Shown here: piece after piece, positions 1-64,000 of the stretch
Position numbering within the stretch: the first letter of the stretch is position 1
How the letters are laid out: each line of letters begins with the position of its first letter
NCBI GenBank assembly: GCA_965247955.1
Contig: OZ252042.1
Coordinates: 1,968,323-2,032,322, forward strand
Length of the DNA stretch: 64,000 nucleotides
Source: Vicinamibacterales bacterium
Lineage (GTDB): Bacteria; Acidobacteriota; Vicinamibacteria; Vicinamibacterales; UBA8438
Direction: 5' to 3'
Notes under the pieces: model-generated
Databases searched by the model: none
Told to the model about the DNA's origin: nothing
What the model saw: the letters and a program-made list of their open reading frames with translations, nothing else
Made by a program: the position numbers and the translations under genes

Positions 1-19
1 TACATGTTATATTCATGAT

Positions 20-358
20 ATGGCATGGGCGGTTGAGAGCTACCAGACCGAGGGCGGATCAGATGTCCTCGATGTCTTCGTGAATGCCCTTGACCGACCG
101 CAGCAAGCGGAAGCGCTGGCGCTCCTCCAACTCCTGGAGCAGCGTGGCAATCAGCTGCGGTTGCCACACTCGCGCGCCCTTGGCCACGGGCTGCTCGAAC
201 TGCGCGGCCGGAGGTACGGCGTGCGCATGTTCTACGGCTACCTCCCGGGGCGGCGCGCGATCGTGGTCGGCGGCATCGTGAAGAAGCGGGATACGATCCC
301 CGCGCACGTCGTGACGGAGATGCGTGACCGGCTGGCCGATGTCAGGAGGAATCGCTAA
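20..358 (+). CDS. type II toxin, RelE/HigB superfamily (phage Gp49-like)
   Basis: 112-aa ORF typical in size and composition for Gp49/HigB-like toxins. An XRE HTH ORF follows 7 nt later. A TATATT -10 element lies 7 nt upstream of the ATG. Confidence 0.65.
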   Translation: MAWAVESYQTEGGSDVLDVFVNALDRPQQAEALALLQLLEQRGNQLRLPHSRALGHGLLELRGRRYGVRMFYGYLPGRRAIVVGGIVKKRDTIPAHVVTEMRDRLADVRRNR

Positions 359-364
359 GAGGGG

Positions 365-727
365 GTGCACACAATGAGGAAGAAGCGACAGACCACGAAG
401 CCCTGGCGACCGTCCATGAACCGGCGGCTCGCCAACGATCCCGAACTCCACGCGATGGTGGAACGCGAGCTTGAAGGCATGCAGATCGCCCAAGACCTGG
501 TGCGCCTCCGAGAACGGCGCGGCCTCACGCAGCAAGACATGGCGGCCGCGATCGGGCGCAGTCAACCCTTAATTGCGCGTCTCGAGGCGGGGACGGCGAC
601 GAATGTGCAACTCAAAACCCTCATTCGGTATGCGGCCGCGGCGGGTTCGTCCGTACGGCTCTCGTTTGTCGCTCGGCGACCGCGCACCTCCGGCGCGACC
701 AAGGCGCGTCGCGCCTCTGGATCATGA
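365..727 (+). CDS. XRE-family HTH antitoxin partner
   Basis: HTH segment RERRGLTQQDMAAAIGRSQPLIARLEAG. Tightly coupled to the preceding toxin ORF. Confidence 0.65.
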   Translation: MHTMRKKRQTTKPWRPSMNRRLANDPELHAMVERELEGMQIAQDLVRLRERRGLTQQDMAAAIGRSQPLIARLEAGTATNVQLKTLIRYAAAAGSSVRLSFVARRPRTSGATKARRASGS

Positions 728-951
728 TGGGACGGTGACCGTGTCTCTTCAAGAGATGAGGATACGCTGGTGACCGCACAAGAAGTCACCGCCCCGTGGA
801 ATTGGTCGCGTCACGCGGCGAAGATTGGTCGGATTCGCTCGAAGGCGAGGGCATGTAATTGTACTAATGAAAGCGGATTTTGTGATTTTGTCTTGGAGGA
901 ATGGGTAGTGGTCTAGTTTGAAAAGCGCGGCCCCCTGGACAGATCGTCTCG

Positions 952-1185
952 ATGTGCGACAATTGGGTCGTGCCGACTCGGGCGAAAAAGAAACGGCCTC
1001 GCGATCCGAACCAGTTGGGTAAACTCGTCGTCGACATTGCGACGGGCGCAGCCCAGGACTCCGCTCCTCCTGGCCCCCAACGGGCAGGTGGCCTAAAGGG
1101 TGGTCCAGCCAGGGCGAACCGGCTGACGCCGATAGAGCGGACGGAAATCGCGAAGCTGGCTGCCCAGGCACGCTGGAAGAAATAG
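952..1185 (+). CDS. small basic protein (RPRDPNQL / RANRLTPIERTEIAKLAAQARW motifs), passenger gene
   Basis: 77-aa ORF with Lys/Arg-rich ends. The motif pattern resembles a widespread small protein often found near TA loci. Confidence 0.45.
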   Translation: MCDNWVVPTRAKKKRPRDPNQLGKLVVDIATGAAQDSAPPGPQRAGGLKGGPARANRLTPIERTEIAKLAAQARWKK

Positions 1186-1192
1186 CTGCTAA

Positions 1193-1645
1193 CTACTGCT
1201 GGCGTTCTGCAACATCTTCGCTGAAATCCAAGATTATCTGGATTTCGGGCACCTTCTCCTCGTTCATATCGTTGTAGACAATCACGTCGGTATTCAACTG
1301 AGCGCATTCGCCAACGATGTGCTCCCGACGTTGCGCAAAGGCTTTCTCCATGTGCTCATGGGGAGCGAATCCCATGATTGCCCAGAAGGACTGTGGCTTG
1401 CCGTCCTTGGTGGTCCGAACGGCATGGTTGACCCTATAGCGGTGACCCTTATGGGTGTCCAGCTCCTGCGCCAGGGCCTTGGACATTTGGTTCGCGAGAA
1501 CCTCGCACGGATCGATTGGAGGTGGCGTTGCGAGCAAGCCCTGGTTGATGGCCCAGTCAACGGCGTCCCGAGTACGAGATGGTGCATGTTCGTGCTCTGT
1601 CTCGTACAAGTGGAAAATGGCCTGCAGTGTCTCGTTCTTGGTCAT
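1193..1645 (-). CDS. hypothetical protein, third gene of the passenger operon
   Basis: 150 aa with no family recognised. Starts 17 nt after the stop of the XRE-peptidase gene on the same strand. Clean codon usage. Confidence 0.6.
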   Translation of the reverse strand: MTKNETLQAIFHLYETEHEHAPSRTRDAVDWAINQGLLATPPPIDPCEVLANQMSKALAQELDTHKGHRYRVNHAVRTTKDGKPQSFWAIMGFAPHEHMEKAFAQRREHIVGECAQLNTDVIVYNDMNEEKVPEIQIILDFSEDVAERQQ

Positions 1646-1662
1646 TGGTCAAGCCTCTGGAT

Positions 1663-2790
1663 TCATAGCGACACGGGAATGGTCTGCCCCCATCCATCGG
1701 CCATCGCCGAGGGCAGCACGAATTGACGTATTTTGACAAGGTGACGCGTTAGGTAATCCCAGCGGTCCATTCGCTTTTGCATCTGACCAATGATCAGTCC
1801 AGGGTGCCGCTGATGGAGCTTCGCAAAAGCCACAACATCCTTCTCGTAGTAGTACGGCTTCTTTCTCAGTAGGAAAGAAGCAAGCTTGTCTCGCGGGGCA
1901 CAGAAATCTGCCGCAGCCGCATTCGCAGCGATTTCCTCCGGGAGAATCGTGACCCCGGCGCGGGGTGCTCCAGCCAAGTCTTCGTCGATTACTTCCTCGT
2001 CCTGGCCGTCTCTCCGAAGAACGTGCTCGATCTCATGGCGCAGGACAAACCAGAAGTTATCGATGGTGTCTCGCTGCAGCGACATGCCGATGACGGGCGA
2101 GTTGTCGTTGAGCCAAAAACACACTCCGTCGATTCTCGCCTTCGGTAGTTTCTCAACGACGACGAACCGGATGCCGCATTCGGCCATGATTCGCGGTACA
2201 TGGCGTGTCTCTTCAGGAGCCCGAAGCAACGATTCCAGATCGCCGAGGGCCGTCTTCAACGCCTGCTTGGAGTACGCCGGGACCGTGATCGATTTGGCAA
2301 TCTGACGCACGCGAAAGAGCCATGCCAGTTGAGGTGCGGGAATGTGCCGTTCCTCATAGCGGCTCTTCTTCGCCGCGTGCGACAGGTACGGAATCTCGCT
2401 GGCGTCGGCAACCTCAAAGAAGCGCATAAACTGCGACTCCAACAGGGTCGTATCAGACGGTTCGATCCAACCCCGGCGAATCATCTCTCTGACCGGGAAT
2501 GCGCTCTGCATGTTCCGCCGCGCGGGGATGCTCGGGTCCGGGGTCTTGGCCTGCGACAGGTCGTAAGCCTGTTGGAGGTTCGCAAAGAACTCTGCGGACA
2601 CATCGAACGCCTCGCCGAGCGCCCGAGCCATATCGGCGCTGATCCCGCGCTTTCCAGACAGAATCATGTTCACGATCTGTTCCCTACAGCCAAGAATGAA
2701 CGCAAGGTCGCGCTGGAGCCAGCCACGTGTCTCCATCTCCTCCTTGATGTAGGAACCGGGGTGTTCGATCCACTCAGCATTCACAGTCAT
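1663..2790 (-). CDS. XRE HTH fused to an ImmA/IrrE (COG2856) zinc metallopeptidase domain
   Basis: 375 aa. N-terminal HTH (LQRDLAFILGCREQIVNMILSGKRGISADMARAL). HEIEH zinc motif (LRHEIEHVL) in the C-terminal half. Starts 9 nt after the HigB-like ORF. Confidence 0.8.
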   Translation of the reverse strand: MTVNAEWIEHPGSYIKEEMETRGWLQRDLAFILGCREQIVNMILSGKRGISADMARALGEAFDVSAEFFANLQQAYDLSQAKTPDPSIPARRNMQSAFPVREMIRRGWIEPSDTTLLESQFMRFFEVADASEIPYLSHAAKKSRYEERHIPAPQLAWLFRVRQIAKSITVPAYSKQALKTALGDLESLLRAPEETRHVPRIMAECGIRFVVVEKLPKARIDGVCFWLNDNSPVIGMSLQRDTIDNFWFVLRHEIEHVLRRDGQDEEVIDEDLAGAPRAGVTILPEEIAANAAAADFCAPRDKLASFLLRKKPYYYEKDVVAFAKLHQRHPGLIIGQMQKRMDRWDYLTRHLVKIRQFVLPSAMADGWGQTIPVSL

Positions 2791-2799
2791 AAGTCACCC

Positions 2800-3093
2800 T
2801 TAGTGGTAGTCTTCAACTTGTAGGATGGTTACTCTGTTCGGCTTGGATTCTGTGTCGATTGTAAAGACCAATCGCCATTGGTCGTTAATCCGAATCGAAC
2901 GTTCTTCACGTCGTCCTTTCAGCTTCTCGTAGTGCAGGCTCTTCCAGTTCCGCAGCGTTCGCTCGTCAGGTGCCTGTCGAATCACATGTAGTTTTCGCCT
3001 CAACGCTTTGATGACAGCAATCGGCAGTCGGGTCTCGGCGGCACGGTCCGTCTCGACAAGCGCAAGGGACGTGTCGCGGAACTCGATCTCCAT
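2800..3093 (-). CDS. higB: HigB-like (plasmid maintenance system killer) toxin
   Basis: 97 aa. The C-terminal RINDQWRLVF...V.ILQVEDYH pattern is typical of HigB/RelE-fold toxins. First gene of a 3-gene operon. Confidence 0.7.
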   Translation of the reverse strand: MEIEFRDTSLALVETDRAAETRLPIAVIKALRRKLHVIRQAPDERTLRNWKSLHYEKLKGRREERSIRINDQWRLVFTIDTESKPNRVTILQVEDYH

Positions 3094-3159
3094 CCAATCA
3101 CCGAAAACAGTATAGAGAAATACACTACTGAACGCAACTCGTTAAATTATCTTTTATGC

Positions 3160-3188
3160 TTGACATATCAGGTCTGGTTGATTACACT
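3160..3188 (+). promoter_or_regulatory. candidate sigma70-type promoter for the IS transposase (leaderless geometry)
   Basis: TTGACA (3160-3165), 17-nt spacer, TACACT (3183-3188). The ATG at 3196 lies 7 nt after the -10 element and has no SD. Confidence 0.4.
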
Positions 3189-3195
3189 TCGTCTC

Positions 3196-4038
3196 ATGAA
3201 TCGGCTAGACACGAAACGGCGGGCACAAGTCGTCGCCGCCCTAGTCGAAGGCAACAGCCTCCGGGCAACTGCCAGGATGACGGGCGTGGCTCGGATGACC
3301 GTCGAGAAGCTGCTGCGCGACTTGGGCGCAGCTTGTGCCGCGTACCAGGACGAGCATCTGCAGAATCTGCCCTGCCGCCGTATTCAGTGCGACGAGATCT
3401 GGTCGTTCGTGTACGCCAAAGCGAAGAACGTCGAGAGTGCGAAGGACGCGCCCGACGTGGCGGGCGACGTGTGGACTTGGACGGCCATTGATGCCGACAC
3501 CAAGCTGGTGCCATCGTGGCGCATCGGCTCGCGTGACTTGGCGACGGCCTATGACTTCATGCACGACCTTGCTGACCGGCTTCGGCACCGCGTGCAGCTC
3601 ACGACAGACGGCCACAAGCCCTACCTGGAGGCCATCGAGAGCGCGTTCAATTTGGACGTGGATTACGCGGTGCTCCAGAAGATTTACGGCGCGGACCCGC
3701 AGCCGCAGAAGCGGTACAGCCCTGCCAATTGCCTGGGCTACGACGTGAAGACGGTCACCGGCGAGCCGAACCCGAAGCACATCTCAACCAGCTTCGTTGA
3801 ACGGCAGAATCTCACGATGCGGATGAGCATGCGGAGATTCACGAGGCTGACCAACGCCTTCTCAAAGAAGGTCGAGATGCACGCGCACTCGGTGGCGCTG
3901 CATTTCATGCACTACAACTTCGTGAAGATCCACTCGACGCTGAGGACGACCCCGGCGCAGGCCGCTGGCGTGACCGACCGGCTGTGGGAAATTTCGGACC
4001 TCGTGGAATTGCTCGAAAGTACCGAGTCGTCAAACTAG
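3196..4038 (+). CDS. IS1-family DDE transposase (single-ORF type)
   Basis: 280 aa from ATG 3196; the ORF-track start at 3160 is a TTG inside the -35 element. N-terminal HTH. The C-terminal FVERQNLTMRMSMRRFTRLTNAFSKK motif is characteristic of IS1 transposases. The stop codon lies inside the right IR. Confidence 0.85.
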   Translation: MNRLDTKRRAQVVAALVEGNSLRATARMTGVARMTVEKLLRDLGAACAAYQDEHLQNLPCRRIQCDEIWSFVYAKAKNVESAKDAPDVAGDVWTWTAIDADTKLVPSWRIGSRDLATAYDFMHDLADRLRHRVQLTTDGHKPYLEAIESAFNLDVDYAVLQKIYGADPQPQKRYSPANCLGYDVKTVTGEPNPKHISTSFVERQNLTMRMSMRRFTRLTNAFSKKVEMHAHSVALHFMHYNFVKIHSTLRTTPAQAAGVTDRLWEISDLVELLESTESSN

Positions 4039-4054
4039 ACCACTACCAAGGAAT

Positions 4055-4156
4055 CGGCCCCTAATGTAGCGGTTTGACCGAAATACTCCCGTTTGGAATG
4101 TAGCGGTTTGACCGTTGAAAACTCCCACAAATCACATGATTCTGTGGAAATCATCC
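4055..4156. repeat. ori-like region A, proximal part: two iterons plus conserved box
   Basis: AATGTAGCGGTTTGACCG at 4063-4080 and 4097-4114, 34 bp apart. An adjacent ~45-bp box (4115-4156; minus strand GATTTCCACAGAATCATGTGA..GTTTTC) is homologous to boxes at 10243 and 23378. Lies 240-330 bp downstream of the repA stop. Confidence 0.6.
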
Positions 4157-4392
4157 GACCCGTCCTCTGGCCTCTCGGGCGCGAGGACGGGCTAGGAGAG
4201 GCGACCGCGGCCGGGGCACCCCTCTCACAGCCCGTCCCTGGCGCGGTCGACGCGCCTGGAGCCGCTCAGGCGCCGGCTACGGGCCGATGAGGAAGTCGAG
4301 CGCCTTGAGCAGCACGACGAAGGCCGAGCCCGTCACACAGAGCGTGATCGTCAACCTGGTTTCGAGCCTGGCGAGCGTATCGAGCATGACGA

Positions 4393-5367
4393 CTATTCCA
4401 CGAGGCGCAGCTGCGAGGGCGGGATACGAGAGGGTGAGGGAGAGAGCAGCAACGCGCCCTTTGGCGTCGAGTAGTGAAGGTCTGGCCAGGCGCTTTTAAT
4501 TTTCGTCAGCTCCCGAAGGCACTTCGTACGAAAGTCGTTCACGATGTTCGTATCGCTTACGTGGGCCGGGTTCGATCCGAACTGACGGTACAGTCGCGGC
4601 CACGTGAGGCGCAGCGGGCGCTTCAACGTGAACGTCCGGTAGGCGAGCCACATGTAGAGATCGAGGCCCAACGAGGATCGCTTCATAGTCTTCAGGATGT
4701 GCAGGTCGAGCGGCACGGGATGGCGAATGACTTCCTCGAAAAACTTCTCACCAAGTTCGATCTTGCTCTCCCACAGCGTGCGGTCGTCGGGACGCCGCGG
4801 ATGCCACCAAAACTCTGTCCGATCGGCGACCAGCGAATTGACGCTCACTTCGCCGTGCTCGTGTTCATAGACCAACTGGACATAAGCATTAAACAGCCGC
4901 CGCATCTGCTCTTGGAGCCGACTACGCACCGCGCCGCCGCTGTTGTAGACACCCACACTCCGCATGAACGCCGAGAGCGAATCGCCGAGGATGAGCTCGC
5001 GGCTTTGCGTCCGCACCGCTTCGGTGCAGACCCACGCCAGGAGCAGGCGCGGGAAGTTACCGTAGGGCAATTTGTTGTCAACCCCAGCGGTCATGGCTAG
5101 AGTGAGCGGCCCATTGCGCCGGACGTGCTGCAGGCGGTCGCCGGGGTCGGTGCGCGGCAACGAACAGAGCGCGAGCATCCGCGCCATGAAGCCCAGGTCG
5201 GCGTCCACTTCACTGACCGCGACGAGCTGCGTTACCTGGTCGAGTTGGGTGAAGTGGCGGCGAGCCTGGGGCGCGCGTTCTCGGCGCGTGGGCACCAGGA
5301 CGCCGGGCAGGTCGACACCGGCGACCAACTCGCCGAGGGGCACGAACCCGTCTCGTTTACGCGCCAC
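4393..5367 (-). CDS. repA: plasmid replication initiator RepA (RepA_C type), apparently intact
   Basis: 324 aa. Motifs LALCSLPRT, RNGP.TL and LPYGNFPRLLLAWVCTEAVRTQ are shared with three paralogues in the window. Only full-length copy. Confidence 0.8.
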   Translation of the reverse strand: MARKRDGFVPLGELVAGVDLPGVLVPTRRERAPQARRHFTQLDQVTQLVAVSEVDADLGFMARMLALCSLPRTDPGDRLQHVRRNGPLTLAMTAGVDNKLPYGNFPRLLLAWVCTEAVRTQSRELILGDSLSAFMRSVGVYNSGGAVRSRLQEQMRRLFNAYVQLVYEHEHGEVSVNSLVADRTEFWWHPRRPDDRTLWESKIELGEKFFEEVIRHPVPLDLHILKTMKRSSLGLDLYMWLAYRTFTLKRPLRLTWPRLYRQFGSNPAHVSDTNIVNDFRTKCLRELTKIKSAWPDLHYSTPKGALLLSPSPSRIPPSQLRLVE

Positions 5368-5665
5368 GGCTTTGTGTCCTGCCCGCGCCCTCGCGACCGC
5401 TCAGCCAGTCTTCCAAGAGCGCCTGGAGCAAGTCTGACACATCCCGATCGGTCGATTCGTCGAGCAAGGCTCGCATCACGTTCCGGTGCGTGTCTTTCCG
5501 CACGAGCGCGCTGATCTGTTTGTAGTCGGGGTTACTCCGCTTGCCGCGGCGCGGCCGACCAAGGCTGCGCACGGCCCCCCGTTGGTCGTCACGGTCTCCC
5601 TCCGCGACGGCGGTCGCGCCAGTCCTGGCGTCCATCAATCCCGCAAAACGATTGTGCTTACCCAT
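5357..5665 (-). CDS. ParG-like ribbon-helix-helix partition protein
   Basis: 102 aa from ATG 5665, overlapping the parA stop. Basic N-terminal tail, then an RHH-like segment (YKQISALVRKDTHRNVMRALLDES). Position is typical of type Ib par loci. Confidence 0.5.
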   Translation of the reverse strand: MGKHNRFAGLMDARTGATAVAEGDRDDQRGAVRSLGRPRRGKRSNPDYKQISALVRKDTHRNVMRALLDESTDRDVSDLLQALLEDWLSGREGAGRTQSRGA

Positions 5666-6260
5666 GTGCCAGAATCTCCGTTCCCAAAACCTCGTAGGCA
5701 CGCCATGCCCGCCGTGCCCGCCGATCCGTGACGGCATGTACCAAGACACCTTCACTCGCAGCCTTGTCGAAGGCTTTGAGGCGAGGAATTTCAGCCGTAA
5801 AGAGAGGGATCCCCTGCGCCACCAATGCCGCGCGGAGGTCTTGCCCGTCGGTTTCCGGTGGTGGCGGGACTTTCGTGAGCAGCACCCAGTAGTTCTTGGC
5901 CGCCAGGCCATGGAGGGTCTGCAGCGTCCGTTGCAAGGCGCGGGTGTCAAGGGCGGCCGGTACCGTGGGGATGATCAGCACATCACAGCCCTGGGCTAAC
6001 TGGGCCAGGTCCGCAGGGTCCGGCTGCGCGTCTGTATCAATGACGACATGGTCGAACTGCCGCGCTGTGTGGGTGCCTTCCGCGACATCGACAATCGCGA
6101 ACGGGAGCGATCCTCCGGCCGCGCCCCATTCGGTCGCGCTACGGTTGGGGTCTCCATCGATCAGCACGGTCGCCGCGCGCGTCTGGAAATACGCGGCGAG
6201 ATGCACGGCGGTCGTGGTCTTCCCGACGCCGCCCTTGTCCGCGGCGACCGTGATGTACAC
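5658..6260 (-). CDS. parA: ParA partition ATPase (small, type Ib)
   Basis: Deviant Walker A motif KGGVGKTT at the N-terminus. 200 aa. Confidence 0.85.
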   Translation of the reverse strand: MYITVAADKGGVGKTTTAVHLAAYFQTRAATVLIDGDPNRSATEWGAAGGSLPFAIVDVAEGTHTARQFDHVVIDTDAQPDPADLAQLAQGCDVLIIPTVPAALDTRALQRTLQTLHGLAAKNYWVLLTKVPPPPETDGQDLRAALVAQGIPLFTAEIPRLKAFDKAASEGVLVHAVTDRRARRAWRAYEVLGTEILAHG

Positions 6261-6442
6261 GGGGTCCAGCTTACCATTTTATGTACTCACATATCTATAA
6301 TTACGATTTATTTAAAATTATGAATACGTATGTATGCAATTTTTAGTGGCTAGGGGCCAACTACTGGGGATGATCGGCCCGAAGTATTAAATATATACTT
6401 ATTGTATATACTACTGAATCGCCTTTGGGCAGCCAGTGTGTG

Positions 6443-6742
6443 ATGCCGTCGCCGTTTGAGTGGGATGAGGAAAAAGCCCGGGCAAACCGCGCTAAACACG
6501 GCATCGGTTTTGAGGAAGCCACAGGCATCTTCACCAGCCCAATACTCACCGCGCCGGATACCCGTCAGGACTATGGCGAAGAGCGTTGGATCAGCTATGG
6601 ATCACTGGGGCCGCGGGTGGTCCTCGTCGTGGTACACACCCGCCGCCGCGGGCGCATCCGGCTGATTTATGCCCGCAAGGCCAACGTCAAGGAAAGGCAG
6701 GCGTACTATGAGTCTCTTGAGAGATCGGCTCCGAACCATTGA
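6443..6742 (+). CDS. brnT: BrnT (DUF497) toxin
   Basis: FEWDEEKARANRAKHGIGFEEA signature. Start taken at ATG 6443. Confidence 0.75.
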   Translation: MPSPFEWDEEKARANRAKHGIGFEEATGIFTSPILTAPDTRQDYGEERWISYGSLGPRVVLVVVHTRRRGRIRLIYARKANVKERQAYYESLERSAPNH

Positions 6743-6965
6743 GGCGATACCGGACGAGGCCCTCGACTATTCGGACATCCCGGAAGCTGATGCCAACTTC
6801 TGGCGGCGCGCCGAACTCCAGATGCCGCAGCCGAAAAAAGGCATCTATATCCGCTTAGACACCGACGTGCTCACATGGCTGAAGTCGAAGGGGAAGGGAT
6901 ACCAGACCCGCATGAACGCCATCCTCCGGGCGCTCATGGAACGCGATCAGCAGCACCCGCGTTAA
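6708..6965 (+). CDS. brnA: BrnA antitoxin
   Basis: The IYIRLDTDVLTWLKSKGKGYQTRMNAILRALM C-terminal pattern is typical of BrnA. Overlaps the brnT 3' end. Confidence 0.7.
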   Translation: MSLLRDRLRTIEAIPDEALDYSDIPEADANFWRRAELQMPQPKKGIYIRLDTDVLTWLKSKGKGYQTRMNAILRALMERDQQHPR

Positions 6966-7268
6966 CCACCGCGGCGCGTTCGGCACATGGCAACCAACCC
7001 ACGTGCTCGACGTTTGCGAGACAGAGAATCCGACACTGGAAACGACACAACGTGGCGCCCGTCTGACGGCGCCATGGCCCGTGTGTCGCAAACGGCCGTT
7101 TGCGACACGCGGGCGAAAGCGCTCCCAGGCGCGCGCCGGCGCGTGTCGTATCCCGTGTCTGATTCTATGTGTTGCAGACGTCAAGCGCGTGTGCCTGTAC
7201 CGTGCACCGCACGCGCCCTGCGGCGATGTCCCCGCGAATTGAGGAGCACGGTCCCGGCTTGGGTTCCC

Positions 7269-7529
7269 TCACTCACCACGGATTCTGGTGGCCTTTCCAC
7301 GTGACGCGAACAGTCCATCAAGCGCTTCTTCGAGAAGCGCCTGGACAGTGGTGCGTTCTTCGACAGCTAGGAATCGGAGCTGCTGGGCCACCTCGTCATC
7401 AAAGTAGCCTCCGATGTGACGTCGCGCCTTGCGGCCCGCGGTGGCTGGCGTGGACAGCGGTGCGGATTTGGGTGTGGTCTTCAGAGCTGCGGCGAATTTG
7501 TTTTGGTTCGTCATGCTGTGACCTTGCAT
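7269..7529 (-). CDS. ParG-like RHH partition protein
   Basis: 86 aa, overlapping the parA stop. RHH-like segment IGGYFDDEVAQQLRFLAVEERTTVQALLEEAL. Confidence 0.5.
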   Translation of the reverse strand: MQGHSMTNQNKFAAALKTTPKSAPLSTPATAGRKARRHIGGYFDDEVAQQLRFLAVEERTTVQALLEEALDGLFASRGKATRIRGE

Positions 7530-8146
7530 AGTTGCAGGTGTGCAGTTATGAAGTCGTGCAACTGTTCTATCTCAGTGGCAGCCTTGCCGTTGGGCTCAAT
7601 CTCTTGGGCGGCTTGGCCGGTGATGAGCGCTCGGGCCAGCGCCACGCGCTGGCCGAGACGTACAGGACAGACCTCAATAGCTAGATCGGTCAAGGTTGCC
7701 GCGGCATGATCGGCGTCGTGTCCAGCTGGCGCGACGGCATTCAGCACCACAAAGGTCGGCGTGCCAGTGGTGCGGACCAATCGCAGGGTGGATTGGATCG
7801 CCTCAAGGTCCATGATCGCGGTCCGACAAGGGATAAGCACGAGATCGGCGGCGTCAGCGACCTTCAGTGTGGCGTCGTTGTCATGAGGCGCCGTGTCCAG
7901 GTAGAGCATGTCACCCTCGGTTTGTCGCACACGGGCAATCTCCGGGGTGAGTCGGCTGGCGTGAGCCGAGAGGACGACAGGGAGCGCGGCCTCGCGGCGG
8001 TCCCTCCAACTCGCGGCGCTGGCTTGCGGGTCCAAGTCGATGATGGCGGTGTTCCGTCCCGCGCGGGTGGACGACACGGCCAGGTGCAAGGCGACGGTCG
8101 TCTTTCCGGCGCCCCCTTTCTGACTAATGATGGCAATGGTGTTCAT
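7511..8146 (-). CDS. parA: ParA partition ATPase
   Basis: MNTIAIISQKGGAGKTT Walker A motif. Start moved to ATG 8146 (ORF-track start is 8233). Confidence 0.85.
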   Translation of the reverse strand: MNTIAIISQKGGAGKTTVALHLAVSSTRAGRNTAIIDLDPQASAASWRDRREAALPVVLSAHASRLTPEIARVRQTEGDMLYLDTAPHDNDATLKVADAADLVLIPCRTAIMDLEAIQSTLRLVRTTGTPTFVVLNAVAPAGHDADHAAATLTDLAIEVCPVRLGQRVALARALITGQAAQEIEPNGKAATEIEQLHDFITAHLQLCKVTA

Positions 8147-8273
8147 CAGCGCAAGAAAGAATACCTGCACGGCTGCATGCCTGCAATAGTGAAGGTATTC
8201 CATCCTGCACGGAGGATATGTGCAGGTGTGCAAGATTGCATGTGTGCATGACTGTACCTGGGTGACCGCCGGG

Positions 8274-8561
8274 TCACGACGCCTCGCGCTGGGCGCTGGC
8301 GGCGTGCCAGAGGTCGTACTGGGCCTGGAGGTTCATCCAGATCTCGGCGTCGGTTTTCAAGAGCTTCGCTAGCCGCAGCGCGGTATCAGCGGTCATGCCG
8401 CGCTTCCCCTGGATGAGTTCGTTCAACCGGTTCCTCGATATTCCCATCTGCGCGGCTGCGTCGACCTGGGTGAGTTCGCCCGGTTGCAGGAAGTCCTTCA
8501 GCAGAATCTCCCCGGGGTGGGTCGGTGCCCGATGCTTGGGTCGCATGGTCTTCTCCCTCAC
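8274..8561 (-). CDS. higA: HigA antitoxin (HTH)
   Basis: PGEILLKDFLQP..LTQVDAAAQMGISRNRLNELIQGKRGMTADTALRLAKLL matches the canonical HigA layout. Confidence 0.8.
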   Translation of the reverse strand: MREKTMRPKHRAPTHPGEILLKDFLQPGELTQVDAAAQMGISRNRLNELIQGKRGMTADTALRLAKLLKTDAEIWMNLQAQYDLWHAASAQREAS

Positions 8562-8567
8562 TCTCTC

Positions 8568-8873
8568 CTAGTGGTAGTCCTCACAGTGAACCTCGTTGGC
8601 GTGGCCCGCGTCGAAGCGGAAGGTGATCCGATACTGCCGGTTCACGCGGATGCTGTAGCGGCCCCGCTGGTTGCCCTTGAGGGCTTCCAGGCGATGGACC
8701 ACCAACTGGTCGAGTCGAGACGCGGCGTGGAGATAGTCCAGTCGCCGACGGATGACCGGCCAGAGGTTCCGAGGGAGCCGCCGAGCCGCGGTCGTATTCA
8801 TGCCCTCGAATACGTCCTCGGTCGCGGCATCCCGAAACGACCGAATCACGAATACAGTGTACCACGGTATCAA
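8568..8873 (-). CDS. higB: HigB toxin
   Basis: IRSFRDAATEDVF ... RYSIRVNRQYRITFRF ... V.CEDYH. The true start may be the GTG at about 8846. Confidence 0.8.
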   Translation of the reverse strand: MIPWYTVFVIRSFRDAATEDVFEGMNTTAARRLPRNLWPVIRRRLDYLHAASRLDQLVVHRLEALKGNQRGRYSIRVNRQYRITFRFDAGHANEVHCEDYH

Positions 8874-9037
8874 GGTATGTTATAGGTAGGACAGAGAGGG
8901 TAGGACTACCCAAATCCCGCCCAATCACCCGTGACCAGGCCCGGCGTATGATGACTGGGATCTACGCAATATTTAACTGCACGGTCGCTGCCTCGGGATC
9001 GATCATGCTGACAAAGCAGTAGGGGCGGGCTGGTTCG

Positions 9038-9970
9038 ATGAGCACAGACGAACAGCAGAAACGTGGCGGGTTCATTCCGGTCGGCCAGATGGCGGCGCGG
9101 CTGCCGGGCATCGACGGGCGGACCCGGTCAATGTCGGCAAACACCCGGAACCATTTCACTGTCCTGAAACAGATCGATCAACTCATTGAAGCGTCGGACG
9201 CGGAGCCGGATCTTGGCTTCCTGGCGCGTCTGATGGCGCTATGTAGCCTGCCGCGGACGAATCCGCGCCAGCGGACGCAGTACGTCCGGCGCAACGGGCC
9301 GTACACGCTCTACCTGACGGCGGGCGGCGGAAACAAACTGCCGTACGGGAACATCCCGCGCCTGCTCCTGGCATGGGCCTGTACGGAGGCGGTGCGAACG
9401 CAGCGCCGCGAGCTGGTCCTCGGTCGGTCGTTGTACGAGTTCATGCGCCGCCTCGGCATGGAGGATAGAAGCGGGGGCGTCAACGGGCAGCGGACACGGC
9501 TCCGTAATCAGATGACGCGGCTCTTTCGTTGCACGGTACAGCTCGTGCGGAGCGACGGCGATCACGAAGTCACGGTGTCGTCGCTGATCGCGGACAAGTC
9601 GGAATACTGGTGGCACGCGGCAGAAGGTCCTGATCGGCCGGGGCTGTTCGATTCCACGATCCGCCTCGGGGAAGAATTTTTCAACGAGGTCATCGCGCAC
9701 CCGATCCCGATCGACATGAACACCCTGCGCGCGCCGCTCTGCCTCTCCTGGCGTCAAGTCCTGCGCCAGTTCGGGGCCGATCCGGCGAAAGAGAGCTGTA
9801 AAGAGTCGGCGAAAGACTTCCGCCGGCAATGTCTGCGCGAAATGAAAAAAATTAAACGCGCATGGCCGGACCTGGAATACCGGACGGTCCGGGGTGGACT
9901 CGTCATCGAGCCCTGTCCGCCTCGCATCCCGCCCTCTACTCAGCTCCGTCTCATCGGGGACGGGGAGTAG
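9038..9970 (+). CDS. repA: RepA paralogue with an internal in-frame deletion
   Basis: 310 aa with the same motifs as 4393-5367. It lacks about 23 residues (MKRSSLGLDLYMWLAYRTFTLKR equivalent) between IDMNTLRA and PLCLSW, near nt 9730. Confidence 0.7.
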   Translation: MSTDEQQKRGGFIPVGQMAARLPGIDGRTRSMSANTRNHFTVLKQIDQLIEASDAEPDLGFLARLMALCSLPRTNPRQRTQYVRRNGPYTLYLTAGGGNKLPYGNIPRLLLAWACTEAVRTQRRELVLGRSLYEFMRRLGMEDRSGGVNGQRTRLRNQMTRLFRCTVQLVRSDGDHEVTVSSLIADKSEYWWHAAEGPDRPGLFDSTIRLGEEFFNEVIAHPIPIDMNTLRAPLCLSWRQVLRQFGADPAKESCKESAKDFRRQCLREMKKIKRAWPDLEYRTVRGGLVIEPCPPRIPPSTQLRLIGDGE

Positions 9971-10242
9971 GTCAAGGCAGCTCGTCGACCGCCGCGTCGA
10001 GCGCGCCGGCCGGAATCACCGGCCGGCCATAACTGCCAGCCCAAGCCGCCACGGAAAGCGCCGCTCACCCGAAGGGGCGCCGCGAAGCGGAGCACGGCGC
10101 AGCCGTTGACGGGCGCTGTGAATGGAGGCTCGTCCGGGTCTGAAACACGGCGCTGGCGCGCCGTTCGGCCGTGGGGTGGGTATGTTTGGCCGTCCGGCGC
10201 GCGGTCACCGCTCCTGTGGCCGCGTAGCGGCTCGGATGGGGA

Positions 10243-10350
10243 TTTTCCACAGATCACCTGTGAATCGAGGGGTTTTCCGTCGGTTAAACATCTCCCCCTT
10301 ACGAGGCCGATCTATCGGTTAAACATCTCCCCCTTACGAGGCCGATCTAT
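10243..10350. repeat. ori-like region B: conserved box plus a perfect 35-bp tandem duplication
   Basis: Box TTTTCCACAGATCACCTGTGAATCGAGGGGTTTTCC (10243-10278). Then CGGTTAAACATCTCCCCCTTACGAGGCCGATCTAT twice (10281-10315 and 10316-10350). The repeat core CGGTYAAAC is shared with region A iterons read on the minus strand. Confidence 0.6.
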
Positions 10351-10375
10351 CCATCACGGTCCAGAGCGCTCCGAT

Positions 10376-10560
10376 TCACCGGGCGAGAACCTTCTCGCCT
10401 TGCTCGCGCAACTGGCCCTGCGGCCCGACGTGCCTGTAGAGCGCGTCACGGGGTTGATCCGAGTTCGACGACAGAGATCGGACACGGAAGTGTCGCGGTG
10501 CGCCATCGCGGCCTGGGCCAGCCGCACCTGGGCTTTCGATAGCGCGAACTTCCTGCCGCC
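10376..10560 (-). pseudogene. remnant of a serine resolvase C-terminal HTH, frameshifted
   Basis: Two frames together read GRKFALSKAQVRLAQAAMAHRDTSVSDLCR and ALYRHVGPQGQLREQGEKVL. No catalytic domain is present. Confidence 0.5.
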
Positions 10561-10686
10561 GTGGCGTCCGTGCGCCCGCAACGCCGACGCGCATGAATTC
10601 CTGACAGCACGCCATCAAACCTAGCCATGGCCCGGGGTCCCGCAGCCGCCACTGACCTGCCCTCGGGGCAGGATCAGCGTGCCACG

Positions 10687-11094
10687 TCAATCTCGCCGTT
10701 GGCTAAAGACATAGTCCTGAGCCTCTTGGGGCTGGTGGCAGGAAAAGCAGGCGGTTTCGGCATTCGCACCCACCACCCGAGTGCCGGCGTCACCACCTCC
10801 GAATCCCTCGAAGCCCCAGCCACCCGTCGCCGGATAACGCTCCGAGTCCTTGTGCATCACGCCCAGCACCTTGCGTGCGCCCTCGGTGACCGCGTTGTCC
10901 GCGCGCACCGCCTCCAAGAGGTCGAAGGCAATCACAGCGCCGTCTGGGAAGCGTCCGGCTTGATAGCCGGTGACGGCTTCGTCATTGGCGTAAATGTGGT
11001 GAATGCCGCCGAAGGCCTCGAAGAGGGGATGCCCCTCCTCAATCACCATGCTCTTGATGTGCGACCAGTCACGGTACCCCGTCGGGTAGGGCAC
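10687..11094 (-). CDS. cytochrome P460-family protein
   Basis: CFSCH heme-attachment motif near the C-terminus and overall P460-like sequence. A hydrophobic signal-like segment continues in frame upstream of the first ATG, so the start is uncertain. Confidence 0.7.
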   Translation of the reverse strand: MPYPTGYRDWSHIKSMVIEEGHPLFEAFGGIHHIYANDEAVTGYQAGRFPDGAVIAFDLLEAVRADNAVTEGARKVLGVMHKDSERYPATGGWGFEGFGGGDAGTRVVGANAETACFSCHQPQEAQDYVFSQRRD

Positions 11095-11467
11095 TTCGGA
11101 CTGCCCTTCAACGACAGCGATGGCAGCCGTGACACTGATGGCGGTGAGCAGACGTGCGGCTGGTTTGTAGGTCGCCGCGCAAGGTGGCGATCGCGGTGGT
11201 GAGGTCGCCGCGCACTTTCATTGATACGCTCCTTCCGAGGCTTCGGTTTACCGTCAATCGGCCAACTCGCGTGATCCCCCCTACCCGAACACAACTCACG
11301 CGGGATGTGTTGCAACTTTCGACAAGCGGCAAGAGAGCGCTTGGGACAGCCTGCTCGCGGCGCTCCGTGCCGGTTGAAACCTGCCGCCATTTTCGTGCTC
11401 GTACGTGGCGTGGCTCGACCGCCCTTGACCGACCAAGTTTATCGGATATATACTTCATAGTTAATAA

Positions 11468-11482
11468 TGAGACTCAGTCTCA
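11468..11482. promoter_or_regulatory. palindromic operator candidate (Fur-box-like context)
   Basis: TGAGACT-C-AGTCTCA, a perfect 7-bp inverted repeat embedded in AATAATGAGACTCAGTCTCAATAATA. This is the only AT-rich patch between the divergent P460 and TonB-dependent receptor genes. Confidence 0.3.
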
Positions 11483-11739
11483 ATAATACACGCTCGCTGT
11501 CGCAGTGTGATGCCGTGCACACCTCCCTGCAGAGACGTCGCCTGTCACACACGGTGGAAAGGCTGATGTAGTGATTGAGGCCTGACTGAGGCAAGAAGAC
11601 GCTCGCCGGATGTGGTAGCACCCGGCGAGCTTGAACGAACGCACGGTCCACAGACCTGTCACACGCAACACGCGCGACGACGCTCGTCTTCCGCATTGTA
11701 CCGGCGAGTGGGTGTGGCGCGCAAACCAAGAGGAGCGCC

Positions 11740-14700
11740 ATGACTCACATCGCTCGGCTTCTGCTGTGCTCGACCTTCCTGCTCTCACCCGTCGGATCGA
11801 CGCTCGTGGCGGCGGCTGATGAGCCACTCGGCGTATTGGTCGTGGCCCACGGCTCGACGGCGGCGTGGAACGCCACAGTCGAGGCCGCCGTGACGATCAT
11901 GCAACAACACACGCCATCCCAAGCGGCGTACCTGATGGGGGCAAAGAACCGCACCCCGCAGGAGGCGTACGACGACTTGCTCGCGGCTGGCGTCCAGCGG
12001 GTGGTGATCGTGCCGCTCCTGGTGTCTTCCTATAGCTCCCACTACGAGCAGGTCCGCTTCATTGGGCGCCTGCGCGACGATTACCCGGGCTCCGACTGGA
12101 TGAACCTCACGCCGCTGCACGGGCCGGCTGACGTGGTCGGCGTCACGCCAGCGCTGGATGCCCATCCGATCCTCGCGGACATCCTGTCAGACCGAGCGCG
12201 GGCGCTCAGTCGCGATCCATCCACGGAAAGCCTCGTCATCGTGGCACACGGGCCGAACGGTGACGCGGACGCAGACCGGTGGATGGGCGTGATCCGAGAC
12301 CTTGGCGTCCAGATCCGGTCCCGTGTGCCGTTTCGGGAGATCGACGTCCGCCTCTTGCGGGACGATGCGCCAACACCGGTCAAAGACCAGGCGCTCGCGG
12401 AGTTCAGAGACTCGGTGGCCAGCCGTGCCGCGTCAGGACGCGTCGTTGTCGTGCCGCTCCTGCTCGGGCCGGGCCGCGTCGTCGACCAGATACCCAACGT
12501 ACTCACGGGATTGGAGTACCTCTGGGACGGTCGCCCCGTGCTCCCGGACAGCCGGATCGCTGACTGGGTCATGTCTCAGGTCGAGCGTGTCTCGGCGCAG
12601 CAGGCGGCGACCAGCCAGCAGTCGTCCGAACAGCGGGGGGGCATCCCTCCGGACGCCGCCCTCGTACCCGATACCGCGCAGCCGACTGACGATCCGCTGA
12701 CATTTTTCGAGTCCGTGACCGTCACGGCGACGCTCCGGCCGACACCGGTGCGGGATACCCCAGGCACGGTGACGGTCATCGACAGCGACGTCATACAGCG
12801 GAGGCAGTTCGAGACCTTCGCCGACCTCGTCAAGTACGAACCGGGGGTGTACGTCGAGAACAACGTGACCCGTCTGGGCCTCAACGGCTTCAATATCCGC
12901 GGCATCGGCGGGAATCGTGTCATGACACAGGTGGACGGCGTGCAGACGTCGGAGCAGTTCGACTTCGGCCCGTTCAACGCCCATCAAGTCGGACTCGATC
13001 TCGACGCGTTGCAATCCGTCGAGATCGTGCGGAGCGCGAACTCGGCGCTCTACGGGAGTGATGCCCTCGGCGGCGTCGTGTCGCTGTTCACGAAGGATCC
13101 CACTGACTACCTCCGCGGTCAGCGGTTCCACATCGGCGCCAAGACGACGTGGGATGGTCGCGCGGGCGATATCAGTGGGAACCTCACGCTGGCCGGGGGC
13201 ACCGAGCGGCTCCAAGCGTCGCTCTTTGCCAGCGTCAACCGCGGAAACGAAATCCGCAACAAAGGAACCGTCAAAACCACGGATGCCACCCGGACCGCGG
13301 CGAATCCACAAGACGTCCACAGCCAGCAATTCCTGGGCAAGGTCGTCTTGACAGCCACGCCCGGCAATATATGGCGCGTGGCCGCGGAGGTCTATGACAC
13401 TCGCGTCGACACGGAATGGTTCTCCGACATGGGCGTGACGCGCCTCGGCCCGTTTACCTATCACACGTTGGATTCGAGGGCGGTCGACACGCAGGCCCGC
13501 CTGCGTCTGTCGCTCGATCACACGCTGGTCGACCGGGCCGGCCTCGATCAGTTGTCGTGGCGTGTCTACGGTCAGCGTAACGACACGTCACAGGTCGTCG
13601 ACCGGGAGCGCATGACGTTCGCCTTCGGCCCGCCGACGCACTCGACGCGCCACGAGACGGTCGACTACGCGCAGTCTGGCTACGGCGGCTCGGCCCAGGG
13701 TCAGACGTGGTTGGGCGATCCGGACAACGGCGTGCTGGTCACGTTCGGTGCGAGCCACAAGGCCGACAGATTTGACATCCTGCGCGACCGGAGCGAGGTC
13801 AACCTGCAAACCGGGGCGCCTGTGCCAACGAGCTTGATCTTCCCGACCAAGTACTTCCCCGAGAGCGACGTGGCCGAAGCCGGCTCGTACGTCCAGGCGG
13901 AGATCCGGTTCGGCCGTGTCACGCTCGTGCCCGGGGTGCGGTATGACCACTTCACGCTCGACGCCAACCAGCGTGATCCAGTCTTCATCGCAAGCCTCAA
14001 CCCGGAGCCAGTCGACTTCTCCAACAGCGCCGTCTCGCCGAAGGTGGGCCTGGCGGCGCGGGTGACGGACGTTGTGACCATCCATGCCCAGTACGCGGGC
14101 GGATTTCGGGCGCCGGCCTACAGCGCCATCAACACCGGCTTCACCAATCCGCGCGGCGGCTACACGACGCTGCCGAATGCGCATCTCAGGGCCGAGACCA
14201 GCGACAACATCGAGGTCGGCGTGCGCACCGCGTTCGACCGCGCAAGCATCGGCGTGACCGCCTTCTCGAATCGGTACGATGACTTCATCGAGTCGACCCG
14301 CATCGGACTCAATCCGCGTACCCGGCTGCTTGAATTCCAGAGCCAGAACCTCCAAGAGGCGGAGATCAAGGGCGTTGAGCTGCGCGGTGAAGCGTACCTG
14401 ACCGACAGCGTGATGATTCGCGGGAGCTACGCGCGCATCGACGGCGTCGAGATCTTGAAGGACGCCACCGTCCCGCCACTCGCCGCCGAGACCCCGCTTG
14501 CGTCTATCGCTCCGAATGAAGGCGTGCTCGGCATCCGGTACGCCCACCCCTCCGGCCGCTGGGGCAGCGAGCTGTCGCTCCGGTTGGTCGAGTCGTACCA
14601 GGGTGCCCCTGATGAAGACCAGTTCGCGCCGACCGCCTACCAGGTCGTCGACCTCGTGAGCCACGTCTCGCTCGCGGAGGCGCTCACGTGGCGGTTTGGC

Positions 14701-14832
14701 CTGCTCAACCTGACGGACGCGACGTACTTCGAGTGGTGGAACGTGCGGGGACGTCAGGCGAACGACCCGGTGATCGACCGGTACTCAAGCCCCGGGATCG
14801 GCCTCGTCACCTCCCTGGGGTACGACTGGTAG
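11740..14832 (+). CDS. CbiX/SirB-like chelatase domain fused to a TonB-dependent receptor
   Basis: 1030 aa. Signal peptide. Two CbiX-type halves (GVLVVAHGS...VIVPLLVSS and SLVIVAHGP...VVVVPLLLGPG) in residues about 30-290. Ser/Gln linker. Plug (ESVTVTATLRPT...TVIDSDVIQRRQ). Beta-barrel ending in the aromatic terminus SLGYDW. Confidence 0.85.
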   Translation: MTHIARLLLCSTFLLSPVGSTLVAAADEPLGVLVVAHGSTAAWNATVEAAVTIMQQHTPSQAAYLMGAKNRTPQEAYDDLLAAGVQRVVIVPLLVSSYSSHYEQVRFIGRLRDDYPGSDWMNLTPLHGPADVVGVTPALDAHPILADILSDRARALSRDPSTESLVIVAHGPNGDADADRWMGVIRDLGVQIRSRVPFREIDVRLLRDDAPTPVKDQALAEFRDSVASRAASGRVVVVPLLLGPGRVVDQIPNVLTGLEYLWDGRPVLPDSRIADWVMSQVERVSAQQAATSQQSSEQRGGIPPDAALVPDTAQPTDDPLTFFESVTVTATLRPTPVRDTPGTVTVIDSDVIQRRQFETFADLVKYEPGVYVENNVTRLGLNGFNIRGIGGNRVMTQVDGVQTSEQFDFGPFNAHQVGLDLDALQSVEIVRSANSALYGSDALGGVVSLFTKDPTDYLRGQRFHIGAKTTWDGRAGDISGNLTLAGGTERLQASLFASVNRGNEIRNKGTVKTTDATRTAANPQDVHSQQFLGKVVLTATPGNIWRVAAEVYDTRVDTEWFSDMGVTRLGPFTYHTLDSRAVDTQARLRLSLDHTLVDRAGLDQLSWRVYGQRNDTSQVVDRERMTFAFGPPTHSTRHETVDYAQSGYGGSAQGQTWLGDPDNGVLVTFGASHKADRFDILRDRSEVNLQTGAPVPTSLIFPTKYFPESDVAEAGSYVQAEIRFGRVTLVPGVRYDHFTLDANQRDPVFIASLNPEPVDFSNSAVSPKVGLAARVTDVVTIHAQYAGGFRAPAYSAINTGFTNPRGGYTTLPNAHLRAETSDNIEVGVRTAFDRASIGVTAFSNRYDDFIESTRIGLNPRTRLLEFQSQNLQEAEIKGVELRGEAYLTDSVMIRGSYARIDGVEILKDATVPPLAAETPLASIAPNEGVLGIRYAHPSGRWGSELSLRLVESYQGAPDEDQFAPTAYQVVDLVSHVSLAEALTWRFGLLNLTDATYFEWWNVRGRQANDPVIDRYSSPGIGLVTSLGYDW

Positions 14833-15079
14833 TGGCGGCCAACGAACCAGGTCGGACCGTGAAACGCCTGTCTGACCATCGTCACGAAGGAGAGGCGTGG
14901 GCCAAAGGGTCGGCGCGGGCCGCGTGCGCGCGGCGGCGGCGAGAGAACTGGCGGCTGAAGCTGAAGCGTGAGATCTCGTCAAAAGCCGCGGCCGGGTTCG
15001 AGCATGACCGCAACCGAGACAAGAGCAGTCATGGTGAAACTCTTCGCCGCGCGCGGACGGCTCCGATGATCTCCAGAGG

Positions 15080-15885
15080 GGCATTGTCAAGTTGACGAAA
15101 AGAAGGCGTGACGATCCCGGGACAGCTCGTTCTGCGTCATGGTCTAGCAGGCACACGTCACCTCATTCCAGACGCGAAACGAGCGCGTTCTGAGTGAGCG
15201 ATGGTGAACCGCCCGGAGCAGATGGCGGCCGACACGAAAGAGATTCTGTACGACGCCGTGTACCGATGCGAACCGTTGCAGTTGGGCGGCCGACTTGAAC
15301 CGACGCATCTGGCGCTCCCGGTGGCGGGTCGGCTGATGCGAGACCTCTGCTCGATTGTTTTCGTACTGCCGGGTACTGTGGATCACGGAGGGCATCTCGG
15401 TGCGGTGCGCCGCCGAGTAGCTGCGTAGCTTGTCCGTGATCAGCCGGCGAGGCTCGCGCCCCTGTCCTTTCAATAGCTTGCGGAAGAACCGTGTGGCCGC
15501 TCGCCGATTGCGGCCGGACTGGACGAGGATGTCGATGACATCGCCGTCCTCGTCCACGGCTCGCCAGAGATACTGCTGCTGACCCTGAATCTTCACGAAG
15601 ACTTCGTCGAGATACCAGGTGTCGCCCATGCGGCCCCGGTTGCGGCGCAATCGCCGCGCGTAGTCGAGGCCGAACGTCCGACACCACTGCCGAATCGCCT
15701 CATACGTCACGGTGATCCCCCGTTCGGCGAGGAGATCCTCGACATCCCGGAAACTCAGGGCGAACCGGTAGTAGAGCCAGACGGCGTGACTGATGATTTC
15801 AGGGGGAAAGCGGTACCGGCGGTAGCTGGGCGGCTGGCTCGTCATCCACCTACTCTGCCATCCGCCGCTTCAACTTGACAGCGCC
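15080..15885. mobile_element. IS6-family insertion sequence
   Basis: 806 bp. Terminal inverted repeats GGCATTGTCAAGTTGA (15080-15095) and TCAACTTGACAGCGCC (15870-15885), 14/16 matched. Single transposase ORF. No flanking 8-bp duplication. Confidence 0.85.
15144..15845 (-). CDS. IS6-family transposase
   Basis: 233 aa. YRRYRFPPEIISHAVWLYYRF.LSFRDVEDLLAERGI and DKLRSY motifs are typical of IS26/IS6 transposases. Confidence 0.9.
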   Translation of the reverse strand: MTSQPPSYRRYRFPPEIISHAVWLYYRFALSFRDVEDLLAERGITVTYEAIRQWCRTFGLDYARRLRRNRGRMGDTWYLDEVFVKIQGQQQYLWRAVDEDGDVIDILVQSGRNRRAATRFFRKLLKGQGREPRRLITDKLRSYSAAHRTEMPSVIHSTRQYENNRAEVSHQPTRHRERQMRRFKSAAQLQRFASVHGVVQNLFRVGRHLLRAVHHRSLRTRSFRVWNEVTCAC

Positions 15886-16070
15886 TGCACCAGTGTTATC
15901 GAGCGGTCGGACCCTCCCGTGCGTTCGGCTAGTAGTTCCCGCGTGCCGTCCGTCGATCCGTCATCGACCACGACGATCTGCGCATCAGGATCGATGGCAC
16001 CGACACGATCCAACACCTCCAGGACGGTCGCACGTTCGTTGAAGACCGGAATAATGATTGTCAGCTGCAT
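15886..16070 (-). pseudogene. family-2 glycosyltransferase, N-terminal about 60 aa only, truncated by IS6
   Basis: MQLTIIIPVFNE...IVVVDDGSTDGT, then the reading frame runs into the IS6 inverted repeat. No continuation is found on the other side of the IS. Confidence 0.7.
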
Positions 16071-16086
16071 GTAAGTCCAATGCTGG

Positions 16087-18051
16087 TCACGCGACTCCAG
16101 CCAGCACAGAGAGCCCGTCGGTGTGCTGTAGGGCTACCAGATCTCCCAACGCCGTTGCCCAGTGGAGGACGTTCAGCGTATCCAGACCGCTGATGATCGT
16201 CAGGTTACCCAGAACGAAGACCGGCCAGAACCAGCGATTACGCGGAAGTACAGCGTTGAACGCCACGGTCATGGGCAAAAGTACGCGCGTCGCCGCGTAA
16301 GGGTATCCGACCCATACTGCCGGTCCGAGGACGACCATCAGAGCACACGATGCAATCCCGACGCGCCACCACGCGTTGGTCCAGGCACGCGATACGACCA
16401 GCACGACGGCCTGCGTCCCCAGACTGATCAGCGCAAGCAGGTTGAACCACGCAAGAGACGAGGGTTCTTCTCGCAACTCGGATAACGCCGCGCCCCACTC
16501 CGTGAAATATCCAGTGAAGGGTAGGCCGAAGTTCCTGGTTCCCGTGGTGCTCCCGGATACGGCGTCCCCACTCCACACATATAACATCCATAGCGCCAGC
16601 GGCCCGGCGATCAGAAACGTACCAACGCACAGTTCGCGCCAACTATGCCGGCGAAAGGCGTCAGGACTGCAGAGCACCGCACTCCATAACAGGTTGGTCT
16701 CCTTGGCAAGACCGGCGAGCCCGACAAGAGCCGCGGCGCGGCCGGTTCGCCCGCGTTCGACGGCGAGTACGGTCAGCACAAGCAACAGCAGGCTCGGCGC
16801 ATCCGGCACCGCTCTGACGACCGAGAAGATGGCGCCTTGACTGAACAGGCATCCAAACCAGAGACAGAAGCTCTTGAAGTCCAGCGGCGGAAACCACCGC
16901 ATCAGCAGCAGGGCTACCACGAGCCAGAACACGGCGTTCTGAATCGCGTAGGCATGAACGATCCAGTGCGGCTGCCCGAGACCGAACAGGAAGGCCGTCC
17001 AGGAAAAAAGAATCCGCCGCGCCCGATAGGATGGGTTGTCGAGCGCCTCGACGGTGGCGGGGTCGAGCAGGAGAGGGTCAACCGCCAACTGTGCGTAGAA
17101 CTGGCCATCGTAGCCGCCCGGCGAGAAATGAAGCGGAACATCGCGGAGAGCCGGGACCAACCGGTCCTGCAAGTCGGCGTTGAAGTAGATGAAGCGTGTA
17201 AAGCCAGTCTCGGGATCGTGAAACATCGCAATCCCGGCGACGAACAGCACCACCGACGCCACATAGAGCAGCGGGACGCGGCGTGCCCACACATGGAGCA
17301 GCGCTAGCTGGGACTTCCAGAACCAAACCTCGAGTGTCGGGCAGTACAGCAGGATAAGAAGCACAACAAACGTATGACCAGCCAGGAGAACTCCGAAGTC
17401 GGAAACCCATGGAGCCACGATGGCCGCGGCCAGGAACAGGCAGACCAGCGCCGCGACGACAACGTAGGTGACACGGCGGACAGTGTTCCTGACGGTGCGC
17501 GTTGGGTCGCCGGGAAACAGGAGCATGAGCACCAACAGCGCCACGCTAAGCAGATTTGGCACGGGAGGGGCGGGCGCAACACCGATCGGGACGATCATGA
17601 ACTCGAACAGTCCACGCGAGAATCCGTGGACGTTGGCGACTTCTAGGAACGTGAGCGACCATCCGTCGCCATCGCTGGTGATCTCAACTAGATCACCAGC
17701 GCTCAGTACGGCGCCATCGGGAAGGCTGAGATCGACCCGAGTTTCCCGGCCGGTCACGAGCGGAACATCGGCAAGCGGGCTGCCGTCAACGACGATCCGC
17801 GCAGTCCGCGACACCGATCCATCTAGAGCCAGTCGGAGGACCACGGCGACCGGTTGACCCGACAAGGAGAACAAATCAGGCAACTGAACGGCAACAGCGC
17901 CGTCTGACGCTTCCAGTTCCGCATGTACGATGCCGAAGCGCAGGCGCTCGAAGGTCGTGTAGACCCGAGTGTGAAGGACGCCGGCGCAGACGCACGCGAG
18001 CAGAAGCGCGACGACCCGGCGCCGCGGTCCGCTTGTTTCCAGCAATGCCAT
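16087..18051 (-). CDS. polytopic membrane protein, possible GT-C-type glycosyltransferase
   Basis: Many hydrophobic helices. The GGYDGQFYAQLA motif is reminiscent of PMT_2/DUF2029-type enzymes. Lies directly upstream of the GT2 remnant. Start uncertain because the ORF track extends to 18099 over an integrase remnant. Confidence 0.45.
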   Translation of the reverse strand: MALLETSGPRRRVVALLLACVCAGVLHTRVYTTFERLRFGIVHAELEASDGAVAVQLPDLFSLSGQPVAVVLRLALDGSVSRTARIVVDGSPLADVPLVTGRETRVDLSLPDGAVLSAGDLVEITSDGDGWSLTFLEVANVHGFSRGLFEFMIVPIGVAPAPPVPNLLSVALLVLMLLFPGDPTRTVRNTVRRVTYVVVAALVCLFLAAAIVAPWVSDFGVLLAGHTFVVLLILLYCPTLEVWFWKSQLALLHVWARRVPLLYVASVVLFVAGIAMFHDPETGFTRFIYFNADLQDRLVPALRDVPLHFSPGGYDGQFYAQLAVDPLLLDPATVEALDNPSYRARRILFSWTAFLFGLGQPHWIVHAYAIQNAVFWLVVALLLMRWFPPLDFKSFCLWFGCLFSQGAIFSVVRAVPDAPSLLLLVLTVLAVERGRTGRAAALVGLAGLAKETNLLWSAVLCSPDAFRRHSWRELCVGTFLIAGPLALWMLYVWSGDAVSGSTTGTRNFGLPFTGYFTEWGAALSELREEPSSLAWFNLLALISLGTQAVVLVVSRAWTNAWWRVGIASCALMVVLGPAVWVGYPYAATRVLLPMTVAFNAVLPRNRWFWPVFVLGNLTIISGLDTLNVLHWATALGDLVALQHTDGLSVLAGVA

Positions 18052-18070
18052 GACGGTGCGGAGGAGAGAT

Positions 18071-18478
18071 CTAGCTCGCGGTGCGGAATCGTAGGTCACG
18101 ACGGACGCGGATCATGCGACACTCAGCTCCGGGCGGCTTTGGTAAAGGCGGGAACGCCCTCCGCTTGTCGGCGAGGGGGTCTCCGCCCGAACGGGCTAGC
18201 TTGCGGTTGGCGAGGGCTAGCTCGCGGGCTTCGGCCAAGGAGACGAGCCCGGCGGCGCCAAGTCCCATCTCGCGGCGGCGTCCGCGGATGACGAGCCGCT
18301 GGATCCAGCTTCTCGTGCCGGTGGGCTGCACGAACAGGTACAACCCGTTGCCGTCGGCGTGCCGTCCTGGCGGCGCGGAGCGGACGAAGGCGGCAGTGAG
18401 CGCCTTGTCGGAATGGCGTCCTCGGCGCTTGGTTCGTGGGGGTCTGGCGGCGGAATAGACTACAACATTCATTCCCAC
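18071..18478 (-). pseudogene. tyrosine integrase remnant (DUF4102 arm-binding domain only)
   Basis: GNGLYLFVQPTGTRSWIQRLVIRGRRREMGLG...SLAEARELA. The catalytic domain is absent. Confidence 0.65.
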
Positions 18479-18700
18479 ATTATATACGGGATTGGGCTGG
18501 ATTTCGCCATATGTCCTGACCGGCTCAGTCCGCGATGACTGATTATAAATAATTATAAATAAAAGACTTATGTATATTAAGACACGAATCTTGACACTGC
18601 TGGAACACTAGCAGGTGTTAAGGCAGGGGAAACGCTACTTCGTCGAAGGGCTCGGCGAGCAGGCCTTGCACGATCAAACGCCACCGTCATCCTCCGCGCA

Positions 18701-18719
18701 TACAGGGTTATACGCGTAT
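18701..18719. repeat. 19-mer TACAGGGTTATACGCGTAT, copy 1 (candidate centromere site)
   Basis: Contains the 14-bp palindrome TTATACGCGTATAA. Lies 63 nt upstream of the parA ATG. An identical 19-mer lies exactly 1000 bp downstream. Confidence 0.55.
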
Positions 18720-18781
18720 AAGCGCATATTGTTATCAGCGTATTGCTTTATACAATTACACTGCGTTACGATTACGCTTGT

Positions 18782-19426
18782 ATGAGCGTAATCACCTTTG
18801 TCACCCAAAAAGGCGGCAGCGGTAAGACCACTCTCGTCCTGTCCTGTGCGGTGGCCGCCGACGAACTCGGCGTCCGGGTCCTTATCCTGGACATGGACCC
18901 GCAAAAGACCGCCGAGTCCTGGTATCAAGCGCGTGAATCGTCGACGCCGAAGCTGGCAGCCGTCACGGCCGCCGAACTCCAGACTGCCATCAGGGGCGGT
19001 CGCGAGCGCTTTGACGTGATCCTGATCGACACTCCCGGCCGCGATGAACCAAGCACGGCTGCGGCAATCCGCCATGCAGATTTGTGCCTGATCCCCTGCC
19101 GGCCGACATCGGCTGACATGCAGGCCACGCCACCAACTGTGGCCACCATTAATTGCCTTGGCAAGGTGAGCGCGTTCGTTTTGAATCAGACGCCGCCACG
19201 AGGTTACCGAATCCACGAAGCGGCCAGAGGCTTAAGTGTCCTGGGGCTGGTCGCCCCGGTGCACGTCGTTGCGCGTAGCGCTTTTCAGGACACTCACGGG
19301 ATGGGCCTCACAGTCACCGAGTCCGAACCCGATGGGAAAGCAGCCTCCGAAATCAGGAAACTGTGGCTCTGGATCGCCAAGAAATTGGAGAAAGTGAACG
19401 ATGTCCCCAAAACGCACGTCTCTTGA
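18782..19426 (+). CDS. parA: ParA partition ATPase
   Basis: MSVITFVTQKGGSGKTT Walker A motif. Start moved to ATG 18782. Confidence 0.85.
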   Translation: MSVITFVTQKGGSGKTTLVLSCAVAADELGVRVLILDMDPQKTAESWYQARESSTPKLAAVTAAELQTAIRGGRERFDVILIDTPGRDEPSTAAAIRHADLCLIPCRPTSADMQATPPTVATINCLGKVSAFVLNQTPPRGYRIHEAARGLSVLGLVAPVHVVARSAFQDTHGMGLTVTESEPDGKAASEIRKLWLWIAKKLEKVNDVPKTHVS

Positions 19427-19685
19427 AGCGGTGCTGAACCCTGCCGCTGTCGCGCCTGATGCCGTAGCTCCGGAAGACGCCCGCGGCCTACGCAAGCCAA
19501 TCGGCAAGCGGCGACGAGTGACGCAGCAGACCGCCTATCTTCCGGTGCCGGTCTATGAACAGATTCGCCGGTTGGCTTTTGAAGAAAACACTAAAATGCA
19601 TTCTCTTTTGATGGAAGGGCTTGACCGTGTGTTCAAAGATCGGGGCCTACCCTCAATAGCAGAGCTCACCAACACCGATCGCTGA
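19401..19685 (+). CDS. ParG-like RHH partition protein
   Basis: 94 aa, overlapping the parA end. RHH-like segment QQTAYLPVPVYEQIRRLAFEENTKMHSLLMEGLDRVF. Confidence 0.5.
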   Translation: MSPKRTSLEAVLNPAAVAPDAVAPEDARGLRKPIGKRRRVTQQTAYLPVPVYEQIRRLAFEENTKMHSLLMEGLDRVFKDRGLPSIAELTNTDR

Positions 19686-19700
19686 TTCATGGCATAAAAC

Positions 19701-19719
19701 TACAGGGTTATACGCGTAT
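19701..19719. repeat. 19-mer TACAGGGTTATACGCGTAT, copy 2
   Basis: Identical to 18701-18719. Lies 16 nt after the parG-like stop. Confidence 0.55.
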
Positions 19720-20017
19720 CATTGTATACAGTCGTAATGTGTTGGAATCGAGCTGAATGTGAAGCTTAAACGGGCGCTGGTATGGTTGGGACTTTAATGA
19801 GCAAAGACGACGAGTATCGCCAAGGGTGAAGGCATGAGCGAGACACTCGTACATCTTCAATGGGGTCTGCGTTCCGGCTTCAGCTTCTGCGAGCTGGTGG
19901 GCGTCTCGACGATTGCCGAGTCCGATCCCACGCTGAGCTGGCGCCTTGCCGATCGGCACAGCGAGGCTTGGTGTCCTCGGTGCCGAGATCGGGCGCTAAA
20001 TCCCTCTAGTTGCTCGG

Positions 20018-20299
20018 ATGAACTGGACGCAAGGAAGGTGCTCCTTGAAAAGCTACGTTTTTAAAATCGTCGTCGAAGATGACAAGCACGAGGACGGCCG
20101 TCACGCATTCCGGGCGTACTGTCCCGCGCTCGAATCCATCGGCGCCGCAACGTGGGGTGAGACCAGAGAAGAAGCGGTCAAGCACATCGGCGAGGTGCTG
20201 CACATGATTGTGGATGAACTCGCCGAGGAAGGGAAAGACATCCCGCCGGACGCGCTCATTGCGTCCACCGACTCTTCCGCTGTGTTGGTGAGCGTTTGA
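20018..20299 (+). CDS. hicB: HicB-like antitoxin (UPF0150 fold)
   Basis: YVFKIVVEDDKHEDGRHAFRAYCPALESIGAATWGETREEAVKHIGEVLHMIVDEL. The true start may be an internal TTG. Confidence 0.65.
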   Translation: MNWTQGRCSLKSYVFKIVVEDDKHEDGRHAFRAYCPALESIGAATWGETREEAVKHIGEVLHMIVDELAEEGKDIPPDALIASTDSSAVLVSV

Positions 20300-20532
20300 A
20301 ACTGCCGCGGGGCGTTTCCGCCCGCGAACTCATCCGCGCACTCAAAGCCGATGGATTCGTTCATGTCCGAACGAGAGGAAGCCACCGCAGATTTCATCAC
20401 CCTGATGGTCGCCGCGCTTCTGTGTCCTACCATCAGGAATCCGCACCCCTTCCCATGAACACCCTGCGGAGCGTTATCGTGCTCCAAGCCCGATGGGAAG
20501 AGGACGATCTTCGACGACTGAGACTTCGATGA
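20296..20532 (+). CDS. hicA: HicA toxin
   Basis: SARELIRALKADGFVHVRTRGSHRRFHHPDGR is typical of HicA/YcfA. Confidence 0.75.
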   Translation: MKLPRGVSARELIRALKADGFVHVRTRGSHRRFHHPDGRRASVSYHQESAPLPMNTLRSVIVLQARWEEDDLRRLRLR

Positions 20533-21752
20533 GTAAAGACGACGAGCACTGCGGCGGGTTCGTGCCCCTCGGCGATATGGCCGGGGCGGTCGACCTGTCC
20601 CCCGCCACGCCCCAAGCCCGGCACCACTTCACCCGTCTCGACCAGATCGACCAGCTTGTTGGCGCGAGCGAAGCGGAACCAGATATCGGCTTCATGGCGC
20701 GGCTGCTCGCGCTGTGCAGTCTACCGCGCACCAATCCAGGGGACCGGAAAGAGTACGTCCGGCGCAACGGGCCATACACCCTGATCATGAGTGCCGGCGG
20801 CCACCCGGCGCGACTGCCCTACGGTATCCTTCCGCGGCTGCTGCTGGCATGGGTGTGCTCAGAGGCGGTACGGACGCAGCGCCGCCAACTGGTCCTCGGG
20901 CGGTCGCTGTATGAGTTCATGCGCAAGCTCGGCATGGAGAATCGAAGCGGGGGCATCAACGGCGAGCGGACGTGCCTCAAGAATCAAATGCGCCGGCTCT
21001 TTCGGTGTTCGGTCCAGCTCGTCTACGTCGAGGCGCAGCATGAAGTAATCGTACAGTCCTTCATTGCAGACCGCGCCGAGTTCTGGTGGGACGCGACGCG
21101 AGACTCCGGGCCGTCGTTGTGGGACAGCACGATCGAGCTTGGCGAGAAATTCTTTCACGAAATCATCGCGCACCCTGTACCGATCGATCTGCACATCCTT
21201 AAGGCGATAAAGCGGTCGCCCCTCGGCCTCGACCTGTACCTCTGGCTCACGTACCGGACGTTCAATCTTAAGACGCCGCTGTGCCTGTCCTGGCGGCAGC
21301 TCTACCGGCAATTTGGCGCGGACCCGGCGCGCGTGACGGCCGGACGCGTGTTCGACGCGAGCCGGGTCCGCGTGATTGACGGAGACACGATCGAGGTCGA
21401 GGGCACGACGGCGACGGTTCGGCTGATGGGGATTGACACGCCGGAGACAAAGCATCCGACGCGGCCGGTCGAGTACTACGGCGCGGAGGCGGCGGCACTC
21501 GCGGAGACGGTGCTATCAGGGATGACGGTAGACCTGACGACAGACCGGACCGGGGACCGGGAGGATGTGTACGGTCGGTGGCTGCGGTACGTCGTGGTGC
21601 GGGGCGTTGATTTCAACGCGGCGCTCGTGCGGGGAGGGTACGCGCGAGCGGTCCGGGGATTTGCGTATGCCCGTCGGGCGGAGTTCATCGGGCTTGAAAA
21701 TGAGGCGCGATCGCGCGGCGTGGGTTTGTGGGAGGCACGAGGGCCGGAGTAG
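20529..21752 (+). CDS. chimeric RepA (C-terminally truncated) fused to a staphylococcal-nuclease (SNase) domain
   Basis: RepA motifs run up to RQFGADPARVT (about aa 270-280). Then VIDGDTIEV...VRLMGIDTPETKHP...YGRWLRYV...GLWE, typical of the thermonuclease fold. Start at ATG 20529 overlaps the hicA stop. Confidence 0.7.
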   Translation: MSKDDEHCGGFVPLGDMAGAVDLSPATPQARHHFTRLDQIDQLVGASEAEPDIGFMARLLALCSLPRTNPGDRKEYVRRNGPYTLIMSAGGHPARLPYGILPRLLLAWVCSEAVRTQRRQLVLGRSLYEFMRKLGMENRSGGINGERTCLKNQMRRLFRCSVQLVYVEAQHEVIVQSFIADRAEFWWDATRDSGPSLWDSTIELGEKFFHEIIAHPVPIDLHILKAIKRSPLGLDLYLWLTYRTFNLKTPLCLSWRQLYRQFGADPARVTAGRVFDASRVRVIDGDTIEVEGTTATVRLMGIDTPETKHPTRPVEYYGAEAAALAETVLSGMTVDLTTDRTGDREDVYGRWLRYVVVRGVDFNAALVRGGYARAVRGFAYARRAEFIGLENEARSRGVGLWEARGPE

Positions 21753-21854
21753 GTTCTCGGGTGTCCGGTCGGGCGGTCGTACAGAGGAAGCGACCCGCGT
21801 TGCAGGCGGGCCGCTTTGTGGTGATCCGGTCCAGGTGTACGAGGCACCTAAACC

Positions 21855-22418
21855 ATGCGACAACGAAAAGCTATTCTAGCGTTCTCTCACCCTGAGTCAC
21901 AACCGGCGACGTTGCCGGGATTTGAACACCGGGCGGCGGTCCGGCGCGAGCGGAAGGAAGCGGAGGCCCGCGCAATCGAGGACAGCCGCGCGTACCTCGG
22001 GCCGACGCCGATGCGCCCGCGCTCGGCACAGTCGATATTTCATTTCAATCAAGCGGATCAAGTCGTGTCGCTGGTCACGGCGCGGCAGAACGCGCCGGAC
22101 ATTGGTTTCATGGCGCGGCTCCTGGCGCTCTGCTCGTTGCCGCGTACGAATCCCGGCAAGCGGGTGCAATACATGCGGGTCAACGGACCGTACACGCTCG
22201 TGATGAGTTGTACGGGCCGGGCGCGGTTGCCGTACGGGATTCTGCCGCGCTTGGTGTTGGCGTGGGTGTGTTCGGAGGCGGTGCGAACACAGAACCGGGT
22301 GCTCACGCTCGGGGCGTCGCTGTCGGCGTTCATGCGGAAAGTCGGGATAGAGAATTACGGCGGCGGGCCGCGTCCAGTGATCGCGTCATCCTCGCGTGCG
22401 AGGTCTGCCCGCGCATGA
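21855..22418 (+). pseudogene. RepA N-terminal half only
   Basis: DIGFMARLLALCSLPRTNPGKR...LPYGILPRLVLAWVCSEAVRTQNR, then loss of similarity and a stop. Confidence 0.7.
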
Positions 22419-22621
22419 CGCGATCGAAGCGCGTAGCGCCTCGATGGTCGGTCATTGCGGCGGCCGTGGCGGCGGCAGTCGGGGCGCGGCCGGAGGAAGT
22501 CCGGGAAGCTCTGGCGGTGGCGTTGGCGGCGGAGTGTCAACGAGGGGCGAGCAAAAGGGAACGCCGTACAAACGAAAGCGGCGAAGCGGCGTAACCCGCT
22601 CCGCCGTTCTCCGCGCGGCGG

Positions 22622-22883
22622 TTACTCGCCGTCGTCCTCGCCTTTGGACTCCTGGGGGAGCTGTAGGACGCGGGTATGTGCGAGGTCGGCCACCTTGGCG
22701 AGTAGCAACAGGTCGTTCCGCCCGAAGCTCTGGGTTGACTGCCACGTATCGCCGTCTTTGTAGAGGCGGGAGAACACCACCATTGTACCGGGGCCTGCCG
22801 TCCTCGGTTTGGTTGCGCCAGATGGTGGCTTTGACGCGGCCGATCCGAACTTCGTCAACGGGCTTGTGCGTGGTTTCGGTCAT
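22622..22883 (-). pseudogene. small conserved plasmid/phage protein split by a 1-nt frame break
   Basis: Frame 1 reads MTETTHKPVDEVRIGRVKATIWRNQTEDGRPRYN. Frame 2 reads VVFSRLYKDGDTWQSTQSFGRNDLLLLAKVADLAH. The break lies near 22780-22790. Confidence 0.45.
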
Positions 22884-23377
22884 CGTGTTTCCTTCCTGAG
22901 TTAAGGGTTGCCGGTTCCGCTTTCACAAGTCGAAGCGGACCGGCGAACCCCTGGTGCGAGGGACAGCGCCGCCGCGTCGGGACCGGGCAGCCTCGGATAC
23001 GAGGGGACCGTGACAAGCGCCGGCGGCGAGCGCGAGCGGCTTGGCACGCGGGCCGTGCGCCGATGCAACCGGGGGCCCGGTGCGGCAAGCGGAGAAGATG
23101 GCCGACAGACGCAAGCTCATGAGGTTCGGATCGGGCGCGCAAAGCATCAGGCGACGTGGAAGAGACCAGGCAAGGCTCGCGTGGTGTTCGGCCGGGCTCG
23201 GCGGCGAGTGGCGCTGTCGAGCGGTGGAAGGTTGCTGTGGTATTCACGGTGGGCGGCTGTGTCGAGCGTCGCGGGTGCACGCTCCTGGGGTTCGGTGGGC
23301 GCTGGCGGGCGGCGGGAGGGCCGCAGGCGGCGGCAGCGGCAGTCGGCGCGGCGGAGGGCTCTTACCGGCCGGGCCAG

Positions 23378-23482
23378 TTTTCCACAGTCGAAGGTGAATA
23401 CGGGTGGTTTTCCTCGCTGAAAAGGTACACATTCACAGTACAAGTACGTACGTACAAATACTACGTACGTACAAGTACGAGC
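23378..23482. repeat. ori-like region C: conserved box plus GTAC-rich repeats
   Basis: TTTTCCACAGTCGAAGGTGAATACGGGTGGTTTTCC is homologous to boxes A and B. It is followed by TACGTACGTACAA twice and GTACAAGTACG twice (23438-23480). Confidence 0.45.
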
Positions 23483-23507
23483 GGCACGCCGCAGTGTTAA
23501 GGGTCGG

Positions 23508-24644
23508 TTATTGAGGACGAGCGACGGCCGGAAGCCTGGGGCTCGGCCGTTGTGGGGCGTTCGTGCGACCGGTCGCGTGGTCGCTCGGTCGTGTGACGGG
23601 GTCGGCCTGGGCCGGGGCGGTCCTGGCCGTGGTACGACGCTCGTGCGGCCATTCGCCGGATGGCTCGGCCGTGGCAAAGTGTGCGGCCGGTCGCGTGGTC
23701 GAGGGGTGCGCGTGGCCGGCGAGATATTGCACGTCGTCGAGGGGTACGCCCTGGATGAGCAGGTCGGTCACCACCATGACGCGGAACGAATGCGGCGTGA
23801 TGAGGGGGGGGAGACCGGCATCTTTGAGCCGCCGCTGCAGCATCGCCCGGATGGTCCAGGGACCGATGCCGGCGCGGCTCAAGCCGCTCGGCGCGGTGGC
23901 GGACGCGGCACGGAACAAGGGCGCGTCCTTGGCGTCGCCGTTCACGTCCGCGGCGACCAAGTATGCCGTCAGCCAGCGGTCGAGGTCGAGGCGCACGGGA
24001 ATGTCGCGGTCTTTGCCGCGTTTCTCCCGGAACCGCAGGGTCCGGCTCTCGCCGTAGTCGCACAGGTCTTGGAGCCGCAACTTCGCCAGGGCGCCCACGC
24101 GCGCGCCGGTGTAGGTGAGCGTGCCGATGACGGCGCGGTCGCGCAAGCCGACGGGCCGCGCACAGTCGATCGAGGCCAGGAGCCGTCGCGCCTGCGCGAC
24201 GGTGATTTCCGGCGTCCGGCCGCTGCCGGGGCCGCGGGCCTGTCGCGGGCCGGTGACGGAGAGGAACGGGTTGAGCGCGAGCGCGTGGCGCGTCACCAGC
24301 AGATTGCCGAATTGGCGCATGGCGGCCAGGGCGACCTTTTGGGTGGACGCGGCGCCGCCCACGCCGTCCATGTATTGCCCGGCCAGGAGCGGGGTGACGG
24401 CGCGGAGCTCGATGTGCTGGGCCTCGCACCAGTCGAGGAAGTGGCGGATGGCGCGGCCGTAGGCCCGCCGGGTGTGCGGGTTCCGGTGGCGCGCGCCCAA
24501 AAACTCGCCGGCGGCGAAGCACGCGCCCGCGCCGGCGCGCTCGAGCATGGCCGGGTACCGGCCCTCCAGGGCCGCCGGCGCGGGCGGCAGCGGTACAAGT
24601 GACGAGCCAGGGGTCTCGGACGCTGCCATGCTGTGATAACCCAC
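23508..24644 (-). CDS. tyrosine recombinase, apparently lacking the catalytic Tyr
   Basis: Phage-integrase fold motifs are present (TGARVGAL, HSFRVMVVT, LAGHAHPSTT). After STT the sequence becomes low-complexity (RPAAHFATAEPSGEW...) with no Tyr in the expected position. Confidence 0.65.
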   Translation of the reverse strand: MGYHSMAASETPGSSLVPLPPAPAALEGRYPAMLERAGAGACFAAGEFLGARHRNPHTRRAYGRAIRHFLDWCEAQHIELRAVTPLLAGQYMDGVGGAASTQKVALAAMRQFGNLLVTRHALALNPFLSVTGPRQARGPGSGRTPEITVAQARRLLASIDCARPVGLRDRAVIGTLTYTGARVGALAKLRLQDLCDYGESRTLRFREKRGKDRDIPVRLDLDRWLTAYLVAADVNGDAKDAPLFRAASATAPSGLSRAGIGPWTIRAMLQRRLKDAGLPPLITPHSFRVMVVTDLLIQGVPLDDVQYLAGHAHPSTTRPAAHFATAEPSGEWPHERRTTARTAPAQADPVTRPSDHATGRTNAPQRPSPRLPAVARPQ

Positions 24645-24802
24645 TTTATCACACAGCGTTTAGGGCAACACTCGCGTGAGCTCGTGCGCCTCGGCGCGGG
24701 GCTGAGCGTCCATGTCCTTCAACGCCTTGTCCATCACCCGCCGCAACACGTGTCTGTTCTGCATACCCTCGGCAATCGATTCACGCAAGGTGACGTTGCT
24801 GT

Positions 24803-25134
24803 CTATCCATTCCTCGAACCAACGCCGAATCTCCGTGACGCGGCGGCCTGGATGCCGTTGTACAGCATGAGTCCTGGACTGAGATGACACCCGCCGCCGA
24901 ACGGACACCAATCAACGTGCGCGGAGATTGAGCGAAGTGTCAGTTGCGCGTCGAGCGCGATGCCATCGTTGTCGAACTGACGACTGAGACCGAACACGCT
25001 GAATCCACCGCGGAGGTTCACCTGTTCGCCAATCGGGACGGCGATGTCGGCGCCGCCGGTGCCTGACCGGCCGCGGTACGTGCCGCGGCCGCGACCATGA
25101 GACACACGAGCGAGAGAGTAAAGAACGTTTTCAT
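24803..25134 (-). pseudogene. secreted/outer-membrane-type protein fragment with a frame break
   Basis: Signal peptide MKTFFTLSLVCLMVAAAA starts at 25134 in one frame. The beta-rich continuation (GADIAVPIGEQVNLRGGFSVFGLSRQFDNDGIALDAQL) is in another frame. Confidence 0.3.
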
Positions 25135-25186
25135 CAGGACCTCCAGTGTCGCCATGCATCACCGCCCGGCGACAGGTGTAAGGGGG

Positions 25187-25342
25187 TCACACACCGTCGA
25201 GGTCACGAACGTTCGGATCGGCGCCAGCATGAAGCGACTGGTAAACATCAAGCAGCGATCCTTTTTCGGCCGCGCGATGTAACGGGGTCACACCGTTAGC
25301 ATCGACAGCGGTGAGGTCGTTATCAGCCAGAAGTGGAATTAT
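25187..25342 (-). pseudogene. ankyrin-repeat fragment
   Basis: DANGVTPLHRAAEKGSLLDVYQSLHAGADPNVRD is a single ankyrin-like repeat with no credible N-terminus. Confidence 0.3.
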
Positions 25343-25706
25343 GGATCGTGATGGCGGCGGGGGGTTTCGGCGGCGAGGCGCGTCCCTGGACGAGGCGCGG
25401 GCGCGTGGGGTCTCCCCCTTCCCGGAGGGAGAAATCAGACCAGAGCGACCCCTCGCCGCGTGCTCGCCCTGGTTCATGCTCTGGCCTACCCCTGGCCGGT
25501 CGTTGCGGAGCGCGGCGCGGAGCGTCTTGGCGGTGGTCTTGGGTGGGTTTTCGGCTTGGCGTTACTATCGAGGTAACAGTATTTTCTAAAAACCTAAGGG
25601 AAACGGTTGGTGTGGTGTTGCTCCCACCACTCCTCCCCTTAATTACACGTCGAGTTAAGCCATTTTTTAATTTCTCTGAACCGAACGATTAACAGGCCAC
25701 CGGCCT

Positions 25707-25768
25707 GTACGTACTTGTCGGATTGTACTACTTGATCTGTACTACTTGTACGTGTAGCGGTTTGACCG
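25707..25768. repeat. ori-like region A, distal part: GTAC-rich repeats plus third iteron
   Basis: GTACGTACTTGT, then GTACTACTTG twice (inverse orientation of the 23438-23480 cluster), then TGTAGCGGTTTGACCG (25753-25768), immediately before the AAGGAAT/IS junction. Confidence 0.55.
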
Positions 25769-25824
25769 AAGGAATGGGTAGTGGTCTAGTTTGAAAAGCG
25801 CGGCCCCCTGGACAGATCGTCTCG

Positions 25825-26058
25825 ATGTGCGACAATTGGGTCGTGCCGACTCGGGCGAAAAAGAAACGGCCTCGCGATCCGAACCAGTTGGGTAAACTCG
25901 TCGTCGACATTGCGACGGGCGCAGCCCAGGACTCCGCTCCTCCTGGCCCCCAACGGGCAGGTGGCCTAAAGGGTGGTCCAGCCAGGGCGAACCGGCTGAC
26001 GCCGATAGAGCGGACGGAAATCGCGAAGCTGGCTGCCCAGGCACGCTGGAAGAAATAG
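25825..26058 (+). CDS. small basic protein (copy 2)
   Basis: Translation identical to 952-1185. Confidence 0.45.
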   Translation: MCDNWVVPTRAKKKRPRDPNQLGKLVVDIATGAAQDSAPPGPQRAGGLKGGPARANRLTPIERTEIAKLAAQARWKK

Positions 26059-26065
26059 CTGCTAA

Positions 26066-26518
26066 CTACTGCTGGCGTTCTGCAACATCTTCGCTGAAAT
26101 CCAAGATTATCTGGATTTCGGGCACCTTCTCCTCGTTCATATCGTTGTAGACAATCACGTCGGTATTCAACTGAGCGCATTCGCCAACGATGTGCTCCCG
26201 ACGTTGCGCAAAGGCTTTCTCCATGTGCTCATGGGGAGCGAATCCCATGATTGCCCAGAAGGACTGTGGCTTGCCGTCCTTGGTGGTCCGAACGGCATGG
26301 TTGACCCTATAGCGGTGACCCTTATGGGTGTCCAGCTCCTGCGCCAGGGCCTTGGACATTTGGTTCGCGAGAACCTCGCACGGATCGATTGGAGGTGGCG
26401 TTGCGAGCAAGCCCTGGTTGATGGCCCAGTCAACGGCGTCCCGAGTACGAGATGGTGCATGTTCGTGCTCTGTCTCGTACAAGTGGAAAATGGCCTGCAG
26501 TGTCTCGTTCTTGGTCAT
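26066..26518 (-). CDS. hypothetical 150-aa passenger protein (copy 2)
   Basis: Translation identical to 1193-1645. Confidence 0.6.
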   Translation of the reverse strand: MTKNETLQAIFHLYETEHEHAPSRTRDAVDWAINQGLLATPPPIDPCEVLANQMSKALAQELDTHKGHRYRVNHAVRTTKDGKPQSFWAIMGFAPHEHMEKAFAQRREHIVGECAQLNTDVIVYNDMNEEKVPEIQIILDFSEDVAERQQ

Positions 26519-26535
26519 TGGTCAAGCCTCTGGAT

Positions 26536-27663
26536 TCATAGCGACACGGGAATGGTCTGCCCCCATCCATCGGCCATCGCCGAGGGCAGCACGAATTGAC
26601 GTATTTTGACAAGGTGACGCGTTAGGTAATCCCAGCGGTCCATTCGCTTTTGCATCTGACCAATGATCAGTCCAGGGTGCCGCTGATGGAGCTTCGCAAA
26701 AGCCACAACATCCTTCTCGTAGTAGTACGGCTTCTTTCTCAGTAGGAAAGAAGCAAGCTTGTCTCGCGGGGCACAGAAATCTGCCGCAGCCGCATTCGCA
26801 GCGATTTCCTCCGGGAGAATCGTGACCCCGGCGCGGGGTGCTCCAGCCAAGTCTTCGTCGATTACTTCCTCGTCCTGGCCGTCTCTCCGAAGAACGTGCT
26901 CGATCTCATGGCGCAGGACAAACCAGAAGTTATCGATGGTGTCTCGCTGCAGCGACATGCCGATGACGGGCGAGTTGTCGTTGAGCCAAAAACACACTCC
27001 GTCGATTCTCGCCTTCGGTAGTTTCTCAACGACGACGAACCGGATGCCGCATTCGGCCATGATTCGCGGTACATGGCGTGTCTCTTCAGGAGCCCGAAGC
27101 AACGATTCCAGATCGCCGAGGGCCGTCTTCAACGCCTGCTTGGAGTACGCCGGGACCGTGATCGATTTGGCAATCTGACGCACGCGAAAGAGCCATGCCA
27201 GTTGAGGTGCGGGAATGTGCCGTTCCTCATAGCGGCTCTTCTTCGCCGCGTGCGACAGGTACGGAATCTCGCTGGCGTCGGCAACCTCAAAGAAGCGCAT
27301 AAACTGCGACTCCAACAGGGTCGTATCAGACGGTTCGATCCAACCCCGGCGAATCATCTCTCTGACCGGGAATGCGCTCTGCATGTTCCGCCGCGCGGGG
27401 ATGCTCGGGTCCGGGGTCTTGGCCTGCGACAGGTCGTAAGCCTGTTGGAGGTTCGCAAAGAACTCTGCGGACACATCGAACGCCTCGCCGAGCGCCCGAG
27501 CCATATCGGCGCTGATCCCGCGCTTTCCAGACAGAATCATGTTCACGATCTGTTCCCTACAGCCAAGAATGAACGCAAGGTCGCGCTGGAGCCAGCCACG
27601 TGTCTCCATCTCCTCCTTGATGTAGGAACCGGGGTGTTCGATCCACTCAGCATTCACAGTCAT
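26536..27663 (-). CDS. XRE HTH-ImmA/IrrE metallopeptidase fusion (copy 2)
   Basis: Translation identical to 1663-2790. Confidence 0.8.
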   Translation of the reverse strand: MTVNAEWIEHPGSYIKEEMETRGWLQRDLAFILGCREQIVNMILSGKRGISADMARALGEAFDVSAEFFANLQQAYDLSQAKTPDPSIPARRNMQSAFPVREMIRRGWIEPSDTTLLESQFMRFFEVADASEIPYLSHAAKKSRYEERHIPAPQLAWLFRVRQIAKSITVPAYSKQALKTALGDLESLLRAPEETRHVPRIMAECGIRFVVVEKLPKARIDGVCFWLNDNSPVIGMSLQRDTIDNFWFVLRHEIEHVLRRDGQDEEVIDEDLAGAPRAGVTILPEEIAANAAAADFCAPRDKLASFLLRKKPYYYEKDVVAFAKLHQRHPGLIIGQMQKRMDRWDYLTRHLVKIRQFVLPSAMADGWGQTIPVSL

Positions 27664-27672
27664 AAGTCACCC

Positions 27673-27966
27673 TTAGTGGTAGTCTTCAACTTGTAGGATG
27701 GTTACTCTGTTCGGCTTGGATTCTGTGTCGATTGTAAAGACCAATCGCCATTGGTCGTTAATCCGAATCGAACGTTCTTCACGTCGTCCTTTCAGCTTCT
27801 CGTAGTGCAGGCTCTTCCAGTTCCGCAGCGTTCGCTCGTCAGGTGCCTGTCGAATCACATGTAGTTTTCGCCTCAACGCTTTGATGACAGCAATCGGCAG
27901 TCGGGTCTCGGCGGCACGGTCCGTCTCGACAAGCGCAAGGGACGTGTCGCGGAACTCGATCTCCAT
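27673..27966 (-). CDS. higB: HigB-like toxin (copy 2)
   Basis: Translation identical to 2800-3093. Confidence 0.7.
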   Translation of the reverse strand: MEIEFRDTSLALVETDRAAETRLPIAVIKALRRKLHVIRQAPDERTLRNWKSLHYEKLKGRREERSIRINDQWRLVFTIDTESKPNRVTILQVEDYH

Positions 27967-28068
27967 CCAATCACCGAAAACAGTATAGAGAAATACACTA
28001 CTGAACGCAACTCGTTAAATTATCTTTTATGCTTGACATATCAGGTCTGGTTGATTACACTTCGTCTC

Positions 28069-28911
28069 ATGAATCGGCTAGACACGAAACGGCGGGCACA
28101 AGTCGTCGCCGCCCTAGTCGAAGGCAACAGCCTCCGGGCAACTGCCAGGATGACGGGCGTGGCTCGGATGACCGTCGAGAAGCTGCTGCGCGACTTGGGC
28201 GCAGCTTGTGCCGCGTACCAGGACGAGCATCTGCAGAATCTGCCCTGCCGCCGTATTCAGTGCGACGAGATCTGGTCGTTCGTGTACGCCAAAGCGAAGA
28301 ACGTCGAGAGTGCGAAGGACGCGCCCGACGTGGCGGGCGACGTGTGGACTTGGACGGCCATTGATGCCGACACCAAGCTGGTGCCATCGTGGCGCATCGG
28401 CTCGCGTGACTTGGCGACGGCCTATGACTTCATGCACGACCTTGCTGACCGGCTTCGGCACCGCGTGCAGCTCACGACAGACGGCCACAAGCCCTACCTG
28501 GAGGCCATCGAGAGCGCGTTCAATTTGGACGTGGATTACGCGGTGCTCCAGAAGATTTACGGCGCGGACCCGCAGCCGCAGAAGCGGTACAGCCCTGCCA
28601 ATTGCCTGGGCTACGACGTGAAGACGGTCACCGGCGAGCCGAACCCGAAGCACATCTCAACCAGCTTCGTTGAACGGCAGAATCTCACGATGCGGATGAG
28701 CATGCGGAGATTCACGAGGCTGACCAACGCCTTCTCAAAGAAGGTCGAGATGCACGCGCACTCGGTGGCGCTGCATTTCATGCACTACAACTTCGTGAAG
28801 ATCCACTCGACGCTGAGGACGACCCCGGCGCAGGCCGCTGGCGTGACCGACCGGCTGTGGGAAATTTCGGACCTCGTGGAATTGCTCGAAAGTACCGAGT
28901 CGTCAAACTAG
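28069..28911 (+). CDS. IS1-family transposase (copy 2)
   Basis: Translation identical to 3196-4038. Confidence 0.85.
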   Translation: MNRLDTKRRAQVVAALVEGNSLRATARMTGVARMTVEKLLRDLGAACAAYQDEHLQNLPCRRIQCDEIWSFVYAKAKNVESAKDAPDVAGDVWTWTAIDADTKLVPSWRIGSRDLATAYDFMHDLADRLRHRVQLTTDGHKPYLEAIESAFNLDVDYAVLQKIYGADPQPQKRYSPANCLGYDVKTVTGEPNPKHISTSFVERQNLTMRMSMRRFTRLTNAFSKKVEMHAHSVALHFMHYNFVKIHSTLRTTPAQAAGVTDRLWEISDLVELLESTESSN

Positions 28912-28973
28912 ACCACTACCGAAAACCCTAGGTCTCCCGTGTTCGCAACGTCTCTGGTGACAGCCGATTTGTG

Positions 28974-29003
28974 TTGATAATAATCCAACCGCTTAGATAT
29001 AAT
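28974..29003 (+). promoter_or_regulatory. candidate promoter of hicAB (leaderless geometry)
   Basis: TTGATA (28974-28979), 18-nt spacer, perfect TATAAT (28998-29003). The ATG at 29011 lies 7 nt downstream and has no SD. Confidence 0.45.
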
Positions 29004-29010
29004 ACTCCTT

Positions 29011-29232
29011 ATGAAGGTCAGGGAGCTCATCAAATACCTGGAAGCCCACGGCTGGTATCTCCACCGTCAGGGCAAGGGGGACCACCGGATCTATCGTCAT
29101 CCGACCAACCCGGACCCCATTACCATCGACGGGGGCGCGAATCACGAGATCCCACGCGGCACCCTCCGGAACGGTATCCTGAAGCCAGCCGGGCTGCCTG
29201 ACCCTCGGTGGCCGAAGAAGAAGGAGTCATAA
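29011..29232 (+). CDS. hicA: HicA toxin
   Basis: MKVRELIKYLEAHGWYLHRQGKGDHRIYRHP is the canonical HicA N-terminus. Confidence 0.8.
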   Translation: MKVRELIKYLEAHGWYLHRQGKGDHRIYRHPTNPDPITIDGGANHEIPRGTLRNGILKPAGLPDPRWPKKKES

Positions 29233-29233
29233 A

Positions 29234-29449
29234 ATGGACGTCATGCGCTACGCGGTCATCCTCGAACGCGGCCCCTCCAGCTGGGGCGCCCACGTGCCCG
29301 ACTTGCCCGGATGTGTGGCCGTGGGGGAGTCGGAGGCCGATGTGCTCGAGCGCATCCGGCGCTCGGTGCCCGAACACATCAAGGCGCTGCAGGAGGCCGG
29401 CCAACCGGTCCCGGATCCGGTGACCTACGTGGACTACGCGGAGGTCTGA
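29234..29449 (+). CDS. hicB: HicB antitoxin
   Basis: RYAVILERGPSSWGAHVPDLPGCVAVGESEADVLERIRRSVPEHI. Confidence 0.8.
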   Translation: MDVMRYAVILERGPSSWGAHVPDLPGCVAVGESEADVLERIRRSVPEHIKALQEAGQPVPDPVTYVDYAEV

Positions 29450-29679
29450 TGGCGCGGAAGAATCCGGCCGCGGTGGCGCTCGGGCGTCGCGGCGGGCGCA
29501 CGTCCACTGACGCGACGCAGCGGGCGGCCAAGCAGAACGCCAAGCGGGCCGGGCGGCCCCCCCGTCACGTCTCAGCGGATCTCTGGCGAAGGGTGCGCGC
29601 CCGTGTCGAGGCCGACGGCCTGACGCTCGACCAGGTCGTGCCCGCCCTCTACGAGCGGTTCATTCGGGAGGGGCTGTAA
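29449..29679 (+). CDS. small basic protein ([12 protein letters not shown] motif)
   Basis: 76 aa from ATG 29449, overlapping the hicB stop. Motif is related to the small IS passenger protein. Confidence 0.4.
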
Positions 29680-30278
29680 TGGCGAGCTTGTAGGCCGTGG
29701 CACTTCTTGTATTTCTTACCGCTTCCGCATGGGCATGGATCATTCCGGCCAACTTTCGCGCGTGGTTCGCCTGGGTTTGAAGCCGCGACAGGCCTACGCG
29801 CATCTAGGGGTAAGAAGTCAATTTGTTCTTGTGAAGGCATGCGAAAGGTGAACGTCGTTCTATTTTGGTAGTTGCTTACCGCAAAGTCACCTGCACCGAT
29901 AACATCCATGCCGATCAAAACCTGTGCGCCGTCATCTTCGACAGCTAATCTGTCTGCCTCGCTTACGTGCAAGTTAATGATTTCTACTTTATTCGGTAGT
30001 CTGAGGTTGATCAAGTACACATTGACGCGGGCGGTACCATGGACGCCTCGAACCTGAGCCATCCCAGTAGCTTTGAGACCGCATTCCTGGGAGAGCTGTT
30101 TGGTAATTACAGTTGTCGTCGCACCCGTATCCCAAATCGCCACACACTTCTTACGGAAGATGGGTAAAGACTTACCCGTCGAAGGATCGTAAGCAGCACT
30201 AACTTCGACTTCATTGGTGAGGACATTCCGTCGGGCTGGTGAATATGTTGTGAAAGCAGGAACGACGCCTTTAGGCAA
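29649..30278 (-). CDS. retropepsin-like aspartic protease with a C-terminal SEC-C motif
   Basis: [12 protein letters not shown] active-site motif, LIGMDVIG flap-like motif, C-terminal [14 protein letters not shown]. Visibly lower GC than the surroundings. Confidence 0.7.
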
Positions 30279-30510
30279 AGTGCGCCCTTGAATGATACGT
30301 TTGCACGGTGCTGTCTGGATCTGGGGTACATCTTTGCACTAGAAACGTTCCTAGTTCATGATTTTTTGAGGTCGCTTTAATCGCCTTCACTTCATCATCA
30401 TAGGCTCCGAGCACCTGCTGGTTCTTGATCACGATATACTTTCCTTCGTATTTCTTGGCCAGTTCGATTTGATGATCGAGGTAATACTGAAACTCAGCAT
30501 TTAGGGCCAT
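30271..30510 (-). CDS. small DUF5678-like protein, partner of the protease
   Basis: 79 aa ([26 protein letters not shown]...GTFLVQRC). Overlaps the protease start by 8 nt. A paralogue lies at 60104-60322. Confidence 0.5.
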
Positions 30511-30608
30511 TTTTCTCTCCGTAGACGGGTACCGTTAAAGGCCCTTTTGCCGACTAGGACTAAAAGGGCCAACTAATTGTAGCACGGCTGAATCTTCGAT
30601 TCCGTACG

Positions 30609-30744
30609 GCCCACCACGGCGCGATCGACCGCTGCGAACATTAAACCCTTTATTTCGTAGAGTCTACGCCGATCCATGTGCGACACGGTCGCCCCGTTCG
30701 GCTACACTGGTCGTAGCGACATACAGCCCACCACGGCGCGATCG
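30609..30744. repeat. two identical 19-mers GCCCACCACGGCGCGATCG in direct orientation
   Basis: Copies at 30609-30627 and 30726-30744, 117 bp apart, 120-260 bp upstream of the terminase small-subunit gene. Confidence 0.6.
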
Positions 30745-30867
30745 GGTGCTCCCCCCTAAAACTCCCCGGTCGGACGGGCGTTCGGTGCTCTCTGGGGCAC
30801 CCTATGCGTCCCTGGACACCCTATGGCATTGATCCACATGGCGCTGATCCACGGAGGCATGCGCTGA

Positions 30868-31587
30868 GTGGCGGCCGGCAGCTCGACCCCGATGGCTGGC
30901 CGCTGTGGCGCGACACTGCGCCGGAAGCCCGGCCGGTTCTGCATGGCGTATCCGCTGACGAGGAAGACCCGGTGCGCGCTCCACGGCGGGAAGAGCTTGG
31001 CCGGCCCGGCGAACGGGAACTGGAAGCACGGCATGTACTCGACCGTGCTGCCCGGGGCGCTCGGGGCCCACTATGCCACGGCCCGGCAGAACCCGGCGCT
31101 GGTGGCGCTGACCGAACAGATTGCCCTGGTCGACGCGAAGGTCTTCGAGCTGTTCGAGCAGGTACAGCGCGGCGAGTCGCCGGCCGCCTGGACGCGCGTG
31201 CTCGAGCTCGCGGCGACACAGCGGGCCGCGTTGGATGCGTTCGCCACGGCGCGGCGCTCGGCGAATGGCCCAGCCATGTCGCAGGCGCTCCGCGCCCTGA
31301 CCGAGGCGGTGACCACCCTCGGCACGGTGGCCCGGCAGGGCGCGGAGCAGGGGAAGGCGTGGGGGGTGATCAGCGACCAGCTCCACCTGCGGCGCCGGTT
31401 GGTGGACAGTGAGGTGCGACGCCAGAAGGCCGCGCACGACACGCTGACGCAGGACCGGGCGCTGGCGATGCTGGCCTACATCGCGCAGTCGGTCGCCCGG
31501 CACGTGGCGGACCCGAAAGCCAAGCAAGCCGTGGTCGATGACATGCGCAAGCTGATCGGCCCCGTCTCAGAGGTGGGGAACGGGTGA
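30868..31587 (+). CDS. terminase small subunit (putative)
   Basis: Lies directly upstream of and overlapping the large terminase. N-terminal Cys/His-rich motif (CGA...C...RCALHGGKSLAGP), then a helical region. The start may be ATG 30892. Confidence 0.5.
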   Translation: MAAGSSTPMAGRCGATLRRKPGRFCMAYPLTRKTRCALHGGKSLAGPANGNWKHGMYSTVLPGALGAHYATARQNPALVALTEQIALVDAKVFELFEQVQRGESPAAWTRVLELAATQRAALDAFATARRSANGPAMSQALRALTEAVTTLGTVARQGAEQGKAWGVISDQLHLRRRLVDSEVRRQKAAHDTLTQDRALAMLAYIAQSVARHVADPKAKQAVVDDMRKLIGPVSEVGNG

Positions 31588-33155
31588 CGGTCGCGCTCAC
31601 TGGACCGTCGTTGGAGGACCGGGCGCTCGCGGTGTTCTGCGACGACCTCGAAGCCTCGATCCGGGCGGCCGGGGACCAGCCCTCGGAACCGCTCAGCGCG
31701 GTCCGCGCCCGCTGCCAGTCCAGCTTGCGGGCATTCATCGAAGAAGTCTGGCCGGTGGTGGAGTCCCAGACCCCGTTTGTGGGCAACTGGCACATCGACG
31801 CGATCTGCGCGCACCTGGAAGCGGTGACGCGGGGCGAGCTCCGCAACCTGCTGATCAACATTCCGCCGGGGTGCATGAAGTCCTACATCGTCTCGGTCAT
31901 GTGGCCGGCGTGGGAGTGGACGCAGCATCCGCACTATCGCTACCTGTGCGTGAGCTACGACCAGAACCTGAGCACGCGCGACAACTTGCGCTGCCGCCGC
32001 ATCGTGGAGTCCGACCGCTACCGTGCGCTGTTCCCGCAGGTGGTGCTGGCCGCCGACCAGAACCAGAAGACCCGGTACGACACGCAACAGGGCGGGTGGC
32101 GCATCGGCGCCTCGGTGGGCGCGGGCCGCGTGACGGGCGAGCACCCGCACCGCAAGATCATCGACGATCCCATTAGCGTGGACGATGCCCGGTCAGACGT
32201 CGAACGGCAGCGCGTGATCGATCACTTCGACGAGACGCTGAGTTCCCGGGGCAAGGCCCTCCATGCCGCGACGGTCATCATCATGCAGCGGCTCCACCAG
32301 CACGACCTCTCCGCGCACGTGCTGGAGCGACACCGGGCGACCTACACGCACCTCTGCCTGCCGATGCAGTACGAACCGCCCCAGCCGCCCACGCCCGGAG
32401 CGCCGCCGGTGCCCCGGATGCCGGTGACGCCGCTCGGCTGGCAAGACCCGCGCACGGAGCCGGGCGAGCTGCTGTGGCCGGCCCTCTTCGACGAGGCGAC
32501 GGTGCGCGAGCTGACCCTGGAGCTGCGCGAGTATGGGGCGGCGGGCCAGTTGCAGCAGCGCCCGGTCCCGCCCGGTGGGGCGCAGTTCAAGCGAGACTGG
32601 TTTCGGATCGTCGACGCGCTGCCGGCGCAGGGCCGACTCCGGACAGCCCGAGGGTGGGACTGCGCGGCGACGGAGCCGACGTCCGGCCACGACCCCGACT
32701 ACACGGTCGGGACGAAGATCGCGCACTTCAGCGATGGTTTGTATTACGTCGAGGACGTGATTCGAGGGCGCTGGTCGCCGGGCGTCGTCGACCAGACGAT
32801 TCGGCAGACGGCCGAGCTGGACGGTCCGCGGGTGCGGATTCGGGAAGAGCAAGAAGGCGGGCACAGCGGGAAGAACGTGATTGCCAGCCATACCCGGATG
32901 CTGGCCGGCTACGACTATCAAGGCCAGCCAGCGACCGGGGCCAAGACGACGCGGTGGCGGCCGTTCGCCGTGCAGGCCGAGGCGGGGAACGTGCGGCTGC
33001 TCACGGGCGCGTGGAATCAGGCGTGGCTCGAGGAGCTGACCAGCGTGCCGGTGGCGCGGCACGACGACCAGGCGGACTCGGCGGCGCTGGCGTTCGAGGC
33101 CGTCGCGCTGGGGTACCGCGCGGCCTCGGTCGCGCGGACCCGAGAGGGCGGATGA
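31584..33155 (+). CDS. terL: terminase large subunit
   Basis: 523 aa. ATPase-like N-terminal half and a C-terminal nuclease region ending in HDDQADSAALAF, typical of phage TerL. Confidence 0.8.
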   Translation: MTVALTGPSLEDRALAVFCDDLEASIRAAGDQPSEPLSAVRARCQSSLRAFIEEVWPVVESQTPFVGNWHIDAICAHLEAVTRGELRNLLINIPPGCMKSYIVSVMWPAWEWTQHPHYRYLCVSYDQNLSTRDNLRCRRIVESDRYRALFPQVVLAADQNQKTRYDTQQGGWRIGASVGAGRVTGEHPHRKIIDDPISVDDARSDVERQRVIDHFDETLSSRGKALHAATVIIMQRLHQHDLSAHVLERHRATYTHLCLPMQYEPPQPPTPGAPPVPRMPVTPLGWQDPRTEPGELLWPALFDEATVRELTLELREYGAAGQLQQRPVPPGGAQFKRDWFRIVDALPAQGRLRTARGWDCAATEPTSGHDPDYTVGTKIAHFSDGLYYVEDVIRGRWSPGVVDQTIRQTAELDGPRVRIREEQEGGHSGKNVIASHTRMLAGYDYQGQPATGAKTTRWRPFAVQAEAGNVRLLTGAWNQAWLEELTSVPVARHDDQADSAALAFEAVALGYRAASVARTREGG

Positions 33156-33412
33156 CGATCCGCGACTTGGCGACGCATGACGCGCCGTTCGTCACGGTGG
33201 CGGAGCTGGCTGCGTATCTCCGGCTCACGACACGCATGATCTACAAGGAGATCGACGCCGGCGAATTGCGGGTCCGGCGGTTCGGGCTCCGGGGCACCAT
33301 CCGCATTCCGATGGCCGAAGCGAGGCGGTATGCCGGAGAAGCGCCGTATCCGCCCGCGACCCCCGCCCACGGCAAGGTCTCTCCTGCGCGTCACCCGCCG
33401 TCGAATCGGTGA
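33152..33412 (+). CDS. excisionase-family (MerR-like) HTH protein
   Basis: FVTVAELAAYLRLTTRMIYKEIDAGELRVRRFG..IRIPMAEARRY. Start at ATG 33152 overlaps the terL stop. Confidence 0.5.
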   Translation: MTIRDLATHDAPFVTVAELAAYLRLTTRMIYKEIDAGELRVRRFGLRGTIRIPMAEARRYAGEAPYPPATPAHGKVSPARHPPSNR

Positions 33413-33564
33413 CGCCGGTCTCGACGGCCCCAGGGGTTCTTGAGAATCATGACCCAACGCCATCCACAGCCAGGCGCGTGAAGCGCTCAGGCTCCGTCAC
33501 AGCAGACTCCCACCTGTCTCTTCAGTCCTTCGGAGGTGCCACGGTCTGGCGCCAGGTATTCAAA

Positions 33565-33593
33565 TTGACGACATATTCCTTACGTGTTATATT
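33565..33593 (+). promoter_or_regulatory. candidate promoter of the TA moron (leaderless geometry)
   Basis: TTGACG (33565-33570), 17-nt spacer, TATATT (33588-33593). The ATG at 33600 lies 7 nt downstream. Confidence 0.45.
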
Positions 33594-33599
33594 CCTTTT

Positions 33600-33965
33600 A
33601 TGGCATGGGAGGTCGAGGTCACGGACGAGTTCACAGCCTGGTGGGATGGCCTCGACGAAACCGAGCAGGAGTCGGTAACCGCGTCGGTCCAGCTGTTAGA
33701 GGCCCGTGGGCCGGTCCTGCCGATGCCGCACTCGTCGGGTATCACGACCTCCCGACACAGCCACATGCGAGAGTTGAGAATCCAGCACGCCGGACGACCC
33801 TATCGGGTGTTGTATGCGTTCGACCCACGTCGCGTCGCCCTGCTCCTGCTCGGCGGCGACAAGGTTGGCGACGACCGATGGTACGAGGTCCAGGTGCCCA
33901 GGGCTGATGCACTCTACGACGAACACCTTGCCACACTCCGAAAGGAAGGACTCCTCGATGGCTAG
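33600..33965 (+). CDS. RelE/HigB-family toxin
   Basis: 121 aa (FTAWWDGLDETEQESV...LLEARGP.LPMPHS...MRELRIQHAGRPYRVLYAFDPRR.ALLLLGGDK). Confidence 0.7.
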   Translation: MAWEVEVTDEFTAWWDGLDETEQESVTASVQLLEARGPVLPMPHSSGITTSRHSHMRELRIQHAGRPYRVLYAFDPRRVALLLLGGDKVGDDRWYEVQVPRADALYDEHLATLRKEGLLDG

Positions 33966-34266
33966 AAAGTTTTCCGAACTCCGCGCCAAGATGTCGCCGG
34001 CCGCGCAGAAGCGCGCTCGGGCCCGTACCGATCAACTCCTGGTCGAGATGCCCTTGCAGGAGCTCCGCGCGGCACGCGCCCAGACCCAGGAGCAGCTCGC
34101 GAAGGTGCTCGAGGTCAACCAAGCTGCGGTCTCGAAGCTCGAGCATCGGACGGACATGTACGTCAGCACTCTCCGGTCCTACATTGAAGCGATGGGGGGG
34201 CAGCTCGACATCGTCGCGCGGTTTCCGGACGGTCAGGTCCGTGTTGTCGGCTTCGAGGACGCCTAG
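33958..34266 (+). CDS. XRE HTH antitoxin
   Basis: 102 aa from ATG 33958, overlapping the toxin stop (LQELRAARAQTQEQLAKVLEVNQAAVSKLEHRTDMYVSTLRSYIEAMGG). Confidence 0.7.
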   Translation: MARKFSELRAKMSPAAQKRARARTDQLLVEMPLQELRAARAQTQEQLAKVLEVNQAAVSKLEHRTDMYVSTLRSYIEAMGGQLDIVARFPDGQVRVVGFEDA

Positions 34267-34269
34267 CTC

Positions 34270-34476
34270 TCAGTCATCGTCGCGCCGCGCGCCGCGTCGA
34301 TTCGCGCGCGCCGCCGCGAAGTGGTCAAGATCCTCGCGCCGGAACGCGCGCCACCCTCCCGAGAGAGTCACCGCTGGTAGTTGGCCGGTGCGTGCCCAGA
34401 GCCGGATCGCGGCAGCCGAGCAGCCCAACACCCGCGCGGCCGCCGATGGAAGCAGAAGCTCGTCGCGTTTCTCCAT
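34270..34476 (-). CDS. excisionase-family HTH protein
   Basis: LLLPSAAARVLGCSAAAIRLWARTGQLPAV.LSGGWRAFRREDLDHF. Confidence 0.45.
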   Translation of the reverse strand: MEKRDELLLPSAAARVLGCSAAAIRLWARTGQLPAVTLSGGWRAFRREDLDHFAAARANRRGARRDDD

Positions 34477-34616
34477 GAGTCACGATGGTGACAGATGAAC
34501 TGCGTGACAGAGCATGTCTCGCTACATAGCATGTGAAACCATGACTCCAAGACGCCGGCAAACCCCGCACCTCCCGTGCACCTTCACGAAATTGGTCACG
34601 CCTCGACGTGAACAGG

Positions 34617-34655
34617 GCGAATGGAGCGAATGGAGCGAATGGGGCGAATGGAGCG
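34617..34655. repeat. 9-bp tandem repeat GCGAATGGA, 4.3 copies
   Basis: Units at 34617, 34626, 34635 (GCGAATGGG) and 34644, plus a partial unit. Intergenic, 75 nt upstream of the portal ATG. Confidence 0.8.
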
Positions 34656-34729
34656 CCTTTGGTGCTAGCCAATTCCCCCCCTGTCTCCCACACTAGCGAT
34701 CGTGCCCTCCTGAGGAGGTGCGGTCCGCC

Positions 34730-36157
34730 ATGCCCGTCGATACGCCCAGCCCGGAGTATGAGGCGGCGCTGCCGCGCTGGCAGCGGTGTCGAGATTGCTT
34801 TGAAGGCAGCGATGCCGTCAAGGCGAGAGCGACAGCCTACCTTCCCGCGCTCGAGGGACACCAAGGGTCGTCGCAGAAGTACGACGCGTACAAGACGCGG
34901 GCGGTGTTCTACAACGCGACCGCCCGGACGGTGGCCGGTCTGCTCGGCAGCGTGTTTCGGGCGCCGCCGAGCTGGACGTTCCCGGCCACGATCGAAGACG
35001 ACCTCAAGGACGTGACGCTGATGGGGCGGCCGCTGGTGTCGTTCGCGTTGATGGGCTTCCAGGAACTCCTGGTCACGGGGCGTGTCGGCGTGCAGGTGGA
35101 TATGCCCAAGCAGTCGGAGGACGGGGCGAAGACCCGACCGTATTGGGTGCTCCGGCGGGCGGAGGACATCCTGTCGTGGCGGACGGTCGTGCGGGACGGG
35201 CAGGAGATCTTGACGCGCGTGGTCCTGTCCGAAGTCGTCGAGGAAGACAACCCGGAGGACGAATGGTCGCCGACACTGGTTGATCAGATTCGCGTGCTCG
35301 AGCTCGTGAGCCAAGCGAGCAACGCTGCGACGTACCAGATTCGCCGGTTTCGCAAGAAGCAAGCCTCCAAAAAGACAGAAGACCAATGGGAACAGCATGA
35401 CGAGGTGATCGTGCCGCTGAAGCACGGCGACCCGCTCACCTTCATTCCGTTCCAATTCATCGGGCCAACGAGCGTGACGCCCGCGATTGAGAAGTCCCCA
35501 ATGGTGGACATTGTGGACGTGAACCTGAGCCACTACCGCACGAGTGCGGACTTTGAGCATGGGGCGCATGTGACGGCGTTGCCGACGCCGTGGGTGAGCG
35601 GCGTCGATCCAGAGCTCGTGGACACCTTTCCGATCGGGTCCGACACGGCCTGGGTCCTCCAGGACCCGCAGGCGCAGGCTGGCATGTTGGAGTTTCGCGG
35701 CGAGGGGCTCAAGACGCTGGAACGGTCGTTGTCGGTCAAGCAGGAGCAGATGGCGTCGCTCGGGGCGCGGCTGATCGAGTCGCGCAAAGCGGCGGCCGAG
35801 ACGGCCGAGGCGCTGCGCTTGGCGATGAGCGGCGATCACTCGGTGCTGGCCTCGATGGCGTCGACGTTCGACCAGGCGATGACCAAGGTCCTGCGATGGC
35901 ACGCGGACTGGTCGGGCGCGGACACCACGGCGATCACCTTCGCCGTCAACAAGGATTTCTTTGAGGCCCGCCTGACGGCGCAGGAGGCCCAGGCGTTGGT
36001 GGGCACGTGGCAGGCCGGCGGGATCAGTTTCGAGACGCTGTTCTGGAACTTGCAGGCCGGGGAGTGGATTGAGCCGGGCCGCACGATCGAGCAGGAACGC
36101 GCGTTGATTGCGGCCGGCGAGGAGAATCCCGGCCAGGCGGCCAGCACCACCGAGTAG
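34730..36157 (+). CDS. portal protein
   Basis: 475 aa from ATG 34730 with a GAGGAGG SD upstream. Position after terL. The N-terminal PEYEAALPRWQRCRDCFEGSDAVKA pattern resembles DUF4055-type portals. Confidence 0.7.
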   Translation: MPVDTPSPEYEAALPRWQRCRDCFEGSDAVKARATAYLPALEGHQGSSQKYDAYKTRAVFYNATARTVAGLLGSVFRAPPSWTFPATIEDDLKDVTLMGRPLVSFALMGFQELLVTGRVGVQVDMPKQSEDGAKTRPYWVLRRAEDILSWRTVVRDGQEILTRVVLSEVVEEDNPEDEWSPTLVDQIRVLELVSQASNAATYQIRRFRKKQASKKTEDQWEQHDEVIVPLKHGDPLTFIPFQFIGPTSVTPAIEKSPMVDIVDVNLSHYRTSADFEHGAHVTALPTPWVSGVDPELVDTFPIGSDTAWVLQDPQAQAGMLEFRGEGLKTLERSLSVKQEQMASLGARLIESRKAAAETAEALRLAMSGDHSVLASMASTFDQAMTKVLRWHADWSGADTTAITFAVNKDFFEARLTAQEAQALVGTWQAGGISFETLFWNLQAGEWIEPGRTIEQERALIAAGEENPGQAASTTE

Positions 36158-36166
36158 GACAGCCAT

Positions 36167-37105
36167 ATGCCAGAACGCTTTACCGGCACGGATCGCCCGT
36201 CGTGGGTGACGGACTGGCGGACGCTGCACCGGGTGGCGGACCGGCAGGCCCCGACCGTGGAGCAGGCGTTTGTGGCGCTGGTGGCGGCGGCGCGCGGCGG
36301 GCGGACGCGACGACGGATTCAGCGGGCGCTCCAGCGTGGGAACCGCCGACGGGCGTTGACGATCGCGGTGGAGGCGTGGCAGTCGGCGAGTGAGACGTGG
36401 CGGGCCTCGCTGGTGACCGCGCTCAGGGACACGGTGCTGGCGGCCGCGACGGCGGTGGGGACCCGGATGAGCCAGGACCCCCGGATCGCGTTTCGGATCG
36501 CGTTTTCCGTGACGAACCCCGCCGCGACGCGCTGGGCGGAGACACAAGCCGGCCGGCTGATTCGCCAGATCACGGCGGACCAGCGGCAGTCAATCCGGCG
36601 CGTGATCGTGCAGGCCTTCTCGGAAGACCTGACCACGCGCCAGGTGGCGATCCGCCTGACGGATCAGATCGGGTTGCAGTCGCGGCAGGCTGCCGCCCTA
36701 GAGCGGTTCCGGGCGGACCTGGTTGAGAAGGGGCTGCGCACGGACCGCGTGTCGGTCCTGACGCGCCGCGCCCGTGATCGCATGGTCCGGCGCCGCGCGC
36801 GGTCGATTGCGCGCACGGAGGTCCTGCGGGCATCGAATATGGGCCAGCAACTGTTCTGGGAAGCGGCCGTGGACGCGGGCGAATGGCGAGCTCAGGACGT
36901 GCGGCGGGTCTTCATCGTGACGCCGGACGATCGCTTGTGTCCGATCTGCGCGCCGCTCGACGGGATGATGGTCGGTCTTGATGACGAGTTTGTGTCCCCG
37001 ACGAACGGAGCCTCGGCGGTCGTGCCGCCGATCCATCCGCAATGTCGGTGCGCCCTCGGGATCGTGGAAGCAGAACGGCTGGTGCAGCCGCCGGTGGCGG
37101 CCTGA
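36167..37105 (+). CDS. head morphogenesis protein (Mu F / SPP1 gp7 family)
   Basis: IARTEVLRASNMGQQ ... DDRLCPICAPLDGMMV ... PPIHPQCRCAL. Confidence 0.8.
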   Translation: MPERFTGTDRPSWVTDWRTLHRVADRQAPTVEQAFVALVAAARGGRTRRRIQRALQRGNRRRALTIAVEAWQSASETWRASLVTALRDTVLAAATAVGTRMSQDPRIAFRIAFSVTNPAATRWAETQAGRLIRQITADQRQSIRRVIVQAFSEDLTTRQVAIRLTDQIGLQSRQAAALERFRADLVEKGLRTDRVSVLTRRARDRMVRRRARSIARTEVLRASNMGQQLFWEAAVDAGEWRAQDVRRVFIVTPDDRLCPICAPLDGMMVGLDDEFVSPTNGASAVVPPIHPQCRCALGIVEAERLVQPPVAA

Positions 37106-37127
37106 TCTGACAGACGGAGGAGGACGA

Positions 37128-37940
37128 ATGGCGCTCAAAGCGGTGCTGACGAGCCAGGACGAGTTCAACGCGTTGCCGGAGGCGATGCGCGAACACTACA
37201 CGGAACAGGACGGCACGTGGGGGCTCGCCCTGGACGGACCGACGCGCCAAGAAGCGGCGCTCGGGGCGAAGGTGAACGAGTTCCGAGACACGAATATTGT
37301 GTTGTCGCGCGAACGTGACGAGGCGACACGCGCGGCGGAGGAGACGAAGCAGCAGCTCGCGGCGGTGGATCTCGAGGAGTTCGAGCGCTTGAAGAAGGCG
37401 CACGCGACCTTGGACAAGAAGGGCGTGACGAAGCCTGAGGACATTGACCATCTTGTGCAGCAGGCGGTCGCGTCGGCGGTGAAGCCGATGCAGGACCAGT
37501 TGCAGGCGGCCGCCGAGCGGGAGCAGGCGGCGCACGCGCGCCTCGCGCAGGAATCGTTCACGCGGCTGGTGACGGAGCAGGCGTCTCGAGCGGGGGTCCG
37601 GCCCGAGGCCCTGCCGGACGTGATTGGCCGGGCCGGACAGCACGGGTTTGTGATGCAGGAGGGCCAGGCGGTCGTGCTCGGGGAGCACGGCGTCCCGAAG
37701 GCCAGCACGGAGCACCCCGGCGAGTCGTTCTCGCTGGGCGAGTGGCTCGTGGGGCTCAAGCGCGACGGGGGTGCGCATTTGTTTAAGCCGTCGGTCGGAT
37801 CGGGGGACCAGGGCCAGCCTGGGACGCCGGGTCCGGGGCCGCGGGAGGTACTGCGCGATCCGTCGCCCGTCGAGTTTGGGAAAAACTTGGAGGAGATTGC
37901 GAAGGGCAAGGTCGCCGTCGACCGGACCGCGACAGGGTAG
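37128..37940 (+). CDS. scaffolding protein (putative)
   Basis: 271 aa from ATG 37128. Ala/Glu/Gln-rich helical sequence located between the MuF-like and capsid genes. Confidence 0.55.
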   Translation: MALKAVLTSQDEFNALPEAMREHYTEQDGTWGLALDGPTRQEAALGAKVNEFRDTNIVLSRERDEATRAAEETKQQLAAVDLEEFERLKKAHATLDKKGVTKPEDIDHLVQQAVASAVKPMQDQLQAAAEREQAAHARLAQESFTRLVTEQASRAGVRPEALPDVIGRAGQHGFVMQEGQAVVLGEHGVPKASTEHPGESFSLGEWLVGLKRDGGAHLFKPSVGSGDQGQPGTPGPGPREVLRDPSPVEFGKNLEEIAKGKVAVDRTATG

Positions 37941-38137
37941 CGGGTCGGGTGACGGGCGAAGGAGGGCATCCGCGGGGCGGATGCTCCGGGTACAAGACCG
38001 CGACGGGGTCGCGGGTCGGACGACGGGCCAGGCAGGGAACCTGCGGGGCAGGTTCCCCGGGTTATACCCCGCGACGGGGTCGCGGGTCGGTCGTGCAGCT
38101 CGTGGAGAAGCGTGGAAACCGCGGTGCGGATTCCCGG
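37925..38137 (+). repeat. three tandem 71-nt units, each with two GC-rich hairpins
   Basis: 25-nt heads at 37925, 37996 and 38067 (GACCGCGACGGGGTCGCGGGTCGG). The second hairpins differ in sequence but keep their pairing. See finding. Confidence 0.7.
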
Positions 38138-38188
38138 TCCCCGGGGGGGATACGAAGACAGGACTGGTAATCACACGAAGGAGGCATT

Positions 38189-39307
38189 GTGGCCAATACG
38201 TGGACCGAAGTTGTTCCGAAGTTGCTGGCGCAGGGCTTGATGGCGCTGCGCGAGCAGATCGTCCTGCCGCAGCTGGTCAACCGCGCGTACGAAGCGCTGG
38301 CCGGGCAGCGTGGCTCGACCATCGACGTGCCGATCCCGTCGGCGATCACCGCCACGGAGGTCATCCCGTCCAACACGCCGCCGCCGAACGTCGACAGCGC
38401 CCCGACGAGCGTCCCGATTCCACTGAACCAGTGGTATGAGGCGACGTTCCATCTGACCGACAAGGAAGAGCTGGAGGTCATGCAGGGGGTGATCCCCATG
38501 CAGGCGTCCGAGGCGGTCAAGGCGATCGCGAACACGGTGGAAACGCATCTCTTCGGGTTCTACACGGGCGTGTATGGGTTCGTGGGCACGCCGGGGACAC
38601 CGCCGTTCGCCTCGGACCTGACGGCGTTCACGAACGCGCGGAAGACGCTGCACGAACAGTTGGCGCCGTTTGATCCGCGGTACTGCGTCATCGACCCGGA
38701 CGCCGAAGCGAACGCGCTGAACCTCCGGGCGTTTCAGGATGCCTCGTATCGCGGCGACGCGGCAGGGATCGTAGCGGGCCAGATCGGCCAGAAGCTCGGC
38801 TCGCTGTGGGTGATGAGCCAGCACGTGCCGACGCACACGGCCGGAACCGGCACGAACCACGTCGTCAACAAGGCCGAGGGGTATGCGCCCGGAGCCACGA
38901 CGATCGAGGTGGATGGCGGGACCGGCACGATCCTGGTCGGCGACATCGTGACGTTCGCGGGGCACGACCAGCCGTATGTGGTGACGGCGGCGCTGGCGAG
39001 CGACCAGTTCCGCATCGCGCCGGGGCTGAAGGCGGCGGTCGCGGACGATGCGGCCGTGACGCTCAAGGCGACCCACGTCGTCAATCTCGTGTTCCACCGG
39101 GACGCCATCGCGTTTGCCACGCGGCCATTGGAGGGGACGGTGCGGCCAGGGCTGGGCAGTGTCGTGGAAACGGCTGTCGACCCGACGTCGGGGCTGACGT
39201 TGCGGCTCGAGGTCACGCGGCAGCACAAGCTGACTCGCTACGCGTTCGACATCTTGTGGGGCGCGGCGCTCGTGCGGCCGGAGCTGGCCGTGCGGCTGGC
39301 GGGCTAG
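38189..39307 (+). CDS. major capsid protein
   Basis: 372 aa with a GTG start after GAAGGAGG. Position after the scaffold gene. Sequence has a P22-coat/HK97-fold-like character. Confidence 0.75.
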   Translation: MANTWTEVVPKLLAQGLMALREQIVLPQLVNRAYEALAGQRGSTIDVPIPSAITATEVIPSNTPPPNVDSAPTSVPIPLNQWYEATFHLTDKEELEVMQGVIPMQASEAVKAIANTVETHLFGFYTGVYGFVGTPGTPPFASDLTAFTNARKTLHEQLAPFDPRYCVIDPDAEANALNLRAFQDASYRGDAAGIVAGQIGQKLGSLWVMSQHVPTHTAGTGTNHVVNKAEGYAPGATTIEVDGGTGTILVGDIVTFAGHDQPYVVTAALASDQFRIAPGLKAAVADDAAVTLKATHVVNLVFHRDAIAFATRPLEGTVRPGLGSVVETAVDPTSGLTLRLEVTRQHKLTRYAFDILWGAALVRPELAVRLAG

Positions 39308-39343
39308 CGGGCGCGTCGGAGAAAACCAGCAAGGAGGACGGGC

Positions 39344-39559
39344 ATGCGACAGTTGCCGACGGTACGGATTGCGGATGGGTCCGGCGGGGTGAGGGTGATC
39401 AACGAAACCGACTTCGATCCGGCCGTGCACCAACGGGTGGACGATCCGCCGGGCATGCTCGCCCCTGAACCCGCCGGGCCCGAGCCTCGGCGGGCGGCGG
39501 AGGGGGTGGCTGGAACACCCCCACGCCGCCGACGGCGGCGGGCGAGGAGCACGGGCTAA
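39344..39559 (+). CDS. hypothetical small head-region protein
   Basis: 71-aa ORF with an SD-like AAGGAGG upstream. Arg-rich tail. Confidence 0.3.
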   Translation: MRQLPTVRIADGSGGVRVINETDFDPAVHQRVDDPPGMLAPEPAGPEPRRAAEGVAGTPPRRRRRRARSTG

Positions 39560-40098
39560 TGGCCGTCAGTGATCTCGTGGCGACGCCGGGGGCGTCGGAC
39601 GCCAATACCTACTGCACGGTCGCGGCCGCGGACCAGTACCACGAGAACCATCCGCAGGGTGAGGTGGCGTGGACGGCGTCCGAGGCGGAGCAGAAGCGGC
39701 GCGCGTTGCTGCAGGCCACCCGTCTGCTCGACGCCCATGTGGTCTGGACGGGGTACGCCGCGAGCACCGGGCAAGCCTTGTCCTGGCCCCGGGACGGCAT
39801 GTACGACCGGAACGACTATGGGCTGGACGCGGGGGTCATCCCGCCCGCCCTGCGAGACGCCACGGCCGAGTTCGCGCGACACCTGTTGGATGCGGCCAGC
39901 GACCGCACCGCGGACTCTTCGGTGGTGTCGAGTGGGATCCGCGAGCTCGTGGCGGGACCGGTGGAGCTGACGTTCACGGGCGATCGCCCGGACGTCATCC
40001 CGGATGCGGTGTGGTTTCTGCTCGTGCCGAGTTGGATGGCGCGGGTCCGTCAGCGGTCGAAGCGGACGGCGGCGGTGGTGCCGGTGGTGCGGACATGA
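39559..40098 (+). CDS. head-tail adaptor (gp6/DnaT-like family)
   Basis: SDANTYCTVAAADQYH...AWTASEAEQKRRALLQATRLLD...LSWPR pattern and position. Confidence 0.55.
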   Translation: MAVSDLVATPGASDANTYCTVAAADQYHENHPQGEVAWTASEAEQKRRALLQATRLLDAHVVWTGYAASTGQALSWPRDGMYDRNDYGLDAGVIPPALRDATAEFARHLLDAASDRTADSSVVSSGIRELVAGPVELTFTGDRPDVIPDAVWFLLVPSWMARVRQRSKRTAAVVPVVRT

Positions 40099-40457
40099 GT
40101 CTCGCGGACGTCATCCATAACGGCGTGGCCGTGGCGAACCGGCTCACGCAGTCCGAAGGGATGCAGGTGACGGTCCAGCACGCGGCGGCGACGGAGGAGC
40201 GAGACGACAACGGACGGCCCGTGTTTGCGGCGGCGGTCGACCGAACCGGCCTGTTTCACGCGAAGCCGCGGCGGGTGCTCGACCGCACAGGGGCCGAACG
40301 GATGTCGCACGCGCAGGTGGTGGTGCTCGGGCCGGTGGTCTTCAACACCGAGGACCGGGTGACGCTCCCGGTTGAGGGGACGCGGCCGATTCTCCAGGTC
40401 GAGGCGTTGCTGGATGCGGCCGAGCAGCCGTATCTGACGACCCTGTATTTCGGGTGA
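40095..40457 (+). CDS. head-closure / neck protein (putative)
   Basis: 120 aa from ATG 40095, translationally coupled within the neck gene block. Confidence 0.4.
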   Translation: MSLADVIHNGVAVANRLTQSEGMQVTVQHAAATEERDDNGRPVFAAAVDRTGLFHAKPRRVLDRTGAERMSHAQVVVLGPVVFNTEDRVTLPVEGTRPILQVEALLDAAEQPYLTTLYFG

Positions 40458-40460
40458 GGG

Positions 40461-40859
40461 ATGGCCACGATTGTCGAGATTACGGACTACCTGGTCACCG
40501 AAAGCGTGGCGACGGCCGTCGGGACGGATCTCTTCCGGGATGCGTTGCCGGAAACGTCGCCGGACACGGCGCTGGCGGTGGTCATGACGTCGGGCCCGCC
40601 GTCGGAGCAGGAGTTCGGGCAGGCGGAGCCGTGGCGGGAGTTCCCGCGGATGCAACTGCTCTCGCGGGCGGTGGCGTATGCCGATGCGCGGACGAACTGC
40701 CAAGCCGCGCACGACGCGCTGGGCAAGGTCCAGGCGACGACCCTGGGGACCACCTTCTACGAGTCCATTGCGCCGAACGCGCCGTTTCTGCTCAAGGTCG
40801 ACGCCACGGGGCGGGCGATCTATGCGCTGAACGCGCAGATTACGAAGGAGCTGTCATGA
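40461..40859 (+). CDS. tail completion / neck protein (putative)
   Basis: 132 aa. Position is the only evidence. Confidence 0.4.
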   Translation: MATIVEITDYLVTESVATAVGTDLFRDALPETSPDTALAVVMTSGPPSEQEFGQAEPWREFPRMQLLSRAVAYADARTNCQAAHDALGKVQATTLGTTFYESIAPNAPFLLKVDATGRAIYALNAQITKELS

Positions 40860-41086
40860 GCCGGATTCATCTGACCGACCCGCCGCCGGTGCGCACGAGC
40901 CGGACGCGGCGCAGGACGGACGACCGCTGTCCGCAGTGCCACGCCCCGCCCACGCGGCGGGAGACGTTCGAGGGATTCGGCGGACATCGGACCGTGTGCT
41001 GTCAGGAGTGTGGGTATGACTTCCAAGCAACCGGCGCAGTACCGAGTCCTGGTGGACGGGCTGCGCTATCCCGATCCGGCGGATGA
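40856..41086 (+). CDS. small zinc-ribbon protein
   Basis: CPQC...CCQEC pairs. Overlapping start/stop (ATGA). Confidence 0.3.
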   Translation: MSRIHLTDPPPVRTSRTRRRTDDRCPQCHAPPTRRETFEGFGGHRTVCCQECGYDFQATGAVPSPGGRAALSRSGG

Positions 41087-41306
41087 GCCGTCGGTGCGTG
41101 AGGCGGGTGGCCTATCGGCCTTCGCGGCCCAGGTCTCGGCCGAGGTGTTCGCGGCGGTCGAGGGGCGCCTGCGTCGCCGGACGCGGGGCGAGGTGGTCGA
41201 CGACCTGCCTCCAGAGAGCGTGCCGGCGCTGCTGGCGGACGGGTGGGTGGAAGCGGTCGCGCGCCCACGCCGGACGCGCTGCACCCCTCGACGACAGGAG
41301 GACTGA
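41010..41306 (+). CDS. hypothetical protein
   Basis: 98-aa ORF that overlaps the previous ORF by 77 nt, so at most one of the two starts is right. Confidence 0.25.
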   Translation: MGMTSKQPAQYRVLVDGLRYPDPADEPSVREAGGLSAFAAQVSAEVFAAVEGRLRRRTRGEVVDDLPPESVPALLADGWVEAVARPRRTRCTPRRQED

Positions 41307-41309
41307 CCG

Positions 41310-42038
41310 ATGGGACGCTACGGACCAGGCAGTGTCGGGTTTCTGCTCATTGGGGGCATGAACGTGCGGTCGCGGGTTGCGACGGTCCGGATCAAGACGA
41401 TGACCGAGACCGAGGAGACGCGGCCGTTGGGCGAGTTGTGGGAGCAGCACACGCCGATTGGTATCCACAGCGGCGAGTTGGAGCAGACTGGCTGGTACGA
41501 CGACGCGCTGCGCGGGCTCAACCAGGGCCTGATCGCCCTCGAAGGCACGCCGCAGGTGGTGTGCGTGGCTCCGGCGGGCAACGTGGCGCTGGCGCAGGTG
41601 GTCGGCTACGAGGGCGTGTTCGCGGCGACCTGGGAGCGCGTGGTCGAGCATCAGGGGCTGACGAAAGCCAATGTCACCTACGCCATTGATGGACAGATCG
41701 ACGAAGGCCGCATCGTGCAGCCGCTGACCGCGGTCGACGGGAGCGCGTCGGCGGCGGTCGACTTCGGCGCGGGTTCGACGCAGGGCGGCGCGGTGTATGC
41801 GCAGCTCGAGGCGCTGACGCTCGGCGGCTACACGGATGTCGGGCTGACGGTCGAGCACAGCGTGGACGACGTGACGTATGCAGACCTGGTGACGTGGACG
41901 GGCCAGACGGCGGCGCCGACGGCGGTACGGCTCCCGGTCACGGGAACGATCAACCGGTACGTGAAGACGACCTGGGCCTTCACGGGCACCGGCTCAGGCC
42001 AGAGCCTCACGGCGATGGTGGCACTTGCACGCGGCTAG
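41310..42038 (+). CDS. tail tube-like structural protein
   Basis: 242 aa, beta-rich, located in the tail block upstream of the chaperone and tape-measure genes. Confidence 0.45.
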   Translation: MGRYGPGSVGFLLIGGMNVRSRVATVRIKTMTETEETRPLGELWEQHTPIGIHSGELEQTGWYDDALRGLNQGLIALEGTPQVVCVAPAGNVALAQVVGYEGVFAATWERVVEHQGLTKANVTYAIDGQIDEGRIVQPLTAVDGSASAAVDFGAGSTQGGAVYAQLEALTLGGYTDVGLTVEHSVDDVTYADLVTWTGQTAAPTAVRLPVTGTINRYVKTTWAFTGTGSGQSLTAMVALARG

Positions 42039-42071
42039 GCTGCGGGCGTCAGGACTGGAAGGGAGCAATCA

Positions 42072-42491
42072 ATGGCGAGACGTGGACCCAAGGATGTCAA
42101 GGTCGAGGCGGATAACAGCTCCGGCACACTGAAAGATCTGTCGGTGAACATTCGGAGCATTGGCGGCATCAAGCGGACGTCGACGATGGTCGACGAGGCG
42201 CAAGGCTTCGGCGAAGCGTGGATGAAGACGATCGCGACGGGTGTCCAGAAGGGCGAGGACATCGCGATCGAGGCGTGGTACGACGACGCCAGTGACGGGA
42301 CCCACGAGGTGCTGAGTCAGGCACCGGACGGTCCCGACGCGGCCACGCGGACGCTCAAGGTGACGTTAGGCGGCAGCAAGTCGTCGTCGTGGGAGGGGTA
42401 TTTCGTCGATTACGAGCGGGTGCTGGATCGCGGCACGAACCACATCTGCCGGGCGACGTTCCGGCCGACGGGCGCGCCGACCGAGGTGTAG
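42072..42491 (+). CDS. major tail protein (putative)
   Basis: 139 aa, beta-rich. Position is the main evidence. Confidence 0.45.
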   Translation: MARRGPKDVKVEADNSSGTLKDLSVNIRSIGGIKRTSTMVDEAQGFGEAWMKTIATGVQKGEDIAIEAWYDDASDGTHEVLSQAPDGPDAATRTLKVTLGGSKSSSWEGYFVDYERVLDRGTNHICRATFRPTGAPTEV

Positions 42492-42494
42492 CGG

Positions 42495-42878
42495 GTGGCC
42501 TTCCTCGACTTTCAGCTCAAGGGGATCACGGCGACCGCGCGTGGGATCTCGGCCATCGGCCCGCGGGTCGAGACCCGCATGCGAGGTGTGATGCGGGCCG
42601 TGGCGGAATCGCGGCTGACGGAGATGAAGCGGCGGACGCCGGTCAAGGATGGTCCGCTGCGGAGCTCGCTGCACGTGACGAGGCCGCGTCGGACGTTCAG
42701 CGGCCAGGAGGTCGGGTGGGCGGCCGGTGGACCGAGCGCGCCGTATGCGGCGGTCCAGCATGAAGACACGACGCTCCGGCATACCACCGGGCAGGCGAAG
42801 TTCATTGAGAGTGTGGTGTTTGAACAGTCGACCGCGATGGTCTCGGAGATCGCGGCGGCCATTAGAAAGGTGATCTAG
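42495..42878 (+). CDS. HK97 gp10-family tail component
   Basis: RTPVKDGPLRSSL...YAAVQHEDTTLRHTTGQAKFIE pattern. Confidence 0.6.
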   Translation: MAFLDFQLKGITATARGISAIGPRVETRMRGVMRAVAESRLTEMKRRTPVKDGPLRSSLHVTRPRRTFSGQEVGWAAGGPSAPYAAVQHEDTTLRHTTGQAKFIESVVFEQSTAMVSEIAAAIRKVI

Positions 42879-42883
42879 GAGCC

Positions 42884-43327
42884 ATGTTAGTCACGAAGGA
42901 CACAACCGAGCAGATCCAGATTCCGCATGAGGACGGCCAGTCGATGCAGTTCCGGCGGCTGTCGTGGCTCGAGATGGTCGAGGCCGCGGAGACGGCGGAG
43001 CGTCGCAGCATCAAGAAGATGAACCAGTTTGGCAGCGAGGTGATCGCGGAGATCCTCGCGAGCCACGAAAAGAATGCGGCGGCCACGGCAGATACCGATG
43101 GCGAGGGCGATGGCGACGGCGACGCGACGACGACGACGAAGGGGGCAACGATCGGCAGCTATGACCGCGAGACGCTCCTGGTCAACGGCATCACGGCCTG
43201 GTCGTACGCGGAGAAGCCGTCGCCGAAGACGATCAGACAGCTCGACGCCAAGACCGCGCGGTGGGCGGCTGAGCAGATCTTCGAGCTGAGCCGGGAAGAG
43301 ACCGAGGATGAACGAAAAAATGCCTGA
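42884..43327 (+). CDS. tail assembly chaperone (gpG-like)
   Basis: 147 aa, acidic, immediately upstream of the tape-measure gene. Ends 2 codons after a slippery heptamer. Confidence 0.65.
   Translation: MLVTKDTTEQIQIPHEDGQSMQFRRLSWLEMVEAAETAERRSIKKMNQFGSEVIAEILASHEKNAAATADTDGEGDGDGDATTTTKGATIGSYDRETLLVNGITAWSYAEKPSPKTIRQLDAKTARWAAEQIFELSREETEDERKNA
43315..43321 (+). promoter_or_regulatory. programmed -1 ribosomal frameshift site A_AAA_AAT
   Basis: The zero-frame codons are cgA AAA AAT gcc tga. The -1 frame is open from here to 43638. Confidence 0.6.
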
Positions 43328-43638
43328 TCGCGCTCCACGCCGCGCTGAGCGGCGTGCCGGGCACGGTCCCGCCGTTCACGTGGATCGTCTCGCGGATCTG
43401 CGAGGAGTTTCACTGCCGGCCAACACAGGCCATGCAGGAACTGCGCGACGACCGGTGGCGGATGACGTTTGCCATTCTCGAGATGCGGGCCTACGCCTAC
43501 GCCAAGCATCGGCTGGACACGGCGAAGCCCGGCGACGTACTTGATGAGGTTCCGCTGATGGATGAGGTGCTCGACAACGAGATCGCCCTCGCAAAACAGA
43601 TCTTCGACGAGGACGACGACGAGAACGAGGACGAGTAA
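43321..43638 (+). CDS. -1 frame extension of the tail chaperone (gpT-like part)
   Basis: No stop in the -1 frame from the slip site to TAA 43636-43638. Contains a WIVSRICEEFHCRPTQA motif and an acidic tail. Confidence 0.55.
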   Translation, partial: CLIALHAALSGVPGTVPPFTWIVSRICEEFHCRPTQAMQELRDDRWRMTFAILEMRAYAYAKHRLDTAKPGDVLDEVPLMDEVLDNEIALAKQIFDEDDDENEDE

Positions 43639-43769
43639 TGGCTGACGTGTCGCCCAGAGTTGCGTGGATCGTCTCGCGGCTCTGTGAGGAGTTCCACTGC
43701 TTGCCGACGCAGGCGCTTCGTCTGCGAGAGCTGATAGGCGACGACGACGAACACGACACCGAGGAGTAA
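43638..43769 (+). CDS. 43-aa mini-ORF paralogous to the gpT-like segment
   Basis: MADVSPRVAWIVSRLCEEFHCLPTQALRLRELIGDDDEHDTEE. Both ends overlap neighbours as taATG. Confidence 0.35.
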   Translation: MADVSPRVAWIVSRLCEEFHCLPTQALRLRELIGDDDEHDTEE

Positions 43770-46700
43770 TGGCAGCCTTCGACGCCGGCACGATTGAAGC
43801 GATTCTGCGGCTCCGTGACGAGTTCACGGGCGTGGCGAAGCGTGTCGCGACGCAGGCGAAGACGCTCGGCGATCGGATCGAACGGTCCGGGGCCGCTATG
43901 GGCCGCGCGGGCAGCGCGCTCGCGCCGCTGTCGCTGGGCGTGGCGGCGCTCGGCGTCGGCGCCCTCAAAGCGGCGATTGATTTCGAGTCGTCGTTCGCGG
44001 GCGTCATCAAGACGGTCGACGATGCGACAGACAGCATGGGACGGCTCACGCCCGTGGGCGAGGAACTCAAACAGAGTTTCCGCGATCTCGCCCTCGAAAT
44101 TCCCATATCGGCCAACGAATTGGCTGGGATCGGCGAAGTCGCCGGACAGCTCGGTATTGAAACCCAGAACATCGCCGGCTTTACCGAGACGATGGCAAAG
44201 CTCGGCGTCACGACGAACCTGAGCGCCGAGGAAGCGGCGACATCGCTCGCGCGACTGGCCAACGTCACGGGGCTCCCACAAACGGAGTTTGAACGGCTTG
44301 GGTCCACGGTGGTCGCCTTGGGCAACAACCTGGCGACGACGGAATCCGAGATCGTGATGTTCGGGCAGCGGATCGCGGGTGCCGGGGCGATTGCGGGGCT
44401 GAGAGAGCCCCAGATTCTCGCCATCGGCGGGGCGATGTCGTCGGTCGGCATTGAGGCGGAAGCGGGCGGCACGGCGGTCCAAAAAGTCTTGTTGACGATG
44501 AATGACGCGGTCGCCGCCGGTGGAGCGGAACTGGTCCGGTTCGCGGACCTGTCCGGGCAGTCCGTGGAGCAATTCGCGGCGGGCTGGCGGGACAACGCCG
44601 GCGCGCAGTTCACGGCCTTTGTCGAGGGATTGGCCGCGCAAGGTGATCAGGCTAGCGCGGTCCTTAAAGATCTGATCGGGACCGACCAGCGGCTCCAACG
44701 CGCGTTTCTCTCACTGGCCCAGTCGGGGGACACGCTGCGGAACGCGATGTCGCTGGCGAACGTTGCGTGGGTCGAAAATACGGCCCTCGCCACGGAGGCG
44801 GAGATCCGGTTTCAGACGACCAGTGCAGAGCTCACGATTCTCTGGAACAACGTCAAGGACGTGGCGATTTCGCTCGGGGACGCGCTGTTGCCCACCCTGA
44901 AAGATGCCGTCGGGTTCCTGCAGGAGTCGGTCGTGCCAGTGCTGCGTGATGCGGCCAAGTGGTTCGAAGATCTCTCCCCGGCCTCGAAACGCCTGGCAGC
45001 CGGATTCGCGGCACTCATCGTCGTGGCCACGCCCGTGTTGTTCACGCTCAGTACGATGGCGCCCCTGCTTTCGGTGATCGCGCGCGGCTTTGCCGCCATC
45101 GTGCCAAGGGCGGCGGCCGCGGGCGTCGCAGTCGGAGCCAGCGATGCGGCGGCGGGAGCCTCGGTCGGGCCTATGGTGGCGGCCAAGATTGCGGCGCGCC
45201 TCATGTGGAGGGCGATTTCCGGACCGGTCGGGATCGCGATTACCGTGATTACCGCGGCGGTCGGGGCCTTCAAGCTGCTCAAGCGCCACATCGATGAGGG
45301 ATCGACGGCGGCGGCCAACTTCGCACGGAGCCAGGCGTCCGTTGATTCTATGACGGCAGCGATTGCGAAGCTGGAATCGGAGGGGAAGGAGGTCTCGCAA
45401 AGTCTCCGCGATGTCCTGACGCACGCTGAACAGGTTCGCGACCGGATGAAAGAGATGGCGGAGTCCGTCGACGAGACGTCCGAATCGTTCACGGCCATGC
45501 GCGATGAGCTGAAAGCACTGGCGGCGAAGGAGATGGCCACGTGGGCCAACGCGTCCAAGGAGGCCAAGGAGCGGGCCAAGGAACTGGCTGACGCCCTACC
45601 CCAGGCGGAAGTTGCCATTGAAGGCTTGCGCCTGAGTGTGGAGCAGTTGCAGAGCGAAGGCGAGCTGACCCCAGTCGTCCTGCGCAATATTGCCAAGCAA
45701 GCGCTGGCCCTGGGCATCGCCGTCGAGGATCTCCCGCCGGAAATCAAGAACATCGTCGTCTCGTTTGACAACACGGCGCGGGCGGGGCGGGAGGCGGCCG
45801 AAGAAGAAGCCCGTCTAGCGCGCGAATCGACGCGGCTGAAGGAATCGATTCAAGCGCTCGTCGATCAATTCCAAGGCCGGGGCCTCATCCAATCGGCGCT
45901 CGAGGCAGCCGAGGCCGTCAGACATGCTGGCGGCGTCTCGAAACTGACCGCTGACGATCACGATCAATTGCGGGAAACGGTGAACGGGGCCATTGACGCC
46001 TATCAGCGCATGGAGCAGGCCGTGCCGCCCGTCATGCGCGGTCTCGCTGATCAGCTCAACGCCCTGCATGACGTGCGTGACGCCGCCCGCGAATCGGCGG
46101 AGGCGATGGAGGCGCTCCGACAGGCCGAAGAGAGCTTGCTCGTGACGGCTCCACAAGTGACGCTGTCGTGGGATGAGATGCTGTCGGTGGGTCAGAAACT
46201 CGGTCCCGAGATCCATGGCTTGACGATGGGCACCGTCGAAGCGGAACAAGCAACCTTTGACGCGAACCAAGCGTTTGGACACCTCGACACCACGGTCGTC
46301 GAGAGCATCAAGACGACGTCACAGTATGAGGTGGCGTTGGCGTCGTTGGCGGGACAGCTGGGCGGCGCGGCGGGCCAGTCGTTGAACCTCGCCATCTCGA
46401 TGCGTGAGGCCAACAAGAATCTCAAAGACGGCGAACAGGGCTTTTCGACGATCCGCATTAACGCCGCCAAAGCGAGCGCGGTGTTTCACACGCTGGGCGA
46501 CGCGATTGGCGGGACGGCGGGGAAGATTCTGTCGGAGGTGGGGAACATCGCGCAAGCCTTTGCCTCCGGGGGCCTCGTCGGCGGCATCATCGCGGGGGTC
46601 GGCGCGGCGATCAAGGGGATCAAGAGTCTCTTCGGCGTCTCGGAGGCAGAGAAGAAGGCGCGGGCCTTTGCTGACACCTATGCCGACACCATCATCAAGA

Positions 46701-48019
46701 CGCTTAATGACGCCCAGCTGGCCGAAGCCGTCGACGCGGCGCTCGGGGCGTGGCGAGGGAACGAACGTGGGGCGCAGTTCCTCATCGGTGTTCGGGACGG
46801 CTTTGTGGCCGCCGGACGTTCCGCCGCCGAGGCGGAGCAGCTCGTCGGGCGCTACTGGAAGGCCGTCCGCGACGGCAGTCCCGACGCGGTCAAGGCGATC
46901 GAAGCCCAGATCGACGCGGTCGTGAAGGTCGGGCAGGCCGTTCAAGAACTCCAAACGTTCGACTCGGCCACGGACCAGCTCCAACAGCTCACGAGTGCCG
47001 CCACGTTCTTTGGCGTCGCCGCCGACGAGATGGGCGAGCGGCTGGGGAACGCCTTTAAGGCGGTCGAGCAGGCCGCCACAGCGGAGGACATCGCGCAGCA
47101 CTTCCACACGCTGCTGGCGTCCGGCGTTGACCTGGGCACGGCGCTCGACCTGGCGAAGGACAAGGTGCAGGGCGTGATCACCGCGAGCGTGCAGATGGGC
47201 ACCGAGATTCCGGCCTCGATGCAGCCGATCGCCGCGCAGCTCATCGCACAGGGCCAGCTCCTCGACGCCAGCGGGAAGAAGATCACCGACATCAATCAGC
47301 TCGAGTTCGGCACGTCAATGACCGAAGGGTTGCAGATCCTCGTGCTGTCAATGAATCAGCTCGTGGAGACGATGGGCGGCGAGATCCCGGCCGCGGCCAA
47401 GCAGTTTGCCCAAGGCGTCGGCAACGGGGCGCGTCAGGCAGAGCAGGCGTTGCGCGAGGACGTGCTCGTACAGATCGAGCACATTGGCCTCGCGGTCCAC
47501 GACCTCTCGGTGAAGGATTTGGCGACGATGGCGGCGACCTTCGAGTCGACCGCGCAGGCAGCGGGGCTGTCGCTCGAAGGCGTGCTCGGAGAGAAGCTCG
47601 ACGCGCTCACGACGGGACTCGGGTCAATGAGCCGCGACGCGCTGCCCGAACTCGTGCGGAGCTTCCAGCAGACGGCGACGGACGCGGTGCAGGCGTTCGA
47701 CCGTATTCCCCGGACGCTCACGTTTGATCATCACACGCGCTACTCGTCCTCAGGGTCGCGCGGGGAGTTTGATGGCGACTCCCCTGGCTTCCAGGGGGGT
47801 ACGCACGGGCGCTTTGTGGACTTTGGCGTCTCGACGCCGGTCTTCCTACATGGTCGCGAGCGGGTCATCACGGAGGCGGAAGGCCGCCGTGAGGCGGCGG
47901 ATCTCTCGGGGCTGCGTCGCGAGGTCGCGGACCTGAAGCGGATCATGGAACGCGGCCAGGACGAACTCCCGTTCCGCATGAGCCGGGCCATACGCGATGC
48001 CGTCGTGGAGGGCCGGTAA
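43769..48019 (+). CDS. tail tape measure protein
   Basis: 1416 aa. Ala-rich and helical, with hydrophobic central segments. Position after the chaperone pair. Confidence 0.9.
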   Translation: MAAFDAGTIEAILRLRDEFTGVAKRVATQAKTLGDRIERSGAAMGRAGSALAPLSLGVAALGVGALKAAIDFESSFAGVIKTVDDATDSMGRLTPVGEELKQSFRDLALEIPISANELAGIGEVAGQLGIETQNIAGFTETMAKLGVTTNLSAEEAATSLARLANVTGLPQTEFERLGSTVVALGNNLATTESEIVMFGQRIAGAGAIAGLREPQILAIGGAMSSVGIEAEAGGTAVQKVLLTMNDAVAAGGAELVRFADLSGQSVEQFAAGWRDNAGAQFTAFVEGLAAQGDQASAVLKDLIGTDQRLQRAFLSLAQSGDTLRNAMSLANVAWVENTALATEAEIRFQTTSAELTILWNNVKDVAISLGDALLPTLKDAVGFLQESVVPVLRDAAKWFEDLSPASKRLAAGFAALIVVATPVLFTLSTMAPLLSVIARGFAAIVPRAAAAGVAVGASDAAAGASVGPMVAAKIAARLMWRAISGPVGIAITVITAAVGAFKLLKRHIDEGSTAAANFARSQASVDSMTAAIAKLESEGKEVSQSLRDVLTHAEQVRDRMKEMAESVDETSESFTAMRDELKALAAKEMATWANASKEAKERAKELADALPQAEVAIEGLRLSVEQLQSEGELTPVVLRNIAKQALALGIAVEDLPPEIKNIVVSFDNTARAGREAAEEEARLARESTRLKESIQALVDQFQGRGLIQSALEAAEAVRHAGGVSKLTADDHDQLRETVNGAIDAYQRMEQAVPPVMRGLADQLNALHDVRDAARESAEAMEALRQAEESLLVTAPQVTLSWDEMLSVGQKLGPEIHGLTMGTVEAEQATFDANQAFGHLDTTVVESIKTTSQYEVALASLAGQLGGAAGQSLNLAISMREANKNLKDGEQGFSTIRINAAKASAVFHTLGDAIGGTAGKILSEVGNIAQAFASGGLVGGIIAGVGAAIKGIKSLFGVSEAEKKARAFADTYADTIIKTLNDAQLAEAVDAALGAWRGNERGAQFLIGVRDGFVAAGRSAAEAEQLVGRYWKAVRDGSPDAVKAIEAQIDAVVKVGQAVQELQTFDSATDQLQQLTSAATFFGVAADEMGERLGNAFKAVEQAATAEDIAQHFHTLLASGVDLGTALDLAKDKVQGVITASVQMGTEIPASMQPIAAQLIAQGQLLDASGKKITDINQLEFGTSMTEGLQILVLSMNQLVETMGGEIPAAAKQFAQGVGNGARQAEQALREDVLVQIEHIGLAVHDLSVKDLATMAATFESTAQAAGLSLEGVLGEKLDALTTGLGSMSRDALPELVRSFQQTATDAVQAFDRIPRTLTFDHHTRYSSSGSRGEFDGDSPGFQGGTHGRFVDFGVSTPVFLHGRERVITEAEGRREAADLSGLRREVADLKRIMERGQDELPFRMSRAIRDAVVEGR

Positions 48020-48023
48020 GCCG

Positions 48024-49568
48024 ATGGGGGCGAGCCCGATCGTGATACAGCCGCAGTTGGCCTTGACACCGGACGTGTGGACGGACGTCAGCACGGACGT
48101 CGTGCAGGCGGATCAGATCCGCGTGAGCTACGGGATTCGGGGCAGTGGGCCGCTCGCCCGCGTGGCGCAGACCGGGGTGGGGCTGTTCTCGATGCGCAAC
48201 GATGCGGGGAACGCGGCCGGGGTGCAGGGCACCTACTCGCCGAATCACCCGGCCGCGCGCGCCGGCTTCGGCTATGGCACCGGATTCCGCCTGGCCGTGA
48301 CGTATGACGGGACGACCTACTACAAGTTTCGCGGCCGGATCGTCGAGATCGATCCGGTGGCGGGCCAGTACGGCCTGCAGCGCACGCGGTGCCGCGCGGT
48401 GGACTGGCTGGAGGACCTGGCCGCGTTTCAGGTGCGGCGCGTCGCGGCGCAACGCGACCAGCGGGCGGACGACCTGCTGACGACGCTCATCACCGCCATG
48501 CCGAGCACGGCGCGCCCCGCCGCGCAGATTTTGGACCGCGGCACGGAGCCCTATCCGTACGCGTTCTACGACCTCGGCGGCGGGACGTCTGGGCGGGCGG
48601 TCGCGCAGAAGCTGATGCAGAGCGAGTTGGGACACCTTGCCGTCATCGGGGATACGACGCAGGGTGGGACCCTGCGGTTCTTTAATCGCCACCACCGCGC
48701 CACGGCCGACAGTGCCGTCACGGTGTCCAACACCATGCACGGCCTGCGGGTGCCGTCGGCGATCGATCAGGCCTTCAACGACGTACGCGTGACGATCAAT
48801 CCCGTCCGGGTCGACCAGGCGGCCACGACCGTGTTGTGGGCCTTGACGACCGAGCCGGCGAGCAGCCGGCCGGTGATTCCGGCGGGCCAGTCGCGGACGT
48901 TCTGGGGGGACTATCACGACCCCGACCGCGAGGCCCAGCTGATCGGCGGCACGGACCAAGTCGCCCCGGTGGCCACGACCGATTACGCGGCGAACGCCGC
49001 GCAGGACGGCACCGGGGCCGACCTGACCGCGTCGTTCACCGTGGCGGCGTCGTTCTTTGGCGGCAGCGTGCAATTCGTTGTCACGAACACGGCGGCCGTC
49101 GACGGCACGCTCACGAAGCTCCAGTGTCGGGGGAAGGCCATCGAGGCGGTGGCGTCGCTCACGTTCGAGGCGTCGAGTGCGCAACCGTACGGCGAGCGCA
49201 GCCTGCGGCTGAACATGCCTTATCAGGTCGACCCCGAGGTCGGCCAAGGGGCGGCCACGTATCTGGAGGCGGTCTACCACGCCTTAGGGCAGCAGGTGAC
49301 GTCGCTCACGATCCTCGCGAACGCCTCCGACACGCTGCTGACGCAGGCGCTCGCCCGCGAGCCGGGCGACCGGATCACCATTACGGAGACCGTGACGGGG
49401 CTGGCGATGGTGGACGCCTTCATTCAGGGCGTGGATTTGACGGTGGGCCCGGGCGATCTGGTGCGGTGCACGTGGCACCTGGCGCCGGCCGTGGACGGCG
49501 AGTTCTGGATTCTCGATGACCCGGTGGCCTCGGTGCTCGGGGTGTCGACGGTGTTGGGGTACGCGTGA
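48024..49568 (+). CDS. distal tail protein (putative)
   Basis: 514 aa from ATG 48024, directly after the tape measure. Confidence 0.5.
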   Translation: MGASPIVIQPQLALTPDVWTDVSTDVVQADQIRVSYGIRGSGPLARVAQTGVGLFSMRNDAGNAAGVQGTYSPNHPAARAGFGYGTGFRLAVTYDGTTYYKFRGRIVEIDPVAGQYGLQRTRCRAVDWLEDLAAFQVRRVAAQRDQRADDLLTTLITAMPSTARPAAQILDRGTEPYPYAFYDLGGGTSGRAVAQKLMQSELGHLAVIGDTTQGGTLRFFNRHHRATADSAVTVSNTMHGLRVPSAIDQAFNDVRVTINPVRVDQAATTVLWALTTEPASSRPVIPAGQSRTFWGDYHDPDREAQLIGGTDQVAPVATTDYAANAAQDGTGADLTASFTVAASFFGGSVQFVVTNTAAVDGTLTKLQCRGKAIEAVASLTFEASSAQPYGERSLRLNMPYQVDPEVGQGAATYLEAVYHALGQQVTSLTILANASDTLLTQALAREPGDRITITETVTGLAMVDAFIQGVDLTVGPGDLVRCTWHLAPAVDGEFWILDDPVASVLGVSTVLGYA

Positions 49569-49969
49569 GGGGGCTGCCGCGCTGGACCTATCGTGATGGG
49601 CATCTCGTGCGGGACAGCGCGGCGTACGCGGCGGCGCAGGCGCGCGCGATCGGCACACTCCGGGCACGGGGCCGCGATGTCGCGGTGTCCACGTCGCTCG
49701 ATCCGATCGTGGCGCGGATCAATGAGAACCGGTGGATCGTCGACTGCGGGTGTGGCTCAGGCTGCTACGTCGATCTCGACGCCGGGACGCCGGTCGTCGC
49801 GCGCTGCTTTTACTGCGGGGCGATCCATACGCAGGTCGTGCTGCCCGCGAACCGCACGGCCCTCGAAGCCGCGCTCCTCAGACGCCCGCGCGCCGCGACC
49901 CGGCACTGGCGGCCAGGCGAGACGGTCGCGGCGCTCGAGGCGGAGAATGCCGCACATGGGTGTGCCTGA
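49565..49969 (+). CDS. hypothetical tail-region protein with a Cys cluster
   Basis: CGCGSGC ... CFYC motif. GTG start overlapping the upstream stop. Confidence 0.35.
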   Translation: MRGLPRWTYRDGHLVRDSAAYAAAQARAIGTLRARGRDVAVSTSLDPIVARINENRWIVDCGCGSGCYVDLDAGTPVVARCFYCGAIHTQVVLPANRTALEAALLRRPRAATRHWRPGETVAALEAENAAHGCA

Positions 49970-50550
49970 TGGCGTGGACGCAACCGCGCACGTGGGTGGC
50001 CGGGGAGCTGGTGACCGCCGCCAGCATGAATACCCACGTGCGCGACCAGCTGCTGGCGATCGCGGAGGGCACCGCGACCCTGGACCACGTCACCCTGGAC
50101 GGGCAGACGACGGCGCCAGCCGTCGCGCCGAGTGGCGACGGGCGGATCTATTTCGACGCCGGGGCGGACCTGCTCAAAGCCTCGGTCGATGGCGGGGCGT
50201 ATCGCCCGCTGGGCGGAGGCACGGTGTGGCCGCTGGGGGGGCATCCGGACTTCCAACAGACCAGCGGCGCCTTCGAGGGCCTCTACGGGGCGGAAGTCCT
50301 CCAGCCGAGCTATGCGCGCACCGGGACCGTGCATGCGATGGCGCGGGTCGACGGCGGCACCGGGCAGCTCCGCGTCTACAACGTGACGGACGCGGCCCTC
50401 GTCGGCACGGCGTGGGACGTGACGAACACGACCGTCGCCCTGGTCATCAGTGGGGAGCTGACGCTCGCGGCCGACACGCAGTATCGCGTCGAGGCGAAGC
50501 GGGGGACGACGTGGATCAAGGTCTGGGGCGCAAAGTTCGTGGAGAGCTAA
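49969..50550 (+). CDS. tail fibre / receptor-binding-region protein (putative)
   Basis: 193 aa from ATG 49969. The N-terminal WTQPRTWVAGELVTAASMNTHVRDQL motif is common at tail-fibre N-termini. Confidence 0.45.
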   Translation: MAWTQPRTWVAGELVTAASMNTHVRDQLLAIAEGTATLDHVTLDGQTTAPAVAPSGDGRIYFDAGADLLKASVDGGAYRPLGGGTVWPLGGHPDFQQTSGAFEGLYGAEVLQPSYARTGTVHAMARVDGGTGQLRVYNVTDAALVGTAWDVTNTTVALVISGELTLAADTQYRVEAKRGTTWIKVWGAKFVES

Positions 50551-50563
50551 GGAGGAAAACACG

Positions 50564-51280
50564 ATGCCAGCAGCTCGTATCGCGCGCAGTGCACTGATCG
50601 CCGCGGTCGCCGGCCTGATCGGCGGCCTGGGGGGCGCGCTCATCGCGCAGCCCGCCGGGCGGTTCATCCACCCGACCGCCGTCACGATTGCGAACACCGC
50701 GGCCGACGCGCTCGATGTCTCGGGCGGGGCGCAGTTCGGGAGCGGCGACGTCGCGCTGGTCGGCACGGACGGCAAGATCAACGGGCCGCTGTCCACCACG
50801 ATCCTCGACGACCTCGACGGCGCCAACCTGACGGACCTGGATGCGTCGAATCTCGACAGCGGCACGATGCCGATGGCGCGGATGCCGGACAATGTCCTCG
50901 TCGACGCCGTGTTCGACACCGACGTGACGATAACGAGCGTCACGACGAGCACCTGGGTCGATACCGGGCTCAGCCTCACGATCACCGTCGACAACGCGAC
51001 CAATGACGTGGTGCTGATGGCCTGGCAGCACATCTCCTCGTCGGGCGCCAGTACGAACTGCCAGCTCCGATTCATGCGGGGCACGACGGCGCTGACCACC
51101 ACCGCCACGAAGGCCAATGGCGACCACTTTAAAGCCATGCATATCGAGGAAGACGCCAACCCCGGCAGTGGCGCTCACACCTATAAGACGCAGCTCAACC
51201 ACACCGGCACCACCGGCACGTGCTATACCGAGGAGAACTCCAAGCAGTCCGTCCTGTGGGCCTATGAGATGCAGGACTAA
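50564..51280 (+). CDS. tail fibre protein (putative)
   Basis: LDGANLTDLDASNLDSGTMPMARMP motif and a beta-rich C-terminus. Confidence 0.5.
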   Translation: MPAARIARSALIAAVAGLIGGLGGALIAQPAGRFIHPTAVTIANTAADALDVSGGAQFGSGDVALVGTDGKINGPLSTTILDDLDGANLTDLDASNLDSGTMPMARMPDNVLVDAVFDTDVTITSVTTSTWVDTGLSLTITVDNATNDVVLMAWQHISSSGASTNCQLRFMRGTTALTTTATKANGDHFKAMHIEEDANPGSGAHTYKTQLNHTGTTGTCYTEENSKQSVLWAYEMQD

Positions 51281-51291
51281 GGGGGCGCGCG

Positions 51292-51525
51292 ATGACGGAA
51301 GTGCAGCACGCGCTCACGGCGGCGCTCGGATCCATCGAGCGGCGGCTTGACGGCATCGAGCGGCGGCAGATTGCGCAGGGCGAGCTGATCGCCCGGCTCG
51401 ATGAGCGGTTCCCGAAGCCGCGGTGGAACGGGCACGCGAAGCCGGCCGTCTCGGGGGCGGCGCTGATGGGGGTGATCTGGACGCTGGTCGAGGTCATCAA
51501 GACGATGGCTGCTGCCACGCCGTAG
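51292..51525 (+). CDS. small protein with a C-terminal TM helix
   Basis: 77 aa with a coiled N-terminal half. GAALMGVIWTLVEVI is a hydrophobic segment. Confidence 0.3.
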   Translation: MTEVQHALTAALGSIERRLDGIERRQIAQGELIARLDERFPKPRWNGHAKPAVSGAALMGVIWTLVEVIKTMAAATP

Positions 51526-51721
51526 CAGAGGGATGAGTCGGACACGAGATGTCATAACGAACCCCGGTCGTTTCTAGGGTAGCGCCCGAAGCCGCCTGGC
51601 CAGGCGGGGAACGACCAGTCACAGGGCCACGAGAGCGAGGCCGTCTCTCTGAGGGTACCAGTTCACCCTCGGGGGGGCGGCCTTTGCTCGTGTGGAGACA
51701 GACTGAGGAAAGGAAGACCCG

Positions 51722-52478
51722 ATGCACGAACGACACGGAGGACACCGGCGCTCACGACGCGTGATCGCGGGGCTGGAGGCGGCCCTGCTGGCGCTGTGGC
51801 TTGGCGGGGTGCGAGTGGCCCACGCAGCCGACGCCGCCCGGCATCACCATCACGAACGAGAACACGAATACGGTCGACTTCCCGACTGGGACCGCGAACC
51901 AGGCGCCCCGGTTCTCGCAGACCGACTACAGGTTCACCCTGGAGGCGGGCCGCGCGGGCCCCATCGTGGTCGGCACCGTGCAGGCGACGGACCCCGACCG
52001 GGACGCGGTCACGTATGCCCTGGACGGGGCGGGCGCGTTCGTGCTGCGCGAGGCCCAGAGCGGGGCGATCACCTACGTCGGCCCGGGCGTCGATCCGGCG
52101 CGCGTCTCGATGGCGTACCGGCTGACGGTCACGGCGACCGACCCCCAGGCTGCGACCGCGCAGGCGGCTGTCACGGTCGAGATCGTCGCGGTCGACGCCA
52201 CGAATGCGCCCCCGGTGGTGGTGGTGCCGATCCCGGATCAGCGGCTCACAATCGGCCAGGTGGCGGTCATCGAGCTGGAGACACATGTGGTGGACCCGGA
52301 CGGCGACCCGTTGACCTACCAGGCGATCGTCTCCGCGCCAGCGATCGTCACGGCGGCGGTCGCGGCCGGCGTGCTCCTGCTGACGCCGCAGGCCCCGGGC
52401 GAGGCGGCGGTCACGATCATCGCGAGCGACGGTGAGGCCCGCGTGACCACCACGGTGGGGGTGGAGGTGGAGGCATGA
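51722..52478 (+). CDS. cadherin-like / Ig-like repeat lipoprotein (needs a 1-nt frame correction near 51800)
   Basis: The signal peptide MHERHGGHRRSRRVIAGLEAALLALW is in frame 51722. A lipobox LAGC and the mature domains (TVQATDPDRDAVTYAL; VVDPDGDPLTYQA) are in frame 51801. Confidence 0.5.
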
Positions 52479-52795
52479 GGGCCCGGGGACTGCTCGTCGC
52501 CCTGCTGCTCACGACGGGCTGTACGACGACCCTGTCACTGACCGTCGCCAAGGTGGCCGAGAATCGCCCGCCACGGGCCGTGGCGATCGGGACCCGGACG
52601 CTCGCCGTGGGCACGCGCGTGACGATCGACCTGGGGGTCGTGTTCGCCGATCCGGACGGCGACGCGCTGGCCTTTCGAGCCGTGGCCGATGACCCGGCCA
52701 TCGTCGCGGTCACCGTGGACGGCAGCACGTTACAGGTGACCGGCCTCGCGGCGGGTGAGACCCGGGCCGTGGTCACGCCACGACGGCGACCGTGA
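52475..52795 (+). CDS. Ig-like domain lipoprotein
   Basis: MRARGLLVALLLTTGC signal/lipobox. VFADPDGDALAFRAVADDPAIVAVTVDGSTLQVTGLAAGE is paralogous to the second domain of the preceding gene. The 3' end may be frame-shifted. Confidence 0.5.
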   Translation: MRARGLLVALLLTTGCTTTLSLTVAKVAENRPPRAVAIGTRTLAVGTRVTIDLGVVFADPDGDALAFRAVADDPAIVAVTVDGSTLQVTGLAAGETRAVVTPRRRP

Positions 52796-52845
52796 CCCTC
52801 ACCGTCACTCCCTAGAGTGGACGACACAGACACAGGAGAACACTG

Positions 52846-52995
52846 ATGCCACGACAGACCGACACGACGTTCGAACAGCGGGCCGACTCGCTGCTGTTCA
52901 CCCTCGCCAACAAGGGTTACACAGGGCGAGCGGTCCTCATCTTCACGGGTGTCGTCTTCGCCCTGGGCGTCCTCGTCGGCGCGCGGGTGTTTTGA
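52846..52995 (+). CDS. 49-aa single-TM protein (lysis-cassette accessory?)
   Basis: AGGAGA SD 7 nt upstream. TM segment AVLIFTGVVFALGVLVGA. Its stop overlaps the holin ATG. Confidence 0.35.
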   Translation: MPRQTDTTFEQRADSLLFTLANKGYTGRAVLIFTGVVFALGVLVGARVF

Positions 52996-53387
52996 TGGCG
53001 GTCTTCGGCGCGATCACGGCGCTGCTGCCCCTCATCGAGCGCTTGATCCCGGACAAAGACGCACGCGAGAAAGCGACCGCCGAGCTCAATCGGCTCGATC
53101 AGGCCGGCGAGCTCCAGGTGATGCTCGCGCAGATCGCGGCGAACCGAGCGGAGGGTCAGCATGCCTCCCCCTTCGTCGCGGGGTGGCGCCCGATGATCGG
53201 GTGGATTTGCGCGTTGGGACTCGGCAACAACTTCCTGCTCGTGCCCTACATCGGGGCCTTGACCGACAAGGTGCAACCGCTCGACATGGCCATGATGATG
53301 CCGATCCTCATGGGCATGCTCGGACTGGGCACGATGCGCACGGTAGAACGCCTCAGGGGGAAAGAGCGGAATCGAGTCAAGGAATGA
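52995..53387 (+). CDS. holin (3-TM type)
   Basis: 130 aa from ATG 52995. ...NRAEGQHASPFVAGWRPMIGWICALGLGNNFLL... resembles the 3-TM holin family seen in GTA/phage lysis cassettes. Confidence 0.55.
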   Translation: MAVFGAITALLPLIERLIPDKDAREKATAELNRLDQAGELQVMLAQIAANRAEGQHASPFVAGWRPMIGWICALGLGNNFLLVPYIGALTDKVQPLDMAMMMPILMGMLGLGTMRTVERLRGKERNRVKE

Positions 53388-53452
53388 GTGCCGACAGACC
53401 GACGCCGACGCGCATGGCGCGCCGTCTGGTGTCCAGTTGATCGGCTGCCACC

Positions 53453-53911
53453 ATGACGAGTGACCAGAGGCTCGACGCAGGTCCCTCGACACACCTGACG
53501 TGGGCGGAGCTCGCCTGCCACGATGTGGCCCGAACACCGTACCCGGCTCGCTGGAGACAGAGCCGGGCGGGTCAGCTGACTCGCGTGTTCGAGGCCATCC
53601 GGCATGCCGGCGGCGGTCATCCGCTGCGGGTGCTGAGCGGCTACCGGACACCGGCGCACAACCGAACGGTGGGCGGAGCCCGCCACTCGCGGCATGTGCA
53701 AGGCCGGGCAATTGATCTGGCCCCACCACGCGGGTTGACCGTGACGGGATTCCACGCGGTCGTGCGGGCGGTGGCTCGGGAAAACCCACGGATCGGGGCG
53801 ATCGGCTATTACCGCTGGGGCGTCCACATGGACACCCGGCCACGCAGGAAAGGTCGGCTCGTCGCGTGGTCGGCAGTACCACAAGGAACGCCCTTACGCG
53901 ATGTAGCATGA
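53453..53911 (+). CDS. peptidase M15A-type endolysin
   Basis: LRVLSGYRTPAHNRTVGGARHSRHVQGRAIDL (zinc-ligand H..D..H pattern). Confidence 0.8.
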   Translation: MTSDQRLDAGPSTHLTWAELACHDVARTPYPARWRQSRAGQLTRVFEAIRHAGGGHPLRVLSGYRTPAHNRTVGGARHSRHVQGRAIDLAPPRGLTVTGFHAVVRAVARENPRIGAIGYYRWGVHMDTRPRRKGRLVAWSAVPQGTPLRDVA

Positions 53912-54106
53912 TACTCCGTGCGGTGATGGAATAAAGCCGGCCCAACAGCATAGAACACCTGCCAGGAATCAAAACGACAAGGGGGTGCTCCCTTGTTTAT
54001 GTGATGATGCTGGAATCACAGGATCGGAGAGAGAGGAATGATGAATCGACGCAAGGCCGTAAGTGAAATCTTAGAGATTCGGAAGCCGCTGTGAGATATT
54101 GTCAAG

Positions 54107-55500
54107 AGTTGTGGATCCGCGATTAGCGTGATCAGGCGGCTTCCTTCCGATCCTCCTCGGTGTTTGGTTCCTGCTGCACTCCGTCGATGAAGACCACACC
54201 AGCCCGCACGAGCGGCAGCAGGTGTGCGGCATTGAGTCGCCGCCACCGCCGCTGGGCCATGTCGAGCAACTTGTAAGCCATCAGTAGGCCCTTGGTGCGA
54301 GAGCCGGCCCCCTTGGTGACCCGTTGCCGCAAGCGGACCGTGGCGAACGGCGATTCGATGACGTTCGTGGTCCGGAGATGAATCCCGTGTTCGGCTGGAA
54401 AGGCGAAGAAGGTCAGGAGCGCCTCCCGGTCGGTCGCCAGGCACGCGGCCGCTTTCGGATACTTCGCCTCGTACTCCGCGACGAAGGTGTCGAGATGTTC
54501 CTCGGCCTGCTCGCGCGTCTCCGCCGCCAGGATGTCGTGCAGCGCGCGCTTGGCCTTGGGCTGGAGACGTTTCGGGAGCTTGTCCAGGACATTTTCCAGC
54601 TTGTGGAACCAGTCGCGTTGCTCGGCCGTCTGGGGCCACACGTCCCGGACGGCGCTCCAGAACCCCAGGGCCCCATCGCCAACCGCGACCACGGGCGCCT
54701 CGAGCCCGCGGCGCTGCAGCCCTCGCAACAGCTCCGCCCAGCTCTCGGCACTTTCGCGGTACCCGTCCTCGAGCGCGACGAGCTCCTTCGTCCCGTCGGC
54801 GCGCGCGCCGATGACCACCAGCGTGCACAGGCGGTCGTCCTCCAGCCGGATGTTGAAGTGAATCCCGTCGACCCAGACATAGACGTAGTCCCGATCGGCC
54901 AGGTCGCGCTGCCGGAACTGCCGATACTCGTCTTCCCAGACCGCGGTCAGCCGCGCGATGTTGGTCGCGCTCAGCCCGGCCGCGTCGTCTCCCAGCAGCA
55001 CGGGCAGCGCTTCGCGGAAGTCGCCCGTGGACAACCCGCGGAGATAGAGAATCGGCAGCACCTCGGCCACCTTGGGGGACCGGCGCATGTAGGGCGGAAG
55101 GATCCGGCTGGTGAACCGCTCGCGCTGGCCCGTGGCATCGACCCGCTTGTCGTTCACCCGCGGCGCTCGCACCTCCACTGTGCCCGCCCCACACGTGACC
55201 TTCCGGGCCTCGGCCTGACCGTGGCGGACCACCAGTCGCCGCCCGCTCGCGTCGCGAGCCTCCTGGTAGGCGTCCACATACTGGGCCACCTCGACCTGCA
55301 GGGCTGCCATCAGCATCCGCCGAGCACCCTCCCGGGCCAAGTCGTCCAGCGGCGGAGTCGCGGGCGTTTCTTCCGTTTCCGTCGTCGTGTCGAGTACCTT
55401 CAGCATGGGTGGCGTCTCCTTTCACCGGCCTGCCAGCCGGCGTCTCACGTTGATTACGCGAAAGGATACGCCGCCTTCTTCACGCTCCCGATCCACAACT
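54107..55500. mobile_element. IS256-family insertion sequence
   Basis: About 1.39 kb. Imperfect terminal inverted repeats start AGTTGTGGATC (54107-54117) and, reverse-complemented, 55490-55500, with further shared blocks AGCGTGA and AGGCGGC. No obvious target duplication. Confidence 0.65.
54132..55406 (-). CDS. IS256-family (Mutator-type) transposase
   Basis: 424 aa. YLRGLSTGDF, VWVDGIHFNIR, VGDGALGFW, FFAFPAEH and RTTNVIES motifs. Confidence 0.9.
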   Translation of the reverse strand: MLKVLDTTTETEETPATPPLDDLAREGARRMLMAALQVEVAQYVDAYQEARDASGRRLVVRHGQAEARKVTCGAGTVEVRAPRVNDKRVDATGQRERFTSRILPPYMRRSPKVAEVLPILYLRGLSTGDFREALPVLLGDDAAGLSATNIARLTAVWEDEYRQFRQRDLADRDYVYVWVDGIHFNIRLEDDRLCTLVVIGARADGTKELVALEDGYRESAESWAELLRGLQRRGLEAPVVAVGDGALGFWSAVRDVWPQTAEQRDWFHKLENVLDKLPKRLQPKAKRALHDILAAETREQAEEHLDTFVAEYEAKYPKAAACLATDREALLTFFAFPAEHGIHLRTTNVIESPFATVRLRQRVTKGAGSRTKGLLMAYKLLDMAQRRWRRLNAAHLLPLVRAGVVFIDGVQQEPNTEEDRKEAA

Positions 55501-55505
55501 TTGGG

Positions 55506-55982
55506 TTATATCTCTTCCACGTACGGATTCGAAGGTATCTTACCCAACAACCTGGCGTACACCGTTAGTGCCCCTCGGTGGTGCGCCGTGTGATCGGCGA
55601 TGCCTCCGAATATCGCAGTTCGAGGAAGGCCCCCCATGATTGGACCCTCGGGCAGCGGTTGCCCCCACTCGTCCTCGGTTCTGCTGGCGATGACCTTTGT
55701 ACCGTTCTCTATGGCTCGCTTGAGCCAGGCGCGGGCTTGTGCGAGCGAGCGAACGGCCCGAACCTCACGTTCATGGGCCTCGAAGTTCATATCAAACCCA
55801 TCCAGGCTGAATGCACCTTCGATGAACCAATCGATGGTTTGTGCTGCATGGGCCACTTGGTTGGCAGCCGTGAACACACCCTCAGCAGGCGCGAATCCAG
55901 AGTCGTCCTCGGTGAGACTTCGAGTACTGCGGTCAAAGAACTCGTACGCGGCGTTTAGCTGACCGATTAGGGCATTCTTCAT
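55506..55982 (-). CDS. DinB-family (DinB_2) protein
   Basis: 158 aa. AHAAQTIDWF ... ADHTAHHRGALTVYARLLG His triad pattern. Confidence 0.75.
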   Translation of the reverse strand: MKNALIGQLNAAYEFFDRSTRSLTEDDSGFAPAEGVFTAANQVAHAAQTIDWFIEGAFSLDGFDMNFEAHEREVRAVRSLAQARAWLKRAIENGTKVIASRTEDEWGQPLPEGPIMGGLPRTAIFGGIADHTAHHRGALTVYARLLGKIPSNPYVEEI

Positions 55983-56390
55983 TTCTCCACTCCTTAAAGC
56001 TTCATTGCAAACAGTGTCGCGATTGTTCTGGCCGGAGCGTGTGGACGAACAGATATTCTCCTCTCCCAGGGAGAAGGATCCGGCCCAAGCGGCTATCCAT
56101 AAACAGCCCGTATGAGCGCCGTGCGCCCCAGCCGCCGGTTTTCATCTCTCAGAGGCTGAGCTCTTTTTCCGGCTGCTTGTTGTAGAAGATGCATTCAGAG
56201 AGTCCGACCCAGAAAACAAGGAGCTGTTTCGGTACTTTCGGCGATCAAAACACATGGTGCGCTCAAAGGGAAACCCGCCCGCATATGACCCGTATAGACA
56301 GAGGACACCCGTAATATTAACCGTATTCCACAAGCTTTCAGTCCCCGTAATAGTAAAGCTATCATCCTGCTAAGTGATTGATTTAAAAGG

Positions 56391-56448
56391 TGGTGCGGAA
56401 GGGGGGATTTGAACCCCCACGGTGTTGCCACCGCCAGCCCCTCAAGCC
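56391..56448 (-). other. 3' half of a tRNA-Leu(GAG) gene (anticodon loop to CCA); candidate att core
   Basis: The minus strand reads GGC-TTGAGGG-GCTGG, variable arm CGGTGGCAACACCGT, T arm GGGGGTTCAAATCCCCC, acceptor CTTCCGC-A-CCA. No matching 5' acceptor strand or D arm lies upstream. Confidence 0.7.
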
Positions 56449-56513
56449 ACTGCGATCTCGCAATAATCCCTATGGATATTGGCCCATTTCGGTTTCTGGC
56501 CTGAACGTGTCCG

Positions 56514-57737
56514 TCAACTCACACCCGTGTTTGGAGGGGTTTTCCTTCTCGCGCTCTGAGCACTCCCCATATTTTTCACAGACGCTGGAGGGCTGGCCTT
56601 GACCGGCGCCATGACGATGTCCGCCAAGGGCAGCCGGGCCGATAGGCGCTCGACGGCGTCGATCAGGTGTCGAGGGCGCAGGTGGGTGTACTTGCGCGTG
56701 GTCGCAGCGTCGGTGTGGCCCATGAGGGCACTGCGCTTACTCTCCGAGATCTCCAGGTCCGCCATCTCCGTCTGCGCTATATGGCGGAGCGAGTGAAACG
56801 TGACCCCGTTCCTGGTGAGCCCATAGACGAGGTCGGCCTTCTCCGCCGCGCGTCGGACGCCATGCCGGATGTCGTGCACCGGCTGTCCTCGGTAGGTCAC
56901 CACATACGGGCTCCCGCTGCCCCGGTGCTGGCGCTCCTCGAGGATCGTCCGGAGCTGCGCGGAGATGGGGTGCACCAGTGGGCGCCGAATCTTCCGCACC
57001 GTCTTGTGTCCCGGAATCGTGATGAACTCCAACCCGGGATCGAGGTGCTCATCAAAGCGGAGTTGCAGAATGTTGCGGAGCCGGAGGGTTGGGGCAAGAG
57101 CGCCAATCGCGACGGCCAACCGGATATGATACGGGGCCTCCGCGATCCAGGCCCGGAGCTGCGCGGGTGTCACCGTGACGTCGCGTGAGACCGTCTGATC
57201 GCGCTCGATCGCGAGGAACGGGTTCATCGTGATGCCCGTGACCTTGCGATACTTCGGCAGCATGGCCACCCGGTACATCCGACTCATCACCGACCGATAG
57301 TGGTTCCGTGTTTGGGGGGAACAGCGCGGTCGGTGGGCCATCCACGCCTCGAAGCGTTCGATCCAATCAGGATCGACAATGGGGTCGGCCAAGGTCAGGT
57401 TGTGGTACGGATCGCGCTCGGACAGGACCGCGCCGGGATCACTCGGCCGGGCACCCCAAAACCGAAGGACCACACGCAGGACAGCTTCGACATGATCGGG
57501 GCGCGCGAGCCGCGCGGCGGCGTGCGTGTAATACACCTCGGCCCCCTCACTGAACCGCGGCGCGTCCTGCTCACGAGGAATCCCCGCCCAGGCGCGGCGC
57601 ACACGCTGCTTCATGGCGTCTTCGGCGCGACGGGCGTCGGTCAGCGTGAGCTGGCCGGTCGTGCCGCGGTAGCGCTTCCCTCGGAACACGAAGTCATAGG
57701 AATACGAGCGGCCCTTCTTCTGGCGGTAGACCGTCAT
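56514..57737 (-). CDS. int: tyrosine integrase (intact)
   Basis: 407 aa. HSLRHIAQTEM and MGHTDAATTRKYTHL contain the HxxR, H and catalytic Y. Confidence 0.9.
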   Translation of the reverse strand: MTVYRQKKGRSYSYDFVFRGKRYRGTTGQLTLTDARRAEDAMKQRVRRAWAGIPREQDAPRFSEGAEVYYTHAAARLARPDHVEAVLRVVLRFWGARPSDPGAVLSERDPYHNLTLADPIVDPDWIERFEAWMAHRPRCSPQTRNHYRSVMSRMYRVAMLPKYRKVTGITMNPFLAIERDQTVSRDVTVTPAQLRAWIAEAPYHIRLAVAIGALAPTLRLRNILQLRFDEHLDPGLEFITIPGHKTVRKIRRPLVHPISAQLRTILEERQHRGSGSPYVVTYRGQPVHDIRHGVRRAAEKADLVYGLTRNGVTFHSLRHIAQTEMADLEISESKRSALMGHTDAATTRKYTHLRPRHLIDAVERLSARLPLADIVMAPVKASPPASVKNMGSAQSARRKTPPNTGVS

Positions 57738-57762
57738 GGCCTGTCCGATCTGACGAACGTGC

Positions 57763-57993
57763 TCACGGCGGCGGCTTCCCCCGGTTGATCTGTTGTCCGC
57801 ATTGCTTCCTCGGGCGCCAGATTAGGAACAGAGCTGGCACTACGAGTACAAGCATTACTAGCGAGACCACGCCATGACGCGCTGAACCCGTCACGAACTC
57901 GATACCAGCAGCAGCCACCAGGGTGGCGACGACCCACGCGACGACGTTGAGCGCGATGCCTCTAACTCCCACGCGACTGTCCGCGCCGCCCAC
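57763..57993 (-). CDS. small membrane protein (2 TM)
   Basis: IALNVVAWVVATLVAAAGI and VVSLVMLVLVVPALFLI are hydrophobic segments. The start overlaps repressor remnant R1. Confidence 0.35.
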   Translation of the reverse strand: MGGADSRVGVRGIALNVVAWVVATLVAAAGIEFVTGSARHGVVSLVMLVLVVPALFLIWRPRKQCGQQINRGKPPP

Positions 57994-58073
57994 GTCACCT
58001 CGCCGATGATCACGGCGTCCGCAGGCCAGGGCCGCATCGGCCAGTCCTGTTTGTCCGGGTTGTCGCTCACGAG
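57977..58073 (-). pseudogene. repressor 3'-end remnant R1 (most divergent)
   Basis: The minus strand reads LVSDNPDKQDWPMRPWPADAVIIGEVTWAART. Compare the full copy: LVSDNKAYKPVPWPRDGQVIGQVMWTGRTL. Confidence 0.55.
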
Positions 58074-58149
58074 CATGCCTTCGGCGACGCGACCCTTGGC
58101 TATCCCAGTGTGTCTCTCCTCATAGCGCCCGCCCCTGCGTTGCGCTACG

Positions 58150-58872
58150 ATGGAGGGCGAAAGAGGCGGCATCATAGACGCAGGCGAACGGCACGAGATG
58201 CAGCAAGGACTCGCGGGGACGGCCCTCAATGCGATTGTTCGCCCGGATCTGATCACCGTGGTGACAGACACCCTCGCCGTAGACCTCCACGCCCGGACTC
58301 CGACCAAGTTCTCATCGAAGGTCGTGCTGCTCCCACACCTCCAGGGGGTTGTCTGCGGCACGGGATCTTTCAATCTCCTAATGGATTGGTTTCGGATCGT
58401 CGAACAACAGATCGTCGCGCGGGACCTCCCTCATGCGGGCCGCTACGCGCCCCCCCTCTTACGACAACTGGCCAGCGCCTTGGTGTCGACGCACAAGACG
58501 CCTGACGCGGGCATGGGTGTCGTGTATCACTTCGGCGTGTGTTCTCGGACGAATAGCTGTCGCGCCTTCGGGTTCGACTCAGAGCGAGCGTTCGAACCGC
58601 GAGAGTACACGAATTGCCTGATTCTGCGGCCAGCATTCGACTCACTCCCACCACCGCCGACAGGTGACGAGGATGCGCGTAATTGGTTCATTCGAATGGT
58701 AGACGCACAGCGAGCGCTCGGTGGGAATGAGACGACGCGCACGCCCCGAATTGGTGGCGAACTACCCCTCACGACCATTGGAAAGCACGGCCTGTCAGTG
58801 CAGACGATTCATCGGTTTGATGACTACGAATCCGACTACGCGGCCATGCTCGCCGGGATGGCGCCGGCGTAG
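58150..58872 (+). CDS. hypothetical protein
   Basis: 240-aa ORF with no family recognised. Only plus-strand gene inside the cassette array. Confidence 0.4.
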   Translation: MEGERGGIIDAGERHEMQQGLAGTALNAIVRPDLITVVTDTLAVDLHARTPTKFSSKVVLLPHLQGVVCGTGSFNLLMDWFRIVEQQIVARDLPHAGRYAPPLLRQLASALVSTHKTPDAGMGVVYHFGVCSRTNSCRAFGFDSERAFEPREYTNCLILRPAFDSLPPPPTGDEDARNWFIRMVDAQRALGGNETTRTPRIGGELPLTTIGKHGLSVQTIHRFDDYESDYAAMLAGMAPA

Positions 58873-58916
58873 CGCATCACCTGCCCCAGAACAGCCGTCG
58901 CTCGCCTCTGCCTGGC

Positions 58917-58946
58917 TCACAGCGTCCGCCCCGTCCACATCACCTG
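58917..58946 (-). pseudogene. repressor 3'-end remnant R2 (30 nt)
   Basis: The minus strand reads QVMWTGRTL-stop, preceded by an in-frame TAG. Confidence 0.6.
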
Positions 58947-59041
58947 CTACGGCTCCCGCGGGTGCGCCGTGTCCCACTCGCGCGCGCGGCGCCGCGCCTC
59001 GGCGGTCTGCTCGCGGGTCATCTGCGCGGCCAGGGCAGCGC

Positions 59042-59497
59042 TCAGTCTTCAATCATAGTCTCGACCTCGAACCCTGCCGCGCCCAACGCCGCCCGGAGCT
59101 GCCGCTGGTTCTTCTTGTCCAACCGCATGTAGGCATAGCCGCCGTCCCACTCGATCGTGAGCCAGTGCTTCTTGCCGGGGGAGAACAAAGCCAACGGCGA
59201 GAGGAAGATGGCGCTCTTCAGCCGTGGCGACTTCGCCCGCTCGTAGCGGACGCTGGTGACATCGGCGAACGGCACCACGGCGTAGGTGGCCTTCTCTGCG
59301 CCCTTCTTCTCGTCCACGATCGCGATCGTCTGGGCCTCGCGGTCGAGCTCCAGGCGGGCGTCGCGTTTCTTTTCGTCTTGTTCGCCGTTGTCCTTGGTCA
59401 CGACTTCAAAGTAGTCGACCTTCCGAAACTCCACCACGTCCGCGGCCAGCACCGGTACGGACACCAGCACCAGGCCGCTCCACATCATGCGTGTCAT
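59042..59497 (-). CDS. secreted protein, unknown function
   Basis: Signal peptide MTRMMWSGLVLVSVPVLAA. 151 aa. Confidence 0.5.
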   Translation of the reverse strand: MTRMMWSGLVLVSVPVLAADVVEFRKVDYFEVVTKDNGEQDEKKRDARLELDREAQTIAIVDEKKGAEKATYAVVPFADVTSVRYERAKSPRLKSAIFLSPLALFSPGKKHWLTIEWDGGYAYMRLDKKNQRQLRAALGAAGFEVETMIED

Positions 59498-59507
59498 GTT
59501 CTCCTCC

Positions 59508-60100
59508 TTAGAGATCCAGCTTCAGTCGGTGGCACTTCTTGAACTTCTTCCCGCTGCCGCAGGGACAGGGGGCGTTGGGCCGCACGCCAGCGAAGTTGGC
59601 TCGGTGTATTTCATCCACGTAGTCGATGCGAACGGATGAGGGCGTGCGGAACGACATCCAGGTCTGCCCATCAAGTTGGTGATGGAGAAATCGCCAAGGC
59701 AGATGACGTCCATGCCAAGAATGACGTCGAACCCGTTACGTGTCGGGAATTCAGTAACAAGTGCGCCGGCGATCCTAACCTCGTTCGGAAGCGTGAAGTT
59801 GACAAGGTAGAGTAACCGGTTGCTTGAGCCGTCCGCGTGGTGAACGGTCGTCTAACCAACCGGGATGAGGTCGAGTTGCTGCACGAGGTCGGTGGCAATC
59901 ACGCTCTTCGTTGCACCGGTGTCCCACAGTGCTCGGGTCGTGATGAGGAGCGGGAGTACCGCCGGCGGCGTCAGGGGCTCGTAGGCCGCGCAGACTTTGA
60001 CGTCACTGATGATGCGGTCGAGTCGTCCGGGTCCCCTTTACCGTGAGCGCACTCGGCCTGTGTGCTGGCCTCGGGTCAGACACGCACCAATCCCGGCGGC
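59508..60100 (-). pseudogene. retropepsin-like protease with SEC-C motif, disrupted paralogue of 29649-30278
   Basis: ALWDTGAT active site and C-terminal [13 protein letters not shown] are present. Interrupted by an in-frame TAA near 60048, a TAG at 59852-59854 and a frame break near 59650-59670. Confidence 0.6.
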
Positions 60101-60103
60101 CGT

Positions 60104-60322
60104 TCAGTTAATGGTGACCGTATACGCACCTGAGCCAGGTTCACACGGCTGGAGCATGAAGGTGCCGAGCGGAAACTGCTTTCCTGCGGACACGTAGGCA
60201 GCCAACGCGGAGTCGTACGCGCCCTCGATGCGCTCGCCGCGGATCACAAGCACCTTCCCGCGATGCTTGGCGACGAGCTCGTCCTGGTAGGCAACGAAGA
60301 ACGCGAGTTCCTTGTCGAACAT
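60104..60322 (-). CDS. small DUF5678-like protein, paralogue of 30271-30510
   Basis: HRGKVLVIRGERIEGAYDSALAAYVSA...GTFMLQPC has the same layout as the 79-aa partner protein. Confidence 0.5.
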   Translation of the reverse strand: MFDKELAFFVAYQDELVAKHRGKVLVIRGERIEGAYDSALAAYVSAGKQFPLGTFMLQPCEPGSGAYTVTIN

Positions 60323-60461
60323 TAGCCCCTCCTCTTCAGATTCCAGAGGCTCCTTGATTCTACGTCCAGCGTCGGGGTCTCAGCAAACGCGGGATGCTCA
60401 AGCGTCGTCGCCCTGGACCTCCTTCGCCAGCGACGGACATCGGGGCTCGACGTGCAGGGCG

Positions 60462-60554
60462 TCACAGCGTCCACCCCGTCCACATGACCTGCCCGAGCAC
60501 CTGACCGTCGCGCGGCCACGGCACTGGCGTATACGCCGGGTTGTCGCTCACGAG
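60462..60554 (-). pseudogene. repressor 3'-end remnant R3
   Basis: LVSDNPAYTPVPWPRDGQVLGQVMWTGWTL-stop, preceded by an in-frame TAG. Confidence 0.65.
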
Positions 60555-61021
60555 CTACTAGCGGCGGCGGCGCCCGTTGGGGTGTCGGGTCTCTTTTGCG
60601 CAAAGGTGGACAGTAGAACCAGACTCGCGAGCACGATGATCGCGATGCCCCACGACAGCGACACGCTCGCTAGAGCCATTTCACTGATTTCTTGAGCCAG
60701 ACCCGCGAATGGATTGTCGGCAGACAGCTCATCTTCTGCGAGGCTGCTGGCCAATTCAGCCCGGCGAACAAAGTAGTAGATCACGCCAGCCGCGACGTAG
60801 AGCGCACTCACAATACCCGTCAGACCAACTGCGCGCGGCTTCTCGGTTAGCCCGGCAACAACGGCAGCCACCCCGAAGACAAGCAGGGCAACCCCAGCGG
60901 CCCAGTGCAACGCGAAGGGGGACAAGGTCCCGACAATCGGAAGAGACACTACTGGAGCGAACGCCGCCACTATCAGCCCAGCGCCGCCGATCATTCCACA
61001 GAGTTGTGCGTTGATAGTCAC
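60548..61021 (-). CDS. 4-TM membrane protein
   Basis: 157 aa with four long hydrophobic segments. GTG start. Confidence 0.5.
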   Translation of the reverse strand: MTINAQLCGMIGGAGLIVAAFAPVVSLPIVGTLSPFALHWAAGVALLVFGVAAVVAGLTEKPRAVGLTGIVSALYVAAGVIYYFVRRAELASSLAEDELSADNPFAGLAQEISEMALASVSLSWGIAIIVLASLVLLSTFAQKRPDTPTGAAAASSS

Positions 61022-61078
61022 TGTGTTCTCCTCAGAATGTCCTTGGAGTTGATCGGAGGTTCGTCGTCCGGACGCCCC

Positions 61079-61218
61079 TCACAACGTTCTCCCCGTCCAC
61101 ATGACTTGCCCCAGCACCACAGCGTCACGTGGCCACGGCACCGGCTTGTACGCCTTGTGGTCGCTCACCAATTGCCAGCCGTCCTCGGTGCGCTGAAGCC
61201 CCTTGACCACCGGGCCGT
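61079..61218 (-). pseudogene. repressor 3'-end remnant R4
   Basis: GPVVKGLQRTEDGWQLVSDHKAYKPVPWPRDAVVLGQVMWTGRTL-stop. Nucleotide similarity to the full copy ends at 61218. Confidence 0.7.
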
Positions 61219-61226
61219 CTGTTCTC

Positions 61227-61685
61227 TCAACGAGGGATCGTCTTCGTCTCGGCCGCCCCTGGCACAAGAACTTCAAAGCGATCATCCCAAACGGACAGCA
61301 GTACGGTGTCTCGCGCACAGCCGTTAGGACACAGATCGCTCGTGACCGGTACGTCAATAAGAATCTCTGGCTCGTTGCGGCCAAGCGGGTAGAAGTAAAG
61401 CTGTTGGGTTGTGCCGACAGCTAGGCTCTCGTAGTCGCGGAAGTCACCACCAGACTCTAAGTTCGGAAACCAAGAACCTTCTCCCATGAGCCAAATCTCT
61501 GTCCTTTGTCCCTCAACGGGAATCTGATCCGTCTCGTCGCTCACAGACACGCGTAGCGTGATTGCGGATGCGACTTCCTGGGTGACGGGGCCGTCTTCCG
61601 GCACAGAATTACCAGGCGCGCCGCACGCCGCCGAGGTTAGGATGCTCACTGCGAGCGTCCCAACCCATGCGTGATTCCTGTTCAT
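61227..61685 (-). CDS. lipoprotein, unknown function
   Basis: MNRNHAWVGTLAVSILTSAAC signal/lipobox. The start ATG overlaps the stop of remnant R5 (ATGA). Confidence 0.55.
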   Translation of the reverse strand: MNRNHAWVGTLAVSILTSAACGAPGNSVPEDGPVTQEVASAITLRVSVSDETDQIPVEGQRTEIWLMGEGSWFPNLESGGDFRDYESLAVGTTQQLYFYPLGRNEPEILIDVPVTSDLCPNGCARDTVLLSVWDDRFEVLVPGAAETKTIPR

Positions 61686-61945
61686 AACGTTCTCCCCGTC
61701 CACATCACTTGCCCCAACACGACCGCCCCGTCCGGCCACGGCACCGGCTTGTAGGCTTTGTTGTCGCTGACAAGCTGCCAGCCGTCCTCGGTGCGCTGAA
61801 GCCGCTTGACCACCGGGCCGTTTTCGGTGCGCACCGCGAAGATCTTGTCCCGCCGCCGCACGGTGCGCTGAAAGTCCACGAGGATCATCGCGCGGTTCTC
61901 GAGCGTCGGCTCTATCGAATCGCCGGTGACTTCGATGACGCGGCA
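61682..61945 (-). pseudogene. repressor 3'-end remnant R5 (S24 peptidase domain only)
   Basis: CRVIEVTGDSIEPTL...WQLVSDNKAYKPVPWPDGAVVLGQVMWTGRTL-stop. A stretch of about 95 nt is identical to the full copy. Confidence 0.75.
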
Positions 61946-61959
61946 CGGCGTCTCGCGGC

Positions 61960-62046
61960 CAGCCCTGAACGAGCTCGTCAACCCTTTTCGACGACATTCC
62001 CATCTTCACCGCCGCGTCAACGTGACTGAGCTCGCGTGGCTTCAGG
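61960..62046 (-). pseudogene. HigA-like HTH fragment
   Basis: LKPRELSHVDAAVKMGMSSKRVDELVQG. Compare HigA at 8274-8561: LQPGELTQVDAAAQMGISRNRLNELIQG. Out of frame with R5. Confidence 0.45.
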
Positions 62047-62472
62047 CTTCGGGCTTCTGCAGCCGTCGATGCTGCACATCCCGGGGCCGCGCGTCGCGAT
62101 GTACAGAAACGCGAAGGAGTACAACGCAGCGAGCTCACCGGCGTTCTGAATCGGCCACAGTCCGCGAGGCTGATGGCTCAGGAAGTAGGCCGCCGCCATT
62201 TCACCGCTGCAGATGAATGCCGTCGGTACGGTAAAAAAACCGAACATGATGAGCGGGCCGCCGATGCCCTCGAGGACACCAGCCACCCATCTGAGCGTTC
62301 CGAACTCCACGGCAGTGCCGCCAAGCAACCCCCACTTTTGGAGCCCATGAAACATGAAGAGAAAACCGATGACGATGCGCACGGCGGCATACGCGTGGGG
62401 TTCGAACGGCCTCAACATCCGGAACATAATGCCTCCTGCAAGACTGGGAAAGAGAACCTTGAACTCATGCAC
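62017..62472 (-). CDS. DoxX-family membrane protein
   Basis: RIVIGFLFMFHGLQKW ... GPLIMFGFFT ... GEMAAAYF pattern. The C-terminal tail reads into the HigA fragment. Confidence 0.7.
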   Translation of the reverse strand: MHEFKVLFPSLAGGIMFRMLRPFEPHAYAAVRIVIGFLFMFHGLQKWGLLGGTAVEFGTLRWVAGVLEGIGGPLIMFGFFTVPTAFICSGEMAAAYFLSHQPRGLWPIQNAGELAALYSFAFLYIATRGPGMCSIDGCRSPKPEATRAQSR

Positions 62473-62496
62473 AGGACGGCCTTGCTGGTGTATCCC

Positions 62497-62605
62497 TCAC
62501 AGCGTCCGTCCCGCCCACATCACCTGCCCGAGCACCTGAGCGTTTCGCGGCCACGGCGCGGGCTTATACGCCGGGTTGTCGCTGACGAGCTGCCAGCCGT
62601 CCTCG
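62497..62605 (-). pseudogene. repressor 3'-end remnant R6
   Basis: EDGWQLVSDNPAYKPAPWPRNAQVLGQVMWAGRTL-stop. Lies 25 nt upstream of the DoxX start. Confidence 0.7.
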
Positions 62606-62794
62606 TCACCAAGTAATGTTCCTGGCGAAAGCGACCTTGGCCCCTACAGCAATCTGCCGTTCGTCTGGCGTGTACACGCCAATCGTGTAGTCGTACTCGC
62701 CTGGGCCGATTTCCCTCTGTGGTGGAGTATCTGCGTATGATTTCACCATTCTACGAAGTTGTCGCCAAGCTCTTGTGCACGAGCCTGCGGGGTG

Positions 62795-63055
62795 TTAGCC
62801 GGGACTAATGAGTGCGAGACGAAAGTCTTGGCCATCTTGCGAGATCGCCGCGTCTAGCATTTCGGGGTAGTTCTTGATAGTCTCAATGGCGAGCATTTCC
62901 TGCAGTGCGCGATCCGCATCGTCGCCGGGCGTGCTCTCCTCGACGTCTGCCGAAGGCGCGGGTTCCTCCTCGGGTGCCTCGGTGCATCCGATCCCAACCA
63001 CAACACAGAGCGCCGCAATTACGATGACCTCTTGTCGGCCGCAATTCCTGTTCAC
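62795..63055 (-). CDS. small lipoprotein, unknown function
   Basis: VNRNCGRQEVIVIAALCVVVGIGC signal/lipobox. The GTG start overlaps the repressor stop (GTGA). Confidence 0.45.
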   Translation of the reverse strand: MNRNCGRQEVIVIAALCVVVGIGCTEAPEEEPAPSADVEESTPGDDADRALQEMLAIETIKNYPEMLDAAISQDGQDFRLALISPG

Positions 63056-63759
63056 AATGTCCTCCCCGTCCACATCACCTGCCCGATCACCTGACCGTCG
63101 CGGGGCCACGGCACCGGCTTGTACGCCTTGTTGTCGCTCACTAATTGCCAGCCGTCCTCGGTGCGCTGAAGCCGCTTGACCACCGGGCCGTTTTCGGTGC
63201 GCACCGCGAAGATCTTGTCCCGCCGCCGCACGGTGCGCTGGAAATCCACGAGGATCATCGCGCGGTGCTGCAGCGTCGGCTCCATCGAATCGCCCGTGAC
63301 TTCGATGACGCGGCAGCGTTTCGGATTCAGGCTGTGCCGTCGTAGCCAGTCGTCCCGGAAGGCGAGGCTACCCAACACGCGCTCGTCGTCGGGGTTGGCT
63401 CCCGGGCCAGCGGCGATCCCCATCCCCGTGGTGAGCAGCACGGGCCTGAACTCGCGGCTGTCGGCAGGCGCCAGCGCCCCGGCGTCGTCCAGCTCGCGCA
63501 CCACGTTGGCCCGCTCCTGGGCGAGTTCGGCGGCAAGTGTGGCGGCGGGCTCGGGGTTGTCCGTGAGGCCCGCCAGGTAGTCGAGCGAAATATTGAGTTC
63601 ACGAGCGGCCTTCGTCGCGCCGTCGAACAGCAAAGACGAACGGCCGTTCTCAACGTGCGAGATCATCTGCTGGTTGTAGCGATCACCAAGCGCTACAGCT
63701 AGCTCAACCTGCTTCAGTCCCACGCGCCTTCTCGCCTCGGCCAAGCGCTCTCCGAGCAT
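63052..63759 (-). CDS. CI/LexA-type repressor: XRE HTH plus S24 peptidase domain, intact
   Basis: 235 aa. HTH segment LKQVELAVALGDRYNQQMISHVENGRS. S24 domain with GDSMEPTL (Ser) and VVKRL (Lys). Confidence 0.85.
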   Translation of the reverse strand: MLGERLAEARRRVGLKQVELAVALGDRYNQQMISHVENGRSSLLFDGATKAARELNISLDYLAGLTDNPEPAATLAAELAQERANVVRELDDAGALAPADSREFRPVLLTTGMGIAAGPGANPDDERVLGSLAFRDDWLRRHSLNPKRCRVIEVTGDSMEPTLQHRAMILVDFQRTVRRRDKIFAVRTENGPVVKRLQRTEDGWQLVSDNKAYKPVPWPRDGQVIGQVMWTGRTL

Positions 63760-63770
63760 CGGCTGACTCT

Positions 63771-63816
63771 ACCAACGGAGTTGGTGTTGACATACTAACT
63801 GAATGAGTGTTATCTT
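63771..63816. promoter_or_regulatory. switch region: palindrome plus candidate rightward promoter
   Basis: ACCAAC-GGA-GTTGGT (63771-63785). TTGACA (63787-63792), 17-18 nt spacer, TTATCT/TATCTT. CTGAAT...ATTCAG inverted pair. Confidence 0.35.
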
Positions 63817-63842
63817 TCAAAACTAATTCAGATGGTGTCCAA

Positions 63843-64000
63843 ATGAGCGAAGACATTAGGCGTCGGATGGCCCTGTTGAGTGTGAGCCAAGAGCGGATCG
63901 CACTGGCCGCCGGCTACGAACCCTCGCTATTCAGCCGCATCCTCAATGGCCTGCGGCGCGAGCCTGCCGACTTCGAGCGGCGCGTCACGGCCGTGCTGGA
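63843..64000 (+). CDS. Cro-like HTH protein (partial, runs off the window)
   Basis: MSEDIRRRMALLSVSQERIALAAGYEPSLFSRILNG. Divergent from the repressor. Confidence 0.5.
   Translation, partial: MSEDIRRRMALLSVSQERIALAAGYEPSLFSRILNGLRREPADFERRVTAVL

Follow-up and report, generated by a model that had tools for sequence, protein, structure and literature searches.

A predicted IS1-family transposon with PD-lambda-2-type cargo and the signature of a cointegrate in a Vicinamibacterales genome

Genes and ends of the element

The window analysed here is a 64,000-nucleotide stretch of contig OZ252042.1, from the genome of a Vicinamibacterales bacterium. Near its left edge, perfect 18-bp terminal inverted repeats bound a unit of 3,144 bp (904-4047, tip to tip). 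The left repeat (IRL) lies at 904-921 on the plus strand, and the right repeat (IRR) lies at 4030-4047 on the minus strand, where it overlaps the stop codon of the transposase gene. In an exact-site search, the repeat sequence, GGTAGTGGTCTAGTTTGA, was found at exactly four sites in the window, compared to 0.02 matches in shuffled sequence, and no further end-like site turned up in the window with up to three mismatches. The two remaining sites, at 25777-25794 (+) and 28903-28920 (-), are the IRL and IRR of a second copy (25770-28920, plus strand), which is in direct orientation and 100% identical to the first. Specifically, blocks 897-4047 and 25770-28920 agree at 3,151 of 3,151 positions, and on the right the identity ends precisely at the repeat tip, on the left 7 bp beyond it. 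At both ends the tip reads GGTAGTG, which fits GGnnnTG, the end pattern of the IS1 family as given in ISfinder, and is kept in relatives of the element, whose common end consensus is GGTAGTGGGTCAGTTTGA. The original prediction of IS1-like inverted repeats enclosing a unit that is present in two identical copies and moves as one piece was therefore upheld; its figure of 3,145 bp is reached only by counting G903, which lies outside the tip.

The right end of the unit is occupied by the transposase gene (3196-4038, plus strand), whose 280-aa product combines an N-terminal HTH with a DDE domain and whose stop codon falls inside IRR. The protein scores 34.3 bits against Pfam PF03400 (DDE_Tnp_IS1; cut-off 24.1), and its relatives are labelled "IS1 family transposase" by both JGI and NCBI, in keeping with the IS1-type assignment first proposed. 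Residues D66, D138, and E202 are invariant in an alignment of 57 sequences, and the motif around E202 is IS1-like (VERxNLTMR...FSKK). Against the NCBIfam model transpos_IS1 (NF033558) the score is 64.3 bits, below the cut-off of 100, and for this reason we call the family membership distant. HTH and DDE domains share one continuous ORF with no insA-insB' frameshift, which matches the single-ORF type. Taken together, these comparisons place the transposase in the IS1 family as a distant, single-ORF DDE enzyme whose triad is intact. Upstream, a promoter-like site (TTGACA-17-TACACT, 3160-3188, plus strand) agrees with the consensus at 10 of 12 positions, a consensus match only. The transposase ATG follows 7 nt later, so that the mRNA would be leaderless. 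The site sits in a 102-bp divergent region that the transposase shares with the cargo operon.

Classical IS1 elements are about 0.8 kb long (0.77 kb for IS1 of Escherichia coli), within a range of roughly 0.74 to 1.2 kb, and carry no passenger genes. The IS1 table of ISfinder also lists "single ORF" and "ISMhu11" subgroups, with ISMhu11 reaching about 4.6 kb. The element resembles this family in its transposase and tips. It departs from IS1 itself in encoding its transposase, HTH included, in one ORF without a frameshift, in a transposase that scores under the NCBIfam IS1 cut-off, and in its length of 3,144 bp with four further genes. One of these genes, which we call p77, adjoins the left end and reads inward, as insA does in IS1. 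It runs from 952 (or GTG 970) to 1185 on the plus strand, and its product is small, basic (pI 11), and helical. Translation probably begins at GTG 970, 7 nt past a promoter-like -10 box, for a length of 71 aa. The p77 protein matches no Pfam or NCBIfam family, and its structure model (three helices, pLDDT 77) has no match in the PDB. Its position is that of InsA, whereas no homology between the two proteins was detected.

The remaining three genes form a minus-strand operon with a GC content of 53 to 58%, compared to 64% for the window. The first encodes a 97-aa HigB/RelE-like protein (2800-3093), which scores 37.2 bits against Pfam HigB-like_toxin (cut-off 27) and matches phrog_3066, "toxin of TA system" (5e-12). 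It lies 9 bp upstream, on the same strand, of a gene for a 375-aa protein (1663-2790) in which a Xre/HigA-type HTH is fused to an M78 (ImmA/IrrE) metallopeptidase. This second protein matches the PADLOC model PD-Lambda-2_B (E 4.1e-44, 149.5 bits, profile positions 62-387 of 402), NCBIfam antidote_HigA (51.9 bits, cut-off 47.7), Pfam HTH_3, and, weakly, Peptidase_M78, and it has an HExxH motif (HEIEH at residue 252). The third gene (1193-1645) encodes an acidic protein of 150 aa, p150. In at least 10 relatives it occurs together with the Xre-M78 gene, but the protein matches nothing in Pfam, PADLOC (E up to 10), or PHROG, and Foldseek finds nothing at E < 0.08 in PDB or BFVD for its confident model (pLDDT 92).

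In E. coli, PD-lambda-2 consists of a HigB-like gene, a Xre-HTH-peptidase fusion, and a third small gene, in that order (PMC9519451, Vassallo et al. 2022). Toxicity comes from the Xre-peptidase and is neutralized by the HigB-like protein, and abortive-infection defence requires the third gene, PD-lambda-2C, described as a relative of a P4 phage antitoxin (PMC9519451). The cargo has the same three-gene order, with the HigB-like protein in the 2A position, p150 in the 2C position, and a middle gene that is a clear homologue of PD-lambda-2B. We conclude from gene order and homology that the cargo has the architecture of a PD-lambda-2 defence system. The HigB-like protein has no PADLOC match at E up to 10, and neither it nor p150 matches a PD-lambda-2 model, so the assignment rests on one homologous gene plus architecture. 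There are other differences from the E. coli system. The p150 protein agrees with PD-lambda-2C in position, with no homology detected, and has no recognizable fold, in contrast to the P4 antitoxin relationship described for PD-lambda-2C; in some sister elements the cargo consists of the Xre-M78 and p150 genes alone; and the module here rides inside an IS.

The cargo may act as a toxin-antitoxin-like module that would shield the host population from phage and make loss of the element costly. Alternatively, it could be an addiction module only, a plain HigBA-type toxin-antitoxin pair that stabilizes a transposon or plasmid and has no part in phage defence. The HigB-like and HigA-like signatures fit such a role, as do the two proteins that match no defence model and the description of toxin-antitoxin pairs as integral parts of Tn3-family transposons (PMC7157771). 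We regard addiction alone as possible but lean against it, since the middle gene matches PD-Lambda-2_B over nearly its full length, in PD-lambda-2 it is the Xre-peptidase that is toxic and the HigB-like protein that neutralizes it, with the third gene required for defence (PMC9519451), and sister elements carry clear defence cargo, including RosmerTA, GmrSD, type IIG restriction enzymes, and an N6/N4 methylase with Mrr. Addiction and phage defence are not mutually exclusive. To the toxin-type module originally recognized from the sequence, the analysis adds the PD-lambda-2 architecture (PD-Lambda-2_B match and gene order).

Cargo-bearing relatives

The element belongs to a large and very widespread clade. 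Among 80 related loci, 63, from many phyla, have a pair of ends. The units bounded by these GGTAGTG ends measure 1,817 to 6,242 bp (n = 63), and a perfect 8-bp target duplication abuts the tips in 54 of them, within the 8 to 9 bp typical of the IS1 family. The duplicated sequences have no consensus. Intact elements include one of 3,370 bp on plasmid p_1 of the cultured strain Mesorhizobium loti 582 (duplication CGCTGGTG), one of 2,634 bp in the cultured strain Acidiphilium multivorum JZ-6 (duplication AAGCCGAG), and a further one at a related locus, L005. Duplications that surround whole units in the relatives show that the unit transposes as a whole. Other genomes also have the same passenger genes enclosed by the same repeats and flanked by 8-bp target duplications, as the original prediction would have it.

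These observations bear on a much simpler view of the locus, namely, that an ordinary IS of about 1 kb stands beside resident genes that are not mobile, the outer 18-bp repeats being due to chance or to the remains of a second IS. Such an arrangement would agree with the length of classical IS1. It would also agree with a distant relative (26% identity) on plasmid pDEIPE01 of Deinococcus peraridilitoris, which is a plain 1,185-bp IS with GGTAG... ends, and with a degenerate left-end remnant just upstream of the transposase at locus L064. Yet the window contains no inner repeat pair around the transposase alone and no end-like site near the transposase start, the identity between the two copies spans the full 3.15 kb and stops at the repeat tips, and 54 relatives have their 8-bp duplication around the entire cargo-bearing unit. 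Copy identity, missing inner ends, and the duplications of relatives refute the idea of an ordinary IS beside resident genes, to which we give next to no credence.

Every one of the 63 delimited relatives carries cargo, and none is shorter than 1.8 kb. The expectation that a passenger-carrying IS1 would be unusual found no support in this clade, in which, unlike in IS1, every sampled member has a cargo slot. The slot lies between p77 and the transposase, with a second one after the transposase in some relatives, and its contents include restriction, RosmerTA, Fic, proteases, and others. Mapped onto the transposase tree, the types of cargo are scattered. For the PD-lambda-2 type, well-supported branches force at least six changes, and the fit is no better than that of shuffled labels. 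Elements whose transposase genes are 82 to 84% identical in DNA carry unrelated cargo, and homology between such elements is lost from the p77 3' end up to the start of the transposase gene, where it returns. The pattern across these genomes indicates that cargo is the rule in the clade and that it has been swapped often.

By contrast to the cargo, p77 is constant. Of 64 elements searched with a profile HMM, 63 have the gene, nearly always directly inside IRL and on the transposase strand, and a wider profile search returned 14,798 representative clusters. This recurrence at the same place identifies p77, by its distribution, as a core gene of the clade. Of the four passenger genes first proposed, then, only three are cargo. 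It could still be argued that p77 is a mere passenger, a DNA-binding protein, histone-like or derived from phage, whose place at the left end is accidental; it is labelled "histone H1" in M. loti, and its C-terminal motif recurs at the N terminus of P63C-domain cargo proteins and of phrog_2384. We find this quite improbable, given that everything between p77 and the transposase varies while the place and orientation of p77 stay fixed, and that, across exchanges of cargo, the divergence of p77 keeps pace with that of the ends and the transposase. The p77 gene may encode a nucleic-acid-binding protein with an accessory or regulatory part in transposition.

The plasmid-like segment between the two copies

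The two copies bracket a 21.7-kb segment (4048-25776) that is plasmid-like in content, with three RepA_C genes and three ParA-type genes. Its ends bear the two members of a target duplication that has been split, AAGGAATC (4048-4055) and AAGGAATG (25769-25776), which match at 7 of 8 positions and so imperfectly. Three iterons, GTAGCGGTTTGACCG, also lie at the segment ends (25754, 4066, and 4100); with the element removed, they are evenly spaced at 33 and 34 bp next to a RepA gene. Furthermore, the empty site itself is read as GACCGAAGGAAT-CGGCCCC in a short contig from a metagenome that contains strain variants. A cointegrate is defined by two direct IS copies that separate donor and target (PMC7986276). 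Two copies bracketing a RepA/ParA segment whose ends rejoin into a single target site in an iteron array are the signature of one.

Cointegrate formation is known for IS1, and the arrangement is like the replicon fusions of IS26/IS6-type and IS1-type elements, in which direct copies separate the fused replicons and the target duplication is split between the junctions (PMC7986276). It is unlike them in that the duplication (7/8) is kept at the plasmid-side junctions only. The outer flanks, GAGGAATG and GAAAACCC, do not match, which implies that the history has at least one more step.

Two copies around a segment that was always chromosomal could also have arisen by two separate simple insertions, or by a segmental duplication, with no cointegrate involved. 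The mismatch at one of 8 positions in the inner flanks and the lack of a duplication in the outer ones would fit such a history, and the 7 bp shared by both left flanks (AGGAATG) could reflect sequence preference rather than a split duplication. However, independent insertions would each have an 8-bp duplication, as 54 of 63 relatives do, and neither copy has one of its own; target duplications among the relatives have no consensus; joining the right flank of copy 1 to the left flank of copy 2 restores a regular 33/34-bp iteron array beside a RepA gene; and a contig with exactly that joined, element-free sequence exists. A history with no cointegrate is therefore unlikely in our judgement.

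Our overall explanation, which we hold with a probability of about 0.8, is that the locus is an autonomous 3,144-bp IS1-family unit transposon, or "transporter IS," with PD-lambda-2-type cargo, a p77 accessory gene, and a cointegrate history. Its backbone comprises the 18-bp GGTAGTG... repeats, p77 inside the left end, and the single-ORF HTH-DDE transposase at the right end, a set that is conserved across many phyla around the p77-to-transposase slot. By analogy with IS1, from which the chemistry is taken, the transposase would cut at the GGTAGTG tips and insert the whole unit with an 8-bp target duplication. The element was probably active recently in this genome. One copy would have sat between two iterons of a RepA-type plasmid-like replicon, which was then presumably fused into the chromosome-sized contig, now 2,490,310 bp long, through either replicative transposition or recombination of two copies. 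The outcome would be the two direct copies that bracket the 21.7-kb replicon.

Defence cargo on a one-transposase element

IS derivatives with passenger genes have been termed transporter IS, or tIS (PMC3129680, PMC7986276, PMC9330008), and are presented as individual members of IS families; the IS6 family has a single one (PMC7986276). The element has what defines a tIS: passenger genes unrelated to transposition lie inside its ends and move along with it, as seen in two full-length copies and in relatives with the same cargo and 8-bp duplications. Like other tIS, it has an IS-type backbone with passengers inside terminal repeats and moves as one unit. Unlike them, it belongs to a cross-phylum clade in which all 63 delimited elements carry cargo, with a conserved accessory gene and defined slot borders. 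No description of this clade was found in the literature searched. Toxin-antitoxin or defence genes are also regular cargo of Tn3-family transposons (PMC7157771) and of Tn7-like transposons, which carry defence cargo (PMC8649781). Both groups use other transposition machinery and are much larger, whereas the clade described here has one transposase and spans 1.8 to 6.2 kb.

A bolder proposal goes further. The GGTAGTG-ended IS1 relatives could be an undescribed cross-phylum family of minimal "defence shuttles," in which p77 would be a new transposition cofactor or regulator that fills the role of InsA without homology to it, and in which cargo would be exchanged by recombination at the p77 3' end and the transposase start. 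The Xre regulator of the cargo might couple transposase expression to toxin-antitoxin activation or phage attack, since transcription of both operon and transposase starts, in opposite directions, from a single 102-bp region, and the element might then jump or fuse replicons under attack. We consider this extended proposal speculative and, as a whole, doubtful.

IS elements are usually treated as bare transposase genes, and automatic annotation misses the present one, calling p77 "histone H1" or hypothetical and leaving the ends unmarked. Two abundant protein families with no assignment can now be placed in a defined context, namely, p77, with some 14,800 representative clusters, and p150, which is the third component of a PD-lambda-2-like system, and intact copies of the clade exist in culturable strains. 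In the window itself there is a concrete consequence, that is, a small replicon apparently fused by the element into a 2.49-Mb contig. More generally, elements of 2 to 6 kb with a single transposase routinely carry toxin-antitoxin and anti-phage systems in Acidobacteriota, Pseudomonadota, Verrucomicrobiota, Nitrospirota, Chloroflexota, and other phyla, and their cargo turns over quickly. The element would be among the smallest known vehicles for defence genes and may offer a simple model for their spread.

Ends, copies, and coding content of the element

The window contains four exact matches to the end sequence GGTAGTGGTCTAGTTTGA, against 0.02 in shuffled sequence; they make up two inverted pairs (904-921 with 4030-4047, and 25777-25794 with 28903-28920). 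Across the whole window, there are no further end-like sites within three mismatches. The pairs delimit two copies of one element, copy 1 at 904-4047 and copy 2 at 25777-28920. Positions 897-4047 and 25770-28920 are identical throughout (3,151/3,151), with identity ending at the exact repeat tip on the right and 7 bp outside the tip on the left. The four exact end sites and this identity bear out the original prediction of two identical copies bounded by 18-bp inverted repeats. The enclosed unit also stands as predicted, although its size is 3,144 bp from tip to tip rather than 3,145 bp. Five ORFs lie inside: the small basic gene p77 (952-1185, plus strand); a cargo operon on the minus strand consisting of a HigB-like gene (97 aa; 2800-3093), an Xre-M78 fusion (375 aa; 1663-2790), and a third gene, p150 (1193-1645); and the transposase gene (3196-4038, plus strand), whose stop codon falls within the right repeat.

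Judged from its transposase sequence, the element falls within the IS1 family, as a distant, single-ORF member. The protein has an HTH at its N terminus and scores 34.3 bits against Pfam DDE_Tnp_IS1 (gathering score, 24.1). We call the membership distant because the NCBIfam IS1 model yields 64 bits, under its cut-off of 100, and it is in this qualified form that the claim of an IS1-type transposase holds. In an alignment of 57 transposase sequences, D66, D138, and E202 are invariant, the last within a VERxNLTMR...FSKK motif of the IS1 type. At least 8,000 proteins in a large protein collection are related at E <1e-20, and those that their source names are called "IS1 family transposase." The window transposase is encoded on a 2,490,310-bp contig, and exact-protein look-ups returned no record of a protein identical to it or to p150. 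The element resembles IS1 in its tips, its 8-bp duplication, its cointegrates, and, by analogy, its probable DDE chemistry. Within IS1, ISfinder has an ISMhu11 subgroup whose members reach about 4.6 kb.

The transposase gene has a promoter-like layout (TTGACA-17-TACACT, then ATG) that is the same as that of p77, for which the promoter-like site spans 936-963 and a GTG follows 7 nt later at 970. Between the -35 and -10 boxes of the transposase promoter lies GGTCTGGTTGA, a possible operator resembling the inverted repeat. We treated it as chance, because such sites occur in 2 of 64 elements versus 11 of 1,240 control windows.

Relatives that move as whole units

We scanned one genome per species and kept the best 80 of 572 relatives, so that the family census refers to these 80 loci. 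Identities range from 59 to 85%, and the hosts belong to the Acidobacteriota, Pseudomonadota, Verrucomicrobiota, Nitrospirota, Chloroflexota, Planctomycetota, and other phyla. Matches to the consensus end GGTAGTGGGTCAGTTTGA flank the transposase at 63 of these 80 loci, delimiting units of 1,817 to 6,242 bp, with none shorter. Perfect 8-bp direct repeats abut the tips in 54 of these 63, and three more have repeats that match at 7/8 positions or are 7 bp long; no target-site consensus is evident among the 54 duplications. Two intact examples come from cultured strains. Plasmid p_1 of Mesorhizobium loti 582 (CP050295.1, about 470343-473712) harbors a 3,370-bp unit with the duplication CGCTGGTG and the same gene set as the window (p77, p150-like, Xre-M78, transposase), and Acidiphilium multivorum JZ-6 has a 2,634-bp unit with the duplication AAGCCGAG. 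The M. loti record labels the p77 homolog "histone H1" and leaves the ends and the 8-bp duplication unannotated. A search of a plasmid collection for nearly identical DNA gave no match.

We looked for an inner repeat pair flanking the transposase; the window has none within three mismatches, and the 63 relatives have none except for a degenerate remnant in one locus, L064. Given this search and the relatives with 8-bp duplications, both observations that would have counted against a mobile unit with passengers therefore fail to appear: no repeat pair in the window flanks the transposase alone, which rules out a transposase-only IS lying beside ordinary genes, and another genome, that of M. loti 582, does carry the same passengers inside the repeats. 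The L064 remnant itself (GACTGTAGGTCAGTTTGAAATT, at 1565-1586 of a 3.1-kb contig) has its tip replaced and sits 16 bp upstream of the transposase, with Xre-M78 and p150-like genes further upstream; this locus may have arisen by rearrangement or by nesting of elements. Relatives without passengers do occur, yet outside the clade with GGTAGTG tips. Specifically, pDEIPE01 of Deinococcus peraridilitoris has a plain 1,185-bp IS with GGTAG... ends, a very distant relative at 26% identity.

A p77 profile found a homolog in 63 of 64 elements, almost always directly inside the left end and on the transposase strand. p77 is a core gene and not a passenger, which reduces the four passenger genes of the original prediction. 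The protein is 71-77 aa long (pI, 11-11.6) and has a consensus that includes RPRDxNQLAKxIVDxATGE; searching with its profile retrieved 14,798 representative clusters. There was no Pfam or NCBIfam match to p77, and Pfam searches at E up to 1 over all family members were also empty. The predicted structure has three helices (pLDDT, 77), and the model has no match in the PDB. On the basis of its position, charge, and conservation, we infer that p77 binds nucleic acid and assists or regulates transposition. Its C-terminal half consists of a GGxARAxxLTxxxRxxIAxxAAxxRW motif that also begins P63C-domain cargo proteins of five related elements (L017:4830-5882, L020, L042, L051, and L069) and is found at the N terminus of phrog_2384.

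Two copies around a plasmid-like segment

Neither copy in the window has its own target duplication. The 8-bp flanks are GAGGAATG (896-903) to the left and AAGGAATC to the right of copy 1, and AAGGAATG (25769-25776) to the left and GAAAACCC to the right of copy 2. The inner flanks (copy 2 left versus copy 1 right) match at 7/8 positions, and the mismatch vanishes if the element is taken to include G903, the base just outside the left repeat tip, with a duplication of 7 bp. On the outer sides (copy 1 left versus copy 2 right), the flanks do not match and there is no target duplication. The 7-bp sequence AGGAATG directly precedes the left repeat in both copies; homology of the two left flanks was rejected as its source, since the alignment does not extend beyond these 7 bp.

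The 21.7-kb segment that separates the copies has three genes each for RepA_C and ParA-type proteins, and one of the repA genes, with its end at 4393, adjoins iterons. The motif GTAGCGGTTTGACCG is found only at 25754, 4066, and 4100, and joining 25776 to 4056 places the three motifs at 33- and 34-bp spacing. Furthermore, a contig from metagenome run X12 reads ...GACCGAAGGAAT-CGGCCCCGAA-TGTAGCGG..., an element-free version of the joined site. One RepA_C paralog in the segment (20493-21752) carries a staphylococcal-nuclease (SNase) domain as a C-terminal fusion.

Together, copies 1 and 2 and the 21.7-kb segment have the structure of a cointegrate, as described for IS-mediated fusions (PMC7986276). 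A plasmid-like replicon with the element in its iteron array has probably become fused into a large replicon, either by replicative transposition or by recombination between two copies, both of which predict identical junctions. Read depth in the metagenome runs was rejected as a measure of copy number, given how fragmented and strain-mixed the contigs are. Among loose ends from runs X12 and X13 (window 903/904 and 28920), the left and right ends of the element are joined to other flanks, and the left flank of the window runs past 903 into CCATGCAACGCAACG..., which is absent from the window. Related strains therefore carry the element at other positions, and also the left flank without it.

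Cargo exchange and a PD-lambda-2-like operon

Across the clade, the cargo slot lies between p77 and the transposase, and about a third of the elements have a second cargo position after the transposase. The cargo families comprise two types of Xre-M78 fusion, one of which is RmrA with RmrT (RosmerTA); SDH/ClpP-like proteases, Clp proteases, and a proteasome-like protein with a membrane partner; N6/N4 methylase with Mrr, MmeI/Eco57I-like enzymes, and GmrSD; and Fic, PIN, DUF3037, DUF3800, Bro-N, P63C, and AAA ATPase proteins. These types are scattered across the transposase tree. For PD-lambda-2-type cargo, well-supported branches force at least six changes, a fit no better than that of shuffled labels. 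Moreover, pairs of elements with 82-84% identical transposase DNA carry unrelated cargo, with homology lost at the end of p77 and regained at the start of the transposase.

Several cargo genes were observed in their own right. Seven elements have a proteasome-subunit-like gene (Pfam Proteasome, 7.7e-7), mainly in the slot that follows the transposase (L079:6859-8621; also L060, L025, L049, L021, L028, and L057). In L079 and L060, it is accompanied by a protein of ~290 aa without a family; neither protein matches a PADLOC model, and the pair may be an undescribed module. A recurrent cargo protein of 308-361 aa (L023:4900-5871 and six other elements) has a weak SDH/ClpP-like signature (E 3e-4, below cut-off) and no PADLOC match. 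The cargo at L071:4100-5898 is RosmerTA (RmrA, E 6.5e-71; RmrT, E 5e-14), and L004, L008, L038, and L050 each have an RmrA-type gene that falls in the same cluster. The slot of one 4.9-kb clade member contains a nested IS3-family transposase with rve domains (L012:3194-4042).

In the window, the cargo has a GC content of 53-58% versus 64% for the window. Its 375-aa Xre-M78 protein has a HEIEH motif, scores above the NCBIfam HigA cut-off, and matches PADLOC PD-Lambda-2_B nearly end to end (E 4e-44). The HigB-like gene lies upstream of it (Pfam above cut-off; phrog match, "toxin of TA system") and the p150 gene downstream. This is the PD-lambda-2 gene order of Vassallo et al., namely, a HigB-like protein, an Xre-peptidase, and a third protein (PMC9519451). 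In that system, the Xre-peptidase alone is toxic, the HigB-like protein neutralizes it, and abortive-infection defense requires the third protein (PMC9519451). The window cargo shares the gene order and a homolog of component B, whereas its HigB-like protein and p150 match no PADLOC model at E up to 10. All members of the p150 family are empty in Pfam at E up to 1, and the confident p150 model (pLDDT, 92) has no fold match with E <0.08 in the PDB or BFVD. The cargo thus resembles PD-lambda-2 in its architecture and has one component with clear homology to it, and the functions of p150 and of the operon, like that of p77, are putative. A second TA-type pair, a Gp49-like gene (DUF891, HigB/RelE-type; 20-358) and an Xre HTH gene (365-727), lies directly left of copy 1.

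In the searchable literature, we found no description of an IS1 clade that bears defense cargo and has a conserved small gene, and no paper that connects IS1-family elements to such cargo. The element fits the concept of the transporter IS (PMC3129680, PMC7986276, PMC9330008).

Follow-up and report, generated by a model that had tools for sequence, protein, structure and literature searches.

The window analysed here, a 64,000-nucleotide stretch of the genome of a Vicinamibacterales bacterium, contains two copies of an IS1-family insertion sequence (IS) that carries a three-gene operon between its ends. In the first copy (904..4047, plus strand, 3,144 bp) the operon lies on the minus strand and consists of gene A (2800..3093), encoding a 97-residue toxin of the HigB/GraT type and RelE superfamily by homology, gene B (1663..2790), whose predicted 375-residue product joins a HigA/GraA-type helix–turn–helix (HTH) domain to an M78 (ImmA/IrrE) HExxH zinc peptidase, and gene C (1193..1645), encoding an acidic protein of 150 residues (pI 5.4) that belongs to an undescribed family. 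From the ORF coordinates, A and B are separated by 9 nt and B and C by 17 nt, the latter as given in a preliminary description of the region. The operon is flanked by two plus-strand genes: gene S (952..1185), which is convergent with C and encodes a basic protein of 77 residues (pI 11), and gene T (3196..4038), which encodes a DDE transposase of the IS1 family, so that the element is organized as IRL-S-(C,B,A)-T-IRR.

The element is bounded by perfect 18-bp terminal inverted repeats (GGTAGTGGTCTAGTTTGA; 904-921 and 4030-4047) that begin GGTAGTG. The second copy (25777..28920, plus strand), with its own A-B-C operon at 26066-27966, is identical to the first; in a self-BLAST comparison, positions 897-4047 and 25770-28920 match at 100% identity over 3,151 bp, and a third genomic copy differs by 4 SNPs. 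The preliminary description had placed the operon on an IS present twice in the window, and the repeat and its inverted ends bear this out, the total for the genome being three. Related copies share these ends, and about 20 of them are flanked by clean target-site duplications of 8 bp; clean duplications are absent from the three copies in the present genome. The inverted repeats, the duplications around the relatives and the three near-identical genomic copies are signs of mobility and mark the IS as a real mobile unit. A cointegrate or target-site duplication was considered as a simple origin for the two window copies and rejected on the mismatch of their outer flanks.

The transposase has 280 residues when read from the ATG at 3196, with an ORF that is open from a TTG at 3160; the tblastn alignments of relatives begin at residues 12-13 of this longer ORF. 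It scores 34.3 bits against Pfam PF03400 (cut-off 24.1) and matches NF033558 with E=1.4e-17 and 64.3 bits, below the cut-off of 100 for that model. S is kept beside C in about 60 of 80 loci and was not found in those A-B-C loci checked that are free of the IS; its counterpart in M. loti is annotated as ‘histone H1’. A minimal relative of 1,336 bp (L138) carries only S and T, with S directly upstream of T, and other relatives have different and unrelated cargo in the same S-T slot. The backbone of the IS therefore comprises T, S and the inverted repeats alone, with A-B-C as cargo. Such an arrangement falls within the concept of the transporter IS (tIS), in which passenger genes reside inside an IS (PMC9330008). 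The single-ORF DDE transposase, the GGnnnTG-type ends, the 8-bp duplications and the location of the passengers within the inverted repeats are all as in IS1-family tIS elements, although the backbone here also includes S and the fixed S-T slot takes interchangeable TA- or defence-like cargo. The tIS group to which the element belongs is presumably akin to the ISMhu11-type group of ISfinder. A literature search for IS1 elements with A-B-C cargo found nothing specific.

Both A and the N-terminal part of B are related to proteins of type II toxin–antitoxin (TA) systems. A matches the Pfam HigB-like_toxin family PF05015 (37.2 bits, cut-off 27), keeps the HigB signature motifs and, on direct reading, has the SIRINDQWRLVF motif and a C-terminal DYH; its closest match in the PDB is chain B of 6F8S (‘Putative Killer protein’, E=1e-7). 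B matches the NCBIfam HigA model TIGR02607 (51.9 bits, cut-off 47.7) as well as Pfam HTH_3, with the HTH at approximately residues 9-82, and its closest PDB match, at the N terminus, is chain A of 6F8S (E=3e-9), such that the two proteins find their best matches in the two chains of a single TA complex. The M78 peptidase domain, at approximately residues 210-315, has a weak match to Pfam PF06114 (18.4 bits, cut-off 22; E=0.0019) and one to a PHROG metallo-protease (0.0014). The zinc motif of B is intact and reads H252-E-I-E-H256, and all of 82 B homologues (82 of 82) have an HExxH followed downstream by EE..AN..A..FC, in keeping with the HEIEH peptidase domain described previously. The earlier identification of A as HigB-like and of B as an HTH–HEIEH peptidase fusion likewise agrees with the ORFs and with the Pfam and NCBIfam matches.

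C was said to have no recognizable family, and it remains without a match in any of the libraries searched (Pfam, NCBIfam, PADLOC and PHROGs); a profile search against PDB sequences also found nothing. It is nonetheless far from solitary, in that a profile search (E<=1e-3) recovers 936 representatives at 50% clustering. Structure prediction had been proposed as a means of identifying the protein. A first model, built from a 24-sequence alignment, reached a pLDDT of only 66 and gave meaningless fold matches, but a 92-sequence alignment yielded an AF2 model with a pLDDT of 97.4 and a pTM of 0.79. A confident fold is thus at hand, and it has no PDB match that identifies the protein: Foldseek with the second model returned nothing from the PDB or BFVD at E<=0.001, the best matches being to Sac7d-like folds for the beta part (E~1) and to an unnamed viral protein (E=0.012). 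C is accordingly described as a member of a large undescribed family with a confidently predicted fold that lacks a counterpart in the PDB. A role as a SecB-like chaperone, as in TAC systems, was rejected, there being no SecB match in Pfam and no PDB fold match at E<=0.001.

The linkage between B and C is strict. In all 80 of the 80 genome loci B directly precedes C, and the two are also adjacent in three plasmids and in remote members from metagenomes, whose C is about 30% identical; C is thus an obligate neighbour of B in the present B clade, rather than the independently distributed gene that a co-occurrence analysis might have revealed. A is less constant. One well-supported alphaproteobacterial clade lacks it while retaining T-B-C-S with the HExxH intact, from which it follows that B and C have a role independent of A. 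The loci of distant B homologues have HigB-like genes ahead of B, and the third genes that come after it are interchangeable; in one of these loci (L112) the partner is a true Beta_protein (PF14350), giving the true PD-lambda-2 layout that is considered below. A phage origin of the module was considered and rejected, only four viral-contig loci having been found, all four of them interrupted by a contig end. In an expression search, the sequence was absent from runs of known RNA type.

The region between A and T contains two divergent promoter-like sites with an operator-like palindrome between them (3129..3145; TTAACG-N5-CGTTCA on the operon strand). The transposase promoter-like site (3160..3188, plus strand) reads TTGACA-17-TACACT, with 10 of 12 positions in a consensus scan, and ends 7 nt before the ATG at 3196, a leaderless geometry. 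The operon promoter-like site (3109..3137, minus strand) has a −10 box TATACT (3114..3109) and a −35 box TTGCGT (3137..3132) with a 17-nt spacer, and its −35 box overlaps an arm of the palindrome. In relatives the operon promoter reads TTGACA-17-TAnnnT; the canonical TTGACA is missing from the −35 position in the copies of the present genome. In the window the A-T intergenic region measures 102 nt, against 117 nt in close relatives, a difference of 15 bp. The conserved form of the palindrome is TTAACGC-N3-GCGTTAA, and in most IS-borne loci scored it lies between the −35 boxes of the transposase and the operon, where the spacer has a constant length of 37-38 bp. The conserved intergenic element resembles the internal portion of the terminal inverted repeat, and a transposase binding site was considered as its explanation; this was set aside, since operons free of the IS keep the palindrome. 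In those operons its arms reach up to 14 bp and abut the operon −35 box on the upstream side.

The position of the palindrome between the two promoters, at a constant distance in most IS-borne loci scored, is among the observations that could be taken to mean that B and C, possibly together with S, form a switch of the IS itself, comparable to ImmR/ImmA of ICEBs1 or to DdrO/IrrE, with A as only an accessory addiction toxin. On such a scheme B bound at the operator would repress the transposase, and its stress-activated self-cleavage, aided by C, would derepress transposition. The notion draws further on the correlated divergence of the proteins, T diverging with B and C to about the same degree as B with C (Mantel r of 0.66, 0.60 and 0.69 for T-B, T-C and B-C respectively, values reached in 0 of 2000 permutations), on the dispensability of A when B and C are always retained, and on the known ability of COG2856 proteases to cleave the Xre repressors of mobile elements (PMC2701414). 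The Mantel correlation may also reflect shared host phylogeny, however, and the minimal S-T element, like the family members with unrelated cargo, indicates that T needs neither B nor C. In addition, the IS family as a whole, cargo-less members included, has ATGCTTGACA conserved ahead of T, which shows that the core of the transposase promoter is intrinsic to the family. Conversely, at least 16 loci have A-B-C but neither T nor S, and most of those with an intact A retain the same palindrome, so that the putative operator belongs to the operon. We therefore regard a switch belonging to the IS as decidedly unlikely.

Among characterized systems the closest parallel is PD-lambda-2 of E. coli ECOR42, a three-gene abortive-infection system tested for anti-phage defence, in which a HigB-like gene is followed by an Xre/HigA-HTH–M78 gene and a third gene; its B protein is toxic alone and is rescued by A, and the third gene is required for defence and not for neutralization (Vassallo et al., 2022; PMC9519451). 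The present operon has three genes in the same order, and B matches the PADLOC model PD-Lambda-2_B (PDLC03982; E=4.1e-44, 149.5 bits) over nearly its full length, from residues 13 to 351 and from profile positions 62 to 387 of 402. The relationship of B to its E. coli counterpart is nevertheless remote, and the partners differ. A belongs to PF05015, whereas its PD-lambda-2 counterpart belongs to PF09907 (HigB_toxin), a different family of the same RelE superfamily; C has 150 residues and an undescribed family, whereas PD-lambda-2C is a Beta_protein (PF14350) of about 360 residues. Homology of C with PD-lambda-2C was accordingly rejected, and none of 92 C-family members matches PF14350. Neither A nor C matches its respective PADLOC model (PD-Lambda-2_A and PD-Lambda-2_C) even at E<=10, and PADLOC would thus not call the locus PD-lambda-2. 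The present module also differs in residing inside an IS. In 2009 the fused Xre-COG2856 protein had already been linked with RelE toxins, and a TA system of three components was predicted from the combination (Makarova et al.; PMC2701414); as in that prediction and in ImmR/ImmA and DdrO/IrrE, an HTH repressor is paired here with an M78 metallopeptidase. In ImmR/ImmA and DdrO/IrrE, however, the repressor and protease are separate and control a mobile element or regulon, whereas here they are fused within a TA-like cassette that includes C.

We suggest, as somewhat the most probable account, that the cargo is a tripartite TA or abortive-infection module resembling PD-lambda-2 and carried on an IS1-family transporter IS. 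A would be a ribosome-dependent mRNA endonuclease of the HigB/GraT type, to which the N-terminal HigA/GraA-type HTH of B would bind; a dimer of this HTH would also bind the palindrome upstream of the operon promoter and thereby bring about autorepression. The M78 peptidase of B, together with C, would constitute a trigger or output arm, with C filling the role that the unrelated Beta_protein has in PD-lambda-2. The peptidase would respond to a signal, most plausibly infection by a phage, by inactivating the repressor/antitoxin part or by cleaving another target, and A would thereby be freed and translation arrested. The protein–protein and protein–DNA contacts, the nature of the trigger, the lethal protein and the anti-phage role are all matters that we infer, as is the control of antitoxin activity by the protease, which the preliminary description had also proposed. 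Much of that description stands, including the gene identities, the IS cargo, its presence in several copies and its TA-like or abortive-infection-like nature, although it overlooked PD-lambda-2 as a tested relative. It overlooked the 2009 prediction too.

The toxicity of B alone in PD-lambda-2, with rescue by A, inverts the classic HigBA logic favoured here, and the module could in principle share that polarity, with B lethal through its peptidase, A as its inhibitor and C as a phage sensor. This has the strength of resting on a direct experimental result in PD-lambda-2 (PMC9519451), and it accords with a B-C core that is universal where A is not. Nevertheless, ten or more natural elements have a B with an intact HExxH and lack A, which is hard to square with an unneutralized toxin; A keeps its HigB signature motifs; and B is distant from the E. 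coli protein. We lean towards A as the toxin, as about twice as probable as the opposite polarity, and consider the latter, taken by itself, rather unlikely.

A simpler proposal is that the operon acts purely as a type II HigBA addiction module, stabilizing the IS or the surrounding plasmid-like DNA, with C as a co-transcribed accessory gene and a peptidase that has no signalling role. A and the N terminus of B are indeed homologous to a genuine HigBA-family pair, and TA and plasmid-maintenance modules are plentiful in the window. As in GraTA/HigBA systems (6F8S, 6F8H/6FIX; P. vulgaris HigBA, 4MCX), the gene for the toxin comes first and that for the antitoxin second, a palindrome is located at the promoter, and A and residues 9-82 of B have their best matches among the 6F8S chains. 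Unlike those systems, however, B has about 290 additional residues with an M78 domain, a third gene is obligately linked, and one clade lacks the toxin gene and still has B and C. The strict conservation of C and of the HExxH over deep divergence argues for a function of both. Moreover, post-segregational killing would be of little benefit to an IS, because transposition of the IS1 type leaves the donor copy unexcised. We consider a plain addiction module very improbable, the more so given that defence by the homologous PD-lambda-2 depends on the third gene (PMC9519451).

A more speculative reading concerns the element as a whole. The IS1 subgroup defined by T and S, GGTAGTG ends and a single fixed slot may be a dedicated shuttle for small, interchangeable defence or TA cassettes, in which firing of the module would also derepress the transposase and C would be a sensor or adaptor, of new fold, for an M78 protease; we think this rather unlikely. 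In the A-B-C lineage about 15 bp separate the palindrome from the −35 box of the transposase. If the reading were true, the trigger, such as phage attack or stress, would act by way of the B peptidase and C, and the element would jump while its host is under attack. The element also offers a simple case in which to ask whether an IS gains from defence cargo.

PD-lambda-2 is among the few tested cases of an Xre-M78 fusion in phage defence. The comparisons presented here indicate that the core of HigB and Xre-M78 is modular and takes unrelated third genes, the large family of approximately 150-residue C proteins among them, and that B and C have stayed together where the HigB gene is missing. 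A-B-C, B-C and A-B-Beta are thus compact variants of natural origin with which questions of protease sensing and cleavage can be approached. The module has a long history of carriage within an IS1-family element, one that spans the Acidobacteriota, Alphaproteobacteria and Nitrospinota. In a rough tally, made with no background control, the IS-free A-B-C loci sometimes lie beside defence genes, including ZorABC, DndB/DpdB, MADS, DrmD, Shedu, type I RM and Abi matches.

On its sequence, the locus is best read as a predicted PD-lambda-2-like toxin-antitoxin or abortive-infection cassette carried on an IS1-family transporter IS, the third component being what is best read as new relative to systems of that kind. 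The cassette is formed by three co-oriented minus-strand ORFs, A (3093..2800, 97 aa), B (2790..1663, 375 aa) and C (1645..1193, 150 aa), separated by 9 nt (A-B) and 17 nt (B-C), and the preliminary description of them as a HigB-like protein, an HTH protein with an HEIEH motif and a partner without a family match proved accurate. A matches PF05015 (HigB-like_toxin; 37.2 bits against a Pfam cut-off of 27), and its sequence retains the SIRINDQWRLVF motif together with DYH at the C-terminus. The N-terminus of B is an HTH_3 domain (Pfam), and the protein passes the NCBIfam HigA equivalog TIGR02607 (51.9 bits, cut-off 47.7); a single toxin-antitoxin complex, PDB 6F8S, provides the best sequence match of both A (chain B, 'Putative Killer protein') and the B N-terminus (chain A, 'XRE family transcriptional regulator'). 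The peptidase motif of B is H252-E-I-E-H256, and the Pfam M78 score is 18.4 bits, under the cut-off of 22; HExxH and a downstream EE..AN..A..FC are kept in all 82 B homologues, including those from a clade that lacks A.

The third protein, C, is acidic (pI 5.4) and has no match in Pfam, NCBIfam, PADLOC or PHROGs. An AlphaFold2 model built on a 92-sequence alignment (pLDDT 97.4, pTM 0.79) predicts three helices at the N-terminus, then a four-stranded beta unit (62-90) and a long helix (96-127), and finally a short helix at the C-terminus. Neither the PDB nor a viral structure library gave a structural match to this model at E<=0.001; a SecB-like identity was considered and rejected. C is a genuine protein family, with 162 similar proteins at >=56% identity in a word-indexed search and 936 representatives at E<=1e-3 in a profile search of 1.84 billion. 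We recovered 80 genome loci, from Acidobacteriota, Alphaproteobacteria, Nitrospinota and others: B lies directly upstream of C in every one, A is found in about 68, and about 60 contain the IS transposase T, encoded divergently from the operon, as well as S, the small basic protein of the same element. Three annotated plasmids, with C identity as low as 34%, and remote metagenome members (approximately 30%) show the same arrangement. A sample of 301 genomes from the host's phylum has C in 5 genomes, proteins resembling B in 24 and proteins resembling T in 51, a patchy occurrence that is as expected of a mobile element.

B is also matched by the PADLOC model PD-Lambda-2_B (E=4.1e-44, residues 13-351). 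In E. coli ECOR42, the three genes of PD-lambda-2 act by abortive infection (Vassallo et al. 2022, PMC9519451): A is HigB-like, B combines a HigA-type HTH with a peptidase, and C is the third gene. The tables of that paper assign them to PF09907, PF06114 and PF14350 (Beta_protein) respectively. B is the sole component in common, since A here belongs to PF05015 rather than PF09907, and neither A nor C matches the PADLOC models for PD-lambda-2 A and C even at E<=10. Distant B homologues in the phylum sample (25-32% identity) are preceded by a HigB-like gene and followed by an interchangeable third gene, either Beta_protein, which is the true PD-lambda-2 layout, or DUF3800, GmrSD_N, HTH-SocA_Panacea, or none. 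HigB and Xre-M78 thus form a core pair next to a third position that varies, C being one of its alternative occupants; an association of RelE with Xre-COG2856 was predicted in 2009 as a three-component TA system (PMC2701414).

The IS is bounded by perfect 18-bp inverted repeats, GGTAGTGGTCTAGTTTGA, at 904-921 and 4030-4047, between which lie S (plus), C-B-A (minus) and T (plus). Self-comparison of the window shows that 897-4047 recurs at 25770-28920 with 100% identity. The 2.49-Mb genome has a third copy elsewhere, with four nucleotide differences, of which one gives Y313F in B. T, whose start codon is most likely the plus-strand ATG at 3196, is a probable IS1-family DDE transposase that matches PF03400 (34.3 bits, cut-off 24.1) and NF033558 (E=1e-17, under that model's cut-off). 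S (952-1185, plus, 77 aa, pI 11) matches no Pfam family; its homologues, among them an M. loti protein annotated 'histone H1', share a C-terminal motif, ...L(T/S)xExRxEIAxxAAxARW. As a small gene on the same strand upstream of the transposase, S may by position be the counterpart of IS1 InsA, although it lacks cysteines and similarity between the two proteins is not detectable. Outside the three cargo-bearing copies, the genome has transposase homologues from this IS family that are either more distant or fragmentary (54-63% identity; G000:C1:1625938-1626768, 372825-373319 and 2442047-2442677).

In about 20 related copies with the same GGTAGTG... inverted repeats, clean 8-bp target-site duplications surround the whole 3.0-3.8-kb unit, and the cargo therefore transposes together with the element. 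Homologues of T are much more frequent than C. The 1,336-bp relative L138:1435-2770 has ends of the same type and contains only S then T; in other relatives the interval between S and T is occupied by the gene for a 399-aa ATPase-like protein, by a Gp49/RelE-like gene with an HTH gene, or by several others. Conversely, A-B-C stands without T or S in at least 16 loci. The backbone therefore comprises S, T and the inverted repeats, with A-B-C as a portable cassette. The IS-free loci are interspersed among IS-borne copies on the B tree, requiring at least eight state changes. In the IS-borne lineage, the divergence of T tracks that of B (Mantel r 0.66) and that of C (0.60) about as closely as B and C track each other (0.69), values reached in none of 2000 permutations; a common host phylogeny may contribute to this. 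Same-phylum loci with the S and T backbone, GGTAGTG ends and other or no cargo are L126, L127, L136, L137, L150 and L138, the cargo including the 399-aa protein (P-loop ATPase-like), the Gp49/RelE-like and HTH genes, and a retropepsin-like gene. In one relative's genome (G130) three transposase matches are spaced every 2,555 bp on a single contig.

Ten alphaproteobacterial elements that lack A and are arranged T-B-C-S form one clade (support 100/100), and an additional A-less case lies outside it on a long branch. As this clade retains B-C, these two genes are the conserved core, which argues against C as a mere passenger and is awkward for a model of B as a toxin requiring A. In an A-less element (metagenome contigs L157/L158), a 550-560-aa N6_N4 methyltransferase, Mrr_cat and NA-iREase1 fusion lies directly past the transposase, and may be additional cargo or simply a neighbouring defence gene.

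Between A and T, a promoter-like site for the transposase consists of TTGACA (-35) and TACACT, with the ATG 7 nt further on. In most IS-borne relatives scored, the transposase and operon -35 boxes are a constant 37-38 bp apart, and the spacer contains the palindrome TTAACGC-N3-GCGTTAA, which is replaced in the A-less clade by TCCCC-N5-GGGGA. The TTAACGC-N3-GCGTTAA palindrome is better preserved in IS-free loci (e.g. GACGACTGAACGCATTGCGTTCAGTCGTC), where it abuts their own TTGACA, and the transposase promoter core ATGCTTGACA is also present in IS family members without cargo; the putative operator is therefore part of the cassette, and its nearness to the transposase promoter follows from the cassette's position. 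Most plausibly the HTH of B would bind this palindrome, and the two promoters may be coupled. The intergenic region here is 102 nt, 15 bp shorter than the 117 nt of close relatives, and in this genome's copies an operator arm occupies the operon -35 position, giving TTGCGT-17-TATACT. In elements without A-B-C (L131, L133, L137, L138) an inverted repeat, ATGCTTGA(C/G)...(G/C)TCAAGCAT, spans the transposase promoter and may be an autoregulatory site; A-B-C-bearing elements retain only its left half.

A scan of 99 ORFs around 16 IS-free loci, as a raw tally, yielded PADLOC matches to ZorA, ZorB, ZorC, DpdB/DndB, mad2, mad8, DrmD and others, and individual A-B-C examples adjoin Shedu, type I RM, Abi, Fic or large helicases, which suggests an association of IS-free copies with defence islands. 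The 21.7 kb between the two direct IS copies in the window (4048-25769) looks plasmid-derived, with RepA-like (4393-5367) and ParA-like (5658-6260) genes and an iteron-like word, GTAGCGGTTTGACCG, at 4066, 4100 and 25754. In the flanks compared (4048-4115 and 25733-25776), the sequence to the right of copy 1, AAGGAATC, agrees with that to the left of copy 2, AAGGAATG, in 7 of 8 bases, as though a single insertion site had been split, whereas the outer flanks do not match each other. This suggests plasmid integration or a composite flanked by IS copies. The window also contains a separate two-gene TA-like pair at 20-727, of which the first gene encodes a Gp49-like RelE toxin (PF05973, E=8e-14) and the second a 120-aa HTH_31/HTH_3 protein, and repeats of approximately 140-270 bp with 87-94% identity (self-comparison) at 61079-61218, 61674-61945 and 63044-63315. 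In a Vicinamibacterales MAG (OZ252241.1), the 8-bp flanks of two inverted copies of the same IS (L005 and L007) are exchanged, one copy having cttgttca / tcaccttc and the other tcaccttc / cttgttca, which is the signature of a ~630-kb inversion via recombination between IS copies.

Follow-up and report, generated by a model that had tools for sequence, protein, structure and literature searches.

Two copies of an insertion sequence (IS), in direct orientation and 100% identical, lie at 904-4047 and 25777-28920 of the window, the whole 64,000-nucleotide stretch of DNA analyzed here. Each is 3,144 bp long and carries its own transposase together with passenger genes:

904..4047, + strand: IS copy 1, IS1-family, 3,144 bp, ends fixed via copies L299 and L300
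1193-1645, - strand: ORF of 150 aa in IS copy 1, function unassigned
1663-2790, - strand: HigA-type HTH plus M78-like protein of 375 aa in IS copy 1
2800-3093, - strand: HigB-like toxin in IS copy 1
3196-4038, + strand: DDE transposase of IS copy 1
25777..28920, + strand: IS copy 2, same sequence and orientation as copy 1

The boundaries of the element were set by L299 and L300, two independent, 99.7% identical copies found elsewhere, which differ from each other at 3 positions and are each flanked by perfect 8-bp duplications abutting the inverted repeat. This repeat, GGTAGTGGTCTAGTTTGA, is a perfect 18-bp inverted repeat at 904-921/4030-4047 in copy 1 and at 25777-25794/28903-28920 in copy 2, and is absent from the rest of the window (chance expectation, 0.02 matches). 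The first-pass annotation, made from the sequence alone, had put the IS at 3.15 kb and proposed comparing 897-4047 with 25770-28920. These spans are indeed 100% identical over 3,151 bp in direct orientation, while the element itself accounts for 3,144 bp; the 7 extra bases, AGGAATG, lie beyond the left inverted repeat and are flank, not IS. Because 8-bp duplications abutting the inverted repeat are found in L299, L300, and 72 of 90 relatives of the IS, we take 8 bp as its duplication rule (the length is 7 bp in one of the 90 relatives, and a 7-of-8 match occurs in five). The element has no resolvase.

As for the family of the element, its transposase scores 34.3 bits against Pfam PF03400 (DDE_Tnp_IS1; cut-off 24.1), with only partial coverage of the profile, and 64 bits against NCBIfam NF033558 (IS1), below the cut-off of 100; IS6 models score far lower. 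GGnnnTG ends are a feature of the IS1 family (PMC6807381). The ends of the element, GGTAGTG...CACTACC, fit this pattern and are conserved in relatives from 80 genome loci. Its 8-bp duplications fall within the 8-9 bp of the IS1 family and have G/C-rich end positions. The element resembles the family in its ends and its duplications and, over the part of the profile covered, in a DDE_Tnp_IS1 domain above the Pfam threshold. However, it does not match the classical IS1 layout (insA/insB, programmed -1 frameshift, ~770 bp), having instead a single 280-aa transposase ORF with an N-terminal HTH and, as passengers, three ORFs: the HigB/HigA-like pair and the 150-aa ORF. It fits at most a divergent single-ORF subgroup of the IS1 family, presumably the single-ORF passenger-carrying subgroup of ISMhu11-like elements.

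Between the two copies lies the 21.7-kb plasmid segment, whose origin of replication meets the IS at both inner junctions:

4048..4055, + strand: AAGGAATC, the target duplication on the right, same sequence as the lone copy of IS-free relatives
4065-4080 and 4099-4114, + strand: iterons 2 and 3 of the oriV for RepA1
25753..25768, + strand: iteron 1 of the oriV for RepA1
25769..25776, + strand: left-hand copy of the target duplication, AAGGAATG, with a G by the left inverted repeat where the empty site has C

The iteron TGTAGCGGTTTGACCG, an exact 16-mer, is present in exactly three copies in the window (starts 4065, 4099, and 25753; 0.47 expected), and to the left of iteron 1 are TGTACTACTTG repeats and an A+T-rich stretch (about 25560-25752). 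When one IS and one copy of the duplication are removed, the iterons are spaced by 33 and 34 bp in a circle of 21,721 bp, and the IS is located between the first and second iterons of the oriV serving repA1. The same spacings and circle size had been proposed from the sequence alone, with iteron positions 1 bp off. Likewise, the AAGGAAT reported at 4048-4054 and 25769-25775, followed by a G at 25776, is present. What had been described as a 7-bp duplication is at both inner junctions, but under the rule seen in L299, L300, and 72 of 90 relatives its length is 8 bp, the AAGGAATC/AAGGAATG pair matching at 7/8 positions. The IS inserted between iterons 1 and 2 of the repA1 oriV and duplicated the 8-bp target AAGGAATC. 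The RepA1 origin, split one iteron from two, is probably disabled.

The empty site is preserved in four IS-free contigs with a 97.5% identical RepA, two of them circular (L304 and L306; 40.5 and 24.95 kb) and two linear (L305 and L307). All four carry an uninterrupted ...TACG TGTAGCGGTTTGACCG AAGGAATC GGCCCCGAA TGTAGCGGTTTGACCG ... TGTAGCGGTTTGACCG TTGAAAACTC, the iterons being spaced by 33 and 34 bp, and have the target once, as ...GACCG AAGGAATC GGCCCC.... When the window is compared to L306 by BLAST, 25688-25775 and 4048-6362 align to neighboring stretches of the plasmid that overlap by 7 bp. These relatives bear out two earlier proposals, namely that the IS sits inside an iteron array next to repA and that the inner segment is once-circular plasmid DNA. 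A free plasmid with this IS in its origin was not found in any collection searched.

The plasmid segment carries the following further features:

4393..5367, - strand: repA1, RepA_C family (PF04796, E = 4e-26), origin split by the IS
5658-6260, - strand: parA after repA1
9038..9970, + strand: repA2, RepA_C family
10280-10349: perfect 35-bp x2 direct repeat, ~310 bp downstream of repA2
15080..15885, - strand: IS6-family element (transposase 15144-15845; inverted repeats GGCATTGTCAAGTTGA and GGCGCTGTCAAGTTGA)
20493-21752, + strand: repA3 fused to a staphylococcal-nuclease domain
21855-22418, + strand: repA fragment
23508..24644, - strand: tyrosine recombinase (Xer/phage-integrase type)

The segment had been treated as a replicon; it is a plasmid, but a mosaic one, with four RepA_C genes (one a fragment), three ParA genes, and the IS6-family element at a module junction. 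The 35-bp repeat near repA2 is likely a second origin, still intact, and the RepA2 module as a whole looks intact, while repA3 and the repA fragment belong to further replicon modules. The IS6-family element, whose flanks TCCAGAGG and TGCACCAG show no duplication, lies 2 bp from the limit of a near-identical stretch common to the window and the circular plasmid L301 (14.7 kb; 98.9-99.96% identity to window 7975-15077). The origin of L301 is collinear and has three different iterons with spacings of 33 and 35 bp. With few exceptions, the RepA family occurs on contigs of plasmid size. What lies between the IS copies is a once-circular, 21.7-kb multi-replicon plasmid of the RepA_C/iteron type. 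As in iteron-controlled RepA_C (PF04796) replicons, there are three direct 16-bp iterons about three helical turns apart, the array lies ~280 bp downstream of repA with an A+T-rich stretch and an adjoining parA, and the relatives are on circular plasmid-sized contigs. In contrast to these replicons, the array here is split by an IS, and three more RepA_C genes or fragments are present on the plasmid.

Outside the two IS copies, the window has prophage DNA on either side:

1..759, + strand: outer left flank, Gp49-like toxin and HTH antitoxin module of the prophage
760..903, + strand: unplaced DNA (144 bp) separating IS copy 1 from the prophage module
28921..29679, + strand: outer right flank, native prophage DNA from the exact IS end
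29011-29232, + strand: hicA
29234-29449, + strand: hicB

Positions 1-759 are 97-98% identical to IS-free relatives (L302, L303, L310, and L311). The right flank, which runs from GAAAACCC TAG (the last 11 nt of a 76-aa gene) through hicA and hicB to another 76-aa gene, is 94-96% identical to L308-L312. An empty site is found in L310 and L311, in which Gp49-HTH is followed by a 97-bp stretch and then by GAAAACCC-hicAB with no IS, homology to the window picking up exactly at 28920/28921. These alignments show that both outer flanks belong to one Gp49/HTH-hicAB locus of a prophage, with 97 bp of prophage sequence replaced by 144 unrelated bp in the window. The outer flanks GAGGAATG and GAAAACCC show no duplication (3/8 positions match, and there is no repeat at any offset). 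The first-pass annotation had correctly called these flanks different, but although it recorded ..GGAGGAAT on the left it passed over the AGGAATG common to both left flanks, where 897-903 and 25770-25776 are 7 identical bp. We gauged the chance of such matches on 2,485 unrelated duplication pairs: runs of at least 7 bases, counted from the IS-proximal end, are seen in about 0.04-0.08% of them, and a 6-of-8 match, such as that of GAGGAATG to AAGGAATC, in about 1.3%. If GAGGAATG is an independent target, its match to AAGGAATC would be an unlikely, though not negligible, coincidence.

The cointegrate architecture proposed from the first reading is firm. The path behind it is not, and the replicative transposition then invoked as its origin is not established, since other paths give the same pattern: structure alone cannot separate recombination between a plasmid and a prophage copy from the other routes, transposition out of a plasmid-borne copy also yields this architecture, and an inner-only duplication does not tell which replicon was the donor. 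We incline, with some reserve, to the reading that the 21.7-kb plasmid is integrated in the prophage locus of the 2.49-Mb contig and that the IS was in its origin before the fusion. We favor this order over replicative transposition from prophage to plasmid because the duplication has one mismatch when the IS copies have none over 3,144 bp, because the outer flanks have no duplication, and because the left flanks have in common 7 bp of a kind rare among unrelated pairs. The mismatch is weak evidence of age, since 7-of-8 matches are seen in 5/90 relatives. A later mutation or an error in the consensus could also explain the G at 25776.

If the IS was in the plasmid first, it most likely entered the origin by ordinary transposition, and the IS-bearing plasmid would then have fused with the prophage through the IS by one of two routes. 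It could have recombined with a resident prophage copy, or there could have been duplicative transposition out of the plasmid copy with a non-canonical left junction, in which 7 bp of plasmid flank were carried, no duplication was made, and prophage DNA was replaced. Once integrated, the plasmid would be replicated passively, and recombination between the 3.1-kb direct repeats could release a circle of ~24.87 kb (the plasmid plus one IS) and re-integrate it.

The opposite order, in which the prophage already had the IS and Shapiro-type replicative transposition took it into the circular plasmid, creating the second copy and the duplication in one step and leaving a lasting cointegrate, strikes us as rather unlikely. 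It would account for direct, identical copies with a duplication at the plasmid junctions only, for a target present once in the empty site of four relatives, and, the element having no resolvase, for the persistence of the cointegrate; moreover, cointegrates can form in the IS1 family, and IS1 itself produces both these and simple insertions. The G at 25776 is also the base found at 903 by the left inverted repeat of copy 1, and could be a donor-flank nucleotide carried along with a 7-bp stagger, a duplication length seen in 1/90 relatives. However, the duplication would then be as young as the copying of the IS, yet it is mismatched while 2 x 3,144 bp of IS show no difference. The copy that would have been the donor is not flanked by a duplication (GAGGAATG on one side, GAAAACCC on the other), its left flank differs from the DNA in IS-free prophages, and the 6-7 bp common to donor flank and target would be a coincidence (~1.3% for 6-of-8, under 0.1% for a 7-bp run). 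An IS-free relative reading ...TTGTCTTGGAGGAATG followed by native DNA unrelated to the plasmid, together with a single-IS prophage flanked by GAGGAATG/GAAAACCC, would favor the prophage as donor. Movement of the whole IS-plasmid-IS unit into the prophage via its outer IS ends, as a composite transposon, is very improbable: two direct copies do surround the segment and the right outer junction is exact in native prophage DNA, but such a move needs an 8-bp outer duplication, where GAGGAATG and GAAAACCC match at 3/8, and leaves the inner plasmid duplication unexplained unless the IS was in the plasmid already.

The joins across the 3.1-kb repeat rest on the assembled sequence. A free ~24.9-kb plasmid with one IS and a prophage with another could have been threaded together through this repeat, outer-IS-plasmid-IS-outer being a valid walk through a repeat node in a metagenome-derived 2.49-Mb contig. 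Related plasmids do assemble as separate circles in sister samples, and exact identity of the copies is what a collapsed repeat gives. We nevertheless regard such a chimera as improbable, since the sister assemblies, by the look of their contig names and sizes, may well come from long reads, which normally span 3.1 kb. It would in any case leave the biology unchanged (an IS in the origin of a circular plasmid, and the same IS in a prophage), and recombination is expected to turn each form, integrated or free, into the other.

Within the plasmid-first reading, a more specific and more doubtful proposal is that the IS on the plasmid brought about the fusion by a duplicative transposition that was non-canonical and in effect one-ended, and that left the shared flank as a scar. 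The right IS end would have been joined precisely to prophage DNA at ^GAAAACCC, and copying would have run through the IS, once round the plasmid, and through the IS again, to stop 7 bp past the left end. The end would there have been joined to the prophage, the AGGAAT microhomology in the ribosome-binding-site-like GGAGGAAT being a possible point of joining, with prophage DNA deleted and no duplication made. One-ended (asymmetric) replicative transposition has been described for Tn3-family elements, and the present case is similar in that one junction is exact, the other lies a few base pairs past the second passage of the element, and the insert exceeds one unit length of the donor plasmid. 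In contrast, a target duplication usually remains in the one-ended products of the Tn3 family, and there is none here. To our knowledge, neither one-ended nor flank-carrying transposition is on record for IS1-family elements, and we put the mechanism forward as a lead that would explain the anomalies and not as a demonstrated mechanism.

The case is clear but ordinary, a mobile element fusing two replicons, and mechanisms of this class have been in the textbooks since the studies of Hfr strains and IS1. The nearest parallels are IS-mediated integration of the F plasmid (Hfr formation) and plasmid-chromosome cointegrates formed by IS1 or IS26. As in those systems, a larger replicon has taken up a circular plasmid, a direct IS copy marks each junction, the target duplication is found in the replicon into which the IS inserted, and the fusion is reversible by recombination between the copies. 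Unlike in those systems, the IS here lies within the plasmid's own iteron array, the plasmid went into a site within a prophage, and the outer junctions have no duplication, a 7-bp common flank, and replaced prophage DNA. The host also differs, being an uncultured soil bacterium, probably of the Acidobacteriota/Vicinamibacterales to judge only by the nearest relatives of the IS. The case is a well-documented natural example in which the empty site of each partner could be recovered, and it illustrates the joining of plasmid, phage, and chromosome gene pools in Acidobacteria-like bacteria. If the one-ended reading were true, an IS1-family element would have a route to move a whole plasmid into another replicon, with shared flank bases as the diagnostic scar. 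Exact boundaries and a duplication rule are now given for a large passenger-carrying element of this family.

As proposed in the first-pass annotation, 897-4047 and 25770-28920 lie in direct orientation and are 100% identical over 3,151 bp each. Both copies of the insertion sequence (IS) carry a perfect 18-bp terminal inverted repeat, GGTAGTGGTCTAGTTTGA, which has four matches in the window against a chance expectation of 0.02. We place the element proper, with an 8-bp target duplication, at 904-4047 and 25777-28920 because in its relatives, and in 3,144-bp copies from another sample, 8-bp repeats abut these ends.

Copies of the IS and their 8-bp flanks
904-4047, copy 1 (inverted repeats 904-921 and 4030-4047)
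25777-28920, copy 2 (inverted repeats 25777-25794 and 28903-28920)
896-903, flank a, outer, left of copy 1: GAGGAATG
4048-4055, flank b, inner, right of copy 1: AAGGAATC
25769-25776, flank c, inner, left of copy 2: AAGGAATG
28921-28928, flank d, outer, right of copy 2: GAAAACCC

The element has four open reading frames (ORFs). The first encodes a 280-aa transposase with an N-terminal HTH that scores 34.3 bits against Pfam DDE_Tnp_IS1 (cut-off 24.1) and 64 bits against the NCBIfam IS1 model, under its cut-off of 100. The passengers, spanning 1193-3093 and 26066-27966, are a HigB-like toxin, a 375-aa protein joining a HigA-type HTH to an M78-peptidase-like part, and a 150-aa ORF without a family match. 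The ends agree in sequence with GGnnnTG, an IS1-family feature (PMC6807381).

Scanning GTDB genomes and IMG/VR yielded hundreds of relatives, the nearest (85% amino-acid identity) in Vicinamibacterales metagenome-assembled genomes (MAGs). Three such MAG loci, L001-L003, share the entire 3.1-kb element including passengers at 77-80% nucleotide identity, which in L001 reaches 87% over the first ~600 bp. Sample ERZ26167216 holds two 3,144-bp copies, 99.65-99.68% identical to those in the window, with perfect 8-bp flanking repeats (AACAATCT and CGGCCCGA). All 90 inverted-repeat pairs at the relatives' loci have the ends GGTAGTG...CACTACC; a perfect 8-bp direct repeat abuts the ends in 72, while five match at 7/8 positions, one has a 7-bp repeat and 12 have none. 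The AGGAATG that precedes both window copies was considered as part of the IS and rejected, since it is absent beside L001-L003 (79% identity) and beside L299 and L300, the two ERZ26167216 copies at 99.7%, where the duplications abut GGTAGTG. Lengths in the family run from 146 bp, which is MITE-like, up to 6.2 kb (median ~3 kb), so that carrying cargo is the rule in this group.

The DNA between the copies (4048-25776) is plasmid DNA. It encodes three ParA proteins, BrnA, HigBA and HicB-like toxin-antitoxin functions, a cytochrome P460, a TonB-dependent receptor, an IS6-family element and tyrosine recombinases, together with four paralogous RepA_C genes (61-83% nucleotide identity), one of them a fragment.

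RepA_C genes and fragments of the inner segment
4393-5367, repA1, whose origin is split by the IS
9038-9970, repA2
20493-21752, repA3, fused to a staphylococcal-nuclease domain
21855-22418, the fourth of the set

The only contig on record with the window's RepA1 is the 2,490,310-bp source of the window. Four other contigs encode a RepA 97.5% identical to it, two of them circular (L304, 40,538 bp; L306, 24,950 bp), and in 4/4 the origin is IS-free and reads ...GTACTACTTGTACG TGTAGCGGTTTGACCG AAGGAATC GGCCCCGAA TGTAGCGGTTTGACCG AAATCCTCCAGTTTTGAA TGTAGCGGTTTGACCG TTGAAAACTC..., with iterons 33 and 34 bp apart in an array ~300 bp downstream of the repA stop codon. The window has three, and only three, copies of the 16-mer iteron TGTAGCGGTTTGACCG, at 4065, 4099 and 25753 (chance expectation 0.47 matches at up to three mismatches). 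The IS-free origin is the natural empty site: it has a single AAGGAATC exactly where the window has IS-AAGGAATC and AAGGAATG-IS, and BLAST aligns 25688-25775 and 4048-6362 to neighbouring stretches of plasmid DNA that overlap by 7 bp. These data bear out the earlier proposals that the segment was once a circle of 21,721 bp and that the IS lies between iterons 1 and 2, beside repA. The trapped DNA is nonetheless a mosaic and not one simple replicon. In L301, a circular plasmid of 14,742 bp, the origin is collinear, with three different iterons (spacings 33 and 35 bp), and L301 matches 7975-15077 at 98.9-99.96% identity; RepA2 has its own perfect 35-bp repeat, present twice (10280-10349). The IS6-family element (15080-15885) lacks a duplication of its own and is 2 bp away from where near-identity to L301 stops; it is probably the trace of a past fusion or deletion in the making of the mosaic. 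L301 also encodes, at 12355-14190, a 679-aa protein made of 17 tandem 108-nt (36-aa) repeats, and a 670-aa window ORF (16087-18099) matches a cell-surface glycopolymer formation family, under the family cut-off. PLSDB megablast with the inner segment and the IS returned no match, and RepA1 in a JGI metagenome scan found only relatives of at most 41% identity, hence no empty site. Exact-protein look-ups gave no match for the transposase (two start sites), RepA1, HicA, HicB or RepA3; those that succeeded went through an IS passenger gene, the TonB receptor, Gp49 and cluster members.

The DNA outside the copies is a prophage locus.

Features of the outer DNA
left of copy 1, Gp49/HTH toxin-antitoxin pair
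right of copy 2, hicAB, followed by phage genes
31584-33155, terminase
34718-36157, portal
38189-39307, P22-type coat protein
43769-48019, tape-measure protein
right of copy 2, holin

In two IS-free prophage relatives, L310 and L311, Gp49-HTH is followed by a 97-bp 3' remnant of a 76-aa gene, and this by GAAAACCC TAG... and hicA-hicB-76aa. Their identity to the window is 97.4-97.8% across 1-758/759 and 94-96% starting at 28920/28921. L308 has the complete 76-aa gene, ending ...CTGCGAAAACCCTAA. At the right outer junction, therefore, native prophage DNA begins exactly at the IS end. On the opposite side, the 97 bp of the IS-free prophages are replaced by 144 bp (760-903). This stretch weakly resembles the 3' end of the 76-aa gene family and is absent from all relatives' loci compared; two 20-24-mers from it had no match in IMG/VR, where a terminase scan gave nothing above 49% identity, and six-frame translation with a promoter/terminator scan revealed no clear coding or RNA role. 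In prophage L302 a hicB remnant directly follows the equivalent of position 759. In five genomes (window 759/760; L302 10741; L303 10741; L310 4812; L311 4811) one and the same base (...CAAGAGATGA) closes the Gp49/HTH module, and what comes next differs from genome to genome (a hicB remnant, a RelA/SpoT gene, the 97-bp gene remnant, the 144 bp without placement). This looks like a recurrent cassette boundary. Further along, a G+C-rich 71-bp tandem repeat (37925-38090; 2.3 copies, 80% identity) separates a 320-aa ORF without a family match (36978-37940) from the coat gene, and in 60462-63759 a ~600-bp unit carrying LexA-like S24 peptidase genes or parts of them is repeated five times (64-90% identity), a DoxX gene lying among the repeats.

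The first-pass annotation read AAGGAAT right of copy 1, AAGGAAT plus G left of copy 2, and outer flanks ..GGAGGAATG and GAAAACC.., exactly as in the window; its inner duplication is indeed present at both IS/plasmid junctions, but this IS makes 8 bp, not 7. Flanks b and c mismatch at the base next to the left inverted repeat: C in the empty site, G in flank c. Flanks a and d have no common duplication. Flanks a and c agree at all 7 bp beside the IS (AGGAATG; 897-903 on the copy 1 side). Among 2,485 pairs of unrelated family duplications, at least 6/8 positions match in 1.3%, and a run of at least 7 bases from the IS-proximal end occurs in only one or two (0.04-0.08%). A strong target preference for AGGAAT was rejected: across 71 duplications the only bias is towards G/C at the two ends (positions 1 and 8), and the motif was not seen among them. 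Nor do the left flanks behave as diverged homologues, local alignment beyond the 7 bp being no better than shuffled (21% of shuffles score as high) and MAFFT giving no convincing alignment. The 8-mer TTGTACTA occurs in the 64 kb only at 859-866 and 25723-25730, 45 and 54 bp upstream of the left IS ends, a coincidence without explanation.

Three routes (A, B and C) would yield the same architecture. In the one first proposed (A), a prophage copy transposed replicatively into the plasmid. The cointegrate architecture stands, but the three flank details fit a clean event in this direction poorly: b and c mismatch although the IS copies differ at 0/3,144 positions, whereas the independent copies L299 and L300 differ at three; a and d lack a duplication; and the a/c identity must be a chance resemblance on top of a mismatch in a brand-new duplication. 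A carried-over donor nucleotide with a 7-bp stagger could produce the mismatch, yet we regard this route as unlikely. The AGGAATG at 897-903 is most simply read as copied from the plasmid-side flank, which would put the IS in the plasmid first, and on balance we lean towards such an order. The plasmid-borne copy, with its own duplication, would then have recombined with a prophage-borne copy (B) or transposed duplicatively into the prophage (C). Recombination requires that the a/c resemblance be chance and that the G of flank c stem from heteroduplex repair or mutation. We infer that an effectively one-ended event could account for all three anomalies together: after a precise right junction, copying would pass around the plasmid and 7 bp beyond the left end before sealing to prophage DNA, so that target DNA was lost and no duplication made. 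We know of no demonstration of this for IS1-family elements.

An assembly chimera is improbable. Polishing "bleed" was considered as the cause of the a/c identity; it leaves the flank's six further matches to the plasmid target unexplained. On the evidence of the flanks a tandem duplication was rejected, as was a composite transposon, to which we give hardly any credence. Some other explanation takes the remaining probability.

Split one iteron from two, the RepA1 origin is probably disabled; the RepA2 module appears intact, and the integrated plasmid would presumably be carried passively. Through the 3.1-kb direct repeats a 24,873-bp circle could be excised and integrate again. With a ~28-kb insert just upstream of the terminase genes, the prophage is probably too large for packaging. 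The architecture is that of Hfr formation and of IS1 and IS26 cointegrates. New here are the element itself, a 3.1-kb, passenger-carrying, single-ORF IS1-family member, the host lineage, and the recovery of both partners' empty sites from sister metagenomes; the non-canonical outer junction is the sole feature that might merit more work.

Elsewhere in the family, IS relatives stand in tandem, head to tail, at three loci (L055 4255-6858, L025 5304-5347, L023 4445-4482), with right-to-left end gaps of 8 bp in L025 and L055 and 2 bp in L023. They resemble IS-dimer junctions or insertions beside an existing copy, and in L055 one 8-mer, CACGAGCA, flanks both a 146-bp mini-element and a full IS copy.
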